From Raja brachyura (taxonomy: Eukaryota): a stretch of 64,000 nt of DNA. This document shows positions 1 through 64,000 of the stretch, piece after piece; the stretch's first letter is position 1; every line of letters begins with the position of its first letter. The position numbers and the translations under genes were made by a program. The notes beneath the pieces are model-generated. The model ran no database searches, was not told the origin of the DNA, and saw only the letters and a program-made list of their open reading frames with translations. The stretch is taken from assembly GCA_963514005.1 (NCBI GenBank), contig OY740784.1, forward strand, positions 94,736,001-94,800,000, given 5' to 3'.

Positions 1-524
1 GATTTATGTGATGTTCCAATCCATTTAGTTCACCATTAAGCTCTTGAAATTCCTCACTGAATCCTTTTGCCTCACTGCATCTTCCCTCCTTTAAGACCCT
101 GCTTAATAAAAGGCACCATTCTGAGCAAGCGTTTAGACAGACCTCCTAACCTCTACTTTCCCTTGTTGTTATGTCTGTTTTATGATTACACTGTGAAGTA
201 CCTTGGAAGATACTCCTACATTAAAGGTGGTAGATCAACGGGGATTGTGGTTATTTGTTGGATGGGTTTATAGTTGTTAGTGAGATCTGGTACAGATCTA
301 TCAGACACCAATAAGGTGCCAATCCAAAGATAATATTGGGATGGTAGTTCTTCAGGAATTTGTTGACACAAATGCAATACTTACAATGTAAAATATAGCG
401 GATTACTTGGATACTGTTTTGCTAATAATGCTCATGGTTTATGAAGCAACTAGATGCCATTCATGAACAGTTGCCCTGCTTTGAAAGAAAATATATTCTT
501 GAAGACAATGGCACCGTGACACCT

Positions 525-938
525 CTAGTCAAGTCAAACAAACTTTATTGTCATTTAGAAATACATTGATATATGCAGTTCCAAACGAAATTACGTTGCA
601 TTTGGCTCCCTGTGCAACACAATAAATTAACCGAAGGATAGGTATGTATGAAAAGGGTAAATAGACAATAGTGGCAGCCCATTTACATGGCATTCAGGAG
701 TCTGATGGCTCGTGGGAAGAAGCTGTTGCGGAACCTTGATGTTCTGCTCCTCATGCTGCGGTATCTTTTTCACGAGGGCAGCAGAGTGAACAGTCCGTGA
801 TGGAGATGTGTGGGGTCCTTTATGATACTGCTGGCCTTAGACACACAGCGTTTGGTCGCAATATCCCCGATTGAGGGGAGAGAGGTCCCGATGATTTTTT
901 CCGCTGTCCTCACCACTCTCTGCACAGACTTCCAGTCT
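525..938 (-). mobile_element. Rex1/Babar LINE 3' fragment (RT C-terminus, 3'UTR and microsatellite tail)
   Basis: Minus strand translates as ...KSVQRVVRTAEKIIGTSLPSI...DPTH..HGLFTLLPS...RFRNSFFP, typical of the Rex1 C-terminus. It ends atttcgtttg...aaatgacaataaa followed by (ttgac)n. Confidence 0.8.
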
Positions 939-1411
939 CTAATACTGTATGCAGAGATTGATTTTCATTCTCAGATCCTGGAATTGAAGAAAAGAAAATG
1001 TTGCCAATGTTTGGCAATTCGGGAGCAGTTGTCGAAAGAGGAACATGAGAAAATGATTGTCAGTTAAAACTTTCAATTTATGAATATTGTGCTTTCAGTC
1101 CAAGTTGTTAACAGAACCTTGATTTGTTTAGTTTTTGAAAATGTGTGATTGGAAACTAAATTCCAGAATGGATTCATGAAAAAAAAATTAAAAGGAGATT
1201 AATGACCCAACAGGGACTCGTTGGGCTGTCTGTCTCTCTGACTCTATGATTTTTTCCATGAGTAAAACACAAACATTCCTGTATCTTTTGTCAATACTTA
1301 AAAAATTGACCAGTATCTTCTTGCTAAGAGTTACCCTTGTGCCTCAACCCATTTCTGGACTGTAATGCACAATGAAGGGGACCTCTTAGAGTCATAGAGA
1401 TAAACAACTAA

Positions 1412-1666
1412 AGGGCCTGTCCCACTTAGCAATTTTTTCACCGACTGCCGGTGTCATATCAGTGTTGCCAAAAGGTTTTGAACATTTCAAAATCCAGCGG
1501 CGACAAAAAAATGTTGCGACACTTGAAAAAACACCGTGCTTCATATGTTATCACGCTACGTCACTGCCGCATCACAGCGCTTCACGCCGCAAATTTTTGG
1601 TGACCTGATACGTCAGTCAATGATGCCGGCAGTCGCCGAAAAAAAACGTCAAGCAGGACAGGCCCT
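1412..1666. mobile_element. PIF/Harbinger-type MITE
   Basis: TIRs AGGGCCTGTCCCACTT / AAGCAGGACAGGCCCT, TAA on both sides (1409-1411, 1667-1669), subterminal inverted sequence, no ORF. Inserted into an old minus-strand CR1 3' end. Confidence 0.85.
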
Positions 1667-1819
1667 TAAGAGGCAGGCTTTGCTCGAGACTACTTAAAAG
1701 TTGCACACTCTCTGCCTCCATCAACCTTTCCGCCAGCAGATTCCAGATTCAAATCACCCTCTGGATGAAAAAATGCTTCTATTATTCCCCCTACCCCTCG
1801 TACCACTGACCTTAAACCT

Positions 1820-2165
1820 ATGCTGGAGGAATTGGATAGGCTAGATGCAGGAAAAATGTTCTCGATGTTGGGGGAGTCCAGAACTAGGGGTCACAGTTTA
1901 AGAATAAAAGGTAGGCCATTTAGGACCGAGATGAAGAAATATGTTTTTCACACAGAGAATTCTGAATCTGTGGAATTCTCTGCCACAGAAGCCAGTGGAG
2001 GCCAATTCACTGGATGTTTTCAAGAGAGAGTTAGATATAACAGAATCAAGGGATTGGGGAGAAAGCAGGAATGGGGTACTGATTTAGGTTGACCAGCCAT
2101 GATCATAATGAATGGTGGTGCTGGCTCAAATGGCCTAATCCTGCATCTATTTTCTATGTCTATGT
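1820..2165 (+). mobile_element. CR1 LINE 3' fragment
   Basis: LDRLDAGKMFSMLGESRTRGHSLRIKGRPFRTE is the CR1 ORF2 C-terminus; 3'UTR ends ttttctatgtctatg. Confidence 0.85.
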
Positions 2166-2204
2166 TATCTGCTATGGGGACACATTTCTGACTTCCTATA
2201 AGCA

Positions 2205-2935
2205 TCAAAACCCGCAGATGCTAGAATCTGAAGCATCAAACAAACTGCCAGAGTAATATACAAAGTGCTGGAGTAACTCAGCAGTTCAGACAGCATCCCT
2301 AGAGGACATGGATAGGCCACATTTTGGGTTGGGATTCTTCTTCATACTGATTCGTGTTGGGGAGAAAAGCTGGAAAAGGAGTGGGAGCAGGACAAAGCCT
2401 GGCAAGTGATAGGTGCACACAATGTGCTGGAGTAACTCAGCCGGTCAGGCAGCATCTCTGGAGAAAAAGGATGGGTGACATTTTGGGTCAGACTGAAGAA
2501 AGGTCCCGACCTGAAACATCACCCATTCTTTTTCTCCGGAGATGTTGCATGACCCGCTGAGCTTCTCCTGCACTTTGGTATATATCAGCACCAGCATTTC
2601 TACACGAGTGATAGGTGAGAGTGGTTTTGATTGGCTGATGCCTGAATAAAGGTTTGAGATGAAAGTGAGTAAAGGGGTGTCAGATAATGGGGAAGAAGAG
2701 TGAAATGCGAAGCTAGAAAGGATATAGTTGGAAAGGGATGGGGATACCAGGAGAAGTGGAGTGGGAGAGAGAAGAAAAAGGGGGAGGAGGGTGTTGTTAC
2801 CTAAAATTGGAGAATTTGATGTGCGAAACCATGTTTGCGAAATAAAGAAGACATCTCGGTGTCATAGGGTGTAAAGCCTCACCTTAGGAGAAAATGCAGC
2901 AGAGAAAGAGAAATTGAGGACAGATGCAGTTGCAG
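2205..2935 (-). mobile_element. Penelope-like element 3' region, with a nested palindromic pLTR-derived insert (~2415-2605)
   Basis: pLTR motif gctggagtaactcagc...cagcatc; purine-rich 3'UTR; minus-strand ORF end ..IKFSNFR* near 2797-2822. Confidence 0.6.
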
Positions 2936-2939
2936 GAAT

Positions 2940-3160
2940 ACAGCTGGTCATGCAAAATTTCTTGGGTCAAAACTACTGTGAGAGACTGGCTGTTGTTTTG
3001 ACACCAGGTCTCTAGGTTCTCAATCACCTCCCTGTACTCCATCTCATCATTATTTGATATTCAACCCACAATGGTGCTGTCATCTGCAAATTTGTAAATT
3101 TAATTGGATTGTACATGGCTGCACAGTCGTGGGTGTACACGGAGTAAAGAATGGGGCTAG
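2940..3160 (-). mobile_element. Rex1/Babar RT fragment
   Basis: Minus strand gives ..YSVYTHDCAAMY...YKFADDSTIVG*ISNNDEMEYREVIENL. Confidence 0.7.
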
Positions 3161-4604
3161 AAGGAGGCTGCGAACGCAACAGTATTCAGACTTGCAGTGG
3201 ATGACTACCCCCGTGTCTGCACCATCACCAATTTTCATGCCATCTCAGACCATGTTGTACTAGGGACATATTTGTGAGGCATCCCCAAGAAAATACTGTT
3301 TTGATCCAGCAACATGAATTGAGAGGCTTGCAAGATAATAGATGTGGCTAAGTCCTGCTGCCCTATTGCCTGGGGCCCTCCCATCCAACAGCCAGCTGAC
3401 CTGCCTCAGTCTCGCAGGATACTGCCAGGAAATGGAGACAAAGAATGATAATCAGGTCCTGCCATTCAACGCAAGACGAGATTAGGGCCCATATGTTGTT
3501 ACTTAAGATTTATCTCTGTCGTTGAAGTGAACATTTCATTGGGCTTAAACAGTGCACTAAACAGGGTATTATAATTTAGAACAGTTGTGGAGCCAAATAG
3601 AATCTGTCATAGATCAAGCTTGATAGGCAAAACTAAATTAGGCACTTCTGTTCCCCAGAGACTGTAGGAATGAAAACCTTATTTTAGCCCACAAACTTTT
3701 CTATTAACATATTAAAAAGTATAGCTTTAGATCCATTAATATCTGTTACGTTTCTGACCTTTTACCTGACAGCACTTTCAGTGTTGCTATAATGGAAGAG
3801 TTTCATGTAATGCTTTGTGTCAGCAACTCTTACTGCCAGATTCCTTTTTTGGCCTTTTAATCACTGCTAACAATGCTCCTGGAATTCATTCTACAGTGAG
3901 TTTCCTCCCACTTCCCCTGGAGGCTTCACTGATTTGATTTGCCATTCTTATTTTAATATATCTTGATTTCCATTTCAATTCCTGGTTAATTCCTATTTCT
4001 CACCCTCCACTTACCTTTGTGCTCTGCATCAATATATTCCATTGATCTTCAGCCAAACAGGTACTAAATAAAAGCCCTTAGTACCTGCACAGTGTTGTGC
4101 TGAATATAGTTGCATTCTGTTTGCTATTATTATAGGCACAATCTTTTCCACCAAATGCTATGTGAACTATTTAAAATGATCAAATCAAGATATGAACTAT
4201 TCCTTGTGGTTACCTTGCCACACCAGGTCATGAAATAATCATCTGCTGCAATCTTTAATTTAAAAACTGCTTGGGTGTTATATCAACTTGCCTAAACAAT
4301 GTTCTCATTTTTTATTCCTTTCTTGTCTCTTAATATCAAATAATTTCCTTGCTTTTTGATAGTGTGTATAACATTCCTCGTAGTAAAAACTATGTAGTAA
4401 AATTGGACAATAAGGTAGATACAAGAGATTAAAGATACTGGAATTTTGAATAATAAACCAGACTGCTTGAAGAACTCAAAGGGACAGTCAGCATCTATGG
4501 ATGGAAATGGACAGACGACATAATGGGTTGGAAAATTAGTTCAGACTGAGGAAGTGTGCGTGTGAGTGAGTGTAAGCTAAATAGAGTTAATGCCTGGTCA
4601 ATAA

Positions 4605-5047
4605 TCTTCTGCCCATGGATAGTCAGGGTCCAAATAGCACCTCATATTCTGCTTGGGGAGTCTGCATCCTCTGGGCTTAAACATTGAATTTTCTCAATTC
4701 TGTTAACCCAGGCTGCCTCCTCCCCTTCCCACCTCTCCCTCAGCCCTCGGGCCCTGGCATTCCTTCTCTCTCTATCTCCCCCCCTCCCCCCCCACCCAAG
4801 TCGCACTAGCTTCTCATTTTCACACTACAAACAGCTTACAATGGCCTGTTTCCTTTATCATCAATACTTTTTTGCATATCTTTCATTCACTGTTCTTTAT
4901 CTCTCCACATCACTGTCTATATCTCTCGTTTCCCTGATCCCTGACCAGTCTGAAGAAGGGTCGCGACCCGAAACGTCGCCCATCTCCTTCGCTCCTTAGA
5001 TGCTGCTGCACCCGCTGAGTTTCTCCAGCTTTTTGTGTAACCCTCCA
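4605..5047 (+). mobile_element. Penelope-like element 3' end (GIY-YIG C-terminus, 3'UTR, pLTR with hammerhead core)
   Basis: ..HLIFCLGSLHPLGLNIEFSQF followed by a pyrimidine-rich UTR and cagtctgaagaagggtcgcgacccgaaacgtc. Confidence 0.75.
4948..4980 (+). ncRNA. Minimal type I hammerhead ribozyme core (PLE-associated)
   Basis: CUGAAGA (4950-56), extra A, stem II GGGU-CGCG-ACCC, GAAACGUC (4970-77) with palindromic ACGU stem III. Stem I is only ~2 bp. Confidence 0.6.
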
Positions 5048-5049
5048 AA

Positions 5050-5218
5050 TAGGTTTATGTGATAGGAGTAGAATTAGGCCATTCGGCCCATCAAGTCTAC
5101 ACCACCATTCAATCATGGCTGATTCATCTAACCCCATTCTCATGCCTTCTCCCCATAACCTCTGACACCTGTACTAATCAAGAAACTATCTATCTCTGCC
5201 GTAAAAATATCCACTGAC
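5050..5218 (-). mobile_element. CR1 3' end fragment
   Basis: gtagaattaggccattcggccc...ttctccccataacc is the reverse of a CR1 3'UTR. Confidence 0.7.
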
Positions 5219-5428
5219 TATGTTTAATATACAGAAAAAGGAAGGGGCAGAGAGAGCAGAAAGGAAGGTAGATGACAAGTTGGAAATTGAAGGACACAAG
5301 CAAAGGTGCTGGCCGAAGGTTATGTTGAAGGTTGGTGAGTAGCAAATGATAACTGGGGGAGATTTAAATAGAAAACAAAATAATTTATTTTAGGGAATAT
5401 GAAAAACAATAAAAAGTTGTTAAGATCT

Positions 5429-5618
5429 GCGTAGGGAGGAACTGCAGATGCTGGTTTACACCGAAGGCAGACACACAATGCTGGAATAACTCAGCGGGAC
5501 AGGCAGCATCTCTGGATAGGACTGGTGACGTTTCAGGTCAATATCCTTCTTCTCAACCCAAAACGTTACCCATTCCTTCTATCCAGAAATGCTACCTGTC
5601 CTGCTGAGTTACTCCAGC
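5429..5618. mobile_element. Palindromic Penelope-pLTR-derived short insertion with 14-bp TSD
   Basis: TSD agttgttaagatct at 5415-5428 and 5619-5632; two inverted pLTR halves meeting in the hammerhead region. Confidence 0.75.
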
Positions 5619-7010
5619 AGTTGTTAAGATCTTATTGCCGCATTATCCACTTTCATTGGGCACAACTGTTAATATTGGGATGACTGTTGTTAGGTCAGTA
5701 GATAGTCTCAGATCCCAGAAATGCATTTGGTTCACAACAATTGCCTTGATACATTCTTTAAGTCTGGCATTAGGTCAGCCAACAGACCACAGATGAAGGA
5801 TAGAGATTTGTCCCTGAATTTCCCTAGATAAAATTACAGTACTGTTGATGGTGTTTGCTTTTAGAATCAGAGAGTCATACAGCATGGAAACAGGCCTTTC
5901 AGCCCAACTTGCCCATACTGAGCAAGATGCTCCATCTACACTAGTCCTACTTGCCTCCATATGGTCCATATCCCTCTATATCTTTCCTATCCATGCACCT
6001 GCCCAAATGTATTTTAAATGGTGCTGTAATACTTGCCTCAACTACCACCTCTAGCAGCTCATTCCGTATACCTACCACTCTCTGTGTGAAAATGTTGCCC
6101 CTCGGGTTCCTATTAAATCTTCTAACTTAAACCTACATCCACTGGTTCTTGATTCCCCTCATGATTTTATACACCTCTATAAGATCACTCGTCATCCTCC
6201 TTTTGCAAGAAATAAAGTACCAGTCAGCCAACCTATCCCTATAGCTCAGGCCCTGAGGTCCTAGCAACTTCATCGTAAATCTTCCATGCACTCTTTCCAG
6301 CTCAACAACATCCTACCTATAGCAGGGATCTGAACACACAAATCTGAACACACAATACTCCAATTGCAACCTTGTGCAGATGTTTGTGCAAAACATAACA
6401 TCCCAACGCCTACACTCAATACGCTTACTGATAAAGGCCTATGTACTGAATGCTTTCCTGACTACCCTATCTACCTGTGATACCACTTTCAACCAACTAT
6501 GTACCTGCACGCCTAGATCCCTACGCTTTAAAACACCCCACAGGCTTCTGACATTCATTATGTAAGTCCTGCCCTGGTTTAACTTTCCAAAATGAAAACC
6601 CTTGCACTTATCTTCATTAAACTCTATTACCCATTCCTCTGCCCACTTGTCCAACTGATTGGGATCCTGCTGTAAGTGTTGATAACTATCTTCACTGTCT
6701 ACAATACCACCAACTTTAGTGTCATCTGCAAACCTACTAATCATGCCTTCTACATTTTAATCCAAATCATTGAAGCAAACCATAAACAGCACCGCACCAC
6801 TGCACCGATCTTTGAGGCACACCATGAGTCACAGTCCTCCAATCCGAGAAACAACCTTCCATGATCACCCTTTGGTTTCTTCCATGAAGCCAATTCTCTA
6901 TCGAATCGGCGAGCTCTCCCTGGATCTCATGCGATCTAACGTTCCAGAGCAGCCTTCCCTGCAGAACCTTATCAAATGCCTTGTTGAAGTCCATATAGGC
7001 AATGTCTACA

Positions 7011-7800
7011 GCTTCCGGTGGGCGGCGCGACTCTTGTCGCAGCGACCTCTGCAGTCCGTCTGTCTTTTTTTTTTCCGTCTCGTTTTGAGTGTAGTTATAG
7101 TGTTTTTTTTTATTTGTGTATGTGTGGGGGGTGGGGGGGCGGGGTGGGGGAAACCTTTAAAATTGTTTCCCTGTACGGAGGACCCGACCTTTTCTCTGTC
7201 AGGTCTCCGTTGTCGTTGGGGCCTAGCACCGCGGAGCGGCTTCCGACTGGACCTGGGGCTCCAGTCGCGGGGCTGCGGGCTACTTACCAATGTGGAGCTG
7301 GCCGAGTTCGGAACGGGAGGAGCTGTCGTGGCGCGCTGCTGTTGCCTGACCCCGGAGATTCGGAGGCTCCAGCTGCAGGTCGACGGTGACATCGGGAGCT
7401 CGCGGGTCCCTGGTGGGAGACCGCTTTTCGGAGGTCCCGCGGCGGCAACTTCTCCCGCCCGAGATGCGGGGTTGAAAATGACCTGGAGCGGGCCCGCTGG
7501 GGGCTCCAACATCAATACCAGGAGAGGGGCCTTACATCGCCCCGCGTGGCCTTAACTGCCGCGGGACTTATTTACCATCACCCACCGGGGCTTTGACTCT
7601 GACATCGGGAGGAGAATGGGGAGTGCAGGGGAGAGATAAGGCTTTGCCTTCCATCACAGTGAGGAGGAGCTTCACTGTGATGGATGTTTGTGTAAATTGT
7701 GTTGTGTCTTGGTTCTTTCTTGTTTGTATGACTGCAGAAACTAAATTTCGTTTGAACCTCAATGAGGTTCAAATGACAATAAATGGTATTGTATTGTATT
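7011..7800 (+). mobile_element. GC-rich non-autonomous retroelement with Rex1-type 3' tail
   Basis: Cleanly interrupts the CR1 RT. CpG-rich body; ends atttcgtttgaacctc-aat-gaggttcaaatgacaataaa and (gtatt)3, matching the Rex1 tail at 525-600. No TSD seen. Confidence 0.65.
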
Positions 7801-8786
7801 TGCTCCCATCAACATTTTTGGTTGCTTCTTGAAAAACCTCAATTAGATTCATAAGACATGATCGCCCATGTACAAAACCATACTGACAATCCCAAATCAG
7901 CTCCTGTTTATTCAAATGCGTATACATCATATCCCTCAGAATCCTCTCCAGTAACATGCCTTCCACAGATATGTCAACTCACTGGTCCATAGTTCTCAGA
8001 CTTTTCCTTGCAGTCCTTCTTAAACGTTCACTACCCTCCAGTCATCTGGCACCTCACCCTTGTCTTATGATGATTCATAGATTTTAGCACGAGTGCTTGC
8101 AATTTTTCTTCTCTAGCTTCCCACAGTGTCCTTGGATACATCTGATCAGGCCCAGGAGATTTTGTCGAACTTCATATGCCTAAGGACATTCAGTACCTTC
8201 TTGACCATATTACGGATTGTTCTCAAGACATTTTCATTAACTATCCAAAATTCCCCAGTCTTCTCTCTCCATGGTAAAAACAGATGGGAAATACATATTG
8301 AGTACCTTGCCCATCTCCTGTGTCTCACACAGAGATGACTGCATTGGTTTCTGAGGGCCCGTATTCTCTCTCCAATTACCCTCTTTCCCTTAATTTTACA
8401 TATAATTTGCTTCATTTTTCCTTAATATTATTTAATCAAGCTATCTCCTGCTCCCGGTTTGCCCTCCTGATTTCCTTCTTAAGTATGTTCCTCAGTCCCA
8501 GAAACTCCTCCGGGGATACAATTGGTCCCAGCTGTCCATACCTGCAGGAGGCCTAATTATTTTTCCTGACCAGAGCCTCAATTTTGCTTGTCGTCCAACC
8601 TTCCTTAATCTCAATTGCTTTGTCCTTCACTCTAACAGAACACACATGCCCTGACCTCTTGTCATCACACTTTTAATAACATCCCACTTTCTAGACGTTC
8701 CATTGCCCGCATTCAACTTATTCCAATCAACTTGAGCAATTCCTGTCTAAAACCATGAGAGTTGGCCCGTCCCAATTCAGAATTTG

Positions 8787-9315
8787 AAAAAATGACATGT
8801 TGAAGACTTCCTTCGACTGTAGAAGACCTCCTTCGACCTCCTTCGACTATGTTGAAGACTAGCTACGACTAGCTACGACTAGCTATGACTAACTTCGGGA
8901 AAATTGGATACAAAATAGTGGAGAGTGAAGACAACCTCCTTCGATCTCCTCCGACCTCCCTTCGACCACCCTTTGACTATGATGAAGACTATCTATGACT
9001 ACCCTCGACCAGCTTCGACTACCCTTGATTACCTACGACTAACATGCCGACCTACTACGACCTATTATGACTAAACCTACGAGTAAATAAAGTATCGTTT
9101 TTTACCATGGCAACCGTTTTTTACTCGCGGGCATTTTTTAACATGTTGAAAAAACCGCCGCAACCTAGCTGAGGTCTCGAATACGCAGAGACCACTCTCG
9201 AGCATGCAGGAGAGTAATCAGACCCCCTATGACCTTGTGTCGACCATGCTGCATATTAGTAGAGGACAAACTCGCCAGAACTCGCGGATTAGGTCACCGA
9301 AGTGGGACCTGCCCT
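8787..9315. mobile_element. Harbinger-type non-autonomous element (left TIR missing) with internal CGAC-rich short repeats
   Basis: Right end AAGTGGGACCTGCCCT followed by TAA; many cttcgac/ctacgac units at 8805-9075; interrupts the CR1. Confidence 0.6.
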
Positions 9316-10802
9316 TAACTATTTTAAAGCTAATGGAACAGTGGTCACTGGCACTGAAAAGCTCACCCACAGTCACTTGCCCTTCCTAATTTCCTAAAAG
9401 TAGATAAAGCTTTGCCTTCTCTAATGCAGTGCCTTCTATATTTTGCCTGAAGAAACTTCCCTGAACATATTTGACAAATTCCATCTAAGCTCTTGGATTT
9501 ATGACAGTCCCAATTTATAGTTGGAAAGTTAAAATTCCCCATTATGACAAACCTAAGTACCCAATTCCAGCTTCTACATCCAAGAGAGCTTTTCAATAGA
9601 GAAATTAGAAGTTTGGTGATAAGAAACAGAATAACACTCAAAATGTTATGCAATTGTTAAATAACACTTTTGATCCCTGGATTCTGATATATTCAAGACT
9701 GACAAAAGGAGACAACAGAAGATTAAAATCTTTAATCTGTTAAATGAACCAGCCTGATAACCAGTTGAGTAATGGTCTGTTAATTCCCTCTTCATTTTAC
9801 AATAAATTCTATAATTTACATGTTGGGAAAGTATTCAGCCATGGAGTTAATAGATCTGTCATTCTGGCTATTCTGAAGGGAACAGTGAATATTCAGCCAC
9901 AACTACACATGTCCAGGTCTTGGACATATCACATAATAAGTCTCAAACTTATAATAAGTGTCAGCATGTTTTCATCATTGTGCTATGTTACAGAGCTCCA
10001 GATAAGTTCCCCCAGCCTTCCAATGGAATATCTGCCTCTCTGATTTTACATGTCAGACCTGAAATAGGATGGGGAATAATTTCTTTCCAATGGGGATTCT
10101 TGGCCTAGATTAAATGTCTCTGAACAAATGTTGACAGGAGACAAAGCTCCATCCTTAGCTCTCCTTCATGTCAAATGCTCTCATGTCATTTATAAAGGGG
10201 AGGGGTTTTTTAAACTGTAGTTTTTTTATTTTTTTATTTACTCTGGTGAGATGCTAAAATATAGACTTTCAGTGGGCTCCCCATCATCCCAAATAACGGG
10301 CAGCACATTTAAGATTTGGCGAGAAAATTAGATTGTGAATGATTTTAACAGCTTACTGTTTAAGAAAAGGGTAGTTTGCTAAACTGAAAGGCACAAAACC
10401 TAACAAAATTTACAATACATTTAAGGTGAGAAATAACTTACATTTATAGTCATGGAAAAAACACTGCATTACATTATCTTGATCACTTTCAATAATGAAC
10501 ACCATGATGGATGAGAATAAAAGCAGCTGAACCATTTTAGTGCTCTCAGCTACCTTTGAGTGACATTAATGTTTTACTGCATCTCAAAGACTAGCCTTTT
10601 GAAGTGAAAATGGACTTCAATAAAAGACATAGCACTGAAGATCTGAAATAAAGAATATTGGAAAGGATAGCAGAGCCAAGCTACATGCAGTAAGTTAAGT
10701 GCTTGAGTCTTGGAGGCATTGCGTTAAACATGATTTTTTTTAAAGAGTATAGCTGTCAAATTCAAATAAAAGCTTGTCATGCAACAAATTAATTTTCAAG
10801 TA

Positions 10803-12406
10803 CAGTGGTTTGCAAAAGTATTTATACCCCTTGAACTTTTCCACATTTTGTCACGTTATAACCATAAACATAAATGTATTTTATTGGGATTTTATGTGAT
10901 AGACCAACACAAAGTGGCGCATAATTGTGAAGTGAAAGGAAAATTATACATGGTTTTCACATTTTTTTACAAATAAAAAACTGAAAAGTGTGGCGTGCAA
11001 AAGTATTCAGCCCCCTTTACTCTGATACCCCTAAATAAAATCCAGTGCAACCAATTGCCTTCAGAAGTCACCTAATTAGTAAATACAGTCCACTTGTGTA
11101 TAATCTAATCTCAGTATAAATACAGCTGTTCTGTGAAGGCCTCAGAGGTTTGTTAGAGAACATTAGTGAACAAACAGCATCATGAAGCCCAAGGAACACA
11201 CCAGACAGGTCAGGGATAAAGTTTAAAGCAGGGTTAGGTTAAAAAAAATATCCCAACTTTTGATCATCACACGGAGCACTGTTCAATCCATCATCCGAAA
11301 ATGGAAAGAGTATGGCACAACTGCAAACCTACCAAGACATGGCCGTCCACCTAAACAGACAGGCCGGGCAAGGAGAGCATTGATCAGAGAAGCAGCCAAG
11401 AGGCCCATGGTAACTCTGAAGGAGCTGCAGAGATCCACAGCTCAGGTGGGAGAATCTGTCCACAGGACAACTATTAGTCGTGCACTCCACAAATCGGGTC
11501 TTTATGGAAGAGTGGCAAGAAGAAAGCCATTGTTGAAACAAAGCCATAAGAATTCCATTTGCAATTTTCCACAAGCCATGTGGGGGACACAACAAACAAG
11601 TGGAGGAAGGTGCTCTGGTCTGATGAGACAAAAATTGAAGTTTTTGGCCTAAATGCGAAACGCTATGTATGGCGGAAAACTAACACTGCACATCACCCTG
11701 AACACACCATCCCCACTGTGAAACATGGTGGTGGCAGCATCATGCTGTGGGGATGCTATTCTTCAGCAGGGACAGGGAAGCTGGTCAGTGTTTATGGGAA
11801 GATGGATGGAGCCAAATACAGGGCAATCTTGAAAGAAAACCTGTTAGAGTCTGGAAAAGACTTGAGACTGGGGCAGAGGTTCACCTTCCAGCAGGACAAC
11901 GACCCTAAACATACAGCCAGAGCTACAATGGAATGGTTTAGATCAAAGCATATTCATGTGTTAGAATGGCGTAGTCAAAGTCCAGACCTAAATCCAATTG
12001 AGAATCTCTGGCAAGACTTGAAAATTGCTGTTCACAGACGCTCTCCATCTAATCTGACTGAGCTTGAGCTATTTTGCAAAGAGGAATGGGCATACATTTC
12101 AGTCTCTAGATGTGCAAAGCTGGTAGAGACATACCCCAAAAGACTTGCAGCTGTAATTGCAGCGAAAGGTGGTTCTATAAAGTATTGACTCAGGGGGGCT
12201 GAATACTTTTGCACGCCACACTTTTCAGTTTTTTATTTGTAATAAAATTTGGAAACCATGTATAATTTTCCTTCCACTCCACAATTATACACCACTTTGT
12301 GTTGGTCTATCACATAAAATCCCAATACAATACGTTTACGTTTGTGGTTGTAACGTGACAAAATGTGGAAAAGTTCAAGGGGTATGGATACTTTTGCAAG
12401 TCACTG
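10803..12406 (+). mobile_element. Full-length Tc1 IR/DR DNA transposon, Passport-like
   Basis: TA TSDs (10801-02, 12407-08), CAGTG...CACTG ends, ~210-bp TIRs with inner direct repeat (caaaagtattcagcccc), internal transposase. Confidence 0.95.
11182..12188 (+). pseudogene. Tc1 DD34E transposase, disrupted
   Basis: MKPKEHTRQVRDKV..., GRPPK HTH linker, WSDETK, QQDNDPKH, 34 residues, then NPIEN, and C-terminal KGGSIKY. Deletion/stop near 11220-11260 and a frameshift near 11555. Confidence 0.92.
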
Positions 12407-13579
12407 TATCCAGTGAATCGTGAGCATAATTGTTTTGAAATTTCAGTGTTTTTGCAGGCACAGTTTCAGATAAAATATCCATTATTTTCCTATGGTAGCT
12501 TTTATTAACTGTTTCCTACCTTTCCACATTCATGCAAATCAAAATGGAATATAGCAACACTGTGTTAATCAAACACAACTGGGTGTCTTACTGTAATTTA
12601 AAGGATTCAGATATTTCATTCATTAATCATAAACTGGATACTGGCAATCAAAATACTTCTTATGACCTTAACCATTAATTTTGCTCAATGTATTATGTAT
12701 GACCTATATAACACAATAACCTCTCCTATTAACATAATGAACCAGCACTACAAATGTACTGCGTTGACACAAAAGAACAGAAAGTTCATTCCTTACAAGT
12801 TATCTGTGCTAAATTATTGAAGGCATTTAATTATTTATCAGAGATGAGATCATTTGCAATTACATTTCTTTTTTTCAATGAAATGTTTTAATGTTGCAAC
12901 AGTTAATGGAGCAATCCAAATTAAGCAAAAATATCAAGTCCATGTATCTAAAACTTTATGGAAATAGCCTTTAATTTTGTTGAGCCTTTAAAATATATAT
13001 TTTTAACCTCCCATTTGGTCATCCTATGTCATAATTTGACAGGAAGACAAACAGCTGGCGCAGTCCCAAGTCTTGGCAAGGAGACTGTATCCAGTAGTTG
13101 AAGGATGCTTAGTCAGAGCCCTGTGTGACTCTTTAAAAAAAAACGAATTCATAAGGATTGTGCGAGCTATTAAACATGTTCCTGCTGTAGTTTACAATTA
13201 ATTCGGCTGTTATAGCTACTATCAAATAGTAGACTGTTACACCAAAGAGAAAGGCCATTTAGCCCATCAATTTATACTGGTGGTTTATCTTCTTAATAGG
13301 ACACTACTTCAATCTAGTTCTCTTCACAACCCCTGGCTGCTAATATTGCGCATCTTGAGGCAAATTTGCTTTAAATTCTTAATGATCCTAGTTCACTACA
13401 TCTTTGCAAAGAGGAATTGCTCATGTATTTTCACTTCTGATAAAATAGATTTTTTTTTGTGGTGTTGCTATATTGAATAAAGGTTCTCTTGTTACCGACT
13501 CATTGAGTTACGGAATTAATTGCTCTTTGTTTAGGAAAGATCAAACCTTTAGATCTGTTTTGGATTTGGAGTTAATTTG

Positions 13580-13875
13580 GTAAATTATGTAGTGCTGCGT
13601 CCTTACACCTCTAGGAACCTGGGTATATTCCAGCCCTCAGTGCTCTCTGTGCAAGGCTCGCACGTTTCCTCCATGACTATATAGGTTTACAAAGGTAAGC
13701 TGATAGGTTTATGGGTAACTGAGCACAGGTATATGACTATAGACTGTAGTTGATGAGCATGAGAGAAAAAAATCTCAGTTGCATGGGTGCAGAGAGATAA
13801 GGAGAGGTGGAGTAGATTAGCTCCAATGGCATCCAGCATGTACCCATTGGGAGAATGGCCTCCTCTGCGTCTATG
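13580..13875 (+). mobile_element. Degenerate HE1-like V-SINE
   Basis: Remnant tRNA-like head and V-domain (gctcgcacgtttcctccatgac), CR1-like tail. Confidence 0.5.
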
Positions 13876-15294
13876 TTTTTAGAAGTTAAATTGCAACTCA
13901 AATCTCTTAACTTGTTTTGATCCAGATCCTTTGAAATCCATAATAAACAAATATCCATTGGCTCACAATCTTGAAATCAAGAATTATCCTGGTAAATGTT
14001 TTCATTTATAGGACACATTTAGCATGGACAAATAATCCATGACGTTTCACAGAATTTGTTATCAAGCCACAGACAAATACATTAGTGTAGAGGACAGAAT
14101 ATTTAATGAAATAGATGGGTTTGTGGAGAAGCTCAAAGGAAGGATAGAGAGGTTGAAATGCTTTGTAATGGAATCCCAGAGCCTCTTCACTGCCAGCCCA
14201 ACAGTGAATGGTTGAGTGAATAAAACTGGGGGATATATATGAGAGTCCAAAGTTGAAAGTGTGCAGTGATTTCAGAAGGTTCGAAGACTAGAGGAGGTAG
14301 ACAGAGATAGAAAGTAATAAGGCTCTGGCAGTTTTTTTTGAAAATGAGGATAAAATGGTTGAAATAACACAACATTTTAAAGATATTTGGATTGGGTTTA
14401 TGGATAGGAAATACTTAGAGGGATGTGGGCCAAATGCAGGCAGGTCAGTAGTGTAGGTGGGGCATCCAGATCGGCATGTGCAAGTCGTGCTCGATGACTA
14501 TGGCTCTATGACTTTATGGCTGCAGAACCAGAGTTAAAGGGGACCACAATGATGAGTGCAATTACAAGCAGCTGAATTACAGGCTCAGTGCAATTACAGG
14601 CAGCTGAATGTTGAATGGGCTCACACCACCGAGTGGATGTTGGAGCAGTCAAGAGCAGAGGTAGGAAGGGCACCTAGGGTGGGTGAGGGTCTCGACAGCT
14701 GATGAGTTGTGGTGTCACCTGTTTGACTCTCTGCATCCGGAGAAAGTATCAGCATGGTCCAGGACAAACTAGGATATCATTAGAAAAACAAGGTTCAGTA
14801 CTTCCCAAAATAAGTCCAGCTTGTCTTATCTTAAAATTAGACAACATTTAAGTCCATCTCAATGAAACAGAAGCCATTTCAGAGCCTCATCAGTCCCATT
14901 AACCAGCTCATTTGCAGCACACTCCCCAACCTTGATGTTAAGGCCAATCAAATTAGGCTTTCTTCAATTAAATTTGTGTGACAAGTCCTCACAGGCAATT
15001 CTTTTTCTACGGTTATTTTCTCCTCTTGACTTTGTCTTAGTTTCCCAACCGAGAAAAGGAGCTGTTCTCGTCCTGGCCATAATTGCAATACCAGGCCAAA
15101 CATGGAGTGGATGAAGCAGGCTTTGTTAAAAAACAAACAGTTTAATACTCTGTTTCCAGAATGGGAACATTTCGGATGATCAAACGAAAGGACCTATAAT
15201 TTAAATTGCTTACAAAATGTATATACTTTTCATTATGTCTCAGGATTGTAAGAATTATTGTTGTAGTTCAGAAGACGGTGTAAAGACATCTTGA

Positions 15295-15540
15295 GATGAA
15301 TGTATCAGCATTACAGGAAGGATGTGGAGGCTTTGGAGAGGGTGCAGGAGATCTTTATCAGAATGATGCCTGGATTAGGGGGTATTAGCTACAACTAGAG
15401 GTTGGGCAAGCTTGGATTGTTTTTTTCTGGAGCTTCAGAAGCACATGGGATTCTTTATCTTAGCATTATGATTGGCATATACATGGTGGGTTGAGAGGTC
15501 AGTTCCTGTGCTGTATTTTCCTATGTTCCGTGTTCTATGG
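15295..15540 (+). mobile_element. CR1 3' fragment (deleted)
   Basis: RKDVEALERVQ.. sequence and ttcctatgttccgtgttctatg tail. Confidence 0.6.
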
Positions 15541-15754
15541 CTCAGATATGCAACATATTCATAGTTATCTTAATTAGTGAGTTTGTAATAGTTGCTTCCA
15601 CTTCACATCTGAAAACTGGCACAAAGATGGGCCACTCAAATTTTAAGATGTAAACGTTTTGGGGAAGTTTGCAATTAAACAGATATGTTCTGTTTGTAAA
15701 AAAAAACAGGCTAATCAAATCAAACTAATTACCACACAATCACAGAAGGGATGC

Positions 15755-16138
15755 ATTTCCTTTCCACTTTCTGCAGAGACTGTTTTTTCCACAACTCCCT
15801 ACTTAACCCATCCCTACCCACCCAAACAACCCAGGTAGCTTCCCCTGCAACTGCACGAGATGCAACACCTGTCCCTATATGTCCTCCCTTGACTATCCAG
15901 GGAGCCTGACAGACCTTTCAGGTGAGGCAGAGGTTAACTTGCACATCCTCCAACCTCACCTACTGTGTCCACTGTTCCAGGTGTGGACTCCTATATATCG
16001 GCGAGACCAAGTGCAGACTGGGTGATCGTGTCGCTGAACACATTCGCTCTGTCTGCCTTGGACTACATGATCTCCCGGTTGCTAAACATTTTGTGTCTCT
16101 CTTTGGTATATATCAGCATCTGCTGTTCCTCCCTACAC
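15755..16138 (+). mobile_element. Penelope-like GIY-YIG endonuclease fragment joined to a pLTR end
   Basis: RQRLTCTSSNLTYCVHCSRCGLLYIGETKCRLGDRVAEH..LPVAKHF, preceded by FPCNCTRCNTCPY; ends cagcatctgctgttcctccctacac. Confidence 0.85.
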
Positions 16139-17807
16139 TTCTCAGAAAATGAACTGTAACACCAGTCATTCAAGAAGAATAGTCATATATTTCTGCTCAT
16201 TTCTTAGTTCCCATTAGTGAATGTGTGGAATAAAGGGGAAATTGTAGGATATGGGTAAATGGATATATGATGGTCAGCGCAAATTCAGTAGGTTGATGCA
16301 TCTGTTTCTATGCTGTATTATTCTGCAACTACCATGGCTACAAGAAAAGGTCAGAGGCATGGCATTCAGCAGTGAGTAATATGGCTTGCTGCACCTTTCT
16401 ACCTTCCATAAGGTGCAAGTCAGGAGTGTGATGGAATAATCTCCAATTGCTTGGAGCATAGTAGCACTAACAGCTCTCAAAAGGTTTAAAACCATTCAGA
16501 GTGTTGTAGCGAGAAAAGCCACTGCTTCGCACGTTCAGTGACCAAAGATCAATCCAGACCTCTGGCACTATCTGTGTGTTGTTTGCACATTCTCTTTCTG
16601 AATACACAGGTTTGCTCCAGGTACTCTTCGACCCACAATGTCTGTGCTAAACGTGATGCCAAGACCAACTCTTGTCCGCCTGCAAATAATCCATATCCAT
16701 CCATCCCCTGCATATACATGTACCTATACAAAAAGCCTCTTAAATTCCACTATCATATCCCCCTTCACTATCGCCCCGGGAGCACACCACCTTGCGTGTA
16801 ACAAACTTGGTCTGCAAATTGCCCTTGGTCACTATGTACTGCCATCTAGGAGGTATAATCTGGTGGAGTATTTGGAAATGTTGAGAGAATAAATTGGATT
16901 AGGATCAATAGGAGCTTGATGGTGGAATTGGAGTCTGTGAACCAAAAGGCCCATTTCAATGTATCCTTGAAGGACTGCAGCGGTTCTAGAAAACAGTTTT
17001 CAAGGGGTAATAAAATGCCAGCCTTGTCAATACCACTCACATTCTGAAGAATAAATTAATGAATAAAACGCTTTATTAGATCATTGCCCCATGCATATGT
17101 ACAAAGCTCCATGAACTACCTACTTAACATGGTTAGAACGAGTTGGACCAAATCACTTTTTATTAATACTAAGTGACTTTTTCACTGTCGCTAAAATATT
17201 ACTGAGTGGAAAGTTATTTTATGCTTAATGTATAAACTTCTATTTGAATTGATCTAGATATAATTTAAACTGAGCAAAAAAAGTATCCTATAGCAAGATT
17301 CCCATCATTATAATCATTATTTAATGAAGCAAAACATTGCAACATGATTGTTCTTCTTTCCATTTTTGCTGATTTAAAGGATTTTGTTTTGTTTAAATAG
17401 TGAAAGCTTATGAATCCATTAAGTATTATGCACTGCTCCGGTTAAGATGAGCTTTATCATCATCAGTGAAAGTCGCAGAGCCGGAGATGTGGAGTTGGGT
17501 GTGGTTGTGACATGTGGTTGGGAGCAAATTTCAACAATACAAGTCCATTTCAATCTTGTACACTGTCCAATCAATAACATCATCATTATTCTTATTTGAG
17601 GAGATGCAAGTAATTCACCAGGATGGGTGATAGATATTCATTTAATATCATGTTGCCTTTTGGATTTTAAATCGATTCTAATCAACAGAGCTTTTTGTTA
17701 AGAAATTGAATAATGTAACATTTTCTTCCAGATGAATCATATACAGAAAGAGGAAGTGATTTGCAAAGGAGTTGGAAAGTTGGAGTAAACATATTGCTGT
17801 TGCTTAT

Positions 17808-18930
17808 CAAGTCAAGTTGAGTTCATTGTCACATGCACATGTGTGGTGAGGTACAGTGGTACAATGAAAAATCTTACGTGTAGCAGCATGCCGTGCACAA
17901 TAGACTCGGATGAACACAAGGATAAATTACATATAAATCACCTATAAAAATGTTAAAAGAAAGAAGATATAGTATAAAAATATAATTGTAGTAAAAACAG
18001 GTCCATGGTAGTCTAGTGTTTTCGAGGTAGGATTGTGGTTGTGCGGGTTGGTTCAAGAATCTGACAGTTGGATTAAAGTCGCTGTTCTTGAACCTGGTGG
18101 AATGGGACTTCAGTCTTTTGTATCTCCTGCCTGATTATAGCAATGAGAAGAGGACATGGCCCGGATGGTGGGGGTCACTTCATAGTAGATGCTGTCATCT
18201 TGAAACGGCACCTCATGTACACACTTTTGGTGGACAGGTGGCTGTGGCTGTAGCTGTGACGGTCTGGGCTGAGTCCACATACTTAGTTAGTTTATTGTCA
18301 CCTGCACCGAGGTACAGTGTAAAGCTTTTGTTGCATGCTAACCAGTCAACGGAAAGACCATACATGATTACAATCGACCATACATGATTGAGCATTCCCA
18401 GTGTACAGATACATGACAAAGAGAATAACATGATTAACATTTAGTGCAATTAACATCCAGGAAAGACTGATCAAAGATGGTCCAAGGGTCCCCAATGAGG
18501 TAGATAGTAGTTATTGGTAGCATGGTTCACTTGTCTGATAAAAGCTGGAAAGAAACGTTTCCTGAATCTGGAAGTATGCGTTTTCACACTTCTATACCTT
18601 TTGTCAGAATATAAGAGGGAAGGAGAGGGAAAGGCCAGGAGTGTAAATTGACTCAATAGAAGGGAGGTTGGTCTGTGTGATGGTCTGGGCTGCGTCCACA
18701 AATCTCTGCAATTTATTGCGGTCTTGGATGGAGCTGTTCCGGAAGCATACTGTGATTCATCCCGATAAAATGCTTTCAAAGGCTGCATCCTCTTTCAATC
18801 AGTCAGGATATATTTTACAGTACATCTGTAAAACATTGTTAGAGTATTCAGAGACATACCCAAACTCTAAGATAGTAATGAAATAGAGTGCTGGTGTGGC
18901 TTCTTCATGATTGTATAAGTGTTCAGGGCC
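17808..18930 (-). mobile_element. Two adjacent or nested Rex1/Babar 3' fragments
   Basis: Two tails (caagtcaagtt..attgtcac at 17808; ttagttagtttattgtcac at 18283); DKRYRSVKTHTSRFRKRFFP in ORF 18471-18788. Confidence 0.7.
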
Positions 18931-18934
18931 CAAC

Positions 18935-19392
18935 TTTCCCACCCAGAACAACATGCCCCATCTACACTAGTCCTATCTACCTGCATTCGGTCCATATCCC
19001 TCTAAACCAATCCTGTCCACGCGCATGTCTAAGTGCTTCTTAAATGTTGTGATAATTCCTGACTCAACCACATCCTCGAGCAATTAGTTCCATATACGTA
19101 CCACCCTTTGTGTAAAAAAGTTGCCCCTCAGGTTCCTATTAAATCTTTCCTCACTTCCCCCCTCACCTTAAACCTACGTCGTTGGGTTCTCAATTCCCCT
19201 GCTCTGTTAAAAGACTCTGTGCTTTTAACCTACCTATTTCTCTCATAATCTTATACACCAGGATAAGATCACCGCTCGTCCTCCTGTGTCGCAAGGAATA
19301 AAGTCCTATCCTGCTCAACATTTCCCTGTGGCTTAGGCCCTCGAGTCTTGGCAACATCCTCGTATATCTTTTCTGCACACGTCACAGCTTAA
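18935..19392 (-). mobile_element. CR1 3' fragment
   Basis: QKRYTRMLPRLEGLSHREMLSRIGLYSL. Confidence 0.75.
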
Positions 19393-19729
19393 GCTTTTCA
19401 GCGAACATCTGAAGTGAATTGGCGGTCACATTTAGTAAGGCTGAATGCCAAAGGAATAGTTATACTTGCTGACTATGCAGCCAAAGCCAAGTAATCAAAA
19501 TGGAACTTAATTAAATATTGATCCACACGTATAAATATTATAAGAACATGTAGACGAATATTCAATCTTTAACTAACCCTTGCTGGAATTGTGTAGCACG
19601 TTGGAAATGTATGAAATTTCTTAGCTTTTGTTCAAATGAGGTGTCAATATTATTTACAGATGACTTATGTAGGATAAAATTCTGGTACTGATGTTGCACA
19701 CCCTCTGTACCTTTACCTTATAAAAAGCT

Positions 19730-22581
19730 ATGGTCAATCTTATCATCATCTCTTGTAGTGTTGTAAAAACAAGCCTGAAGGCTTTGTGTCTCAATGCGAG
19801 GAGCATTCGTAATAAGGTGGATGAGTTGAAGGTGCAGATAGCGATTAATGACTATGCTATAGTTGGAATCACGGAGACTTGGCTCCAGGATGACCAAGGC
19901 TGGGAGCTGAACATCCAGGGATATTCAATATTCAGGAGGGATAGACGAAAAGGAAAAGGAGGTGGGGTAGCGTTGCTGGTGAGAGAGGAGATTAATGCAA
20001 TAGAAAGGAAGGACATTAGCGTGGAGGATGTGGAATCGATATGGGTAGAGCTGCGAAACTCTAAGGGGCAGAAAACGCTAGTGGGAGCTGTGTACAGGCC
20101 ACCTAACAGTAGTATTGGAGTTGGGGATGGCATCAAACAGGAAATTAGAAATGCGTGCAACAAGGGTAACACGGTTATAATGGGTGACTTCAATCTGCAT
20201 GTAGATTGGGTGAATCAAATTGGCAGGGGTGCTGAGGAAGAGGATTTCCTGGAATGTATGCGGGATAGTTTTCTCAACCAACATGTGGAGGAACCAACGA
20301 GAGAGCAGGCTATTCTAGACTGGGTATTGAGTAATGAGGAAGGGTTAGTTAGCAGTCTTGTTGTGCGTGGCCCCTTGGGCAAGAGTGACCATAATATGGT
20401 TGAGTTCTTCATTAGGATGGAGAGTGACAAAATTAAGTCAGAAACAAGGGTTCTGAACTTGAACAAAGGTAACTTTGAAGGTATGAGATGTGAATTGGCC
20501 AAGATAGACTGGCAGGTGATTCTTAAAGGGTTGACAGTGGATGTGCAATGGAAGGTATTTAAAGACTGCATGGATGAAGTACAAAAGTTGTTCATACCAG
20601 TTTGGCAAAAGAATAAATCGGGGAAGGTGGTGCATCCATGGATAACAAGGGAAATCAGGGATAGTATAAAAACAAAAGATGAGGCATACAAATTTGCCAG
20701 AAAAAGCAGCCTACCGGAGGACTGGGAGAAATTCAGAATCCAGCAGAGGAGGACAAAGGGCTTAATTAGGAAAGGGAAAATAGATTATGAAAGGAAACTG
20801 GCAGGGAACATAAAAACTGACTGCAAAAGTTTTTATAGATATGTAAAGAGAAAGAGACTAGTTAAAACAAATGTTGGTCCCTTGCAGTCAGAAACAGGTG
20901 AATTGATCATGGGGAACAAGGACATGGCAGACCAATTGAATAACTACTTTGGTTCTGTCTTCACTAAGGAAGACATAAATAATCTGCCGGAAATAGCAGT
21001 GGAACGGGGGTCAAATAAGATGGAGGAACTGAGTGAAATCCAGGTTAGCCGGGAGGTGGTGTTGGGTAAATTGAACGGATTGAAGGCCGATAAATCCCCA
21101 GGGCCAGATAGTCTGCATCCCAGAGTACTCAAGGAGGTAGCCACAGAAATAGTGGATGCATTAGTGATAATTTTTCAAAATTCCTTAGATTCTGGAGTAG
21201 TTCCTGAGGATTGGAGGGTAGCTAATGTAACTCCACTTTTTAAAAAAGGAGGGAGAGAGAAAGCGGGGAATTACAGACCAGTTAGTCTAACATCGGTAGT
21301 GGGGAAACTGCTAGAGTCAGTTATTAAAGATGGGATAGCAGCGCATTTGGAAAGTGGTGAAATCATTGGACAAAGTCAGCATGGATTTACGAAAGGTAAA
21401 TCATGTCTGACAAATCTGATAGAATTTTTCGAGGATGTAACTAGTAGAGTGGATAAGGGAGAACCAGTGGATGTGTTATATCTAGACTTTCAGAAGGCTT
21501 TCGACAAGGTCCCGCATAAGAGATTAGCATACAAACTTAAAGCACACGGTATTGGGGGTTCAGTATTGATGTGGATAGAGAACTGGCTAGCAGACAGGAG
21601 GCAAAGGGTAGGAGTAAACGGGTCCTTTTCAGAATGGCAGGCAGTGACTAGTGGGGTGCCGCAAGGCTCAGTGCTGGGACCCCAGCTATTTACAATATAT
21701 ATTAATGATTTGGACGAGGGAATTCAATGCAACATCTCCAAATTTGCAGATGATACCAAGCTGGGGGGTATAGTTAGGTGTGAGGAGGATGCTTGGAGGC
21801 TGCAGGGTGATTTGGATAGGCTGAGTGAATGGCAGATGCATGGCAGATGCAGTACAATGTGGATAAATGTGAGGTTATCCACTTTGGTGGCAAAAACATG
21901 AGGGTAGACTATTATCTGAATGGTGGCAGATTAGGTAAGGGGGAGATGCAACGAGACCTGGGTGTCATGGTACACCAGTCATTGAAAGTAGGCATGCAGG
22001 TGCAGCAGGCAGTGAAGAAAGCAAATGGTATGTTAGCATTCATAGCGAAAGGATTTGAGTATAGGAGCAGGGAGGTTCTACTGCAGTTGTACAGGGTTTT
22101 GGTGAGGCCACACCTGGAGTACTGCGTACAGTTTTGGTCTCCAAATCTGAGGAAAGACATCCTTGCCATAGAGGGGGTACAGAGAAGATTCACCAGACTG
22201 ATTCCTGGGATGTCAGGACTTTCATATGAGGAAAGATTGGATAGACTCGGTTTGTACTCGATGGAATTTAGAAGATTGAGGGGGGATCTTATAGAAACCT
22301 ACAAAATTCTTAAGGGGTTGGACAAGCTAGATGCTGGAAGATTGTTCCCGATGTTGGGGGAGTCCAGAACAAGGGGTCACAGTCTAAGGATAAGGGGGAA
22401 TTCCTTTAGGACCGAAATGAGGAAAACATTATTTACACAGAGAGTGGTGAGTCTCTGGAATTCTCTGCCACAGAAGGTAGTTGAGGCCAGTTCATTGGCT
22501 ATATTTAAGAGGGCGTTAGATGTGGCACTTGTGGCTAAAGGGATCAGGGGGTATGGAGAGAAGGCAGGTACGGGATACTGA
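19730..22581 (+). pseudogene. CR1 ORF2 (APE endonuclease + reverse transcriptase), single 1-nt frameshift at ~21831
   Basis: APE motifs LNARS, ITETW, YRPP, GDFN, SDH; RT motifs [24 protein letters not shown]. ORFs of 723 aa and 250 aa overlap at the lesion. Confidence 0.93.
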
Positions 22582-22680
22582 GTTGGATGATCAGCCATGA
22601 TCACATTGAATGGCGGTGCAGGCTCGAAGGGCCGAATGGCCTACTCCTGCACCTATTTTCTATGTTTCTATGTTTCTATG
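19753..22680 (+). mobile_element. Young CR1 LINE, 5'-truncated just upstream of the APE domain
   Basis: Nearly complete ORF2, 3'UTR hairpin region and (tttctatg)3 tail at 22657-22680. Confidence 0.95.
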
Positions 22681-22805
22681 TAAAGCCTGTTCATTTAGGC
22701 ATTGAGCATTAGAACAAGCCTCAGTTTTCGAGGCTGTACTAATACACACACCAGGCAGAGGAATCAAGTGTCTTTTCCTATATTAGTATTACTCAGGCCA
22801 TGACA

Positions 22806-23068
22806 GGGTGGCATGGTGGTGCAGCGGTAGAATTGCTGCCTTACAGCGCTTACAGCGCCAGAGACCAGGGTTTGATCCCGACTACAGGTGCTGTCTGTAT
22901 GGAGTTTGTATGTTCTCTCCGTGACTGCATGGGTTTCCTCCCAAAGACGTACAGGTTTGAAGACTAATAGGCTTGGTATAAATCTACAAATTGTCCCTAG
23001 TGTGTGCAGGCTAGTGTTAGTGTGTGGGGATCACTGGTCAGTGCAGTCTAGGTATCTCTAAACTAAAC
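22806..23068 (+). mobile_element. HE1-like tRNA-derived V-SINE
   Basis: A-box tggtgcagcggtag, B-box ggtttgatccc, V-domain ggagtttgtatgttctc, tail ctctaaactaaac. Confidence 0.85.
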
Positions 23069-23199
23069 CAAAACCTCAAGAACAAACAAAACTATAACCA
23101 TATAACAATTACAGCACGGAAACAGGCCATCTCGGCCCTTCAAGTCCGCGCCGAACAACTTTTTTCCCTTAGTCCAACCTGCCTGCACTCATACCATAA

Positions 23200-26105
23200 C
23201 CCTCCATACCCTTTTCATCCATATGCCTATCCAATTTATTTTTAAATGATACCAACGAACCTGCCGCCACTACTTCCACTGGAAGCTCATTCCACACCGC
23301 TACCACTCTCTGAGTAAAGAAGTTCCCCCTCATGTTACCCCTAAACTTCTGTCCTTAATTCTAAAGTCATGTCCTCTTGTTTGAATCTTCCCTATTCTCA
23401 AAGGGCAAAGCTTGTCCACATCAACTCTGTCTATCCCTCTCATCATTTTAAAGACCTCTATCAAGTCTCCCCTTAACCTTCTGCGCTCCAGAGAATAAAG
23501 ACCTAACTTATTCAACCTATCTCAGTAACTAAGCTGTTGAAACCCAGGCAACATTCTAGTAAATCTCCTCTGTACCCTCTCTATTTTGTTGACATCCTTC
23601 CTATAATTCGGCGACCAAAATTGTACACCATACTCCAGATTTGGTCTCACCAATGCCTTGTACAATTTTAACATTACATCCCAGCTTCTATACTCAATGC
23701 TCTGATTTATAAAGGCTAGCATACCAAAAGCTTTCTTTGCCACCCTATCTATATGAGATTTCACCTTCAAGGAACTATGCACGGTTATTCCCAGATCCCT
23801 CTGTTCAACTGTATTCTTCAATTCCCTACCATTTACCATGTACGTCCTATTTTGATTTGTCCTGCCAAGGTGTAGCACTTCACATTTATCAGTATTAAAC
23901 TCCATCTGCCATCTTTCAGCCCATTTTTCCAACTGGCCTAAATCACTCTGTAGACTTTGGAAATCCTCTTCATTATCCACAACACCCCCTATCTTGGTAT
24001 CATCTGCATACTTACTAATCCAATTTACCACCCCTTCATCCAGATCATTGATGTACATGACAAACAACAAAGGACCCAACACAGATCCCTGAGGCACCCC
24101 ACTAGTCACCTGCCTCCAACCCGACAAACAGCCATCCACCATTACCCTCTGGCTTCTCCCATTCAGCCACTGTTGAATCCATCTTGCTATTCCTGCATTT
24201 ATACCCAACAGTTGAACCTTCGTAACCAACCTTCCATGAGGAACCTTGTCAAAGGCCTTACTAAAGTCCATATAGACAACATCCACTGCTTTACCCTCGT
24301 CAATTTCCCTAGTAACCTCTTCAAAAAATTCAAGAAGATTAGTCAAACATGACCTTCCAGGCATAAATCCATGTTGACTGTTCCTAATTAGACCCTCTTT
24401 ATCCAGATGCTTATATATATTATCTCTTCCATTAATTAAAGTATATTTTCCATTAATTTGCCCACCACTGAAGTCAAACTAACCGGTCTATAATTGTAGG
24501 TTTACTCTTAGAACCCTTTTTAAACAATGGAACAACATGCGCAGTACGCCAATCCTCGGGGACTATTCCCGTTTCTAATGACATTTGAAATATTTCTGTC
24601 ATAGCCCCGGCTATTTCGACACTAACTTCCGTCAATGTCCTAGGGAATATCCTGTCAGGACCTGGAGACTTATCCACTTTTATATTTTTTCAAAAGTGTC
24701 AGTACTTCTTTTACTTTGAAACTAATAGTATCCATAGCGACTCTACTAGTTTCCCTTACCTCACATAATTCAAATCCTTCTCCTTGGTGAATACCGAAGA
24801 AAAGAAATTGTTCAATATCTCCCCCATCTCTTTTGGCTCTGCAGATAGCTGTCCACTCGGTCACTCCAATGGACCAATTTTATCCCTTGTTATCCTTTTG
24901 CTATTAATATAGCTGTAGAAACCCTTTGGATTTACTTTCACCTTACTTGCCAAAGCAACTTCATATCTTCTTTTAGCTTTTCTAATTTCTTTCTTAAGAT
25001 TCTTTTTACATTCCTTATACTCCTCAAGCACCTCATTTACTTCATGCTGCCTATAATTATTGTAGATCTCCCTCTTTTTCCGAACAAGATGTCCAATTTC
25101 CCTTGAAAACCAGGGCTCTTTCCAATTTTTACTGGTTCCTTTCAACCGAACAGGACATAAAGATTTTGTACTCTTAAAATTTCCCCTTTAAATGTCCTCC
25201 ATTTCTCTTCTACATCTTTCCCATAAAACAAAATGTCCCAGTTCACTCCTTTTAAATCATCTTGCATCTCATAAAAGTTAGCCTTTCTCCAATCAAAACT
25301 CTCAACCCTAGGCCCAGTTCTGTCCTTCTCCATAATTATATTGAAACTAATTGTATTGTGATCACTGGACCCGAAGTGCTCCCCAACGCATACCTCCGCC
25401 ACCTGTCCCGTCTCATTTCCTAACAGGAGGTCCAGCACTGCCCCTCCTCTAGTAGGCACCTCTATGTATTGCTGCAAAAAACTATCCTGCACACATTTTA
25501 CAAACTCCAAACCATCCAGCCCATTTACAGAATGTGTTTCCCAGTCTATGTGTGGAAAGTTGAAATCTCCCACAATCACTACCTTGTGCTTACTACTAAT
25601 ATCTGCTATCTCCTTACATATTTGCTCTTCCAAATCTCGTTCCCCATTTGGCGGTCTATAATATACCCCTGTAAGTGTTGCTACACCTTTCCCACTTCTA
25701 AGTTCCACCCAAATAGCCTCCCTAGATGAGCCCTCCAATCTATCCTGCCAAAGCACTGCTGTAATATCTTCCCCGACTAGCAATGCAACACCTCCACCTC
25801 TTGCCCCTCCAATTCTATCACACCTGAAGCAACAAAATCCTGGAATATTTAGTTTCCAATCACAGCCCTCCTGCAACCATGTTTCACTGATCGCCACAAC
25901 ATCATACTTCCAGGTGTCTATCCAGACTCTAAGCTCATCCACCTTTCTTACAATGCTCCTAGCATTAAAATATGCACATTTAAGAAACTCCCCATCTCTT
26001 ATTCTCTGTTTATTTCCTTTTTTTTCTTTCTCCTCTTGTGTCCGAGTGCTTCCCTTTTCTGCTTCCTGCCTCCGATCCTGTCTACTAGCTTTTGCTATTT
26101 GCATC
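23200..26105 (-). pseudogene. CR1 ORF2 (APE-RT), multiple frameshifts
   Basis: [54 protein letters not shown] across ORFs 25142-26305, 24861-25145, 24474-24677, 23522-24364, 23330-23515. Confidence 0.9.
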
Positions 26106-27057
26106 CCTCGCCCCAACCATTGTAGTTTAAAGTCTCCCCAGTGGCCTTTGCAAATTTCCCCGCCAGGATATTGGTCCCCCTCGGGTTCAAGTGCAACCCA
26201 TCCTTTCTGTACAGGTCCCACCTTCCCCAAAAGAAGTCCCAATGATCCAGAAACTTGAATCCCTGCCCTCTGCACCAGTCTTTCAGCCACGCATTTATCC
26301 TCCACCTTGCTCCATTTCTACTCTCACTGTCGCGTGGCACAGGCAGTAATCCTGAGATTGTTACCTTTTTGGTCCTTTTCCTCAACTCTCCTCCCAAGTC
26401 CTTAAATCCTCCCTTCAGGACCACTTCCCTTTTTTAACCTATGTCATTGGTACCTATATGTACCACGACCTCAGGCTCCTCTCCCTCTGATTTGAGGATA
26501 TCTTGGACATGTTGAGACACGTCCGAGACCTTGGCACCAGGGAGGCAGACCACCATCCTGGTCTCCCGACTGCGTCCACAGAATCGCCTATCTGACCCCC
26601 TAACAATAGAGTCCCCAATTACTATTGCCCTCCTCTTTTTTTCCCTACCTTTCGGAGCAACAGGGCCGGTCTCTGTGCTGAAGGCCCGTCCTCTGTTGCT
26701 ACCCCCGGGTAGGCTGTCACCCCCATCCATACTCAAACAGGAGTACTTATTTGCCAGGTGTACTGACATTGGAGTACTCACTCGTTCATGCCTCTGCCCC
26801 TTGCCCTTCCTTAGCGTGACCCACAAGTCCCTCTCCTGTGGTTTTGGAGTGACCACCTCCCTATAACTCTCCTCTATCACCTCTTCACTCTCGCTGACCA
26901 GACAGAGGTCATCGAGCTGATGCTCCAGGATCCTAATACGGTCCCTTAGGAGCCCCATCTCTCTGCACCTGATGCAGATGTGGACGTCAAGAGGGCCATC
27001 CGACACCATGACCTCCCACATCTGACATCCAGTACAGTACGCTGCTCTGACTGACAT
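26095..27057 (-). pseudogene. CR1 ORF1 (Zn-finger, coiled coil, SGNH/GDSL esterase), one in-frame stop at 26434-26436
   Basis: CTGC..HICIRC, LRDRIRILEHQL, GDSIVRG, HIGTND, DGLH. The two ORF pieces are in the same frame. Confidence 0.9.
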
Positions 27058-27191
27058 TCTCTCGCCTTACCCTGGATCCGATACCAGTATAATATAATAG
27101 AAACTGCTGTGAGGAATCAGCAGGTATCTGACTCAAACAGCTGCTCCCTCTTGACCTTTAACCTACACCTTTATTATACAAACCAAAAGCA

Positions 27192-27487
27192 CTGTACCTT
27201 TACTCACCCCCTGTACCTTTACTCACCCCCTGTACCTTTACTCACCCCCTGTACCTTTACTCACCCCCTGTACCTTTACTAACCCCCTGTACCTTTACTC
27301 ACCCACTGTACCTTTACTAACCCCCTGTACCTTTACTCACCCCCTGTACCTTTACTCACCCCCTGTACCTTTACTCACCCCCTGTACCTTTACTCACCCC
27401 CTGTACCTTTACTCACCCCCTGTACCTTTACTCACCCCCTGTACCTTTACTCACCCCCTGTACCTTTACTCACCCACTGTACCTTTA
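27192..27487 (-). repeat. 19-bp tandem minisatellite (ctgtacctttactcacccc, ~15.5 copies) in the CR1 5'UTR
   Basis: Near-identical head-to-tail units with no spacers. Confidence 0.95.
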
Positions 27488-27610
27488 ACCAGAAAGCAGA
27501 AATACTAACCAGAGGTTCCACCCAATCAGCTGCTTCCTCTAGTCTGCTTCCACCAATCAGCGGCTTCCACCAGAAACCTCCCTATTCAGTATGGAATGTT
27601 CTGGATTTCG

Positions 27611-27907
27611 GTAAAAACAAGCCCCTGACCCTCCTCCACTCGCTCCAACGGTCCCGGGCCTCTGTAAAAACAAGCCCCGCGCTGGATTTAACTACTCACC
27701 GCCCCTGACCCTCCTCCACTCGCTCCAACGGTCCTGGGCCTCTGTAAAAACAAGCCCCGCGCTGGATTTATCTACTCACCGCACCTGACCCTCCTCCACT
27801 CGCTCCAACGGTCCCGGGCCTCTGTGAAAAGCAAGCCCCGCGCTAGATTTATACTCACAGCGCAGGTAACTCCACCCTCTCTCTCCAACGGCTCCCCGGG
27901 CCTCTCC
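27611..27907 (-). repeat. ~80-bp 5'UTR monomer repeats of the CR1 (likely internal promoter)
   Basis: gtaaaaacaagcccc...ctccaacggtcccgggcctct recurring at 27611 (shortened), 27664, 27744 and 27824; CpG-rich. Confidence 0.85.
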
Positions 27908-28866
27908 TAATTACATTAGGAAGTGAGTATTTACCACCATGATATCAGACTAAGGTGCCTTAAAATGCATGGGACATTAACAAGAATTAGGAGAGGAAAT
28001 CCTCGGTCTGACAGCTCCCTATTATTTTAATGAGCTCTCTCACTCACTCAACCAAGACATTTTTACTGTGCATTGTTACCATGAAAATTGATAGGTTTAG
28101 ACTAATAAAAGAAGCGTAGGCACAAAGGGAAAAATGTGCTTATATTTTGAGTAATATCCTTCTCCTCTGTGACAATCATTAAGATTAGATCCAAATCAAG
28201 GTGTCCTCTATTCTTACTCCTTGAAGCTGTTTCCCTCAGTTTATGGTTCCGTAGGCAGTAATGACCCTTCAATATTTCACCAAAAAGCCATTCTTCATGT
28301 GTGAACCTAGATAATGAGTGTCAATGGAGCATTCAATCATCACAGTTAAGCCTGATCCTAGATTCCCCAGTGTCCACACAAGATCAGGGCCATAAGATTT
28401 CTTGCAGGAACAGAAGCAGGGGCACATTTATTTTATATTTATTTTGCTTCTGAGATAAGTGATCCTAAGTGTCAATTACAAGCCCTCCGAACTAGACCAC
28501 AAAGTGCATCTCCAGTTTATCTATTAAAAAAGTTGAACAAATTGTGAATGTGAATATTAAAAAAAAAATTAAAATATGAAATCTTCTAATTATTAATCAC
28601 CAACGAAAACACTTAAAAACTATAAAATACAGAAGCCGTGGATCATAATCACCTATTCCTCGGCCCACTCTTTGTCCTTCATCCACTGATTTCTGATGTA
28701 GCATAATGCAAATTGCAGCTCTTCCTAGCAGGTGAGGAGGAGGGTTTTCCCCCTCTTCTGAAAGCAGTGAATCACAATGATGATGGCTTCACTCTGTTCC
28801 CACTTGTCAGATAAGTATTAGACCTGTCAGGCGTTTTAAAGCTGAAATGAACCTTGTTTCTTCCAA

Positions 28867-29000
28867 TGTGTAGGAAGGAACCGCAGATGCTGGTTTAAAC
28901 CGAAGATAGACAAAAAAAGCTGGAGTAACTCAGCGGGACAGGCAGCATCTCTGGAGAGAAGGGATGGGTGATGTTTCACTTCAACATCCTTCTTCAGACC
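28867..29000 (-). mobile_element. Penelope-pLTR-derived short element
   Basis: gtgtaggaaggaaccgcagatgctgg...cttcttcagac; ends at the hammerhead CUGA. Confidence 0.75.
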
Positions 29001-29079
29001 TTGCAATTATTGGAACCCTGGCATTTTCAACAATTCTCCCTTCCTGTCCTACTTAAATCTCATTCGGAGATGATTTCAA

Positions 29080-29255
29080 AACAAAGAATGTTCAAAGAAC
29101 ATAGCAGGTCAGGCAGCATTTAGGGAAAGAGAAGTAGAGTTAACATTTCTTAAGTCTGATACATTCATTCTATTTCTCACATCACTGATGCTGCCTGACC
29201 TGCTAAATATTTCTAGCACTTTTGTTTTCATTTTAGATTTCTAGCAACTGCAGGG
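29080..29255. mobile_element. Older inverted pair of PLE pLTR halves
   Basis: agcaggtcaggcagcat versus atgctgcctgacctgct form an inverted repeat. Confidence 0.55.
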
Positions 29256-29339
29256 GTTTTTTTCCGGTCAGGTGTGAATGTGTGTGACTGGCTTTTATCT
29301 GCCCATGATGTCCACTAATAATTGTTGAGAGTTTCAAAG

Positions 29340-29646
29340 AGCACAGTGGTGTACTGGTAAAGTTGCTGCCTTACATCGCCACAGACTCAGGTTTGATCCT
29401 AACTACGGGTGCTGTGTGTACGGAGGTTGTACATTCTCCCTGTGACCATGTGGGTCATTTCCGGGTGCTCCATTTTCCTCCCACAATCCAAAGATTTACA
29501 GGTTTGTAGGTTAAGTGGATTTGGTAAAAAACATTGTAAATTGTCTCTAGTGTGCAGGATAGTGTGAGAATAAGGGGGTGATTGTTGGTCTGCACAGCAT
29601 CGGTGGACAAAAAGAGCTGTTTCTGTGCTGTATCTCTAAAGTCTAA
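29340..29646 (+). mobile_element. HE1-like V-SINE
   Basis: tRNA-like head, V-domain, ctgtatctctaaa tail. Confidence 0.8.
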
Positions 29647-29879
29647 TGCAGCTTAATCATCCCTTCCAATGTTTCCCCCCTTTTCTGTTTGAAACCTCTT
29701 GCATGATAATGTCCACAGACGATTGAGACATGACAATGACCAAAAACATCCACCCTGCTACTACATAACACAACCTCATAGAACATCAGCAACTTACACT
29801 GAAATATACCCTCCGCATTCTTTTTAAATATTCAAAAGCGTAATATCCAACTGGGAATAAAAGTAGAAAGGGATTTTTT

Positions 29880-30535
29880 TTTAAAACTGCCGATGCTGAA
29901 AATTTGAATTCAAAATGGCAGCAATTGTGGAAAGAAAAGCAAAGTCAATGCTGCAGGGGGAAAGGGGAAGAAAGTTATTTTAAAGAGAAAGTGGTTGGGA
30001 AGAGGAATAGGTAGAGCAAAAGAAAACGTGTGAAATGGCAAGGTTATCTTTGTCATGGAATCAAGTAATGGATGGTTGGTTATCTAACGGCAGTATTTCA
30101 GAGTGTTGATGCAACAAAGGAGTATAAAATGTTGAAAAATATAGGGTTGTTAGACTTTTCCAACAGATAAAATTGTTCATCGAGGTAGGAACCCTGATTC
30201 AATATAGTTTAGCAGAAGAGAATAAGAGAATCCGATTCAGACTGAGAAAATTATAGTCGGATACATCAAGCTATAGAATTCTACATCGAGTCCTGAATGT
30301 TGTAGCAAGTTCAGATGGAAAAGTGCTGTTCCTCAGGCTTGCATTCAGCGTCATTGTCACATTGCAGAAAGCCACAGACAGACAGGTCAGAACAGGAGTG
30401 AGATGGAGAATTAAAGTGGCAGATAAAAGAAAGCTCGGGATCATTACCTCGGACTGAAGCACGGCACTCTGCAAAACTGTCATCAAAGCTGCGTGTTTGG
30501 TTTCTCCATTGTGGGGGAATCCACATGAATCATGC
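29880..30535 (-). mobile_element. Old Penelope-like fragment (GIY-YIG C-terminus), resuming at ~31700-31790
   Basis: FNSPSHSCSDLSVCGFLQC..KPEEQHFSI. Confidence 0.6.
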
Positions 30536-30540
30536 TGAAG

Positions 30541-31549
30541 ATTACAGCACGGAAACAGGCCATCTCGGCCCTTCAAGTCCGTGCCGAACAACATTTTTCC
30601 CTTAGTCCCACCTGCCTGCACTCATACCATAACCCTCCATACCCTTCTCATCCATATGCCTATCCAATTTATTTTTAAATGATACCAACGAACCTGCCGC
30701 CACCACTTCCACTGGAAGCTCATTCCACACCGCTACCACTCTCTGAGTAAAGAAGCTCCCCCTCATGTTACCACTAAACTTCTGTCCCTTAATTCTAAAG
30801 TCATGTCCTCTTGTTTGAATCTTCCCTATTCTCAAAGGGAAAAGCTTGTCCACATCAACTCTGTCTATCCCTCTCATCATTTTAAAGACCTCTATCAAGT
30901 ACCCCCTTAACCTTCTGTGCTCCAGAGAATAAAGACCTAACTTATTCAACCTACCTCTGTAACTTAGCTGTTGAAACCCAGGCAACATTCTAGTAAATCT
31001 CCTCTGTACCCTCTCTATTTTGTTGACATCCTTCCTATAATTGGGCGACCAAAATTGTACACCATACTCCAGATTTGGTCTCACCAATGCCTTGTACAAT
31101 TTTAACATTACATCCCAGCTTCTATACTCAATGCTCTGATTTATAAAGGCGAGCATACCAAAAGCTTTCTTTACCACCCTATCTATATGAGATTCCACCT
31201 TCAAGGAACTATGCACGGTTATTCCCAGATCACTCTGTTCAACTGTATTCTTCAATTCCCTACCATTTACCATGTACGTCCTATTTTGATTTGGCCTGCC
31301 AAGGTGTAGTACCTCACATTTATCAGCATTAAACTCCATCTGCCATCTTTCAGCCCATTTTTCCAACTGGCCTAAATCACTCTGTAGACTTTGGAAATCC
31401 TCTTCATTATCCACAACACCCCCTATCTTGGTATCATCTGCATACTTACTAATCCAATTTACCACCCCTTCGTCCAGATCATTGATGTACATGACAAACA
31501 CAAAGGACCCAACACAGATCCCCGAGGCACCCCACTAGTCACCTGCCTC
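30541..31549 (-). mobile_element. 5'-truncated CR1, same family as 23092-27910
   Basis: 299-aa ORF from [12 protein letters not shown] to the C-terminus, near-identical to 23110-24113. Confidence 0.93.
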
Positions 31550-31698
31550 GTTTCCCTTACACCTGACTTTCAGTCTGAAGAAGGGTTGCGACCCGATACG
31601 TCACCCATTCTCTAGAGATGCTGCCTTTGCTGTTGGGTTACTCCAGCATTTTGTGTCTATCTTCGGTTTAAACCAGCTTCTTCAGTCCTATCCTACAC
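31550..31698 (+). mobile_element. PLE pLTR short element with mutated hammerhead (GAAA to GAUA)
   Basis: cagtctgaagaagggttgcgacccgatacgtcacc...cctacac. Confidence 0.7.
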
Positions 31699-32344
31699 AT
31701 ATCATAGTGCTGAATGCTGTAGATAGAAATAAGTGCATGTGAATTACCGATTTACCTAGAAGCACTGTTTGGGTCCCTCAATGGTAGTTCAGACCAAATA
31801 AACGTCTCATTTAACCTATTGGAAACGGCCATATAAAATTCTATTTGCACGATGGTTAATTCAATATGAAATAAAGAATTCTTAACACACCAATGTTACT
31901 GTGCTGTAAAACATGATTAATCTGTCTGGCTTGAGATAGATTGTACATTAACGTTATCATAAAATAATAAGACTCGCAGTGCAATTACACCAGAAGTGTC
32001 GCATAAAATAGGTCAAACAGCAGCTAAACCAAAGTCACCATCAAATATATATATTTGTGATCAAAGTCATAATCAAAAACAAAGTGGATTTATGTAGCAT
32101 TTCTTGTAACCTTAAGATGTCCTCGCGCACAATTCAAGCACTGAAATATTCTTCAAGTCTAGTCAAGTTAAGAAACATGACAATTAATAGTGCATAATTA
32201 CACCCCACTAAGAACAATGTGATCATGACTAGATAATGTTTTATAGTGAGTTTGATGAGGGATAAGTATGACCAAGAAATTGGAGGCAAGTCAACTGGTT
32301 TCTTTGCCATTGAGCATAGCGTTTTGAAGGTTCCCCAGTAATTA

Positions 32345-32569
32345 AGGGCCTGTCCCACTTGGCGATTTTGCCAGCGTCATATCAGTGTCGCCAAAAGATT
32401 TTGAACATTTCAAAATCCAGCGGGGGCAAAAAAACACCGCGCATCATACGTCATCACGCCGCATCACCGCCATGTCATACGTCATCACACCGTGTATTTT
32501 TCGTTGACCTGATACGTCAGACAATGATGCCGGCAATCGCCATAAAAATCACCAAGTGGGACATGCCCT
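32345..32569. mobile_element. Harbinger MITE, same family as 1412-1666
   Basis: AGGGCCTGTCCCACTT...AAGTGGGACATGCCCT, flanks TTA/TCA, interior alignable to 1412-1666. Confidence 0.85.
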
Positions 32570-33099
32570 TCAAGGTCATGAGAAAAAAGGCAACAACTTC
32601 AACACAATGGACTGAACTCTCTGCCTACATTTTGTACTCGTGTTTTTGGAACGGGTCATGAATCCACAAATTTCAGGCTTAGAAGCAATCAGATTACCTT
32701 TGACCTGTGTGTGACATCGCCCCATAACATGTACAATTGACAAGGGCTTAAGTGTGAGCCACCATCACTTGAGTACTGTGACTTTGACCTAGTGTGTTTA
32801 TTGAATATAAATCTTATACGCACTGGAGGAAAGAAAAAGTGGGCTCATTTCACAATTAAAAGCATTTACAATGAAGAACCAGCAGATAGAATGAAAAGTG
32901 TGCAGTTCCTCTTGATTCACGGGATGAGTGAAGTTGATGTAGGTGTGGCAATATGGATGAAAGCATTTGTCACAAGAACAGATTGAGTGTGTTACTGTAC
33001 GCTTATCAGCTTGGACATTGCCAGCAATACTGAGTGACTCCTCTGTGGTAATAGGCATACGGTTCTTATTTGTGCTACCTTACCATTTGCCTGTGACCT

Positions 33100-33417
33100 C
33101 AGAGAGTCATACAGCACAGAAACAGGCCCTTCAGCTAACTGAGTCCTGGCTGACTATGAAGCACAATTTTTTTTACCAATCCTACTCCGAGCAATTTTCC
33201 CATCAACTCCCCCTCACAATCATTCACCCTCACAGTTGGGGTAATTTACAGTTAACCACTGAAGCTACCAATATACAGATTTGTTGATGTACAATCTTGA
33301 AAATATGCACAATCACAGGGGGAATGTGCAAACTCCACACAGACAACGCCAGAGGTCAGAACTGATCCTGATACTCTGCAGCTGAGAGGCAGCAGCTCAT
33401 CCAGCTGTGCCACTGTG
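33100..33417 (-). mobile_element. V-SINE (older)
   Basis: gggaatgtgcaaactccacacagac V-domain; CR1-like tail. Confidence 0.7.
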
Positions 33418-35144
33418 TTTTCCCATCTGCATTCCTTCTGTGTCACGATAAGGCTGCTGAAATTTTTTTACAAGAATAAATGGTTGCAGTGTTTGATTCA
33501 TTCTAGTTTGCTTCTGGTCTTTAATTAGGAATTCTCAACGCCCCAAAATAAAATAGATAAAAAATAAGAAAACCTCTAACATGATCTTGCAGTCAGGATT
33601 TCAAACTGCTTTCCACAGCTGGATTAGTATTAGGGGGGATTTCAATTGAACATATGATATACTGGCTTTGACCCACCCTATTCCCACAAGCTATAATTAT
33701 TCACAACACAGTGCAGTTAAAGGCAGGTGGGGATTATGAAATATTTAAATTCTTATGCTCCAATAATATTTTGACCTATTTTAAAGATACGAGGGGTCCA
33801 CACTGTCCTTATGCTGGCAATTTTGCCAGGGGTGCACATCAGATAGAGGAGAAGGAGGTGAGAGTTGCAAAGTGTTACCACTGGGTCATTTTGAACAGGT
33901 GCTCTGTTTCAATAGACAATAGGTGCATGAGTAGGCCATTCGGCCCTTCAAGTGATTCACCATTCAATGTGATCATGGCTGATCATCCACAATCAGTACC
34001 CCGTTCCTGCCTACCCCGTTCCTATCCCAAGGTCTCACGTGAGACCATCGGCTGGTGGGGAGCTCTGATCTCACCGTGATCTTTCCTCCTCTCCTCCCCA
34101 CTGTCCCGCTTCCAATCCCCTCCTGAAATTGACTGAGCTTCTTCTTCCAATGGGCTTCCGAGGACATTCAACACCCTCCCACAGCTTCCAGCCCTAAATC
34201 CTGTCTCTTCTGAGGATGAAGCTCTCACATCCCTGGGGCTTTTTGGAGTTTATATGCGTCTTTTCTGCTGACACATTCTAAGATTTAGGGCTTTTGCTAA
34301 GGGCTGCAAAGAAGTTTAATACAGCTGCTGCAAAGGCTTGTGGATAAGGCTACCACATGACAGTGAGGGACTGGGATCCATGCAGTCACCTCAAACCTTT
34401 GATGGAATGCCTGGGTATGAAACATTAGTTACGTGCTGAACATCTGTAATAGATGAATAGCAAAGGTTGCAAAGTCAATGATGTGTCCTGATAGTACAGC
34501 AGCATATTTTTCTGAATAATGGATAATTTCGGAAAAGTAAATTATTCTAATGCATAATGTCTTGGGAAACTGCATTTGAATTTGGTGGCCTTGCACTCTA
34601 CTTTAAATGGAATTTCAAGTAATAGCCATGAGTCAACTGCCAGCCCCCTCCACTGGCCACCAATATTGGAATTGGTGGAGAGGTGGAACATTGCATTGGG
34701 GGACCAGCCCTCCCAGGTGAAGATTGATCCCACAGGTCCCACTTAGTCTAGTAATATATGGAGTTAACCCATTTCACAGAAGTAAACGGATTGCAGAAAT
34801 ACTATTTTCTGGATGGAGAGTATACTTACATAGTCAAATAATGTGGAAAACTTCTTGTAAGGGAGTGCCTGAACAGCACTGCAGTGAGGATGTTTGATTG
34901 ATTCCTGCTTATTATTCTGGTGCCACTGAGTTGTTTACAAGGCTGGTAAAATGTTACCAGATTTGGTCTGCCTGTGTCCAGGAAGAGGTAAACTCAGTCA
35001 GAGTGGTTTACATCAGAGGTGTGACTGACACTGTGAGCACCTCGCTGAAACCAACTTAAAAGTAATTGTGAATCCCTACTGTTATAGAGGGATAAATATA
35101 TTCCACAGTGACACACAAAGTAGAAGGCTGTGGGCACCTGCAAT

Positions 35145-35430
35145 CATTGTCATACAGCACAGCAACAGGATCTTTGACCCAACATGTCTATGCCGACCAT
35201 CAAGCACACATTTAAACTAATCCCTTTTTATTCTCCCCACACTCCTAGCAACTCATTTCAGATTTTACCACACATCTGCACACGAGGGGAAATTTATGTT
35301 GGCCAATTAACCTACACATCTTTGGGGTGTGGGAGGGAATCCACACCGTCACGTTGAGAACGTACAACCTCTATACAGAGAGCATCCAAGTTCAGGAGCT
35401 TTGAGGCAGCAGCTCTACCAGCTGCACTAC
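35145..35430 (-). mobile_element. V-SINE (older)
   Basis: tttggggtgtgggagggaatcc V-domain, gaggcagcagctctacc head. Confidence 0.65.
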
Positions 35431-35434
35431 TTTC

Positions 35435-36447
35435 TGCGGGTTTTGGTTCCCTTTACTCCACTTCGGGCCCAACACCCCGGGTTATTCTCTCCCTTGTCGG
35501 TGGGTCAATCGGCCACCGCTCCACTCGAGCGGTTCCCAAGAGAGAGAATACAACAAAAGGGATTCCCCCGGGTTCTAGACCTCGGAATTATAGTGGGATA
35601 TGATAAAAGGTTGACTTGACCAGAGCGTGCTGATGAGAGAAAACAGAAACCAAGACGGACTCAAAGAAAGTCTAAAATTTACAGGCTTTATTAAACAATA
35701 AGAAATTGAATCTCACCAACACTACATAATACGTGACTAAACTTATGCTTTAAACTAAGACTATGGAAAGAAAACTATCGGGCATATCGTAAAAACTTAC
35801 TTTACACAATTTTACTTACAGTACACCCCCTTTCCCCTTCTTCCCTCAACCTCTATCGATTTCGGGAACTTCACTTGGGTACTTACAGCTTAGATTTGAT
35901 GCAGGGTCCGGAGCCGTCCAGCAGAGCAGAAAAAGGGAGTGAGTCCTTGCTTGGCTCCTGCCTTTATTCCCGAGTTTCTCCTTTGAAACCTCTCAGGTGG
36001 TCCTCTGGACAGCATCTTTCGATGCTGCCCAGTTTCGATCTGGCATGAACAATAGGCTTTCGATGATAATGTGGTTTGCTGATGTCATGATACCTCAGCC
36101 TGATCGTTATCCCATCGCCCATTGTCCCGATGGATGGGTCATCCACGATGGTGATTGGCATGCTGCTGGGCTGTTTACCACCATCTGCTGAGGCTCGGTA
36201 CCTTCCTTTGTCTCTCCAAGATAATCTTGTTATCTCTGTCCCGGCCTTTCCTGTTGCATGGTCATGTAATGCCCAGGCCCACAGACAGGTTTTAAACTGG
36301 TTCTTCCTTAGTGGATTGGGGGTTATTCCTTTGCAGCCAGCAAGTCTGTTTTTAAAAATGTCCATGTCCTTGTCCCAGAGTTCTTCCATAATTTTGGAGG
36401 ATTTGCCCCAATAACTTACAACTTCAGCATCCTGGAGTTGCCCTTCA
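35435..36447 (-). mobile_element. Putative ~1.0 kb solo LTR (retroviral or LTR-retrotransposon)
   Basis: TG...CA ends. On the minus strand a TATA-like gaataaagg (35963-68) lies ~275 bp upstream of AATAAA (35687-92). Composition differs from the flanks; no TSD found. Confidence 0.45.
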
Positions 36448-36499
36448 TAAATATAGTCAGTGAAAAAAAAACTGATTAATCTTTCCAAGGGAAAGGGAG

Positions 36500-36815
36500 T
36501 CTTCCCCATCATTGCCAGGCATGTCAACAAGGCTAGTTTGAACAAGTCACTTCAAATTACCACCAGCACAATTCCAGCAGCACCGGAGATCAAACACTCT
36601 TGACCACTGCTACTCCACCAACAAAGATGCTACTGCTCCACCCCTTGCCCTTTCATTTGGAATATCGGCCCACCTAGCTCTGCGCCGTCTTCCTGCATAC
36701 GATCATCAACTGAAGAGCATTACTCCAGTGGTGAAGATTGTACAGAGCGGGTCAGTGAAGGCAGAGGAGAAACGTTGTGACTGTTTGGAGTCAACAGACG
36801 GGGCAATGTTCATTT
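36500..36815 (+). mobile_element. Rex1/Babar APE C-terminal fragment
   Basis: FPIIA..NKASLNKSL.NYHQH...NTLDHCYST...DCLESTD, across frameshifts. Confidence 0.65.
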
Positions 36816-37399
36816 ACTCTCCATGGACCTGATCAAATGTTATTTTTAAGATGAGGAGGAAGGATTGATCAAATAGGTTGGGTTGACAGTACAAGTTGAC
36901 CTCAGCACCCTGGAGTGGGGGAGGGAAGAAACTCCTCTGTAACTGGTGTATTGGTAGTGACTCCTGCAAGTCAATGTGAGCAATTGTCAGGATGTGAATG
37001 GATAGGTCACTAATCCTCACAGTTTGCCACGTTGTTAACGATTTCATAAGGAAATGTGAGGGGGAGTTTGTTTCCACTATGACCATCTGAGTGTTTCCTA
37101 ACCAGAAGTCTTGGATGAACCAGGATGTCCACAATCAACTGATGACCAGATCTCGACCATTCGTGTCGGCCAATACTGCATCGTAAAAGATATTACAGGT
37201 ACGACCTCGGCAAGCCTACTAGGTAAGCGAAGAGTCACTTTTGGTCTAAGCTGGTGGATTGGAGAGACATTAGACAGCCATGATGGGCCTTGCATGCCAT
37301 CACTTCCTACAAGGCAAAACCAAGCGGTAGCTCAAGTGACAGTGACACATCACTCCTGGAAAAGCTCAATATTTTCACTGCTCACTTTAAAAGGGAGAA

Positions 37400-38240
37400 C
37401 ATGGATGATCCTTCTTAGCCCCACATAGTTCCTGACAACATTGTAATCTCAGTCAATGAGGCTAATATCAGAAGATCCTTCAAGATGGTGAATTCTCAAA
37501 AGGCGTCTGGCCCTGATGGTGTAGCTGGTCGTTTACTTAAATCCTGTGTGGATCAATTGGCTGGAGTTTTTGCAGACAACTTAAATATGTCACTATGAAG
37601 TCCCCACTTGCTAAAAGAACATCCATAATGCGAGTGCTGAAGAAGTGCAAGGTGACTTCTATCATCAATGACTACCGGTACTGCCATCCGTGGTGATGAG
37701 CGTTTTAAGAAGTCGGTTATGACAAATATCAACTCCTGCCGTAGTAAGGAACCAAACCCACTACAGTTCACCTATCACCACAATAGATCAACAGGGGATG
37801 TGATCTCACTGCCTCTCCACTTTGCACTGGACAACAAGAACACTAATGTCAGGCTGGTGTTCATCGACTACCGTCTGGTGTTCCCTCTAAATTTATCATC
37901 AAACTCAGGAAATTGGATGTCTGCTTGTCCATTTACAATGCAATCACAAAGCATCACAAAGAAAGCTCATCAATACCTCCACTTCCTTGGAAGATTGAAG
38001 ACATTTGGTATGTGGCCAAATACTTAATCAAAATTCTACTGATGTACAGATGAGAACATATTGACTGTCTGCATCATGGCCTGGTTCAGAAACTCATGCA
38101 CACAGTAATGAAGGAGGCTGCAGAAAGTGTTAGTCTGGTGCATCACAATTATTGACCTCCCCACCATCAAAGGGATCAAATAGACAATTAACAGAGGATA
38201 TCGACGGATATCAAAACCTGTGTTACACACCATTTGACAT
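37400..38240 (+). mobile_element. Rex1/Babar RT fragment
   Basis: KASGPDGVAGRLLKSCVDQLAGVF, NDYR, PLQFTYHHNRSTGDVIS, VRLVFIDY, KKAHQYLHFL. Confidence 0.8.
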
Positions 38241-38270
38241 ACCATGCCTGGTGGCTCCTGTATGTACTTC

Positions 38271-38420
38271 TTAGTATAGTTTAGTTTAGAGATACAGCGT
38301 GGAAACAGGCCCTTTCGGCCCACCGGGTCCGCGCCGACCAGCGATCCCCGCACATTAATACTATCCTATACCCACTAGGGACAGGTTTTACATTTACCAA
38401 GCCAAATAACCAACATACGT
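38271..38420 (-). mobile_element. HE1-like SINE 3' part
   Basis: tttagtttagagatacagcgtggaaacaggcccttt tail. Confidence 0.75.
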
Positions 38421-41068
38421 GTTTAAGAAAGAACTCCAGATGCTGGAAAAACGTTTTTGTCAACCTACATGCCTGTACTTCTTGCACGGAGAATCCATAC
38501 TGTATCAGTGTATTCATTAAGAGATGTGGCTTTTATTAAATTACATTCTGTAAGCAGCAGAGACCCTAGGCCAATAGTTTTTTACACTGTTGATAGATAT
38601 GTACATGAAGATCTATCACCTAGAATTTTGCGCAAACTCAGAGCGTAGTGATGATGAACTGTGACAGATTAGCATTGTGTACATTTTTAGGAAAATGATA
38701 GTGCCCACTCCTTAGGTTTGCATACTACGAAATATTCCATTGGCCTCTGAACAGTTCTGCCATTACCTCTCTGGAACACTATAACCTTATTTCCCTTTAC
38801 CCCAACCCCACTAAAATCAATAGCAATCTAAATTTTCCTGCATTAAAAACAATTGTCTTGGGTCTGCCACTCAGGCTAAAAAATAATTGCCTAAATGCTG
38901 TGGCAACCATTTGATTAAAAAGGATGCATATTACCTAATTGTATTTAAATTATGTGCTAATCAGAACAAATGATCGTGTTATTGATTTGGACAATAAATT
39001 TGCCGCATTCAATTTATAAGGGAAAACCTAATCGTATTTCATTTTTTAAAACTGAAGGATCCAGTTTGGGGATTACTGCAAGCGGGATTCTGGTATGTTG
39101 TGACTCGTTCACTTATCTACATAATTATTGCTTACACACCAGGCTTCCTCAAACACGTCTGACCCTTTGCAATAATCTGATTGCATAATTAACTTTGTTT
39201 CTTTGGCAGAAGTTGAGAGCAACAAACACATTTAGTTTGTCATTTTTAAATCAATTTGCTTTTCGATTTTCAATTGTTAGCTATAATCAGATTTTAAATT
39301 GATTCTGAGTGTCAAGGATCTTGTTAGGGAGATGGGATTGAAGGAAAGTTGTCAAACTTTGTTCAGTTTGCAATGACCTCTACTGAAGGTACCTGCCGGT
39401 CGGTGCCTGTGGTGAGATTTCCCTATTGGAACATATGCATCCAATTTCTCATCTTCCATTCTATGTATTGGTCAGTCTGGGACTCCACTGCACCACTGAG
39501 CTCTCCATAAGGTGCAATTTCCCAGTAGAATCCCCTGACTCTTAAGCTAGGAGTGATCCAGTTAGCCCTAAATCAAGTCCACATTGCTGGCCTGCTGAAC
39601 ATGCCTTCTGGTCATCAGTTTCAGGCAACCCTGGCTCAGACCCATGCCCTGGGCTTGGGCATGGACCATCCCAGGTCTAATCTCAAATGCCTCAAGTTCA
39701 GCTTAATTTTGAATATCCAAGAATCAGAAATGGCATAGAAACAGGCTCTTCAGCCCACCATGTCTATGCTGACCATGCCTATGTACTTATCCATACTAAT
39801 CCCATTTACCAGCCATCTGATTGTTCACCCACTCTTCCTTGTTGACTCAAATGCTCCTCTATATTGTTAACATGTTGTGTGTCTGCCTCCACCACTCACT
39901 GAGGCAGTACATTTCAGATACCAACAACTATCCACATTTCATTCATCCTCACAGATGCACTCGTTTGATAGCACTCAAGGTCCTAAACCGAACACTTAAT
40001 CTGGCCAAACTGGATGCACCTCACATAGACAGCTCAACAAAACTATCACCATACATAAGCATAAACCCCTGCTCAGCACATAATGTGTAGAACAGCCCCC
40101 TGAGTCTATAGCAGGAGCCGCCATTTTGGTGCCATTTTACAGCCCCACTGCCCATTCTACAAGGCCCATTCTACCCACCTCCTCCATTACAGTTGGCCCC
40201 TGAACCGCCGTCCCTCTCCTTGCATTACTTTCTTCAACCCTTGTTCCACAAGTGGTGCCTCCCACTGTCAACCTTGAGGGCACAGAAGATAAGGCCCCTC
40301 TCTCCCCGCCCCCCCGCTTTTCATAATACCGGGAACTTTATCCAGCATCCGTCACCATCCTCCGCGGCTTCCCTCTCTGGGTGGGTTCCCACATCCACGG
40401 CGAGCAAGCCAGGCCTGCTGTTGGGATACGGCTGCAGCTCGCTGGGTCTCCTTTCGCTGCGTGCAGCTCAGTGGGATTCAAGTGCAATGATACAAACCTC
40501 AAGTGTTTGAGAAGCTTCCACAAAGGCTTAGTTCCTCAATGTCTAGTAGTAGCATGATATTGCACGGTGTTTCTTACTCACACCTCCTTTGTATTGACTG
40601 CACCAAGCATCCGTGTGACCTTCAGCACGTATTCCTACATGTGCTCTTACAACAGGAGCAGTGGATGGGCCATCCCTGTCAACATCGAGCAACTTGCACT
40701 AATGGCAAGGTTCTTGCAGTCATTGATGGGGATTGCTGCTCCCACAATCTCAGTTTTCTTTTAACTTTGTCTATCCGCACCAGCCAATTTTTGCCACATG
40801 CTTCAACCACTGTCAGATCCCAGGCACCTTCAGGTAATCTGATTTAGCAGTGAAAGGGATGGTCGACCAGTTAGGCCGATTGGCGTAGTGCATGGACTTG
40901 CTCATCCTACTCTGGCTCCTGATGCCAACTCATATTGGACGCAGATGCTGATCAACCTGACATCCGACCTTGGATCTAAGCAGATAATGGCCTCTATGTG
41001 CAGGGAGGCTTTGATCAGAATTCTCCCACTGCCTGGAATCATCATCCCTCTTATGCCTCCTACCTTAC

Positions 41069-41348
41069 GAAAAAGTATCGATGATAAAGGAAACAGGCCA
41101 TTGTAAGCTGTTATACTGTTTCCTTTATCATTGATACTTTTTCGCATATCTTTCATTCATTGTTCTTTATCTCTCCACATCACCGTCTATATCTCTCGTT
41201 TCCCTGATCCCTAACCAGTCTGAGGAAGGGTCTCAACCCGAAACGTCACCTATCTCCTTCGCTCCTTAGATGCTGCTGCACCCGCTGAGTTTCTCCAGCC
41301 TTTTGTGTACCCTCGATTCTCCAGCATCTGCAGTTCCTTCTTTAACAC
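41069..41348 (+). mobile_element. PLE 3'UTR/pLTR insertion with 5' inversion and intact hammerhead core (41220-41247)
   Basis: 28-bp inverted repeat at 41070-41143; CUGAGGA-A-GGGU-CUCA-ACCC-GAAACGUC; body near-identical to 4845-5045. Confidence 0.75.
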
Positions 41349-42077
41349 TGAAGAACCATGAGAATGTGTTGATTCACTGCACTGTTGCTGAGGCAACAGT
41401 TTTCCTCAGTTTTACTGAGATTACGAACAGAGACAAGGTCAATACATTCCAAAAATGTTGTGAATCATCATACCAGGGTATGATACCAATGAGGTTCACT
41501 TCCCCATTTGGCTGCATATTTTTAAAACAACCTTGATAAAGTGGTCGCAAATTCAATAGTTCTGCTATAACGCATTGGCTGCATTCTTAAGAAATCTTGT
41601 GTTATTGAAAATGATGTTATAAGGCCAATAGTGTTAATAGAGGAAAGGGATTTGCGACTAGAAGATTTCAGACTTGTAATATCACAGTTATTTGTTCCAC
41701 AGCCATTTCAAATGGCTAAAAGTTTATTTTTTTTACTGCAAGCAAAAAATACTCAAGGCTGTATCTTACATTGTTTAGTAAAGTATCCTTGCACAAATGT
41801 CAAAAGAAACAATGGGCTGCAACTTTCAATATTCACTTGTGGTTCAACTAGCTGCTGTGTGCTTAATAGACGACGTTTTTTAATTATTGAGAGGAACATT
41901 TTTTTCCCCTCTATTGTTTAAATCCAAAGCAGTTTTTTCTCTCTTTGTTAACCTCCAAAGTAATTCTTCAGCAATTCTCTAATTCCTAATCAAAGTTGTA
42001 GTATAACCAATTTAGCCAGCATTATGCAAGCTGTGTTCCCTAATTCATCAATCATGTTATATCCAATTCATATTACG

Positions 42078-42167
42078 GAAGATAGTCCCAAAATGCTAGA
42101 GTAATTTAGCAGGTTGGGCAGCGTCTCTGGAGAAAGGGTGACGTTTCAGGTTGAAACCCTTTTTCAG
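42078..42167 (-). mobile_element. PLE pLTR short fragment
   Basis: gggtgacgtttcaggttgaaaccctttttcag is a degenerate hammerhead on the minus strand. Confidence 0.55.
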
Positions 42168-42498
42168 GAAACACACTTTATAGCAGAACCATTTTTATTT
42201 TACAAGGCAGGGCTCATCGAATGGTCATCAATGTACATAGTTTTAAGAATAAACAAATGACCACTTAGGATTCACCTTTATATCAAAATATTGGTTCAAG
42301 GACAAGCAAAATCCAGCTTAAGAAACACTAGAACTTTAAGAAGTTAATCTGACACATGGGCTATGAATAAAATATTGTTAAAGTACTTTTTGAAGAATTT
42401 TATAATGCTGCTTGCTATTTGCTAAATTGACAACCATTGAGTTGAGGGCTGGGTTGTACAACTTGCCAAGGTTATTCGGAGACGGAGCCAGCTACTTA

Positions 42499-42851
42499 CA
42501 GTGGCTTGCAAAAGTATTCATACGCCTTGAACTTTTCCACATTTTGTCACGTTACAACCACAAACGTAAATGTATTTTATTGGGATTTTATGTGATAGAC
42601 CAACACAAAGAGGCACATAATTGTGAAATGGAACGAAAATGATACATGGTACATTGCACGACACACTTTTCAGTTTTTTATATGTAATAAAATTTGGAAA
42701 CCATGTATCATTTTCCTTCCACTTCACAATTATGCACCACTTTATGTTGGTCTATTACATAAAATCCCAATAAAATACATTTACATTTGTGGTTGTAACA
42801 TGACAAAATGTGGAAAAGTTCAAGGTGTATGAATATTTTTGCAAGCCACTA
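42499..42851. mobile_element. TIR-only MITE derived from the Passport-like Tc1
   Basis: TA flanks; both halves align to the TIRs of 10803-12406; transposase absent. Confidence 0.92.
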
Positions 42852-42959
42852 TATGTTTGGCAATGCCAATTGCAGGGGGCTGTGCTCCCATTGAAAGAGT
42901 TAACTTGTGGTAGCTGCTGGAAATAACATGTTCCAAGAGGCTTGTAAGCAGCTAGCTCT

Positions 42960-43275
42960 GGCGGTCACAGTGGCGCAGCGGTAGAGTTGCTGCCTTGCAG
43001 CGAATGCAGCACCGAAGACCCATGTTCGATCCTGACTACGGGTGCTGCCTGTACGAAGTTTGTATGTTCTCCCCGTGATCTGCGTGGGTTTTCTCCGAGA
43101 TCTTCGGTTTCCCACCACACTCCAAAGACGTACAGGTTTGTAGGTTAATTGGCTTGGTAAATTTAAAAATTGTCCCTAGTGGGTGTAGGATAGTGATAAT
43201 GTGCTGGGATCGCTGGTCGGCACTGACTCGGTGGGCCGAAGGGCCTGTTTCCGTGTTGTATCTCTAAACTAAACT
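42960..43275 (+). mobile_element. HE1-like V-SINE, full length
   Basis: A-box tggcgcagcggtag, B-box gttcgatcc, V-domain, tgggccgaagggcctgtttccg tail. Confidence 0.9.
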
Positions 43276-44329
43276 CACTAGAAGTTTCAACTCCATGAAT
43301 TATATATTTAAAGACTCAAGCAATACAATAAGGCAGTCTAAATCTTTTATAACTGACAGTTCCCATTGTAAAGATTTCAGTCAGAGATTTTGAGGCAGTG
43401 CAATATAGTTTAGTGAATGTACAGTGTAAATGCAAACTTGATATGAAATCTATTGCCACTGCCACTTTCCCTTGAAATTAAACGTGATTTGATCAATCTG
43501 TGCAGTGTCCAACTGAAGAAAACCAACCCTTACAGACAAGAATTTCTGATAATGTTCTGTGATAACTATGTAAGCACAAAAGCCACCAGTTGACAGATCT
43601 TGGGGAATACATCATCTGAATCTATTGTGAAGAAACTATTGTGGTCACCTGACCTGCACCTGCCTAGGAGTCAGAGCAGTTAATCTTCTTGAGTCTTCCC
43701 CGGCGGGAAGGTATCACTGTCTGGAAATCCATCCTGTGCTTGATACTACATGGTAGCATCAGGACATTGTACTCGGAGGCAGTGTATGATGTGTTAATCT
43801 GTTATAAAGTGCATTTAGCACATCGCTGAGAGATGCATTTTGATGCCCAATGTCGGTTCACTGTGTGTAAACAGGAGCTGTTTCGTTTCCCTGTCATTTA
43901 AAGTAAAACCGGCATTTATTGTCCTCTTCTGGCAATTGTTGAAGTGGTTAGCCCATTCAGTCATATCAGCCATGCAATTAAAAGCAAACTATTCAATTAT
44001 CACATTGAATGGCAGTGCTGGCTCTAAGGGCCGAATGGCCTACTCCTGCACCTATTGTCTATTGTTTATATTGCGATGGATCTAGAATGACATTCAGGTC
44101 AGGTTGAATTAATTTAAGAGATTTCCTTCTGTACGGACTATAATGAAATGAACCAGAAACCACACAGTAGATCAAACAGGGTTGATGTTTCAGTTCAGAG
44201 ACTATCAACCGATGGATTTGATTAGTAAGGGTATCAGGGGTTATGGGAAGATCATCATTACAGAGACTAGATTTCTATTCCAGATATATTTAATTATCCA
44301 CTTGACTTTGTGGGATTCAGGACTGTAAA

Positions 44330-44535
44330 GTCATTTACGCGTCACGCAGATGGCACACAAAGATTTCGTACATCCCAAAGTCCTGGGACGCCGCGCGCGA
44401 CCGCGTGTCACTGCCTATGTCACCGCGCACCATGCGCGCATCATGTGCGTGTCACAACGTGCGTTTCGTGCATCGTGACGCGTAAATGAAGTCACGTAAA
44501 TTATGCGCAAATGACGGCCAAGTGGGACAGGCCCT
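44330..44535. mobile_element. Harbinger MITE variant (left TIR missing), CpG-rich interior
   Basis: Ends AAGTGGGACAGGCCCT followed by TAA; internal IR catttacgcgtcacg / cgtgacgcgtaaatg. Confidence 0.7.
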
Positions 44536-45684
44536 TAACTCTGTACTAATACTTATTATTGATACTGTTCCAGTAAGTTAACCATTGTGCCACCTTCCTG
44601 GGGAATACGGATCGTATAAAGGCTGGAATATTTTATGAAAGCTAACTTTCTGTTTAAGTTCCATTGACTTCACAATAATTGTACCAACAAATCCATACAA
44701 CCAGATAAATTTGTAAACCAACTAGCTTTTACACAAGCTATGCAATCCATTTTTCTTTCAATTCATTTTGATAGAAAATGTGAAAATATCAAGTCATTTC
44801 TCCATTTATTTCTATTAGTCAGAAAATTCCAGCACAGACTGGAATCTCAGACTGGCTCTCTGCACATCACAGCATCCTCAGTGGAGGAGCCAACCTGATA
44901 GTAATGTTTAGTGAACAAGGAACAGGAATTGATAGAAGCGAAGAACAAATAATTCTGGATTAAACCCATACACATAGCACCGTGAGCATTGCACAGATTT
45001 ATCAGAAGCCAAGGACTATGTGCAGCAAATTTTCGTGGCTGGGCATCCCATGCAAGATCCAGATAATGGTGCTTATTAAATGATGGTTGACACCAACATT
45101 TAGGGGTAATCTGAGAACACTGAACCTAGTAAATGGGAAGGGCTTGTGGGAAATATCTCTTAATAAATAATACCCAACATACCCAACATAGGGCTAACGG
45201 AATCAATGGATATAGGGAGAAAGCAGGAACAGGGTACTGATTCTGGATGATCATCCACGATGATATTGAATGGTTTGAAGGCCCGAATGGCCTACTCCTC
45301 CACCGATTTTCTATGTTTCTATACCAATGGATCATTGTGACCTACTCAGGTCCGGCAAATAGCAACAGTTATTAGCTGCAGGAGAATCCATTTGAAGGCC
45401 TTCCTTGCCAATATCACCATGGCAACAAATTCATGGCCTATAATTCTATGAACTAACAGTAATTTGAGAGTGACCTATACGGTGAAGTGAAAATTCTGTT
45501 ATGTATTATATCCCTAGAGCTTTATATATTAATTTTATTACATTAATCTGATAACATCATGTGAATTCAAGCATTTAAATACTTGTAAACTGTGTTTCTA
45601 AATTGAGTTTCTGGATGTGTCCATGAATTAGAGGACCCAAATTTACCATATGGGGTAAGAGACCAGCAGTCCCCACATAGTAAA

Positions 45685-45808
45685 GCTATCCTACACAGGT
45701 CACGGGGAGACTGTACAAACTCCATACAGGCAGCACCCGTGGTCAGATTGAACACCGGTGTCTTACGCTGTAAGGCAGCAGCTTTACCACTGTGCCACTA
45801 TTCCGCCC
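45685..45808 (-). mobile_element. V-SINE 5' part
   Basis: cacggggagactgtacaaactccatacag...taaggcagcagc. Confidence 0.7.
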
Positions 45809-46074
45809 CCTGTTTCCAAGCTATAGGACTCTATCCTCCATATCTGAACAGGATGTTTGACCAATTAACAAGGAATCTGACTGCAAACTCCGTCTATCAA
45901 CAAATGCAAGAAACAATTAATTGAAAGCAATCTTGTGTTAATTTAAAATTCCACGGGGCAAAATGGTCCCCATATTTATACTGTGATGGGAATTGAGTGG
46001 AAAAATGCACAGATATTCTGGTAAGGCATGATGAATTGACTCTTGGTAAGCCATTCACATTTTTTTTAAACCCA

Positions 46075-47665
46075 TATCCTGAGCAGAATTAGGCCATTTG
46101 GCTCATTAAGTCTACTCCGCAATTCAATCATGGCTGATCTATCTCTCCCTTCTAACCCATTCTCCTGCCTTTTCCCCATAACCCCGGACACCCATACTAA
46201 TCAAGAATCTATTTATCTTTGCCTTAAAAATATCAATTGATTTGGCCTCCATAGCCTTCTGTGGCAATGAATTCTACAGTTTCACCTCTCATTAACTGGC
46301 AGTCACCCAGAAAAAGCCCCCTTTATTGCCTCTTTGCCTTCTGCCATCCAGCCACCTGTTATCCATGCTAGTATCTGCCCTTTGATACCAATGGGCTCTC
46401 ATCTTCCTTAGCAGCCTCACATGTAGCACCTTATCAAAGGCTTTCTGAAAATCTAGGTTAACAAGATCCACTGACTGTCCTTTATCTGTCCTGCTATTTA
46501 CTTCTTCAAAGAATTCCAGTAGATTCGTCAGGCAAGATCTCCCCTTCGCAAAACCAGGTTGACTTTGGCCTATTTTTTTCATGAACGTTTAAATATTCCA
46601 TAACCTCATCCCTTCTAGTCTATACATAACTAAAAGTATTTGTCTTGTTTGAGCCTATGACGTGTCTCTGTGTCAATCTGGTTGATTCCTATCTTCTTCC
46701 AAATGCTAGGCCACAGTCTTCACATTTTCATACATCCTACTCACATGTATCCCGTGGTGGCGATAAACATCTTCCTGTCATATTTTCACCTATATTCCCA
46801 AAGTTATTTGTGATTAAAGCTTTAAAAATGCCAACTTTAACATGATTTTTACAGTTAAAATCCTTCCTCCCAGCTTTCAACACATATTGATACAAAGTTG
46901 CGAGAGGAACACTGAATTTCATCTCAATAGGATATTTCAACAGGAGGGGGAGGGCCAATTGGTATTGCAATTGGAACTGCTGCAGCTGGCAGGGGAGGTA
47001 CAATTGGAATTTTTTTAAAGCCCACTGCTGAGGGAGGCAGGGGAGTGCTGGAATCTTACGTTCGGGGACGGCTTCAGTTGCATTGGGGGAACGGGTTAGT
47101 GGCGGAATATTGCATTGGGGGTCCACGCCATTGGGGGAGCATACCCAACGGGTCTACACTTGGTCTAGTGGACTCTAAAATTTTACCAACCACCGAAGTC
47201 AGACTAACCGGCCTATAGTTTCCACTATTCTGCTTTGCTCCCATCTTGTACCGCAGAGTAATATTGGCAATTTTCCAATTGTCTGGAACCACTCCTGACT
47301 CTAGCGATTCCTGAAATATCACTATTAATGCCTCCACAATCTCTAAAGCCTCCTTTTTCAGAACGTTAGGGTGCAGTCCATCGGATCCAGGTAACTTATC
47401 GACCTTCAGCCATTTCAGCTTCCCAAGCAGCTCCTTAGTAATAGCCACTCCACTAACGTCTACCCCTGACTCTCTTAAATTTCAGGCACATTGCTGGTGT
47501 CTTCCACTGTGAAGAATTATGCAAATAAGTTATTCAATTCCTCTGCCATTTCTTTATTCCACTTTATCACTCTCCTGCATCATTTTCAAGTGGCCCAACG
47601 TCCACTCTTGCCTCTTTCTGGCTCTTTATATAACTGAAGAAAGCCTTGCTGTCCTTCTCATACTG
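46075..47665 (-). mobile_element. CR1 fragment (internally deleted), interrupted by a Helitron
   Basis: [48 protein letters not shown]. Confidence 0.85.
46619..47168 (+). mobile_element. Non-autonomous Helitron
   Basis: 5' TCTATACATAACTAAAAG; 3' hairpin (accc-aac-gggt) about 10 bp before terminal CTAG|T; no TSD; splits CR1 sequence ccttctag|tggactctaa. Confidence 0.8.
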
Positions 47666-47889
47666 GCCCACTCCTCGCACCTGTTGTCGCCAGTGGCACA
47701 CTCCACCTCGACTCTCTGGTCTTCGGGCTGAGCTCAGCAGTTTTCAAGCTTCTCCCCTGCAGGCCATGGCCCGCCATGACTTGTTCCGCAACACATCTGG
47801 GGAGCCTTCTGTTGTCACATGGTGCATCCCGGGAGCTTTCTGCCATCATGTGGTGCTACCCTTGATATTCCACAGCAATACAATTACTT

Positions 47890-48590
47890 GGTCTCTCACC
47901 CTCATCATCCTGGGCGTAACCAATGACCAAAAACCCAACAGGATCAGCCACATAAATACCATGGCTGCAAGACCGGATCAGACACTTGCCAAGTGACTCA
48001 TCTCCACACAATCCAGAACCAGGAAACACAAGGAACTGCAGATGCTAGAATCTAGCGCAAAACATATAGTGCTGGAGTAACACAGCCTGACCCACAGAGT
48101 TACACCAACACTCTGTGTTTTAATTCAGAACCTTCCCACAAGGCATAAATCAAGGGTGAATGAAGTACTCAAATCTTGTGGGAATAAGTGGATTTCTAAC
48201 AACAGTCAGGAAGCTCAAATCTTTCCAAGACAAAGCACCCATTAATTGACAACTAATCCACCATCCCAACCATTCATTCCTACCAGCAACAGAGCACCGT
48301 AACTGTTGTGTGTACAATCTTCAAAACACACCGCAGATACCTATCTAGGTTGCCTAGGCAACATCTTTTCAAACATATGACCTCCAACACCAAGTACAGT
48401 GACAGCAGGCACATGGGAACACTTCCAACTACAGATTAGTTTCTGTGACACACATAATCCTGATAGAAATATATCATTGTTGCCCAGTCAAAATCCTGGA
48501 ATTCTCTTCCCAGTAGCATTTTGGAAGCACCTGCAGCAGAGGTACTGTGTGATTGGGGCGAGTGATAACTTTCACCACCCAAGCACCGGG
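47890..48590 (+). mobile_element. Old CR1/L2-group LINE 3' fragment, with a PLE-derived palindromic insert at 48021-48121
   Basis: ILGVTNDQK..SHINTMAARPDQ; insert flanked by aatccagaacc / aattcagaacc. Confidence 0.55.
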
Positions 48591-49809
48591 GCCACAGAAG
48601 AAGAAAATTGTCAAGGAACCAGTCAAGGAGACTGCTGATGACGTTGGGGACTCTTCCACCTACAAGAACACTCAGCACCACAATTACACCCGCTGACCTT
48701 TGCAAACCTAGTCATGGAGATGGCAAAGTATCTGTTACTCCATCCTTCCTCAGGAAGATAGTAAGTCTCAGTACGGACTCATCACAATTCCTACATGCAG
48801 CGAGAATGTGGGTTTGAGATCGATGGAATGGTGCTCCATTAAAAATAGCCCAAATAAATTAATTAAAGAAGTGAATGTGCTTTATGCCATTTTGCTTATA
48901 CTGTTGCATTATAATTGTGTTCAATAATAATAAAGAGTATAAAATCACAAATATATTTAACATTGATAAAATAGTTTTCATCAATTTAAATGGGCAGGTT
49001 TGTTGCATCTAGCTAGACACTTAGTTATGTTAGCAAGTATGTTTAGATTTCATAATACATCAGTTAACATTTTAAAACAAAAATTAGCATACAAAAATCC
49101 ATGTGTCAAAAATTCTTGCTTCAATGCATATGGCATCAGCAAAGGGATAAACATTGTGCAATGGCCAATATGCAACAGTGAGGTCTTTAAAGCAAGTCAC
49201 TCCTGGTGATTGCAGGAAGTCAGTCAGCTGGAAAATCCCCAAATGAGGTGCTAATGCCTAACATAAAATATACACAGTTTGACTCGGACTCAAAACAATT
49301 CTTCAGGAGAGCTCCAGTGAGTGAACAGCTCCTAATCCAAATTGTAAATGTCAAAGTGCTTTAGAACCAGCGGCAACGGTTACCGTGCACCAGATTGTTG
49401 CTAAATAAAGTTGAAAAGAGTGGAGTAGACAGCATGTTTCTTGGTGAAAATAAGGATTAACAGAAAAGACTTTTATGAAATCCCAACCACATATACAAGT
49501 CCTCATAATTTCATCTTGGTCATTTTGAAAATAATAATACCACTAATGCATTCCCAAATTTTATTTTTACTCTGTAGCTTGAAATGATGCATGGTCAAGA
49601 AAGCTAATAGAATATATTGGAAAACTCAGCATATCAGGACATATATCAGGACACATCTGTGGGAAAAGAAACAGCTAATGTTTCGCTCAGTCAAATTAAA
49701 AAAAAAATTATTCTTCCATATAAACTGTTAATGGAAAACTATCGCCCCAGTATATTGAAGTGAAGCTGGTCTGGAACAAAGATTCACAGATGACGATGAT
49801 GAGTGCAAA

Positions 49810-50910
49810 GGAATAGGGCAGACCACATTTGGAATATTGTAAGCTGTTTTGGCCCCATATCTGAGAAAGGATGAGATGGCATTGGAGAAAGTCAAGAGGA
49901 GGTTTACGAGAATTAACCCGGGGATGATTGGGTTATTGTACGAGGAGCATTTGATGGCTGCTGGACCTATACTTGCTGCAGTTTAGAAGGATGAGGGGGA
50001 TCTCATTAAAACCTACCAAATAATGAAAGGCTTAGCTAGAGATCATAAGTTTGTAAGTTCATGTGAAAGTCCTAGCAGAATTAGGACATTCGGCCCATCA
50101 ATTCTGTTCCACCATTCAATCATGGCGGATCTATCTCTCCTAATCCCATTCTCCTGCCTTCTCCCCATAACCCCTGACACCCATTCTAATCAAGAATATA
50201 TCTATCTCTGCCTTAAAAATAGATTCAAGATTCAAGATTCAAGAGTTTATTGTCATGTGTCCCAGATAGGACAATGAAATTCTTGCTTTGCTTCAGCACA
50301 ACAGAATATAGTAGGCATGAATAATAGCCATTGCCTTGGCCTCAACAGCCTTCTGTGGCAATGAATTGCACAGATTCACCACCCTCTGACTAAAGCAATT
50401 CCTCCTCATCTCTTTCCTAAAGGAATGTCCTTTAATTCTGAGGCTATGACCTCTGGTCCAAGACTCTCCCACGAGTGGAAACATCCTCTTCACACACTCT
50501 CTCCAGGCCTCTCACTATTCGTCAAGTCTCAATGAAGTGTCCCTTCATCCTTGTAAACTCCAGCAAGTAGAGGCCCAGTGCCATCAAATGAGTAGACGTG
50601 AAGAGCATGTTCCCAGCAGTGGGAGAGTCGAGGACCAGACGGCACAGTCTCAGAATAATAGGACAAACCTTTAGAATGGATGAGGAGTAGTTTCTTTAGC
50701 CAAAGTGTCATGAATCTATGGAATTCATTGCTGTAGACATGGGTGGATGCTGTCATTGGGTATTTTTTTAAAATATTGCTAATTTCTTGAATAGTAAGGT
50801 TGTCAAAGTTTACAGGGAGAAGTCAGGAGAATGGCGTTGAGGGGGAAAAAATAGATCAACCATGATTGCATGGTGGAGCAGACTCGATGGGCGACATGAT
50901 AGTCTTATGA
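49810..50910. mobile_element. Cluster of CR1 3' fragments in both orientations, with a Rex1 tail at 50221-50323
   Basis: RTRGHSLRIKG motifs on both strands; (ttcaaga)3 followed by gtttattgtcat. Confidence 0.7.
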
Positions 50911-51814
50911 TTTTACGCTAGCAATTTGGAACCATGTGTAACAACCTGCTTGCTTTTCACTAATATTGAAGTAAATGAAAATAAAATGGCGTGACACATC
51001 CAACTGAGTACTGAATTGCTGCTGCTGCCCATGACTAATTTCACTCCTGTTGCAAAAACCCAACTGTTGGAGGAAATCAGACAGTAACTATGTTTCTCCA
51101 ACAGTTTGTTTCATGCTCCAGATTCCATCGTTTGCAGTCTTTTGTGTTCTCACATCTGTTGCAGCAAGACAAGCTTGAAAGAAAGGACATGAAGGACAAA
51201 AACTTTCGAGCAAATTAAAGGAAAAAACAGCAACTGCTTTGTTCCAGATCGAAACGTACGCTGCCGATCTTTCTGTTGAGAAAAAAAGAATAGTGCAGAT
51301 ACGGGAAATTTCAAACAGAAAATGTTGGGAATACTTAATAGCATAGGCAACATAGGTTGAAAGAGGAACAGTTAACATTTCAAGTTGATGATCTTTCTTC
51401 AGAAAAATTTAAGAAATTAAATAAGTTTTAAATTGCAGTGAAAGTCAGAAAGGCCAAAGAGAACTAAAGGGAAGGTCTGAGATGCAGCAGAGATCAGGAA
51501 AAAATATGATGGAAAGGCATTGTGCCAATTGAAAGAGAGTGGCCGAAGTTACCAAATAATAAAAGGTATATTAAGGCGTGGTCTAAATCAGAGGAAAGAA
51601 ACAGAAATAATATTACTGAGGGGAAGAGAAATGCTGAATACTGGAAATATATATCAGAAGGCTCATTATCTAAAATTATCTGAATTTGCAAAATCAAGAA
51701 AACTGAAATGTAAGGATATAAGATGCCTGCATTGAGTTTCATTCTAGATACTAAAGACAGAGGTCTGTGGGAAGTGGGATGAATGTAGAAAAGTACAGCA
51801 TTGGAATATACCCT

Positions 51815-52445
51815 TCCATCCACAATGTCTCTGCTGGATATGAGGCCAAGTTAAACTATCATATAATCCATATTCCTCCATTCACTGAATATTCATGTGC
51901 CTATCTAAAAACATCTCAAATGCCACTATCATATTTGTTTCCAATACCAGTTCTAACACCACATTCCACACACCTGGCATTTTTGGTGTAAAAACTTGCA
52001 CCATGTATTTTGTTTAATTTTTCTCTGACCTTAAATCTTTGCCCTCTAGGCTTTGACATATCCACCCTGGGAAAAAAAGTTCTGGTTTTTCACCCTATCT
52101 AGGGCTCTCCTAATTTTATACACTTCTACCAGGTCGCTTCTCAGCCTCTGACACTCCAATGAAAATAATCTGAGTTTGTTCAACCTCTCATTATTGCTAA
52201 TGCGCTCTAATCAAGAATCGTTATATTAAGCATAGAAAGGAACTGCAGATGCTGGTTTACGCCGAAGATTGGCACAAAATGCTGGAGTAAGTTGGCGGGT
52301 CAGGCAGCATCTCTAGAGAAAAAGAAGAGATGACATTTCGGGTTGAGTCCTTTCTTCAGACTTCTTCAGTCTATCTTCAGCATTATATTAAACATTTTCT
52401 GCACCCTTTCAAAATCCTCCACATCCTTCTTGAAATTGGGTGCAA
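51815..52445 (-). mobile_element. Old CR1 3' fragment with a PLE-derived insert at 52230-52382 (TSD ttatattaa)
   Basis: CR1 sequence on both sides of the insert; TSD at 52221-29 and 52383-91. Confidence 0.65.
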
Positions 52446-52489
52446 TGGGATAAGAATTAAAGTGACTCTTTTATCTGAACAAACCAAAA

Positions 52490-52967
52490 TGCAAGGTTAA
52501 TTCCCGGGATGGCGGGACTGTCATATGCTGAGAGAATGGAGCAGCTGGGCTTGTATACTTTGGAGTTTATAAGGATGAGATTAGATCTTATTGAAACATA
52601 TAACATTATTAAGGGTTTGGACACGCTAGAGGCAGGAAACATGTTCCCGATGTTGGGGGAGTCCAGAACCAGGGCCCACAGTTTAAGAATAAGGGGTAAG
52701 CCAGTTAGAACGGAGACGAGGAAACACTTTTTCTCACAGAGTTGTGAGTCTGTGGAATTCTCTGCCTCAGAGGGCGGTGGAGGCCGGTTCTCTGGATACT
52801 TTCAAGAAAGAGCTAGATAGGGCTCTTAAAGATAGCGGAGTCAGGGGATATGGGGAGAAGGCAGGAACGGGGTACTGATTGGGGATGACCAGCCATGATC
52901 ACATTGAATGGCGGTGCTGGCTCGAAGGGCCAAATGGCCTACTCCTGCACCTATTGTCTATTGTCTA
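52490..52967 (+). mobile_element. CR1 3' fragment (third family, (ctattgt)n tail)
   Basis: MAGLSYAERMEQLGLYTLEF...; tail ctattgtctattgtcta. Confidence 0.85.
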
Positions 52968-53664
52968 TAATAAGCAGTGAAAACCTTCATTCCACTGGAG
53001 AAATTTTAACCTGGTGCCAAAGAACATTGGTTACGGCAAAATTATGTTAAATGCACAACCTGTGTAAAAATTGAAAGAGATATTCTGCCAATAGATGAAT
53101 TGCTTGAAACATTTCTGTACTTAAACACCTATGTCTGAGGCATAAGTCTGAGGCACACTGAATTTTGGGTCTGGATCTCATTGAGATTAGGTATTGGAGC
53201 TGTCTAACCATCGTAGGTCCTCAAGTAGATTCTGGAGATAACCTAGTGAAAAGGGTGTAGGTGCTGGTGGTGGGGAGTGGTGTTTTAATGGGGATAGAGC
53301 GGTGGGAGGAGGAATGAAACCATTCCGGACCAAGAAGAGGTTCTCAAGTTCTGGACTGAGCAGTAGTTGGTAACGTTGTTCATGGCTGCAAGCACACTCT
53401 CATTTTTCTCAGCACTACATTTGGTGAAGTGTCTTCATTTAAAATATAGACGGCTTACTTTGGTTTGATTTCCATTGGCTTCTCTAAATACCAATGCATA
53501 TTGATTTGGTTATCCAGAATGAAGTTGGCTGACATTAGCTTTTTTCAGGGGCTCCCCTCTTTGGTGCCCACCAATAGATCTTATTAGTTAAGGGATTACA
53601 TTTTTTCTCTGGCGAAGACCTTGGACATTTCTATGTTAGTTTTGAGCAATGCAGTCAGGATCCA

Positions 53665-53742
53665 GTTCAGATTCAGATTCAGATTCAGATTCAATTTTAA
53701 TTGTCATTGTCAGTGTACAGTACAGAGACAACGAAATGCATT
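53665..53742 (-). mobile_element. Rex1-type 3' tail with (ttcaga)n
   Basis: (ttcaga)4 followed by ttaattgtcat...acgaaatg. Confidence 0.55.
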
Positions 53743-54287
53743 AAGGAATTTGTGTGCGTGCAAACTATCTTTTTGGAGATTAACACATGTGTTTTACATC
53801 TGTAAAAAGGCACCCTATCAATAATATTTTAGCACCACTTCAGTGCTAAAACTATTTCATGTAGAACCCTTAAATATTTTTCATAACATCGCTGGCAGTT
53901 GGCAATCCTAAGTAAAATGCTTAATCCACAAGCCCTAGAGTAGATTTCGAAAAAAATCAGCTTGCACTGCTGGGTTTTCCCTGTTGGATACCAAACCTTT
54001 GGCTCAGTGCAATATGTTCTTTATATTTTTTACACAGAAAGTAAAAGTTGGTAAAATTGCGCATTTTTAACTGAGCATGTTCTTTATCAGCGGGATTCGC
54101 AAGGAGAATGTTTCTTTTCTTTTCTCCACAGAAATAGGTTATTTCTGTGCAGTCAAATATGATCAGCATGGTCAATTAGATTATGGTATCCATTGTGGGA
54201 AGGCAACTCTTGAAAATTCGTTTTTATAGGATTGTGATTGTGGTGTTATTTTGAGAAATGGCTTGCAAAATGTTGTTTAATTCTATA

Positions 54288-54547
54288 GTTTTAGTTTAGT
54301 TTATTGTCACGTGTACTGAGGTACAGCGAAAAGCTTTTTTGTTACGTGCTATCCAATCAGCGGAAAGACTACACATGGTTACATTTAAGCTGACACGGTT
54401 TACAGATACAGGATGAAGGGAATAACATTTAATGCAAGATAAACTCTAGTAATATCTGATTAAAAAGAGTCTGAGCATCTCCAATGAGGCAGATGGTAGG
54501 TCAGGACCGCACTCTAGTTGGTGATAGGTTGGTTCAGTTGCCTGATA
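54288..54547 (-). mobile_element. Rex1/Babar 3'UTR
   Basis: tttagtttagtttattgtcacgtgtactgagg; similar to 18283-18540. Confidence 0.7.
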
Positions 54548-54949
54548 TTTCCTTATGACATGGAAGGAACGGGGCATTCAGTTGACTGAGTTTATAGCAG
54601 CTTACAGAACAAATTGAATTCTCCACTAATATTTCTTGTTTTCTATTCCTCCGATCTTCCATTGATTTGCCCTTTTATATGCTGGTGAAACTTCGTAGAA
54701 CAGCTATCTCAAGGCTCTGGAAAGTTACCACTGGGATGGAATACAATTTTTTTCCCATTCATCTTCATGCTTTGTAAGAAGTGTAGGAATTTGTCCCATT
54801 GGAGTACAATGTCAATATCAAAGCTATATATTTGAAGAAAAAAATGTAATTCAATAGTAGTATATCTTGTAATAATCCATAATCTTTCCACCAGGTCTGA
54901 GGTATTGTTCTTCACAAACTGTTGGTCCACTGGGGAGCGGGGATCTCTG

Positions 54950-55050
54950 CCCACCTATTTGCTTCTAAGATCTCGAGTATCTATAGCAGGTATCTCAAGG
55001 CATTAGAAAAATATCATCAATGCTTTCTCCATAGTATCACTAAATTTATT
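54950..55050 (+). mobile_element. RTE-type LINE fragment
   Basis: LFASKISSIYSRYLKALEKYHQCFLHSI resembles the RTE motif LYxxETWT.YxRHLKALEKYHQ. Confidence 0.5.
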
Positions 55051-55059
55051 CGGCAGGAA

Positions 55060-55355
55060 GGTGGCTCAGGGGTAGAGTTGCTGCCTTACAGCGCTTGCAA
55101 CTCCGAAGATGCGCGTTCGATCCCGACTACGGGTGCTGTCTGTACGGAGTTTGTACGTTCTCCATGGGTTTCCTCCGAGATGTTCAGTTTCCTCCCACAC
55201 TCCAAAGACGTACAGGTTTGTAGGTAAATTGGCTTCGTAAATGTAAAAATTGGCCCCAGTGTGTGTGAGATACTGCAGGGATCTGCAGGGATCGCTGGTC
55301 GGCACGGACCCGGTGGGCCAAAGGGCCTGTTTCTGCGCTGTATCTCTAAAATTAA
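55060..55355 (+). mobile_element. HE1-like V-SINE
   Basis: A and B boxes, V-domain, tail ctgtatctctaaa. Confidence 0.88.
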
Positions 55356-55620
55356 AAAAAGACAAACCAATGTCAGTGACCTTTATCAGGCCGACACCCC
55401 CAGCTTTGAAGACCTAGATGCACACAGTTGACTATGTTGTGCAGGCCATACAACACCAATCATGAGAGGAATAGATTGTCTTGCCCAGAGTAGAGGAATC
55501 GAGAACCAGAGGGCATAGGGGAAGGGATTTATAGAAATTTGAGGGGCAAATCTTTCACATAAAGGGTGGTGCAGGTATGGAAGGAGCTGCCGGAGAGGTA
55601 GTCAAGGCAGGGACAATTGC

Positions 55621-55768
55621 GTTAAAGAAGGAACTGCAGATGCTGGAGAATCGAGGGTTACACAAAAAGCTGGAGAAACTCAGCGGGTGCAGCAGCATCT
55701 AAGGAGCGAAGGTGATAGGCAACGTTTCGGGTCGAGACCCTTCTGTCGACCCAGCTTTTTGTGTAACC
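55621..55768 (-). mobile_element. PLE-derived short insertion with 13-bp TSD and terminal inversion, inside an old plus-strand CR1 (55440-55867, 57326-57395)
   Basis: TSD cagggacaattgc at 55608-20 and 55769-81; ggttacacaaaaagctgg inverted as ccagctttttgtgtaacc. Confidence 0.8.
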
Positions 55769-55867
55769 CAGGGACAATTGCAATGTTTAAGAAGCAATTA
55801 GGCAGGTACCTAGAATACGACAGGTTTACAGAAATATGGGCTGAATTGCAGGCAAGTGGGACATGTA

Positions 55868-57325
55868 AAAACATAGAAACATAGAAAATAGGTGCAGGAG
55901 TAGGACATTCGGCCCTTCAAGAATGCATCGCCATTCACTATGATCATGGCTGATCATCCAACTCAGTATCCTGTACCTGCCTTCTCTCCATACCCCCTGA
56001 TCCCTCCAGCCACAAGGGCCACATCTAACTCCCTCTTAAATATAGCCAATGAACTGGCCTCAACTACCTTCTGTGGCAGAGAATTCCACAGATTCACCAC
56101 CTCCTGTGTGAAAAATGATTTTCTCATCTCGGTCCTAAAAGACTTCCCCCTTATCCTTAAACTGTGACCATTTGTTCTGGAATTCCCCAACATTGGCAAC
56201 AATCTTCCTGTATTTAGAATGTCCTTAAGAATTTTGTAAGTCTCTATAAGATCCCCCCTCAATCTTCTAAATTCCAGCGAGTACAAGCCGAGTCTATCCA
56301 GTCTTTCTTCATATGGAAATCCTGCCATCCCAGAAATCAGTCTGGTGAACCTTCTCTGTACTCCCTCTATGGCAAGAATGTCTTTCGTCAGATTAGGAGA
56401 CCAAAACTGTATGCAATACTCCAGGTGTGGCCTCACCAAGACCCTGTACAACTGCAGTAGAACCTCCCTGCTCTTGTACTCAAATCCTTTTGCTATGAAT
56501 GCCAACATACCATTCGCTTTCTTCACAGCCTGCTGCACCTGCATGCCTAATTTCAATGACTGCTGTACCATGACACCCAGGTCTCGTTGCATCTCCCCTT
56601 TTCCTAATCTGCCACCATTCAGATAATAGTCTACCCTCCTGTTTTTGTCACCAAAGTGGATAACCTCACACTTATCCACATTATACTGCATCTGCCATGC
56701 ATTTGCCCACTCACCCAACCTATCCAAGACACCCTGCAGCCTCCTAGCATCCTCCTCACAGCTAACACTGCCCCCCAGCTTCATGTCACCTGCAAACGTG
56801 GAGATGTTGCATTCAATTCCCTCATCCAGATTATTAATATATATTGTAGATAGCTGGGGTCCCAGCACTGAGCCTTGCGGTACCCCACGAGTCACTGCCT
56901 GCCATTCTGAAAAGGACCCGTTTACTCCAACTCTTTCCTTCCTGTCTGCCAGCCAGTTCTCTATCCACATCAATACTGAACCCCCAATACCGTGTGCTTT
57001 ATTTGTATACTAATCTCTTATGAGGGACCTTGTCGAAAGCCTTCTGAAAGTCCAGATATAACACATCCATAGTTTCTCCTTTATCCATTCTACTAGTTAC
57101 ATCCTCGAAAAAATCTATAAGATTCGTCAGACATGATTTACCTTTTGTAAATCCATGCTGACTTTGTCCAAAGATTTCACCACTTTCCAAATGTGCTGCT
57201 ATTCCATCTTTAATAACTGACTCTAGCATTTTCCCCACTACTGATGTTAGACTAACTGGTCTGTAATTCCCCATTTTCTCTCTCCCTCCCTTTTTAAAAA
57301 GTGGGGTTACATTAGCTACCCTCCA
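55868..57325 (-). mobile_element. 5'-truncated CR1 (family of 19753-22680), with 11-bp TSD
   Basis: RT ORFs of 336 aa and part of 176 aa; TSD tgggacatgta / tgggatatgta (55857-67, 57326-36). Confidence 0.92.
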
Positions 57326-57637
57326 TGGGATATGTAGATGGGACATGTTGGACCGAAGGGCCTGTTTCCACACTGTTTGACTGTACGACTTTATTACTCT
57401 ATGCCAAAGCACCCCTGAATGATAAATACCTCTATTCCAAGCTCTGTCATGGAAAATATTATTTGGATGAAAAAGGGAAATGTTCAAGGCTGTGTGCATA
57501 GTCTTCTTGAAGGGGCGAGATATCATCACTGGCTCATGGTAATCTCTAGCTCAAAATGGAGAAGCCACCTTTGGGATGGTATTCAGAACCTTGCACCCAA
57601 GCTTTGGGAGTTAATGACACCCTAAAGTTAATGACAC

Positions 57638-60453
57638 GAGTTGAATGTGCAGATAGCTATTAATGACTATACAATAGTTGGGATCACGGAGACATGGCTC
57701 CAGTGGGACCAAGGCTGGGAACTGAACATCCAGGGATACTCAATATCCAGGAGGGATAGACAGAAAGGAAAGGGAGGTGGGGTAGCGTTGCTGGTGAGAG
57801 AGGAGATTAATGCAATAGAAAAGAAGGACATTAGCTTGGAGGATGTGGAATCGATATGGGTAGAGCTGCGAAACACTAAGGGGCAGAAAACGCTAGTGGG
57901 AGTTGTGTACAGGCCACCTAACACTCGTAGTGGAGTTGGGGATGGCATCAAACAGGAAATTAGAAATGAGTGCAACAAGGGTAAAACAGTTATAATGGGT
58001 GACTTCAATCTACATATAGATTGGGTGAATCAAATGGGCAGGGGTGCTGAGGAAGACGATTTCTTGGAATGTATGCGGGATAGTTTTCTAAACCAACATG
58101 TAGAGGAACCAATGAGGGCAGGCTATTCTAGACTGCGTATTGAGTAATGAGGGTTAGTTAGCAGTCTTGTTGTGCGGGGCCCCTTGGGCAAGAGTGACCA
58201 TAATATGGTTGAGTTCTTCATTAGGATGGAGAGTGACATAATGAAGTCAGAAACAAAGATTCTGAACTTAAAGGTAACTTTGAAGGCATGAGAAGTGAAT
58301 TGGCCAAGATAGACTGGCAAGTAATTCTTAAAGGGTTGACAGTGGATGTGCAATGGAAGGTATTTAAAGACTACATGGATGAACTACAACAATTGTTCAT
58401 CCCAGTTTGGCAAAAGAATAAATCAGGGCAGGTAGTGCATCCATGGATAACAAGGGAAATCAGCGATAGTATAAAAACAAAAGATGAAGCATACAAATTA
58501 GCCAGAAAAAGCATCCTACCAGAGGACTGGGAGAATTTCAGAGTTCAGCAGAGGAGGACAACGGGCTTAATTAGGAAAGGGAAAATAGATTATGAAATAA
58601 ACTGGCAGGGAACATAAAAACTGACTGCAAAAGTTTTTATAGATACGTGAAGATAAAGAGATTAGTTAAAACAAATGTAGGTCCGTTGCAGTCAGAAACA
58701 GGTGAATTGATCATGGGGAACAAGGACATGGCAGACCAATTGAATAACTACTTTGGTTCTGTCTTCACTAAGGAAGACATAAATAATCAACCGGAAATAG
58801 CAGGGGACCGGCGGTCAAATTAGGTGGAAGAACTGAGTGAAATCTGAGTGGTGTTAGGTAAATTGAATGGATTAAAGGCCGATAAATCCCAGGGCCAGAT
58901 AGTCTGCATCCCAGAGTACTCAAGGTAGTAGCCCCAGAAATAGTGGATGCATTAGTGCTAATTTTTCAAAACTCCTCAGATTCTGGAGTAGTTCCTGAGG
59001 ATTGGAGGGTAGCTAATGTAACCTCACTTTTTAAAATAGGAGAGAGAGAGAAAACGGGGAATTACAGACGAGTTAGTCTAACATCGGTAGTGGGGAAACT
59101 GCCAGAGTCAGTTATTAAAGATGGGATAGCAGTACATTTGGAAAGTGGTGAAATCATTAGACAAAGTCAGCATGGATTTATGAAAGGTAAATCATATCTG
59201 ACGAATCTTATAGAATTTTTCGAGGATGTAACTAGCAGAGTTGATAAGGGAGAACCAGTGGATGTGTTATATCTAGACTTTCAGAAGGCTTTCGTCAAGG
59301 TCCCACATAAGAGATTAGTATACAAACTTAAAGCACACGGTATTGGGGATTCAGTATTGATGTGGATAGAGAACTGGTTGGCAGACAGGAAGCAAAGGGT
59401 GGGAGTAAACGGGTCCTTTTTAGAATGGCAGGCAGTGACTAGTGGGGTACCGCAAGGCTCAGTGCTGGGACCCCAGCTATTTACAATATATATTAATGAT
59501 TTGGATGAGGGAATTGAATGCAACATCTCCAAGTTTGCAGATGACACTAAGCTGGGGGGCAGTGTTAGGTGTGAGGACGATGCTAGGAGGCTGCAAGATG
59601 ACTTGGATAGGCTGGGTGAGTGGGAAAACGCATGGCAGATGCAGTATAATGTGGATAAATGTGAGGTTTATCCACTTTGGTGACAAAAACTGGAGGGTAG
59701 ACTATTATCTTAATGGTGGCAAATTAGGAAAAGGGGAGATGCAACGTGACCTGGGTGTTATGGTACATCAATCATTGAAAGTAGGCACGCAGGTAAAGCA
59801 GGCAGTGAAGAAAGCAAATGGTATGTAAGCATTCATAGCGAAAGGATTTGAGTATAGGAGGTTCTATTGCAGTTGTACAGGGTTTTGATGAGACCACACC
59901 TGGAGTATTGCGTACAGTTTTGGTCTCCAAATCTGAGAAAAGACATTCTTGCCATAGAGGGGGTTTAGAGAAGGTTCACCAGACTGATTCTTGGGATGTC
60001 AGGATTTTCATATGAGGAAAGACTGGATAGACTTGGTTTGCACTCGCTAGAATTTAGAAGACTGAGGGGGGATCTTATAGAAACTTACAAAATTCTTAAG
60101 GGGTTGGATAGGCTAGATGCAGGAAGATTGTTCCCGATGTTGGGGACGTCCAGAACAAGGGGTCACAGTCTAAGGATAAGGGGGAATTCCTTTAGGACCG
60201 AGATGAGAAAACATTTTTCACACAGAGAGTGGTGAGTCTGTGGAATTTTCTGCCACAGAAGGTAGTTGAGGCCAGTTCAGTGGCTATATTTAAGAGGGAG
60301 TTAGATGTGGCCCTTGTGGCTGGAGGGATCGGGGGTATGGAGAGAAGGCAGGTACAGGATACTGAGTTGAATGATCATCCATGATCATATTGAATGGTGG
60401 TGCAGGCTTGAAGGGCCGAATGGCCTACTCCTGCACCTATTTTCTATGTTTCT
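57638..60453 (+). mobile_element. CR1 ORF2 copy (family of 19753-22680), multiply disrupted
   Basis: APE (ITETW, YRPP, GDFN) and RT ([14 protein letters not shown]) fragments; ttttctatgtttcta tail. Confidence 0.93.
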
Positions 60454-61707
60454 AAAGAACTGTCTAAGAGAAGAACAAAAAAAATACAAATATGTGCAGA
60501 ATAAAAATGATTTTCTGGACTGTTGGATGTTATTCCAATTAATACTTCAAAATACTTTCAAGTAAAGGTATTTTGAAGGATTAACCAGAGTAAAGCATAA
60601 TTATTTTTTTCATATTATACAATACAGTAGTATTATAACTTTTTCAGTAAACCTGTTAAATTTGAGGAAGTGGGGTAAATAGAATTTCAAGTAAATTTCA
60701 AAGGAATATGGGATCGGGGCTTTGATAAGTTTCACAAATATGGAATATGGGTCTTTGTGCTTTTGAAGCCAGCATGGAAACTCAGGCGTTGATTATTTTA
60801 AAGGGAACGTGGATATTGGGGCTGGAGGAAGCAAAGGACCTGGAGCCTTGATCAACAGGAGGGAGCACAGGAAATGGGACCTTGATGCATTGGCGGAGTT
60901 TAGAAACTGAGTTCCATTTCCTGAACTCCTCTAATGCATCAAGGTTCAATTTCCTGTACATGTTCGAGGGAGCATGGAAACTAAAGTTCGTGTGTTTGAG
61001 GCATAGTGGGAATCAGCATATGGCAAGCAAAATGCTGAACCATCCTACCGAGTCAGTCTCCTGTGGAGCCGTACGCCCAGACACCCACACTCTGACTTGA
61101 AGCACTATTTTTATGCCGTCATGTTAAATCTCAGACATCACACATTGCCATTGCCAACCACTGTATTGGGCTTATAGGCACATTTTAGTCTCATGATGGA
61201 CAATACATTTTTGTATCACTGATGAAACCAGATGGAAGCAAAAACAATAAACCACATCTCATTAACCAGCGTGAAGCAATGAACCCTTTGAGGAAAGCTG
61301 CTCATCCTTGTGTAGCTGCAGATGGTGCTGGAAGGGGGAAGAGGATGGTGCCGGTAAGCGGGCTGCGATATTCCAATGTTGGTTATGGGAGGCACCCTGG
61401 GGTACAGAGCCTGTGAGGTGAGGGACAGTATGTATGTGGGTCACTGCATCCGGATCGATGTTGGTGGAATGGGCTACCAGAAGCCCTGCAGCAGCCTAGT
61501 GCACAAATGGACTACTACGGCACCGAGCAGTGGGGGACCACATCTGCAACATCGCCTGCCCAGGCCAACCCGCCATCTACACCCCGTGCCGTCCCAGCAC
61601 AAAGGGGCTTTATGACCAAGTTAAGACTCTAATATTTGTAACATCTTGAAAGGTATTAGATGGTGCCGAAAACTCTTGTGTACTAACATATCATGTGTTG
61701 TTTTTAG

Positions 61708-62425
61708 GCACTGGGTATATACTCGCAGGAGTTAAGAACAATGAGGGAGGACCTCATTGAAAAGTATAGAATTGTGAAAGACTTAGATAGAGTGGATGTG
61801 GAGAGGATGTTTCCACTAGTGGGATAGTCTAGGACTAGAGATCATAGGCTCAGAATTAAAGGACCTTCGTTTAGGAAGAAGTTGAGGAGAAATGTCTTTA
61901 CTCAGGGGGTGATGAATCTTTTAGTTCAGTTTAGAGATACAGTGTGGAAACTGGCCCTTTGGCCCACCGGGTACGCGCCGACTAGCAATCCCCACACATT
62001 AACACTATCCTATACCCACTAGGGACAATTTTTACATTTACCATGCCAATTAACCTACAAACCTGTGTGTCTTTGGAGTGTGGGAGGAAACCAGAGATCA
62101 CGGAGAAAACCAACGCAGGTCTCGGAGAGAACGTACAAACTCCATACAGACAGCCCTTGTAGTCGGGATCAAACCCGGGTGTCTGGTGCTGCATTTGCTG
62201 TAAGGCAGCAACTCTATCGCTGCGGCACCATGACTGCCCGTGAATCTGTGGAATTCTTTGCCACAGAAGACTGTGGAGGCAGTCATTGGATATTGAAAGC
62301 AGAGATAGATAGATTATTGATTAGTATAGGTGACAGCAGTTGTGGGGAGAATGTAGAAGAATAGGGTTAGGAGGTGGTGATAGATCTTCATAGGTCGAAT
62401 GGCCTAATTCTGCCCCTATCACATG
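61708..62425 (+). mobile_element. CR1 3' fragment interrupted by a V-SINE
   Basis: DRVDVERMFPLVG.SRTRDHRL; resumes at 62241. Confidence 0.7.
61920..62240 (-). mobile_element. HE1-like V-SINE with TSD tgaatct
   Basis: TSD at 61913-19 and 62241-47; V-domain and head present. Confidence 0.88.
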
Positions 62426-62504
62426 ATCTTTAGATGATCTACTGTCTCTGTGTAATCTACTATTCTTACACTCTTGTACTTAAGTATGATTGTTTACTGG
62501 GGTC

Positions 62505-62736
62505 AACAGGCCCCACAGGCCATCAGGACTATAAACTCCTATCTCGCCAGGGACTAATTTACTAATTTACTGTTGTGTTGTGTCTTTTTTTGTAAATTTA
62601 TTTTTTCCCCTAAAATGTAAAAACTGGTTCTGTTCAATTCTGTTCTGTTGTTTTTGCACAATCCGCAGGCATTGCCACTTTCATTTCACTGCACATCTTG
62701 TATGTGTATGTGACAAATAACTTGACTTGACTTGAC
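62505..62736 (+). mobile_element. Rex1-type 3'UTR with (acttg)n tail
   Basis: caggccatcaggactataaactc (AIRL-like end)...atttcactgcac...gtgacaaataa(cttga)3. Confidence 0.6.
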
Positions 62737-64000
62737 AAGGAAAGAGCGCTCATGTTGCAGCCCTGTTTTCACCAGTTTTTCCACCACCACGCAAAAGAAA
62801 CGCAAGACAGACACCATTGTATGCAGATGCTGAGAAGTGTGTTCAGCTCTGGCTGAACAATTTCTAACCTTGTGTGTGGACTCAATAAGAAGAAGGATTG
62901 TTACTGAACTGGATGAAAAAATGGAATTTCACTGTACCTAAATATATGTGCTAACAAAGTACCATTAAACCATTGACCATTCTGAACAATCAAATAATGG
63001 ATTATTTGAGTCTCCTTGTGGAATTAATCCATTGTATTGACAAATTGGCTTGTCAAATTCCAGTTACTCGTTCCGTAGATTGGGGACAGGACCACTTTGA
63101 TGAAAATTAGTGGGAAATGTTCATAATTATATAAATACAGCACCTCCAGTTTTGTGAGGTTAAAGTAGGATCTCAGCAGATGAATCAAATGGAATACACA
63201 GCATTCGAGTTACTGCAGAAGCCAGTGTTGACAGACCCATTTATCCAATATGTGATTTCAGAATGGAAAGCAGTTAAATTCATTAGCGTTGTTAGCACAT
63301 TTGCCATCTTGAAATAAGCTTGAAGCATAGCAGTTCAGGAGTATATTGACCTGGAGACATTGGGGTAGGGATCTGTCCCAACACACCATGCCAGACCTTA
63401 TCAGAGCAGCACACCTAATTTTCCCCAGAAATGCCAAGTTAACGTTGGCTGCTTCCTCCATTCTTCCCCCAAGTAATCACTAAAATAATTTTCCACTGGA
63501 ACACTCACAAATTTCAGCTTTTGGATTAAAAGCTTTGCTCTCATTCTTGGCCTCAGGAAAGTACCAAGAGAGCAGCATAGACAATCTGCTTTGGTTCTAA
63601 AGTTAGAATGATGCATGTTATATTTCTTATTTGACTAAATGTACATACAAAGGTATAAATTGCAGCCCAATGTGATAACGGAAGAGTGGTGATAGAGAAT
63701 TGGTATCCCACTCAACATCACTATAAGAAACAACAAGGAAGGTGAGAACAATTCATGGGTTTTATACAAATCTATATCCAAATTTGCTCTGCTATATCAC
63801 TTCAGCTGCAAAATCATTGAATGACAGTACAGGCTTGAGGGGCTGAATAGACTATCCCTGGTCTTTCATTCTTATTTCTAAATACTTATGGCCTACCGAT
63901 GCACACAACTACCTTTGGAGATACCTAAACCAGAAGGAGGAGGCACTTTAATAATGTAGACAGCATTCAGTCACCAAGGATGGGAATTGCTTCCAATTAG

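Follow-up and report, generated by a model that had tools for sequence, protein, structure and literature searches.

Introduction

Minimal hammerhead ribozymes are known from the Penelope-like elements (PLEs) of metazoans, where Cervera and de la Pena (2014; PMC4209133) searched for them with a descriptor that needs a stem I of 3-7 bp. The accessible part of that study gives an unpaired base before G10.1 and a palindrome as general features of PLE hammerheads, reports low dimer activity and proposes, as early as 2014, that the motifs act as dimers. Its Fig. S3 contains a helix I of 2 bp in 6 of 56 rows (Culex, D. virilis twice, D. rhopaloa, D. kikkawai and Oikopleura), each made of two G-C pairs. 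In the Poseidon element PAc of Anolis carolinensis (Frangieh et al. 2024; PMC11167929) cleavage is, according to the available portion of the report, assisted by protein and dispensable for insertion, and two RT starts explain the tail signature of the copies, both strands being extended. Palindromes at inverted junctions have also been noted, and are read in the accessible text of PMC3846280 as self-priming. Neither the motif type nor the dimer idea nor the 2-bp stem is new to the literature.

The literature that we consulted, with few subscription papers and with Repbase and one cartilaginous-fish preprint supplement outside it, holds nothing on the motif of the family described here and, over the same coverage, nothing on 5' ends piling up at a PLE hammerhead. 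The family is a good test case for what maintains such a motif, be it cutting, RNA pairing or the marking of an RNA start; it offers the weakest stem I among those compared, very many copies and young intact masters.

The hammerhead motif and its predicted folding

The stretch of DNA analysed here, which we call the window, is 64 kb long and comes from Raja brachyura. Positions 4948-4980 of its plus strand read, in order, GT / CTGAAGA / A / GGGT-CGCG-ACCC / GAAAC GTC / GCC, with C3 at 4950 and C17 at 4977 in hammerhead numbering, and the CUGAAGA, extra A and GGGU-CGCG-ACCC of the initial annotation were confirmed in letters and placement. The C3-A9 box CUGAAGA and the unpaired A preceding G10.1 (4950..4957) are unchanged in the consensus of all 8 subfamily groups. 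They are followed by stem II (GGGU/ACCC, 4958..4969), whose loop CGCG is found only in the window copy, owing to a private change at 4963; the family loop is CUCG. G12-A13-A14-A15.1 and C15.2-G16.2-U16.1-C17 (4970..4977, numbered as in the accessible part of PMC4209133) include the ACGU palindrome at 4973-4976, which bears out the suggestion of a palindromic stem III suited to a dimer, and the predicted cut site follows 4977. The 3' strand of stem I (4978..4979) is GC here, AC in older subfamilies and AU in the oldest small group. Its 5' strand, G4948-T4949, lies inside a YCAGT block (4946..4949) that is present in all large subfamilies and at which the 5' ends of genomic copies pile up; by its letters, this block looks like an initiator and also like a 3' splice site. 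Stem I of the window copy consists of U.G and G-C, the next positions (A-C, C-C) being mismatched. That 4948-4980 is a PLE pLTR hammerhead motif is nearly certain, and in type it is the minimal type I hammerhead of such a pLTR, sited in a truncated copy of the element.

Rfam covariance models gave 12 matches in the window at E <= 10 with no hammerhead among them, so that the covariance-model match proposed as a check was not obtained; those to miRNA models reflect inverted repeats. The loose pattern CTGANGA-N(1-30)-GAAA occurs 15 times in the window against 7.2 +/- 2.7 by shuffling, with 1 of 100 shuffles reaching 15. Since this is only modestly (about twofold) above chance, the case for a hammerhead rests on the repeat family rather than on the loose pattern. 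Viral contigs scanned with the motif pattern gave 0 matches.

When 58-nt windows were folded as monomers, stem I had a probability of at most 0.003 and stem II of at most 0.25 in 8 of 8 genome copies, compared with medians of 0.18 and 0.9 for metagenome motif copies folded in the same way (122 copies among the matches listed). The predicted folds favour a CGAC/GUCG hairpin or pairing of the core with the linker, which hides the cut site. The window copy itself is predicted to misfold, and would fold worse still because its private loop change allows GCGAC-GUCGC pairing that buries the cut site. As modelled, the hammerhead fold of the family is weak.

Set beside the hammerheads in the accessible part of PMC4209133, the motif agrees in being of type I, in its pLTR site, in CUGANGA, the unpaired base, G10.1-C11.1, GAAA and NUH, and also in the palindromic CG at 15.2/16.2, the mostly dispersed solo copies and the dimer model. 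It differs in a stem I of 2 bp, which is below the 3-bp minimum of the strict min-HHR descriptor and fails it, so that the search of that study, as far as its text is accessible, would miss the family; a family whose intact cores number roughly 10^5 in one genome is invisible to descriptor searches that demand 3 bp. The published 2-bp stems are two G-C pairs, unlike the G-C plus U-A or U.G found here (PMC4209133, Fig. S3), the table of 56 contains no cartilaginous fish, and the copy number estimated for this family far exceeds the 4,000-9,000 that the accessible text gives for coelacanth and frog. The initial annotation had singled out both the extra A and the 2-bp stem: the A is present but is the norm for PLE hammerheads (PMC4209133, accessible part), and the stem is unusual in failing the 3-bp descriptor but is printed for 6 of 56 PLE hammerheads (Fig. 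S3). Judged by its sequence, the motif has the features of published PLE hammerhead variants, 2-bp helix I included, and is a low-end case, not a new one. The Penelope variant of D. virilis is alike in its 2-bp helix I and in an AG just upstream (PMC4209133, PMC2377424, both in part), but it has a 2-nt insert in helix III, a helix II of 6 bp with a bulge and, in the available text of PMC2377424, a proven intron, whereas the splice site here is only a candidate.

The host element

The window insertion (4638-5043, plus strand) is 5'-truncated and lies between 9-bp target duplications, the left one being TCCAAATAG at 4629..4637, repeated at 5044..5052. It opens with the last 22 codons and the stop of an RT-GIY-YIG ORF (4638..4706), the translation of which matches the ORF end of longer copies, and continues through a pyrimidine-rich 3' UTR or pLTR body (4707..4945). 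Measured on family copies, this body has a weak TATA-like TATAT about 30 nt ahead of CAGT and, in the young family, lacks AG over about 110 nt before CAG. Downstream of the motif, a conserved block with an upstream ATG at 5000 and a small hairpin (5000..5043) ends at the first RT-start boundary (+94); the window copy has no tail.

An upstream walk through genome searches reached complete pLTR-ORF-pLTR units of about 4 kb. In three loci (L099, L101 and L102) the motif stands on both sides of the ORF, about 4 kb apart, with a pLTR spacing of 3,989 bp in L099, and an unbroken frame of about 1,200 codons is present in 3 of 20 long loci fetched. L099 encodes a single ORF of 1,191 aa with an RT, DKG and YIDD motifs, a C-terminal GIY-YIG and a long proline-rich N-terminal part. 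Its Pfam matches (RVT_1, E 4e-4; GIY-YIG, E 2e-3) are both under the Pfam cutoffs, and GIY-YIG (PF01541) is above the cutoff on the isolated domain of L019; a structure search with the ORF matched no solved structure. The placement in a Penelope pLTR is right, given the 4-kb pLTR-ORF-pLTR copies, the GIY-YIG ORF end and the element homology, and the element shows the features of EN+ PLEs: an ORF with RT and GIY-YIG, partial-tandem pLTRs, an optional tail and inverted 5'-truncated copies. Ahead of the endonuclease there is a C-X4-C-X2-C linker (CNRKRCYTC) that fits the CX2-5CxxC of Neptune, and the element fits a Neptune-type (or Nematis) PLE, assigned by this linker motif and not by a tree. 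It is like the Neptune-clade EN+ PLEs of Craig et al. (2021; PMC8557442) in combining RT, CX2-5CxxC linker and C-terminal GIY-YIG, and in its partial tandems, inverted 5'-truncated copies and tail at one end, but unlike them, as far as that paper is accessible, in its long proline-rich N-terminal part; Nematis, on the same partial source, carries the same linker as Neptune.

A 41-codon upstream frame runs from the conserved ATG at +51 (window 5000 onward) over element positions +51..+176 (L099:2813-2938) and thus overlaps the ATG of the main ORF (+164), a codon embedded in the element's best donor-like site, AAG|GTATG. If the RNA were cut at C17, both ATGs (+51, +164) would remain on the 3' product.

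Copy number was estimated by a profile search of 80 evenly spaced 10-kb stretches of large contigs (800 kb) of the 2.7-Gb genome, which gave 273 matches, 248 of them scoring at least 25, and 41 exact cores; rough extrapolation puts the genome at 0.8-0.9 million hammerhead-region fragments and about 140,000 exact cores. L350-L356 and L359 belong to a derived composite repeat in which an inverted pLTR pair, bordered on either side by unique sequence common to the copies, was amplified as a unit; the upstream flank of this repeat abolishes stem I entirely. In L373, L374, L376 and L378 (around 1500-1750), tandem units of about 57-66 nt that begin at GAAACGUC and lack the CUGAAGA half follow a complete core. 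Short PLE-derived units with a type I hammerhead are also known as non-LTR retrozymes (PMC7229834; bioRxiv 10.64898/2026.07.22.740005), which in the accessible parts of those sources form head-to-tail tandem arrays with mostly canonical hammerheads, whereas the copies here are dispersed, single or head-to-head, and have target duplications. The window copy was accordingly rejected as a retrozyme, being single, with a target duplication, and not a tandem unit.

Copies of the family in the window

A profile built from 8 window copies matches 16 stretches within the 64-kb window. The second copy of the same young family (41116..41347, plus strand) is tailed and is accompanied by a short inverted UTR piece at 41070-41112. 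Its core at 41220-41247, said in the initial annotation to be the same, is intact and nearly so, but N7 and the loop differ from the copy at 4948, and its stem I is U-A plus G-C. The degenerate copies listed there at 2493 and 31575 and, on the minus strand, near 5525, 28980, 42140, 52340 and 55725 are all present. One of them belongs to a third young copy (55621..55769, minus strand), which is tailed, has a 13-bp target duplication and is 5'-truncated inside the core (55721-55744); a short inverted partner at 55751-55769 ends at +94.

The remaining copies are older. A head-to-head pair occupies 5437..5622 on both strands, with a tailed minus arm (motif at 5527-5554) and a shorter plus arm (5552-5622, found by profile), and a partial tandem combined with a head-to-head pair spans 2257..2582 on both strands around a centre at about 2491 (motif at 2493 on the plus strand; profile matches at 2257-2345 and 2414-2490 on the minus strand). 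Two short tailed copies on the minus strand, 28855..28999 (motif at 28974-28997) and 52237..52362 (52332-52359), begin at the 5' edge of the hammerhead. The copy at 31547..31661 (plus; motif at 31575) has its own UTR end and a mutated A13 (GAAA to GATA), and that at 42081..42167 (minus; motif at 42140-42167) is short and decayed. The profile also picked up 4458-4533(-), 51315-51403(-) and 29085-29222. The last two, together with loci L105, L171 and L047, are relatives of far greater age in which GUU precedes AAC or GAC; it is possible that these had a longer ancestral stem I, the copies being too few and too decayed to show it. A genome search started from a copy of an older family gave no matches, probably because the words of that copy are too frequent.

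Stem I and conservation among subfamilies

The genomic copies fall into 8 subfamily groups that have a common core and differ upstream and in the linker after C17. A stem I of about 2 bp, as first noted for the window copy (U.G plus G-C at 4948), is found in all 8 consensuses, with U-A or U.G at 2.1-1.1 and G-C at 2.2-1.2 (G.U in the smallest group), and the 2-bp stem is a trait of the whole family. In a metagenome comparison, 99 of 122 motif copies (121 loci, among the matches listed) have a stem I of 3-6 bp; this set was chosen by motif pattern alone, whatever the host or element, and contains some duplicates. A helix I of three nucleotides is reportedly enough, as Tabler is said to have found in 1994. 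A longer stem I formed through an internal loop (2 bp, a 2x2 or 3x3 loop and 1-2 bp more) can be drawn in most subfamilies and was discarded, as it is unpopulated in folding.

Across the 8 consensuses, variation affects 8 of 28 core columns and 21 of 22 flanking columns (p = 1.4e-6), a contrast that the ungapped comparison of the flanks inflates, and 5 of the 8 variable core columns are due to two small groups (4 and 7 copies). The other six groups, each with n >= 13, differ at just 3 core positions, namely 13 and 14 (loop II) and C17, which is changed to U, as the NUH rule permits. The downstream 36-nt block has 10 of 36 variable columns, than which the core is not better conserved (p = 1), so that the expected conservation of the core over the neighbouring pLTR holds between subfamilies against the immediate flanks but not against this block. 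Positions outside catalysis (N7, stem II identities) show no more variation than the catalytic ones. Once a copy has been inserted, its catalytic bases decay no differently from the rest (17/1,540 and 62/4,620, p = 0.52), which implies that dispersed copies are neutral and that constraint acts on the masters. Stem I changes between subfamilies preserve pairing (U-A/U.G, and G-C/G.U in the smallest group). Two-sided compensatory covariation in the stems is absent from this genome, and the covariation across genomic copies that had been suggested as a check amounts to one-sided transitions that keep a pair, the bases pairing anyway. One subfamily (L144:4333-4427(-), L142, L179 and L407) has a GUU triplet and a UUCG-type loop II, with U.G in stem II of some copies; all three are changes that hammerheads tolerate.

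Ends of genomic copies and head-to-head pairs

The 3' ends of copies lie at +93..95 or +126..133, and the homology of tailed copies reaches +126..+133 in 28 of 30. At several of the 3' junctions in L320-L349 the target duplication begins with letters common to the end of the tail (AAC/ACA), which hints at short pairing between target and RNA at priming.

At the 5' end, 163 anchored random copies comprise 84 with unique flanks, a class that conceals some copies of rarer UTRs, 53 with an inverted partner and 26 with shared upstream sequence. Thirty copies match L099 without a difference over 98 nt; 16 of them begin 0-7 nt ahead of C3, and the other 14 extend at least 30 nt upstream. When young-family copies were pooled with random and secondary matches, the start lay at -7..+9 of C3 in 33 of 50 and at -8..-54 in none, with about 1 expected at the upstream rate, 30 of the 50 having been selected for containing C3 onward. 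The edge is graded and diffuse, not confined to a single base. At the far pLTR, near-full-length copies that reach the upstream pLTR start at the edge in 2 of 10 cases (-8, +3) and pass -30 in 6 of 10, and one (L085) starts at the cut site. Starts at the two positions after C17 are found in 2 of 248 random copies, and cut-site starts among long copies in 1 of 30 (L085, exactly at N1.1). L085 (L085:396), near full length and starting at the base after C17, is the one candidate for a cleaved template.

Edge starts are independent of the tail (p = 1), and a fixed cDNA length was rejected as their cause, since tailed and untailed copies stop at the same place. The RT would already have passed the structure on reaching the 5' edge, which makes a block by the fold unlikely. 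Two other origins fit the edge better and are not separated by the data: transcripts that begin at the initiator-like YCAGT, and RNA trimmed back to a protected domain. A cap-derived G before AGT was looked for without a clear signature (8 of 18 non-C cases, background about 27%). In two unlabelled sequencing runs from related organisms, loose ends at -4 and -2 top the lists of contig ends, although contigs cannot show starts.

An inverted partner accompanies 7 of the 30 youngest copies, and in each of these pairs the partner ends at +93..95 and the primary at +126..130, with target duplications of 13-15 bp. A rare G at +90 is common to primary and partner in 5 pairs (5 of 153 elsewhere; p = 7e-7), while 2 partners carry A. 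From these ends and the diagnostic base, both arms were probably primed separately. In this small sample both arms of most pairs probably go back to RNA of a single source, and those of some pairs to two different RNAs; the 2 pairs with differing arms suggest two RNAs per insertion. Of the 53 partners in the random set, 15 begin exactly at C3, often with the near-palindrome CAG-T-CTG at the centre, and for 12 inverted arms in the metagenome loci, among the matches listed, the two cores are 2-31 nt apart.

Possible functions of the motif

On balance, the motif is probably a weak ribozyme that is assisted by protein or by dimer formation, is dispensable for insertion and doubles as a marker of the 5' edge of the RNA copied by the RT. 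This reading draws on the anole Poseidon motif, like which, by analogy, it would work. The family resembles PAc, as described in the accessible part of PMC11167929, in two internal RT starts defining a 30-40-bp tail, in an uncut RNA template and in having no RNA ends at the cut site. PAc differs in belonging to the Poseidon clade and in an ORF that starts inside the hammerhead, where the present element has its main ATG at +164 and, opening at +51, an upstream frame of 41 codons; for PAc, cleavage with the help of protein has been demonstrated (same source and part), whereas the motif here is known from its sequence.

In active elements the hammerhead would fold only with the element protein or with a second RNA. 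Much of the template RNA would begin a few bases before C3, through an initiator-like YCAGT or through trimming back to a protein-protected domain, and a start so close to C3 would leave little pairing room for stem I. The RT-endonuclease may then bind the hammerhead-hairpin-tail domain, nick the target and prime at an internal position of uncut RNA, a course demonstrated for the anole element. If two RNAs lie within one insertion complex, the ACGU palindromes would gain a partner without a tandem copy 4 kb away. Cleavage would be occasional, serving to process tandem or read-through transcripts, and would not be required for insertion. A role beyond cleavage, raised in the initial annotation as repurposing, is plausible because the copies have uncut RNA as their template and begin at the motif's 5' edge.

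It is also possible, if rather unlikely, that the ribozyme is catalytically dead and that its 32 nt are kept as an internal DNA promoter and/or a protein-binding site, with the initiator YCAGT, a G at +24 and GTC at +29..31 as promoter parts and a fold that pairs GAAGAAGGG with the pyrimidine-rich linker. The consensus assigned to these three parts is one that we assume, and its matches are loose. The fixed identities at non-catalytic sites and the absence of covariation agree with a dead ribozyme, as do predicted folds that bury the cut site (CGAC/GUCG hairpin or core-linker pairing), the practical absence of copy ends at that site (2/248) and an equal spacing in 6 of 6 reference copies, one with a TATA-like word at -32 and two with GC boxes; an internal Inr/DPE promoter in Penelope and Inr-like words in rotifer pLTRs are on record in the accessible parts of PMC2377424 and PMC3846280. 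Against this, every large subfamily retains all catalytic bases, the changes seen being those that hammerheads tolerate; the same 21 bases are fixed in motifs of other animals with 3-6-bp stems, although the search pattern selects for them; and the anole motif likewise fails alone yet cleaves with protein (PMC11167929, accessible part). More doubtful still is that the hammerhead is a pairing and boundary device more than an enzyme, such that two template RNAs beginning at its 5' edge are joined through their ACGU palindromes and primed on opposite target strands at +94 and +130, the cDNAs meeting around CAG-T-CTG. Such a device can be likened to a retroviral dimer-initiation site; if real, it would leave stem I free to shrink to 2 bp, selection keeping dimer pairing and protein binding and not cutting, and would account for the head-to-head, one-tailed insertions typical of PLEs.

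A very unlikely alternative to an assisted ribozyme is that CAG|T before the core is a 3' splice site and that an upstream exon, once spliced in, completes stem I and activates the ribozyme. YAG|T does follow a pyrimidine tract in all subfamilies, about 110 nt upstream are free of AG in the young family, and an intron of D. virilis ends beside helix I (PMC4209133, PMC2377424, both in part); the intronless D. virilis form, however, still has 2 bp (PMC4209133, Fig. S3). Unlike at an exon joint, the edge at the 5' side is gradual, and the pyrimidine before CAGT is retained in 29 of 33 unique-flank copies that have these letters. The 12 best donor-like sites, among which AAG|GTATG at the ORF start ranks first, yield no more than 1-2 bp of stem I, and 3-4 bp come from only 6 of 118 GT sites, all poorly scored under a weight table that we take to be appropriate. 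As the best donors leave 1-2 bp and no genomic copy shows an exon of the element joined to the acceptor, splicing was rejected as the completion of stem I; an acceptor at CAG|T may be real yet not mend the stem. Contigs from eight sequencing runs of other organisms, six presumably of RNA and two unlabelled, cannot show absence; they contained no GT..AG joint onto U2.1 among the best 15 of 144 and the best 15 of 234 joints. That the motif cleaves host or other RNAs in trans is hardly credible. The copy number is very high and the hammerhead architecture can be split, but 2 bp of recognition on each side of the cut would be too little for binding or selecting a substrate, and stem I is predicted to be unpopulated even in cis; of the dimer or trans action first envisaged, the palindrome suits the former, and recognition of only 2 + 2 bp speaks against the latter on foreign RNA.

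Other repeats in the window

LINE remnants with AP endonuclease and RT frames, presumably of CR1/L2 type, are found at 19724-22581, 55963-59828 and 23522-27066 (Pfam matches on 19724-21898), and a 19-bp tandem array at 27135-27544 adjoins the 5' end of a LINE. A Tc1/mariner-type transposase remnant (DDE_3) at 11227-12188 is accompanied by inverted repeats at 10801-11022 and 12187-12408, and an inverted pair at 42494-42856, which has ends in common with it, looks like a derived miniature element.

Follow-up and report, generated by a model that had tools for sequence, protein, structure and literature searches.

The window, a stretch of 64,000 nucleotides of Raja brachyura DNA, contains 17 HMM matches to a Penelope-like element (PLE), including two long copies (4638-5047 and 41116-41347); the copies discussed here are collected in Table 1. 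The short inserts are the terminal 95-135 bp of very abundant, autonomous PLEs of the Neptune type. Element positions are counted from the T of CAG/TCTGAAGA as coordinate 0, the sense strand being the one that reads CTGANGA...GAAAC, and the predicted hammerhead cut lies between +28 and +29. The four target-site duplications (TSDs) reported in the initial annotation were confirmed exactly, as was its remark that three further copies have no clear one: at 28867-29000 the best repeat is a doubtful 8 bp with one mismatch, and the flanks of 31550-31698 and 42078-42167 hold no repeat of at least 7 bp. The gcagttccttc end, said to be shared by all these copies, is a real 3' end, the known PLE "tail", but it is absent from 42075-42167, which stops at +99, and from inverted arms that end at about +85..+96.

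Table 1. Pieces of the Neptune-type element and their TSDs in the window (signed numbers are element coordinates)
Feature	Position	Strand	Details
Additional old copy	2212..2347	minus	-1..+117
Head-to-head pair	2409..2599		plus arm -1..+119, minus arm +15..+96; junction 2490/2491
Long subfamily-A copy	4638..5047	plus	last GIY-YIG codons 4638-4703, 3'UTR, hammerhead core 4950-4973, tailless end
Inverted insertion, subfamily B	5429..5618		tailed arm minus 5552-5430 (+3..+129), tailless arm plus 5551-~5618 (+12..~+80)
TSD of 5429-5618	left 5415-5428, right 5619-5632		14 bp, exact
PLE GIY-YIG remnant fused to end piece	15892..16138	plus	remnant 15892-16098, end piece +77..+130
Simple copy, putatively of run-off type	28867..28999	minus	-1..+131; whole hammerhead core at 28997-28974
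Tailed copy	31550..31699	plus	by eye, goes ~20-30 nt beyond hammerhead into 3'UTR-like pyrimidine tract
Subfamily-A copy	41068..41347	plus	-103 to tail; short inverted piece upstream
Tailless copy	42075..42167	minus	+1..+99
Old small inverted insertion, no hammerhead	48021..48121		minus arm +53..+123
TSD of 48021-48121	48010-48020 / 48122-48132		11 bp, 1 mismatch
Tailed arm within 52230..52382	52362-52234	minus	-2..+126; extra ~20 bp reads by eye as very short second arm
TSD of 52230-52382	52221-52229 / 52383-52391		9 bp, exact
Inverted insertion, young subfamily A	55621..55768		tailed arm minus 55744-55621 (+5..+130), 18-bp tailless arm plus (+76..+94)
TSD of 55621-55768	55608-55620 / 55769-55781		13 bp, exact

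Copy 4638..5047 shows the parent element, and its segment 4712-4950 continues into RT and GIY-YIG ORFs in other copies. Elsewhere in the genome, locus L202 has an intact ORF of 1,192 aa, with RT and C-terminal GIY-YIG (Pfam RVT_1 at 676-844, E 2e-4, and GIY-YIG at 1096-1129, E 2e-3, both below curated cut-offs); its first ATG lies past the tail, at +161, and its translation includes CNRKRCYTC, which fits the CX2-5CxxC linker preceding GIY-YIG that PMC8557442 gives as a Neptune feature. Such a parent carries the single ORF with RT and C-terminal GIY-YIG of EN+ PLEs. Pfam found nothing in three partial PLE ORFs and a PDB search with the full ORF gave no match, while an Rfam scan of the window yielded five weak matches, none of them to a hammerhead family, the hammerhead motif having been read from the sequence. 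This motif, together with a tail made optional by the two 3' end classes described below, corresponds to a pseudo-LTR (pLTR), and the combination of TSDs with inverted, 5'-truncated arms is that of EN+ PLEs. In every one of the subfamilies A, B and C there are copies running into that subfamily's own 3'UTR and GIY-YIG remnants.

Across subfamilies, 272 HMM matches were found in 700 kb of sampled DNA, of which the stubs make up 3.5%, and this extrapolates to about 1.05 million arms. Breakpoints were studied in 115 arms of the young subfamily (A), after removal of 3 duplicates from 118; among these 118, 60 were the first pattern matches on one contig and 40 were inverted, each inverted event being counted as two arms. 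Because upstream divergence between subfamilies inflated a first breakpoint histogram, a stricter A anchor and upstream clustering were applied. Loci L151-L153 are segmental duplications. TSDs accompany 36 of 68 unique-flank young copies (one locus pair among the 68 being a duplicate) vs 64 of 3,000 mismatched flank pairs, and 16/90 vs 3/600 in an older mixed set. This excess over chance, which the initial annotation had expected, and the ORF-linked parent copies support its view of a PLE origin with TPRT-type TSDs. The 3' ends of young copies are bimodal, at +90..96 and +127..131, and these two classes resemble the two internal RT start sites and the tail of an anole element (PMC11167929).

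At the other end, 55 of the 96 young arms at risk break within 9 nt (-3..+5) at the 5' edge of the hammerhead. For the 115 young arms this amounts to 55 breaks in 720 nt at risk vs 33 in 23,929 upstream, a 55-fold difference (p 3e-61), so that the clustering of breakpoints at the hammerhead noted in the initial annotation holds and a uniform distribution is not seen. Around the cut site (+26..+33) there are 2 breaks in 897 nt at risk (2/115 young arms) and 6 of 263 ends across subfamilies, three of the 263 falling exactly at +29, as does L271 in the young set; a shoulder of 15/115 young ends lies inside the fold, at +6..+25. The 5' ends are ragged (-3..+25), with a mode at -1 across subfamilies, where the start lies at +5 or earlier in 168 of the 263 copies without extension; in extended control copies the start was called at -2 in 30/39. 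Genome-wide, only 7,968 of the 21,300 exact cores reach -5 (6 nt upstream). The breakpoints first noticed in the window map to -1/+15 (2491/2490), +3/+12 (5552/5551), -1 (28999), +1 (42167), -2 (52362) and +5 (55744); each of them lies on the 5' edge or within helix II, and the cut site has none. Since tailed (22/34) and tailless arms (33/44) have the same peak, it reflects a position and not a length limit. For the same reason, namely that tailless arms also show the peak, a long-range pairing between the 5' edge and the tail, seen in A and C and absent in B, was rejected as its cause. A literature search for such a peak in the main text of openly accessible papers found no description of it.

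Inverted copies combine one tailed and one tailless arm in 20 of 20 young events and in 38 of 48 pairs across subfamilies, where 50% would be expected (p 3e-5). Direct repeats of the core occur in a few young arms (L248, L268).

The inserts are 3'-terminal pieces of Neptune-type PLEs, and we consider it likely that they are abortive products of internal priming followed by run-off at the 5' end of uncut RNA. Transcription would start at an Inr-like YCAGTC (~-2..0) in the upstream pseudo-LTR, and the priming sites would therefore be only 95-130 nt from the RNA 5' end. Primed at the nicked target, the RT of the element would begin at an internal position of the RNA, +94 or +129, and run off the 5' end of uncut RNA just before the hammerhead; that more than half of the stubs stop at the front edge of the ribozyme is likely because the enzyme starts ~100-130 nt inside the RNA and runs off. 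The first cDNA would be a strong-stop-like piece, integrated as such in simple copies, whereas in inverted copies microhomology would join it to a second cDNA, for which the opposite strand at the staggered cut would serve as primer at the other site, and the overlapping arms would need two passes or two RNAs. For the long copies (~40%), the cDNA would either jump or be extended further on a template that is tandem, circular or a 3' end. The template jumps at the hammerhead proposed in the initial annotation are supported; the hammerhead itself would mark the RNA start, and its cleavage would not be necessary. In LTR elements, minus-strand strong-stop DNA is primed near the RNA 5' end, runs off and then jumps; the primer here would instead be nicked target DNA, and the run-off product could therefore integrate at once. 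In L1 twin priming two primers also yield an inversion, but the two arms here overlap in template.

In each of A, B and C the majority sequence is YCAGTCTGAAG, and YCAGTC at ~-2..0 is what we take to be Inr-like. G is over-represented before the start genome-wide, with 1,410 G vs 483 T at -3 (G:T 2.9) and 2,436 G vs 1,204 T at -2 (G:T 2.0), compared with a ratio of ~0.72 predicted by base composition, both counts being confounded by microhomology; in an unselected sample G precedes 7/20 peak starts vs 5/38 others (p 0.09). For an untemplated G before the first base at a capped start, PMC3287187 provides a precedent. As evidence of a cap the excess is ambiguous, because G-preceded loci include inversions (17/40 and 7/20), several have a target-derived G, and GGG starts are compatible with short jumps onto an internal GGGTCT repeat. 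Contigs of four sequencing runs from other organisms have loose ends before -3..-1; since contigs do not reveal where an RNA begins and are mixed with differences between subfamilies, these ends are not used as support. Three near-full-length copies speak against a start at -2: by eye, they begin at about +17, +44 and +78.

An RT blocked or dissociating at the 5' edge of the hammerhead on a longer RNA (by a hammerhead dimer, a bound protein or a CAG splicing intermediate), or an RNA spliced there, could also give such a peak, and this we regard as unlikely. Starts are commonest at G(-1), the base that opens the 2-bp helix I, the shoulder at +6..+25 lies within the fold, and a pyrimidine tract with CAG, resembling a 3' splice site, is kept at the breakpoint in every subfamily; in D. 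virilis an intron ends at helix I, according to PMC4209133. However, if a stable fold were the obstacle, RT should halt at the 3' edge of that fold (+22..+35), where hardly any ends lie, whereas the peak is on the far (5') side as RT travels; about 40% of copies read through the edge, with no excess of ends just upstream. The folds are no better than shuffled ones (z -1.4, -0.2, -1.2), an alignment fold of the hammerhead region returned no structure, and a two-copy cofold did not give the catalytic hammerhead dimer. No common spliced exon 1 was found between TSD and start, distant TSDs are no commoner than one inverted event and one repeat account for, and none of six interpretable direct junctions lies at a GT donor. 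The idea in the initial annotation that the fold or the cut sets the boundary is not supported. That self-cleavage generates the 5' end of the copied RNA is very improbable, and as the main route it is refuted: the few ends at exactly +29 would fit rare cleavage, but the catalytic core, situated 5' of the cut, is kept whole in most copies, ends are scarce at +26..+33, and cleavage is dispensable in vitro (PMC11167929). The 6/263 ends near the cut also indirectly disfavour a self-cleaved or circular RNA intermediate.

The separate SINE- or retrozyme-like family of the initial annotation, with short copies transcribed from a retained Inr and downstream elements and re-mobilised in trans, appears quite unlikely, even though arms are so numerous and non-autonomous PLE derivatives such as MRC1 are known from parts of PMC8557442 and 10.64898/2026.07.22.740005. 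Extended copies are scarce in subfamily B (18/211 matches, vs 13/32 A-type), and two variants of A differ in their fraction of short copies (27/33 vs 42/73, p 0.016), so that some short source genes are conceivable; ORF-linked B copies exist, and all three subfamilies have long ORF-linked copies. Against such a family, there is no fixed 5' end, both 3' priming sites are in use, no position is diagnostic of short copies (short and long copies of A have the same variants), and short copies have no common unique upstream sequence except target repeats. The anole system requires sequence beyond the start sites (PMC11167929), which short copies do not have. Non-LTR (animal) retrozymes, as 10.64898/2026.07.22.740005 outlines them, are likewise derived from PLE pLTRs, non-coding, equipped with a type I hammerhead and present in a chondrichthyan, but they are defined by at least two tandem head-to-tail HHR units, whereas the named inserts are single or head-to-head, with no tandem units.

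Run-off from uncut RNA can be set beside what is described for other PLEs. In their passages on EN+ PLEs of the Neptune clade, PMC8557442 and PMC3846280 report 5'-truncated copies, an inverted pLTR, a 30-40-bp tail and a TSD, and our element has in common with these the RT and C-terminal GIY-YIG ORF, a Cx4CxxC linker, a tail confined to one end, arms placed head to head and joined at palindromes or microhomologies, TSDs of 7-17 bp and solo pLTRs. Truncation is frequent in those passages, with no single-position peak described, whereas here ~60% of arms break within a few bases; the pairing of tailed with tailless arms is also close to a rule here, unlike in the Neptune PLEs described there. 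With the anole Poseidon element PAc in vitro the skate element shares two RT start sites defining the tail, the cutting and extension of both strands and an uncleaved RNA substrate; the anole protein, a predicted dimer, cuts both strands and extends them, and has no need of HHR cleavage, while the PAc ORF begins inside the hammerhead and the first ATG here lies past the tail (PMC11167929). For genomic copies, that paper offers no map of 5' ends.

The minimal metazoan PLE hammerheads, as PMC4209133 presents them, resemble ours in the CUGANGA motif, bulged base, long helix II and palindromic helix III, and differ in helix I, which has only ~2 bp here. They are mostly single and "probably related to truncated PLEs", with some close opposite-strand pairs, and both arrangements occur here too; the model given there is of cleavage and circularisation, whereas the copies here would come mostly from uncut RNA. 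We tentatively suggest, as a possibility that goes well beyond run-off itself, that PLE integration passes through a strong-stop stage, in which two uncut RNAs are held in a dimeric RNP and may be paired at their 5' ends by the palindromic helix III of the hammerhead, the two nicked strands prime at different sites (+129 or +94) and each cDNA ends by run-off where transcription begins; the million or so stubs would then be its fossil record, and the hammerhead a promoter-overlapping dimerisation signal more than a cutter. How PLEs finish transposition and what minimal hammerheads do are open questions in PMC11167929 and PMC4209133, and the genomic record predicts an RNA that begins at the hammerhead and is copied without being cut, with different priming sites for the two strands. 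Read as stubs, many lone hammerhead motifs in such genomes would be explained without a new SINE, and repeat libraries may list these stubs as a separate family.

Breakpoints of the short insertions cluster at the 5' edge of the hammerhead; the phenomenon is real and mechanistically useful, and it is a property of a known class, the Penelope-like elements (PLEs), not a new system. The element type, its tail, the inversions, the target-site duplications (TSDs) and lone hammerheads have all been published; our literature search found no prior description of the peak at the hammerhead 5' edge or of the tailed/tailless arm rule described below. Element positions are counted from the T of CAG/TCTGAAGA as 0; on this scale the hammerhead is predicted to cut between +28 and +29.

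A stepwise upstream walk through the genome from window positions 4712-4950 led to the parent, of which a 4.06-kb copy (L202, outside the window) carries an intact ORF of 1,192 aa with RT motifs, a Cx4CxxC linker and GIY-YIG; a linker of this type is given as a mark of Neptune/Nematis in PMC8557442. PLEs in the 64-kb window are remnants only, with no PLE ORF. The 'gcagttccttc' end that the initial annotation saw as common to the insertions is indeed the PLE tail, with the amendment that two 3' ends occur, at +90..+96 (tailless arms) or +127..+131 (tailed arms), an arm being one element piece. The tail in the 5' pseudo-LTR (pLTR) continues into the ORF (ATG at +161). An end-piece profile gave 333 matches of at least 25 bits in 964 kb, and 272 matches in 700 kb across many contigs; arms make up 3.5% of the bases in the 700-kb sample, which extrapolates to about 1.05 million arms in the 2.7-Gb genome. 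There are at least three subfamilies (A, B and C), each with its own 3'UTR terminating in a pyrimidine tract plus CAG, and GIY-YIG remnants lie 85-330 bp upstream of B- and C-type ends.

The breakpoint test is clean in the young subfamily A because its upstream sequence is known. Among 115 arms (118 found less three duplicates, four censored arms retained), 96 were at risk at +5..-3 and 55 of these break there, a rate of 0.076 per nt vs 0.0014 upstream (p 3e-61). A further 15 arms have their break at +6..+25, and two at +26..+33. The peak is common to tailed (22/34) and tailless arms (33/44). Exact genome-wide counts gave 21,300 cores starting at or before +1 and 7,968 reaching -5, an extension of about 40% once 1% divergence is allowed for. 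When all subfamilies are pooled, 168 of 263 non-extended matches start at or before +5, with the mode at -1, and six at +26..+33. Starts before -2 are censored, as the profile itself begins there; of 39 extended controls, however, 30 were assigned to -2, which shows that the -1 mode does not come from the profile's edge. A uniform spread of breakpoints, the refuting outcome named in the initial annotation, fails decisively. The six breakpoints first placed within or beside the ribozyme map to -1, +3, -1, +1, -2 and +5; two partner arms break at +12 and +15.

The four TSDs reported initially are present where they had been placed, with lengths of 14, 11 (one mismatch), 9 and 13 bp; flank inspection revealed no convincing TSD at the three remaining copies. 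TSDs of 7-16 bp surround 36 of 68 young copies with unique flanks vs 64 of 3,000 mismatched pairs, and empty copies of target repeats confirmed clean insertion. The proposed SINE-like family is not supported for subfamily A, where the same variants occur in short and long copies and no position is diagnostic; the short fraction does differ between two of its variants (p 0.016). Short source genes may nevertheless exist in subfamily B, since just 18 of its 211 matches were recognised as extended. As for a retrozyme-like identity, the inserts are not tandem units, unlike the animal retrozymes described in 10.64898/2026.07.22.740005.

All 20 young inverted (head-to-head) events with both ends readable join one tailed and one tailless arm, and across subfamilies 38 of 48 pairs do so vs 50% expected (p 3e-5). 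The arms overlap in template, one usually extending to the peak; the arms meet at short microhomologies, in many cases the CAGACTG palindrome, and most units are flanked by TSDs of 7-17 bp. That the tail is limited to one PLE end is known from PMC8557442 and PMC3846280. The strict pairing fits the anole PLE protein (PMC11167929), which uses two start sites and both cuts and extends each strand.

As RT travels 3' to 5' on RNA, a stable fold should halt it at +22..+35 and self-cleavage should yield starts at +29; the peak is at neither, and folding gave no unusual stability for the hammerhead region, which argues against the ribozyme as the boundary first envisaged. Run-off at an RNA 5' end, the probable mechanism, would leave such a peak, fixed just before the motif whatever the cDNA length. 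The break site reads YCAGTC in the majority sequences of all three subfamilies, which we take to be an Inr match. PLE promoters are described as internal, in the pLTR (PMC2377424, PMC8557442). Before the start there is a G excess (G vs T, 1,410 vs 483 at -3 and 2,436 vs 1,204 at -2) that resembles the cap G reported for L1-mobilised inserts (PMC3287187), though inversions, target-derived G and internal-repeat jumps account for part of it, as 60 inspected loci show. The same site also resembles a splice acceptor, and splicing of the RNA there would have a precedent in the D. virilis PLE (PMC4209133), but neither an exon 1 nor GT donors were found at the copies and junctions inspected. Joins that read as jumps following run-off are seen: ORF pieces are joined onto the hammerhead start at three loci (L201, L203, L246), in the first two mid-ORF, as from a template jump, and at L257 a copy of 148 bp of nearby flank lies between two arms.

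The window is vertebrate DNA rich in repeats, presumably like those of cartilaginous fish, and includes CR1-type LINEs and one Tc1-type transposon.

Features in the window and at other loci (L) of the same genome
Position	Feature	Details
10801-12409	Tc1/mariner-type element	215-bp inverted ends; DDE_3 transposase frameshifted
42494-42856	short MITE-like palindrome	derived from ends of the element at 10801-12409
15892-16138	PLE GIY-YIG remnant	fused straight to +77..+130 end piece, without 3'UTR or hammerhead
30320-30493	PLE GIY-YIG remnant	
19724-22670, 55866-57325, 57638-60454	CR1-type ORF2, near-complete	725 aa plus frameshifted end; two copies, 91-92% identical
23108-24116 / 30541-31549	1-kb repeat	97% identity; second CR1-type subfamily
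26434-27066 (minus)	ORF1-like frame	GDS motif; listed with second CR1-type subfamily
27192-27487	tandem repeat	19-bp unit x15.6 (97%); adjoins 5' region of second CR1-type LINE
27621-27905	tandem repeat	80-bp unit x3.4; adjoins same region
50358-50731	palindromic hairpin	made of LINE 3' sequence; no relation to PLE end
60867-60957	palindromic hairpin	no relation to PLE end
L201:2650-4600, L203:2713-4650	PLE copies	start in 5' pLTR, enter ORF, join mid-ORF to hammerhead start
L257:1301-1448	148 bp separating head-to-head arms	inverted copy (98%) of flank lying about 480 bp away
L151, L152, L153	segmental duplications	5-10 kb, 98% identity; close to starts of three contigs
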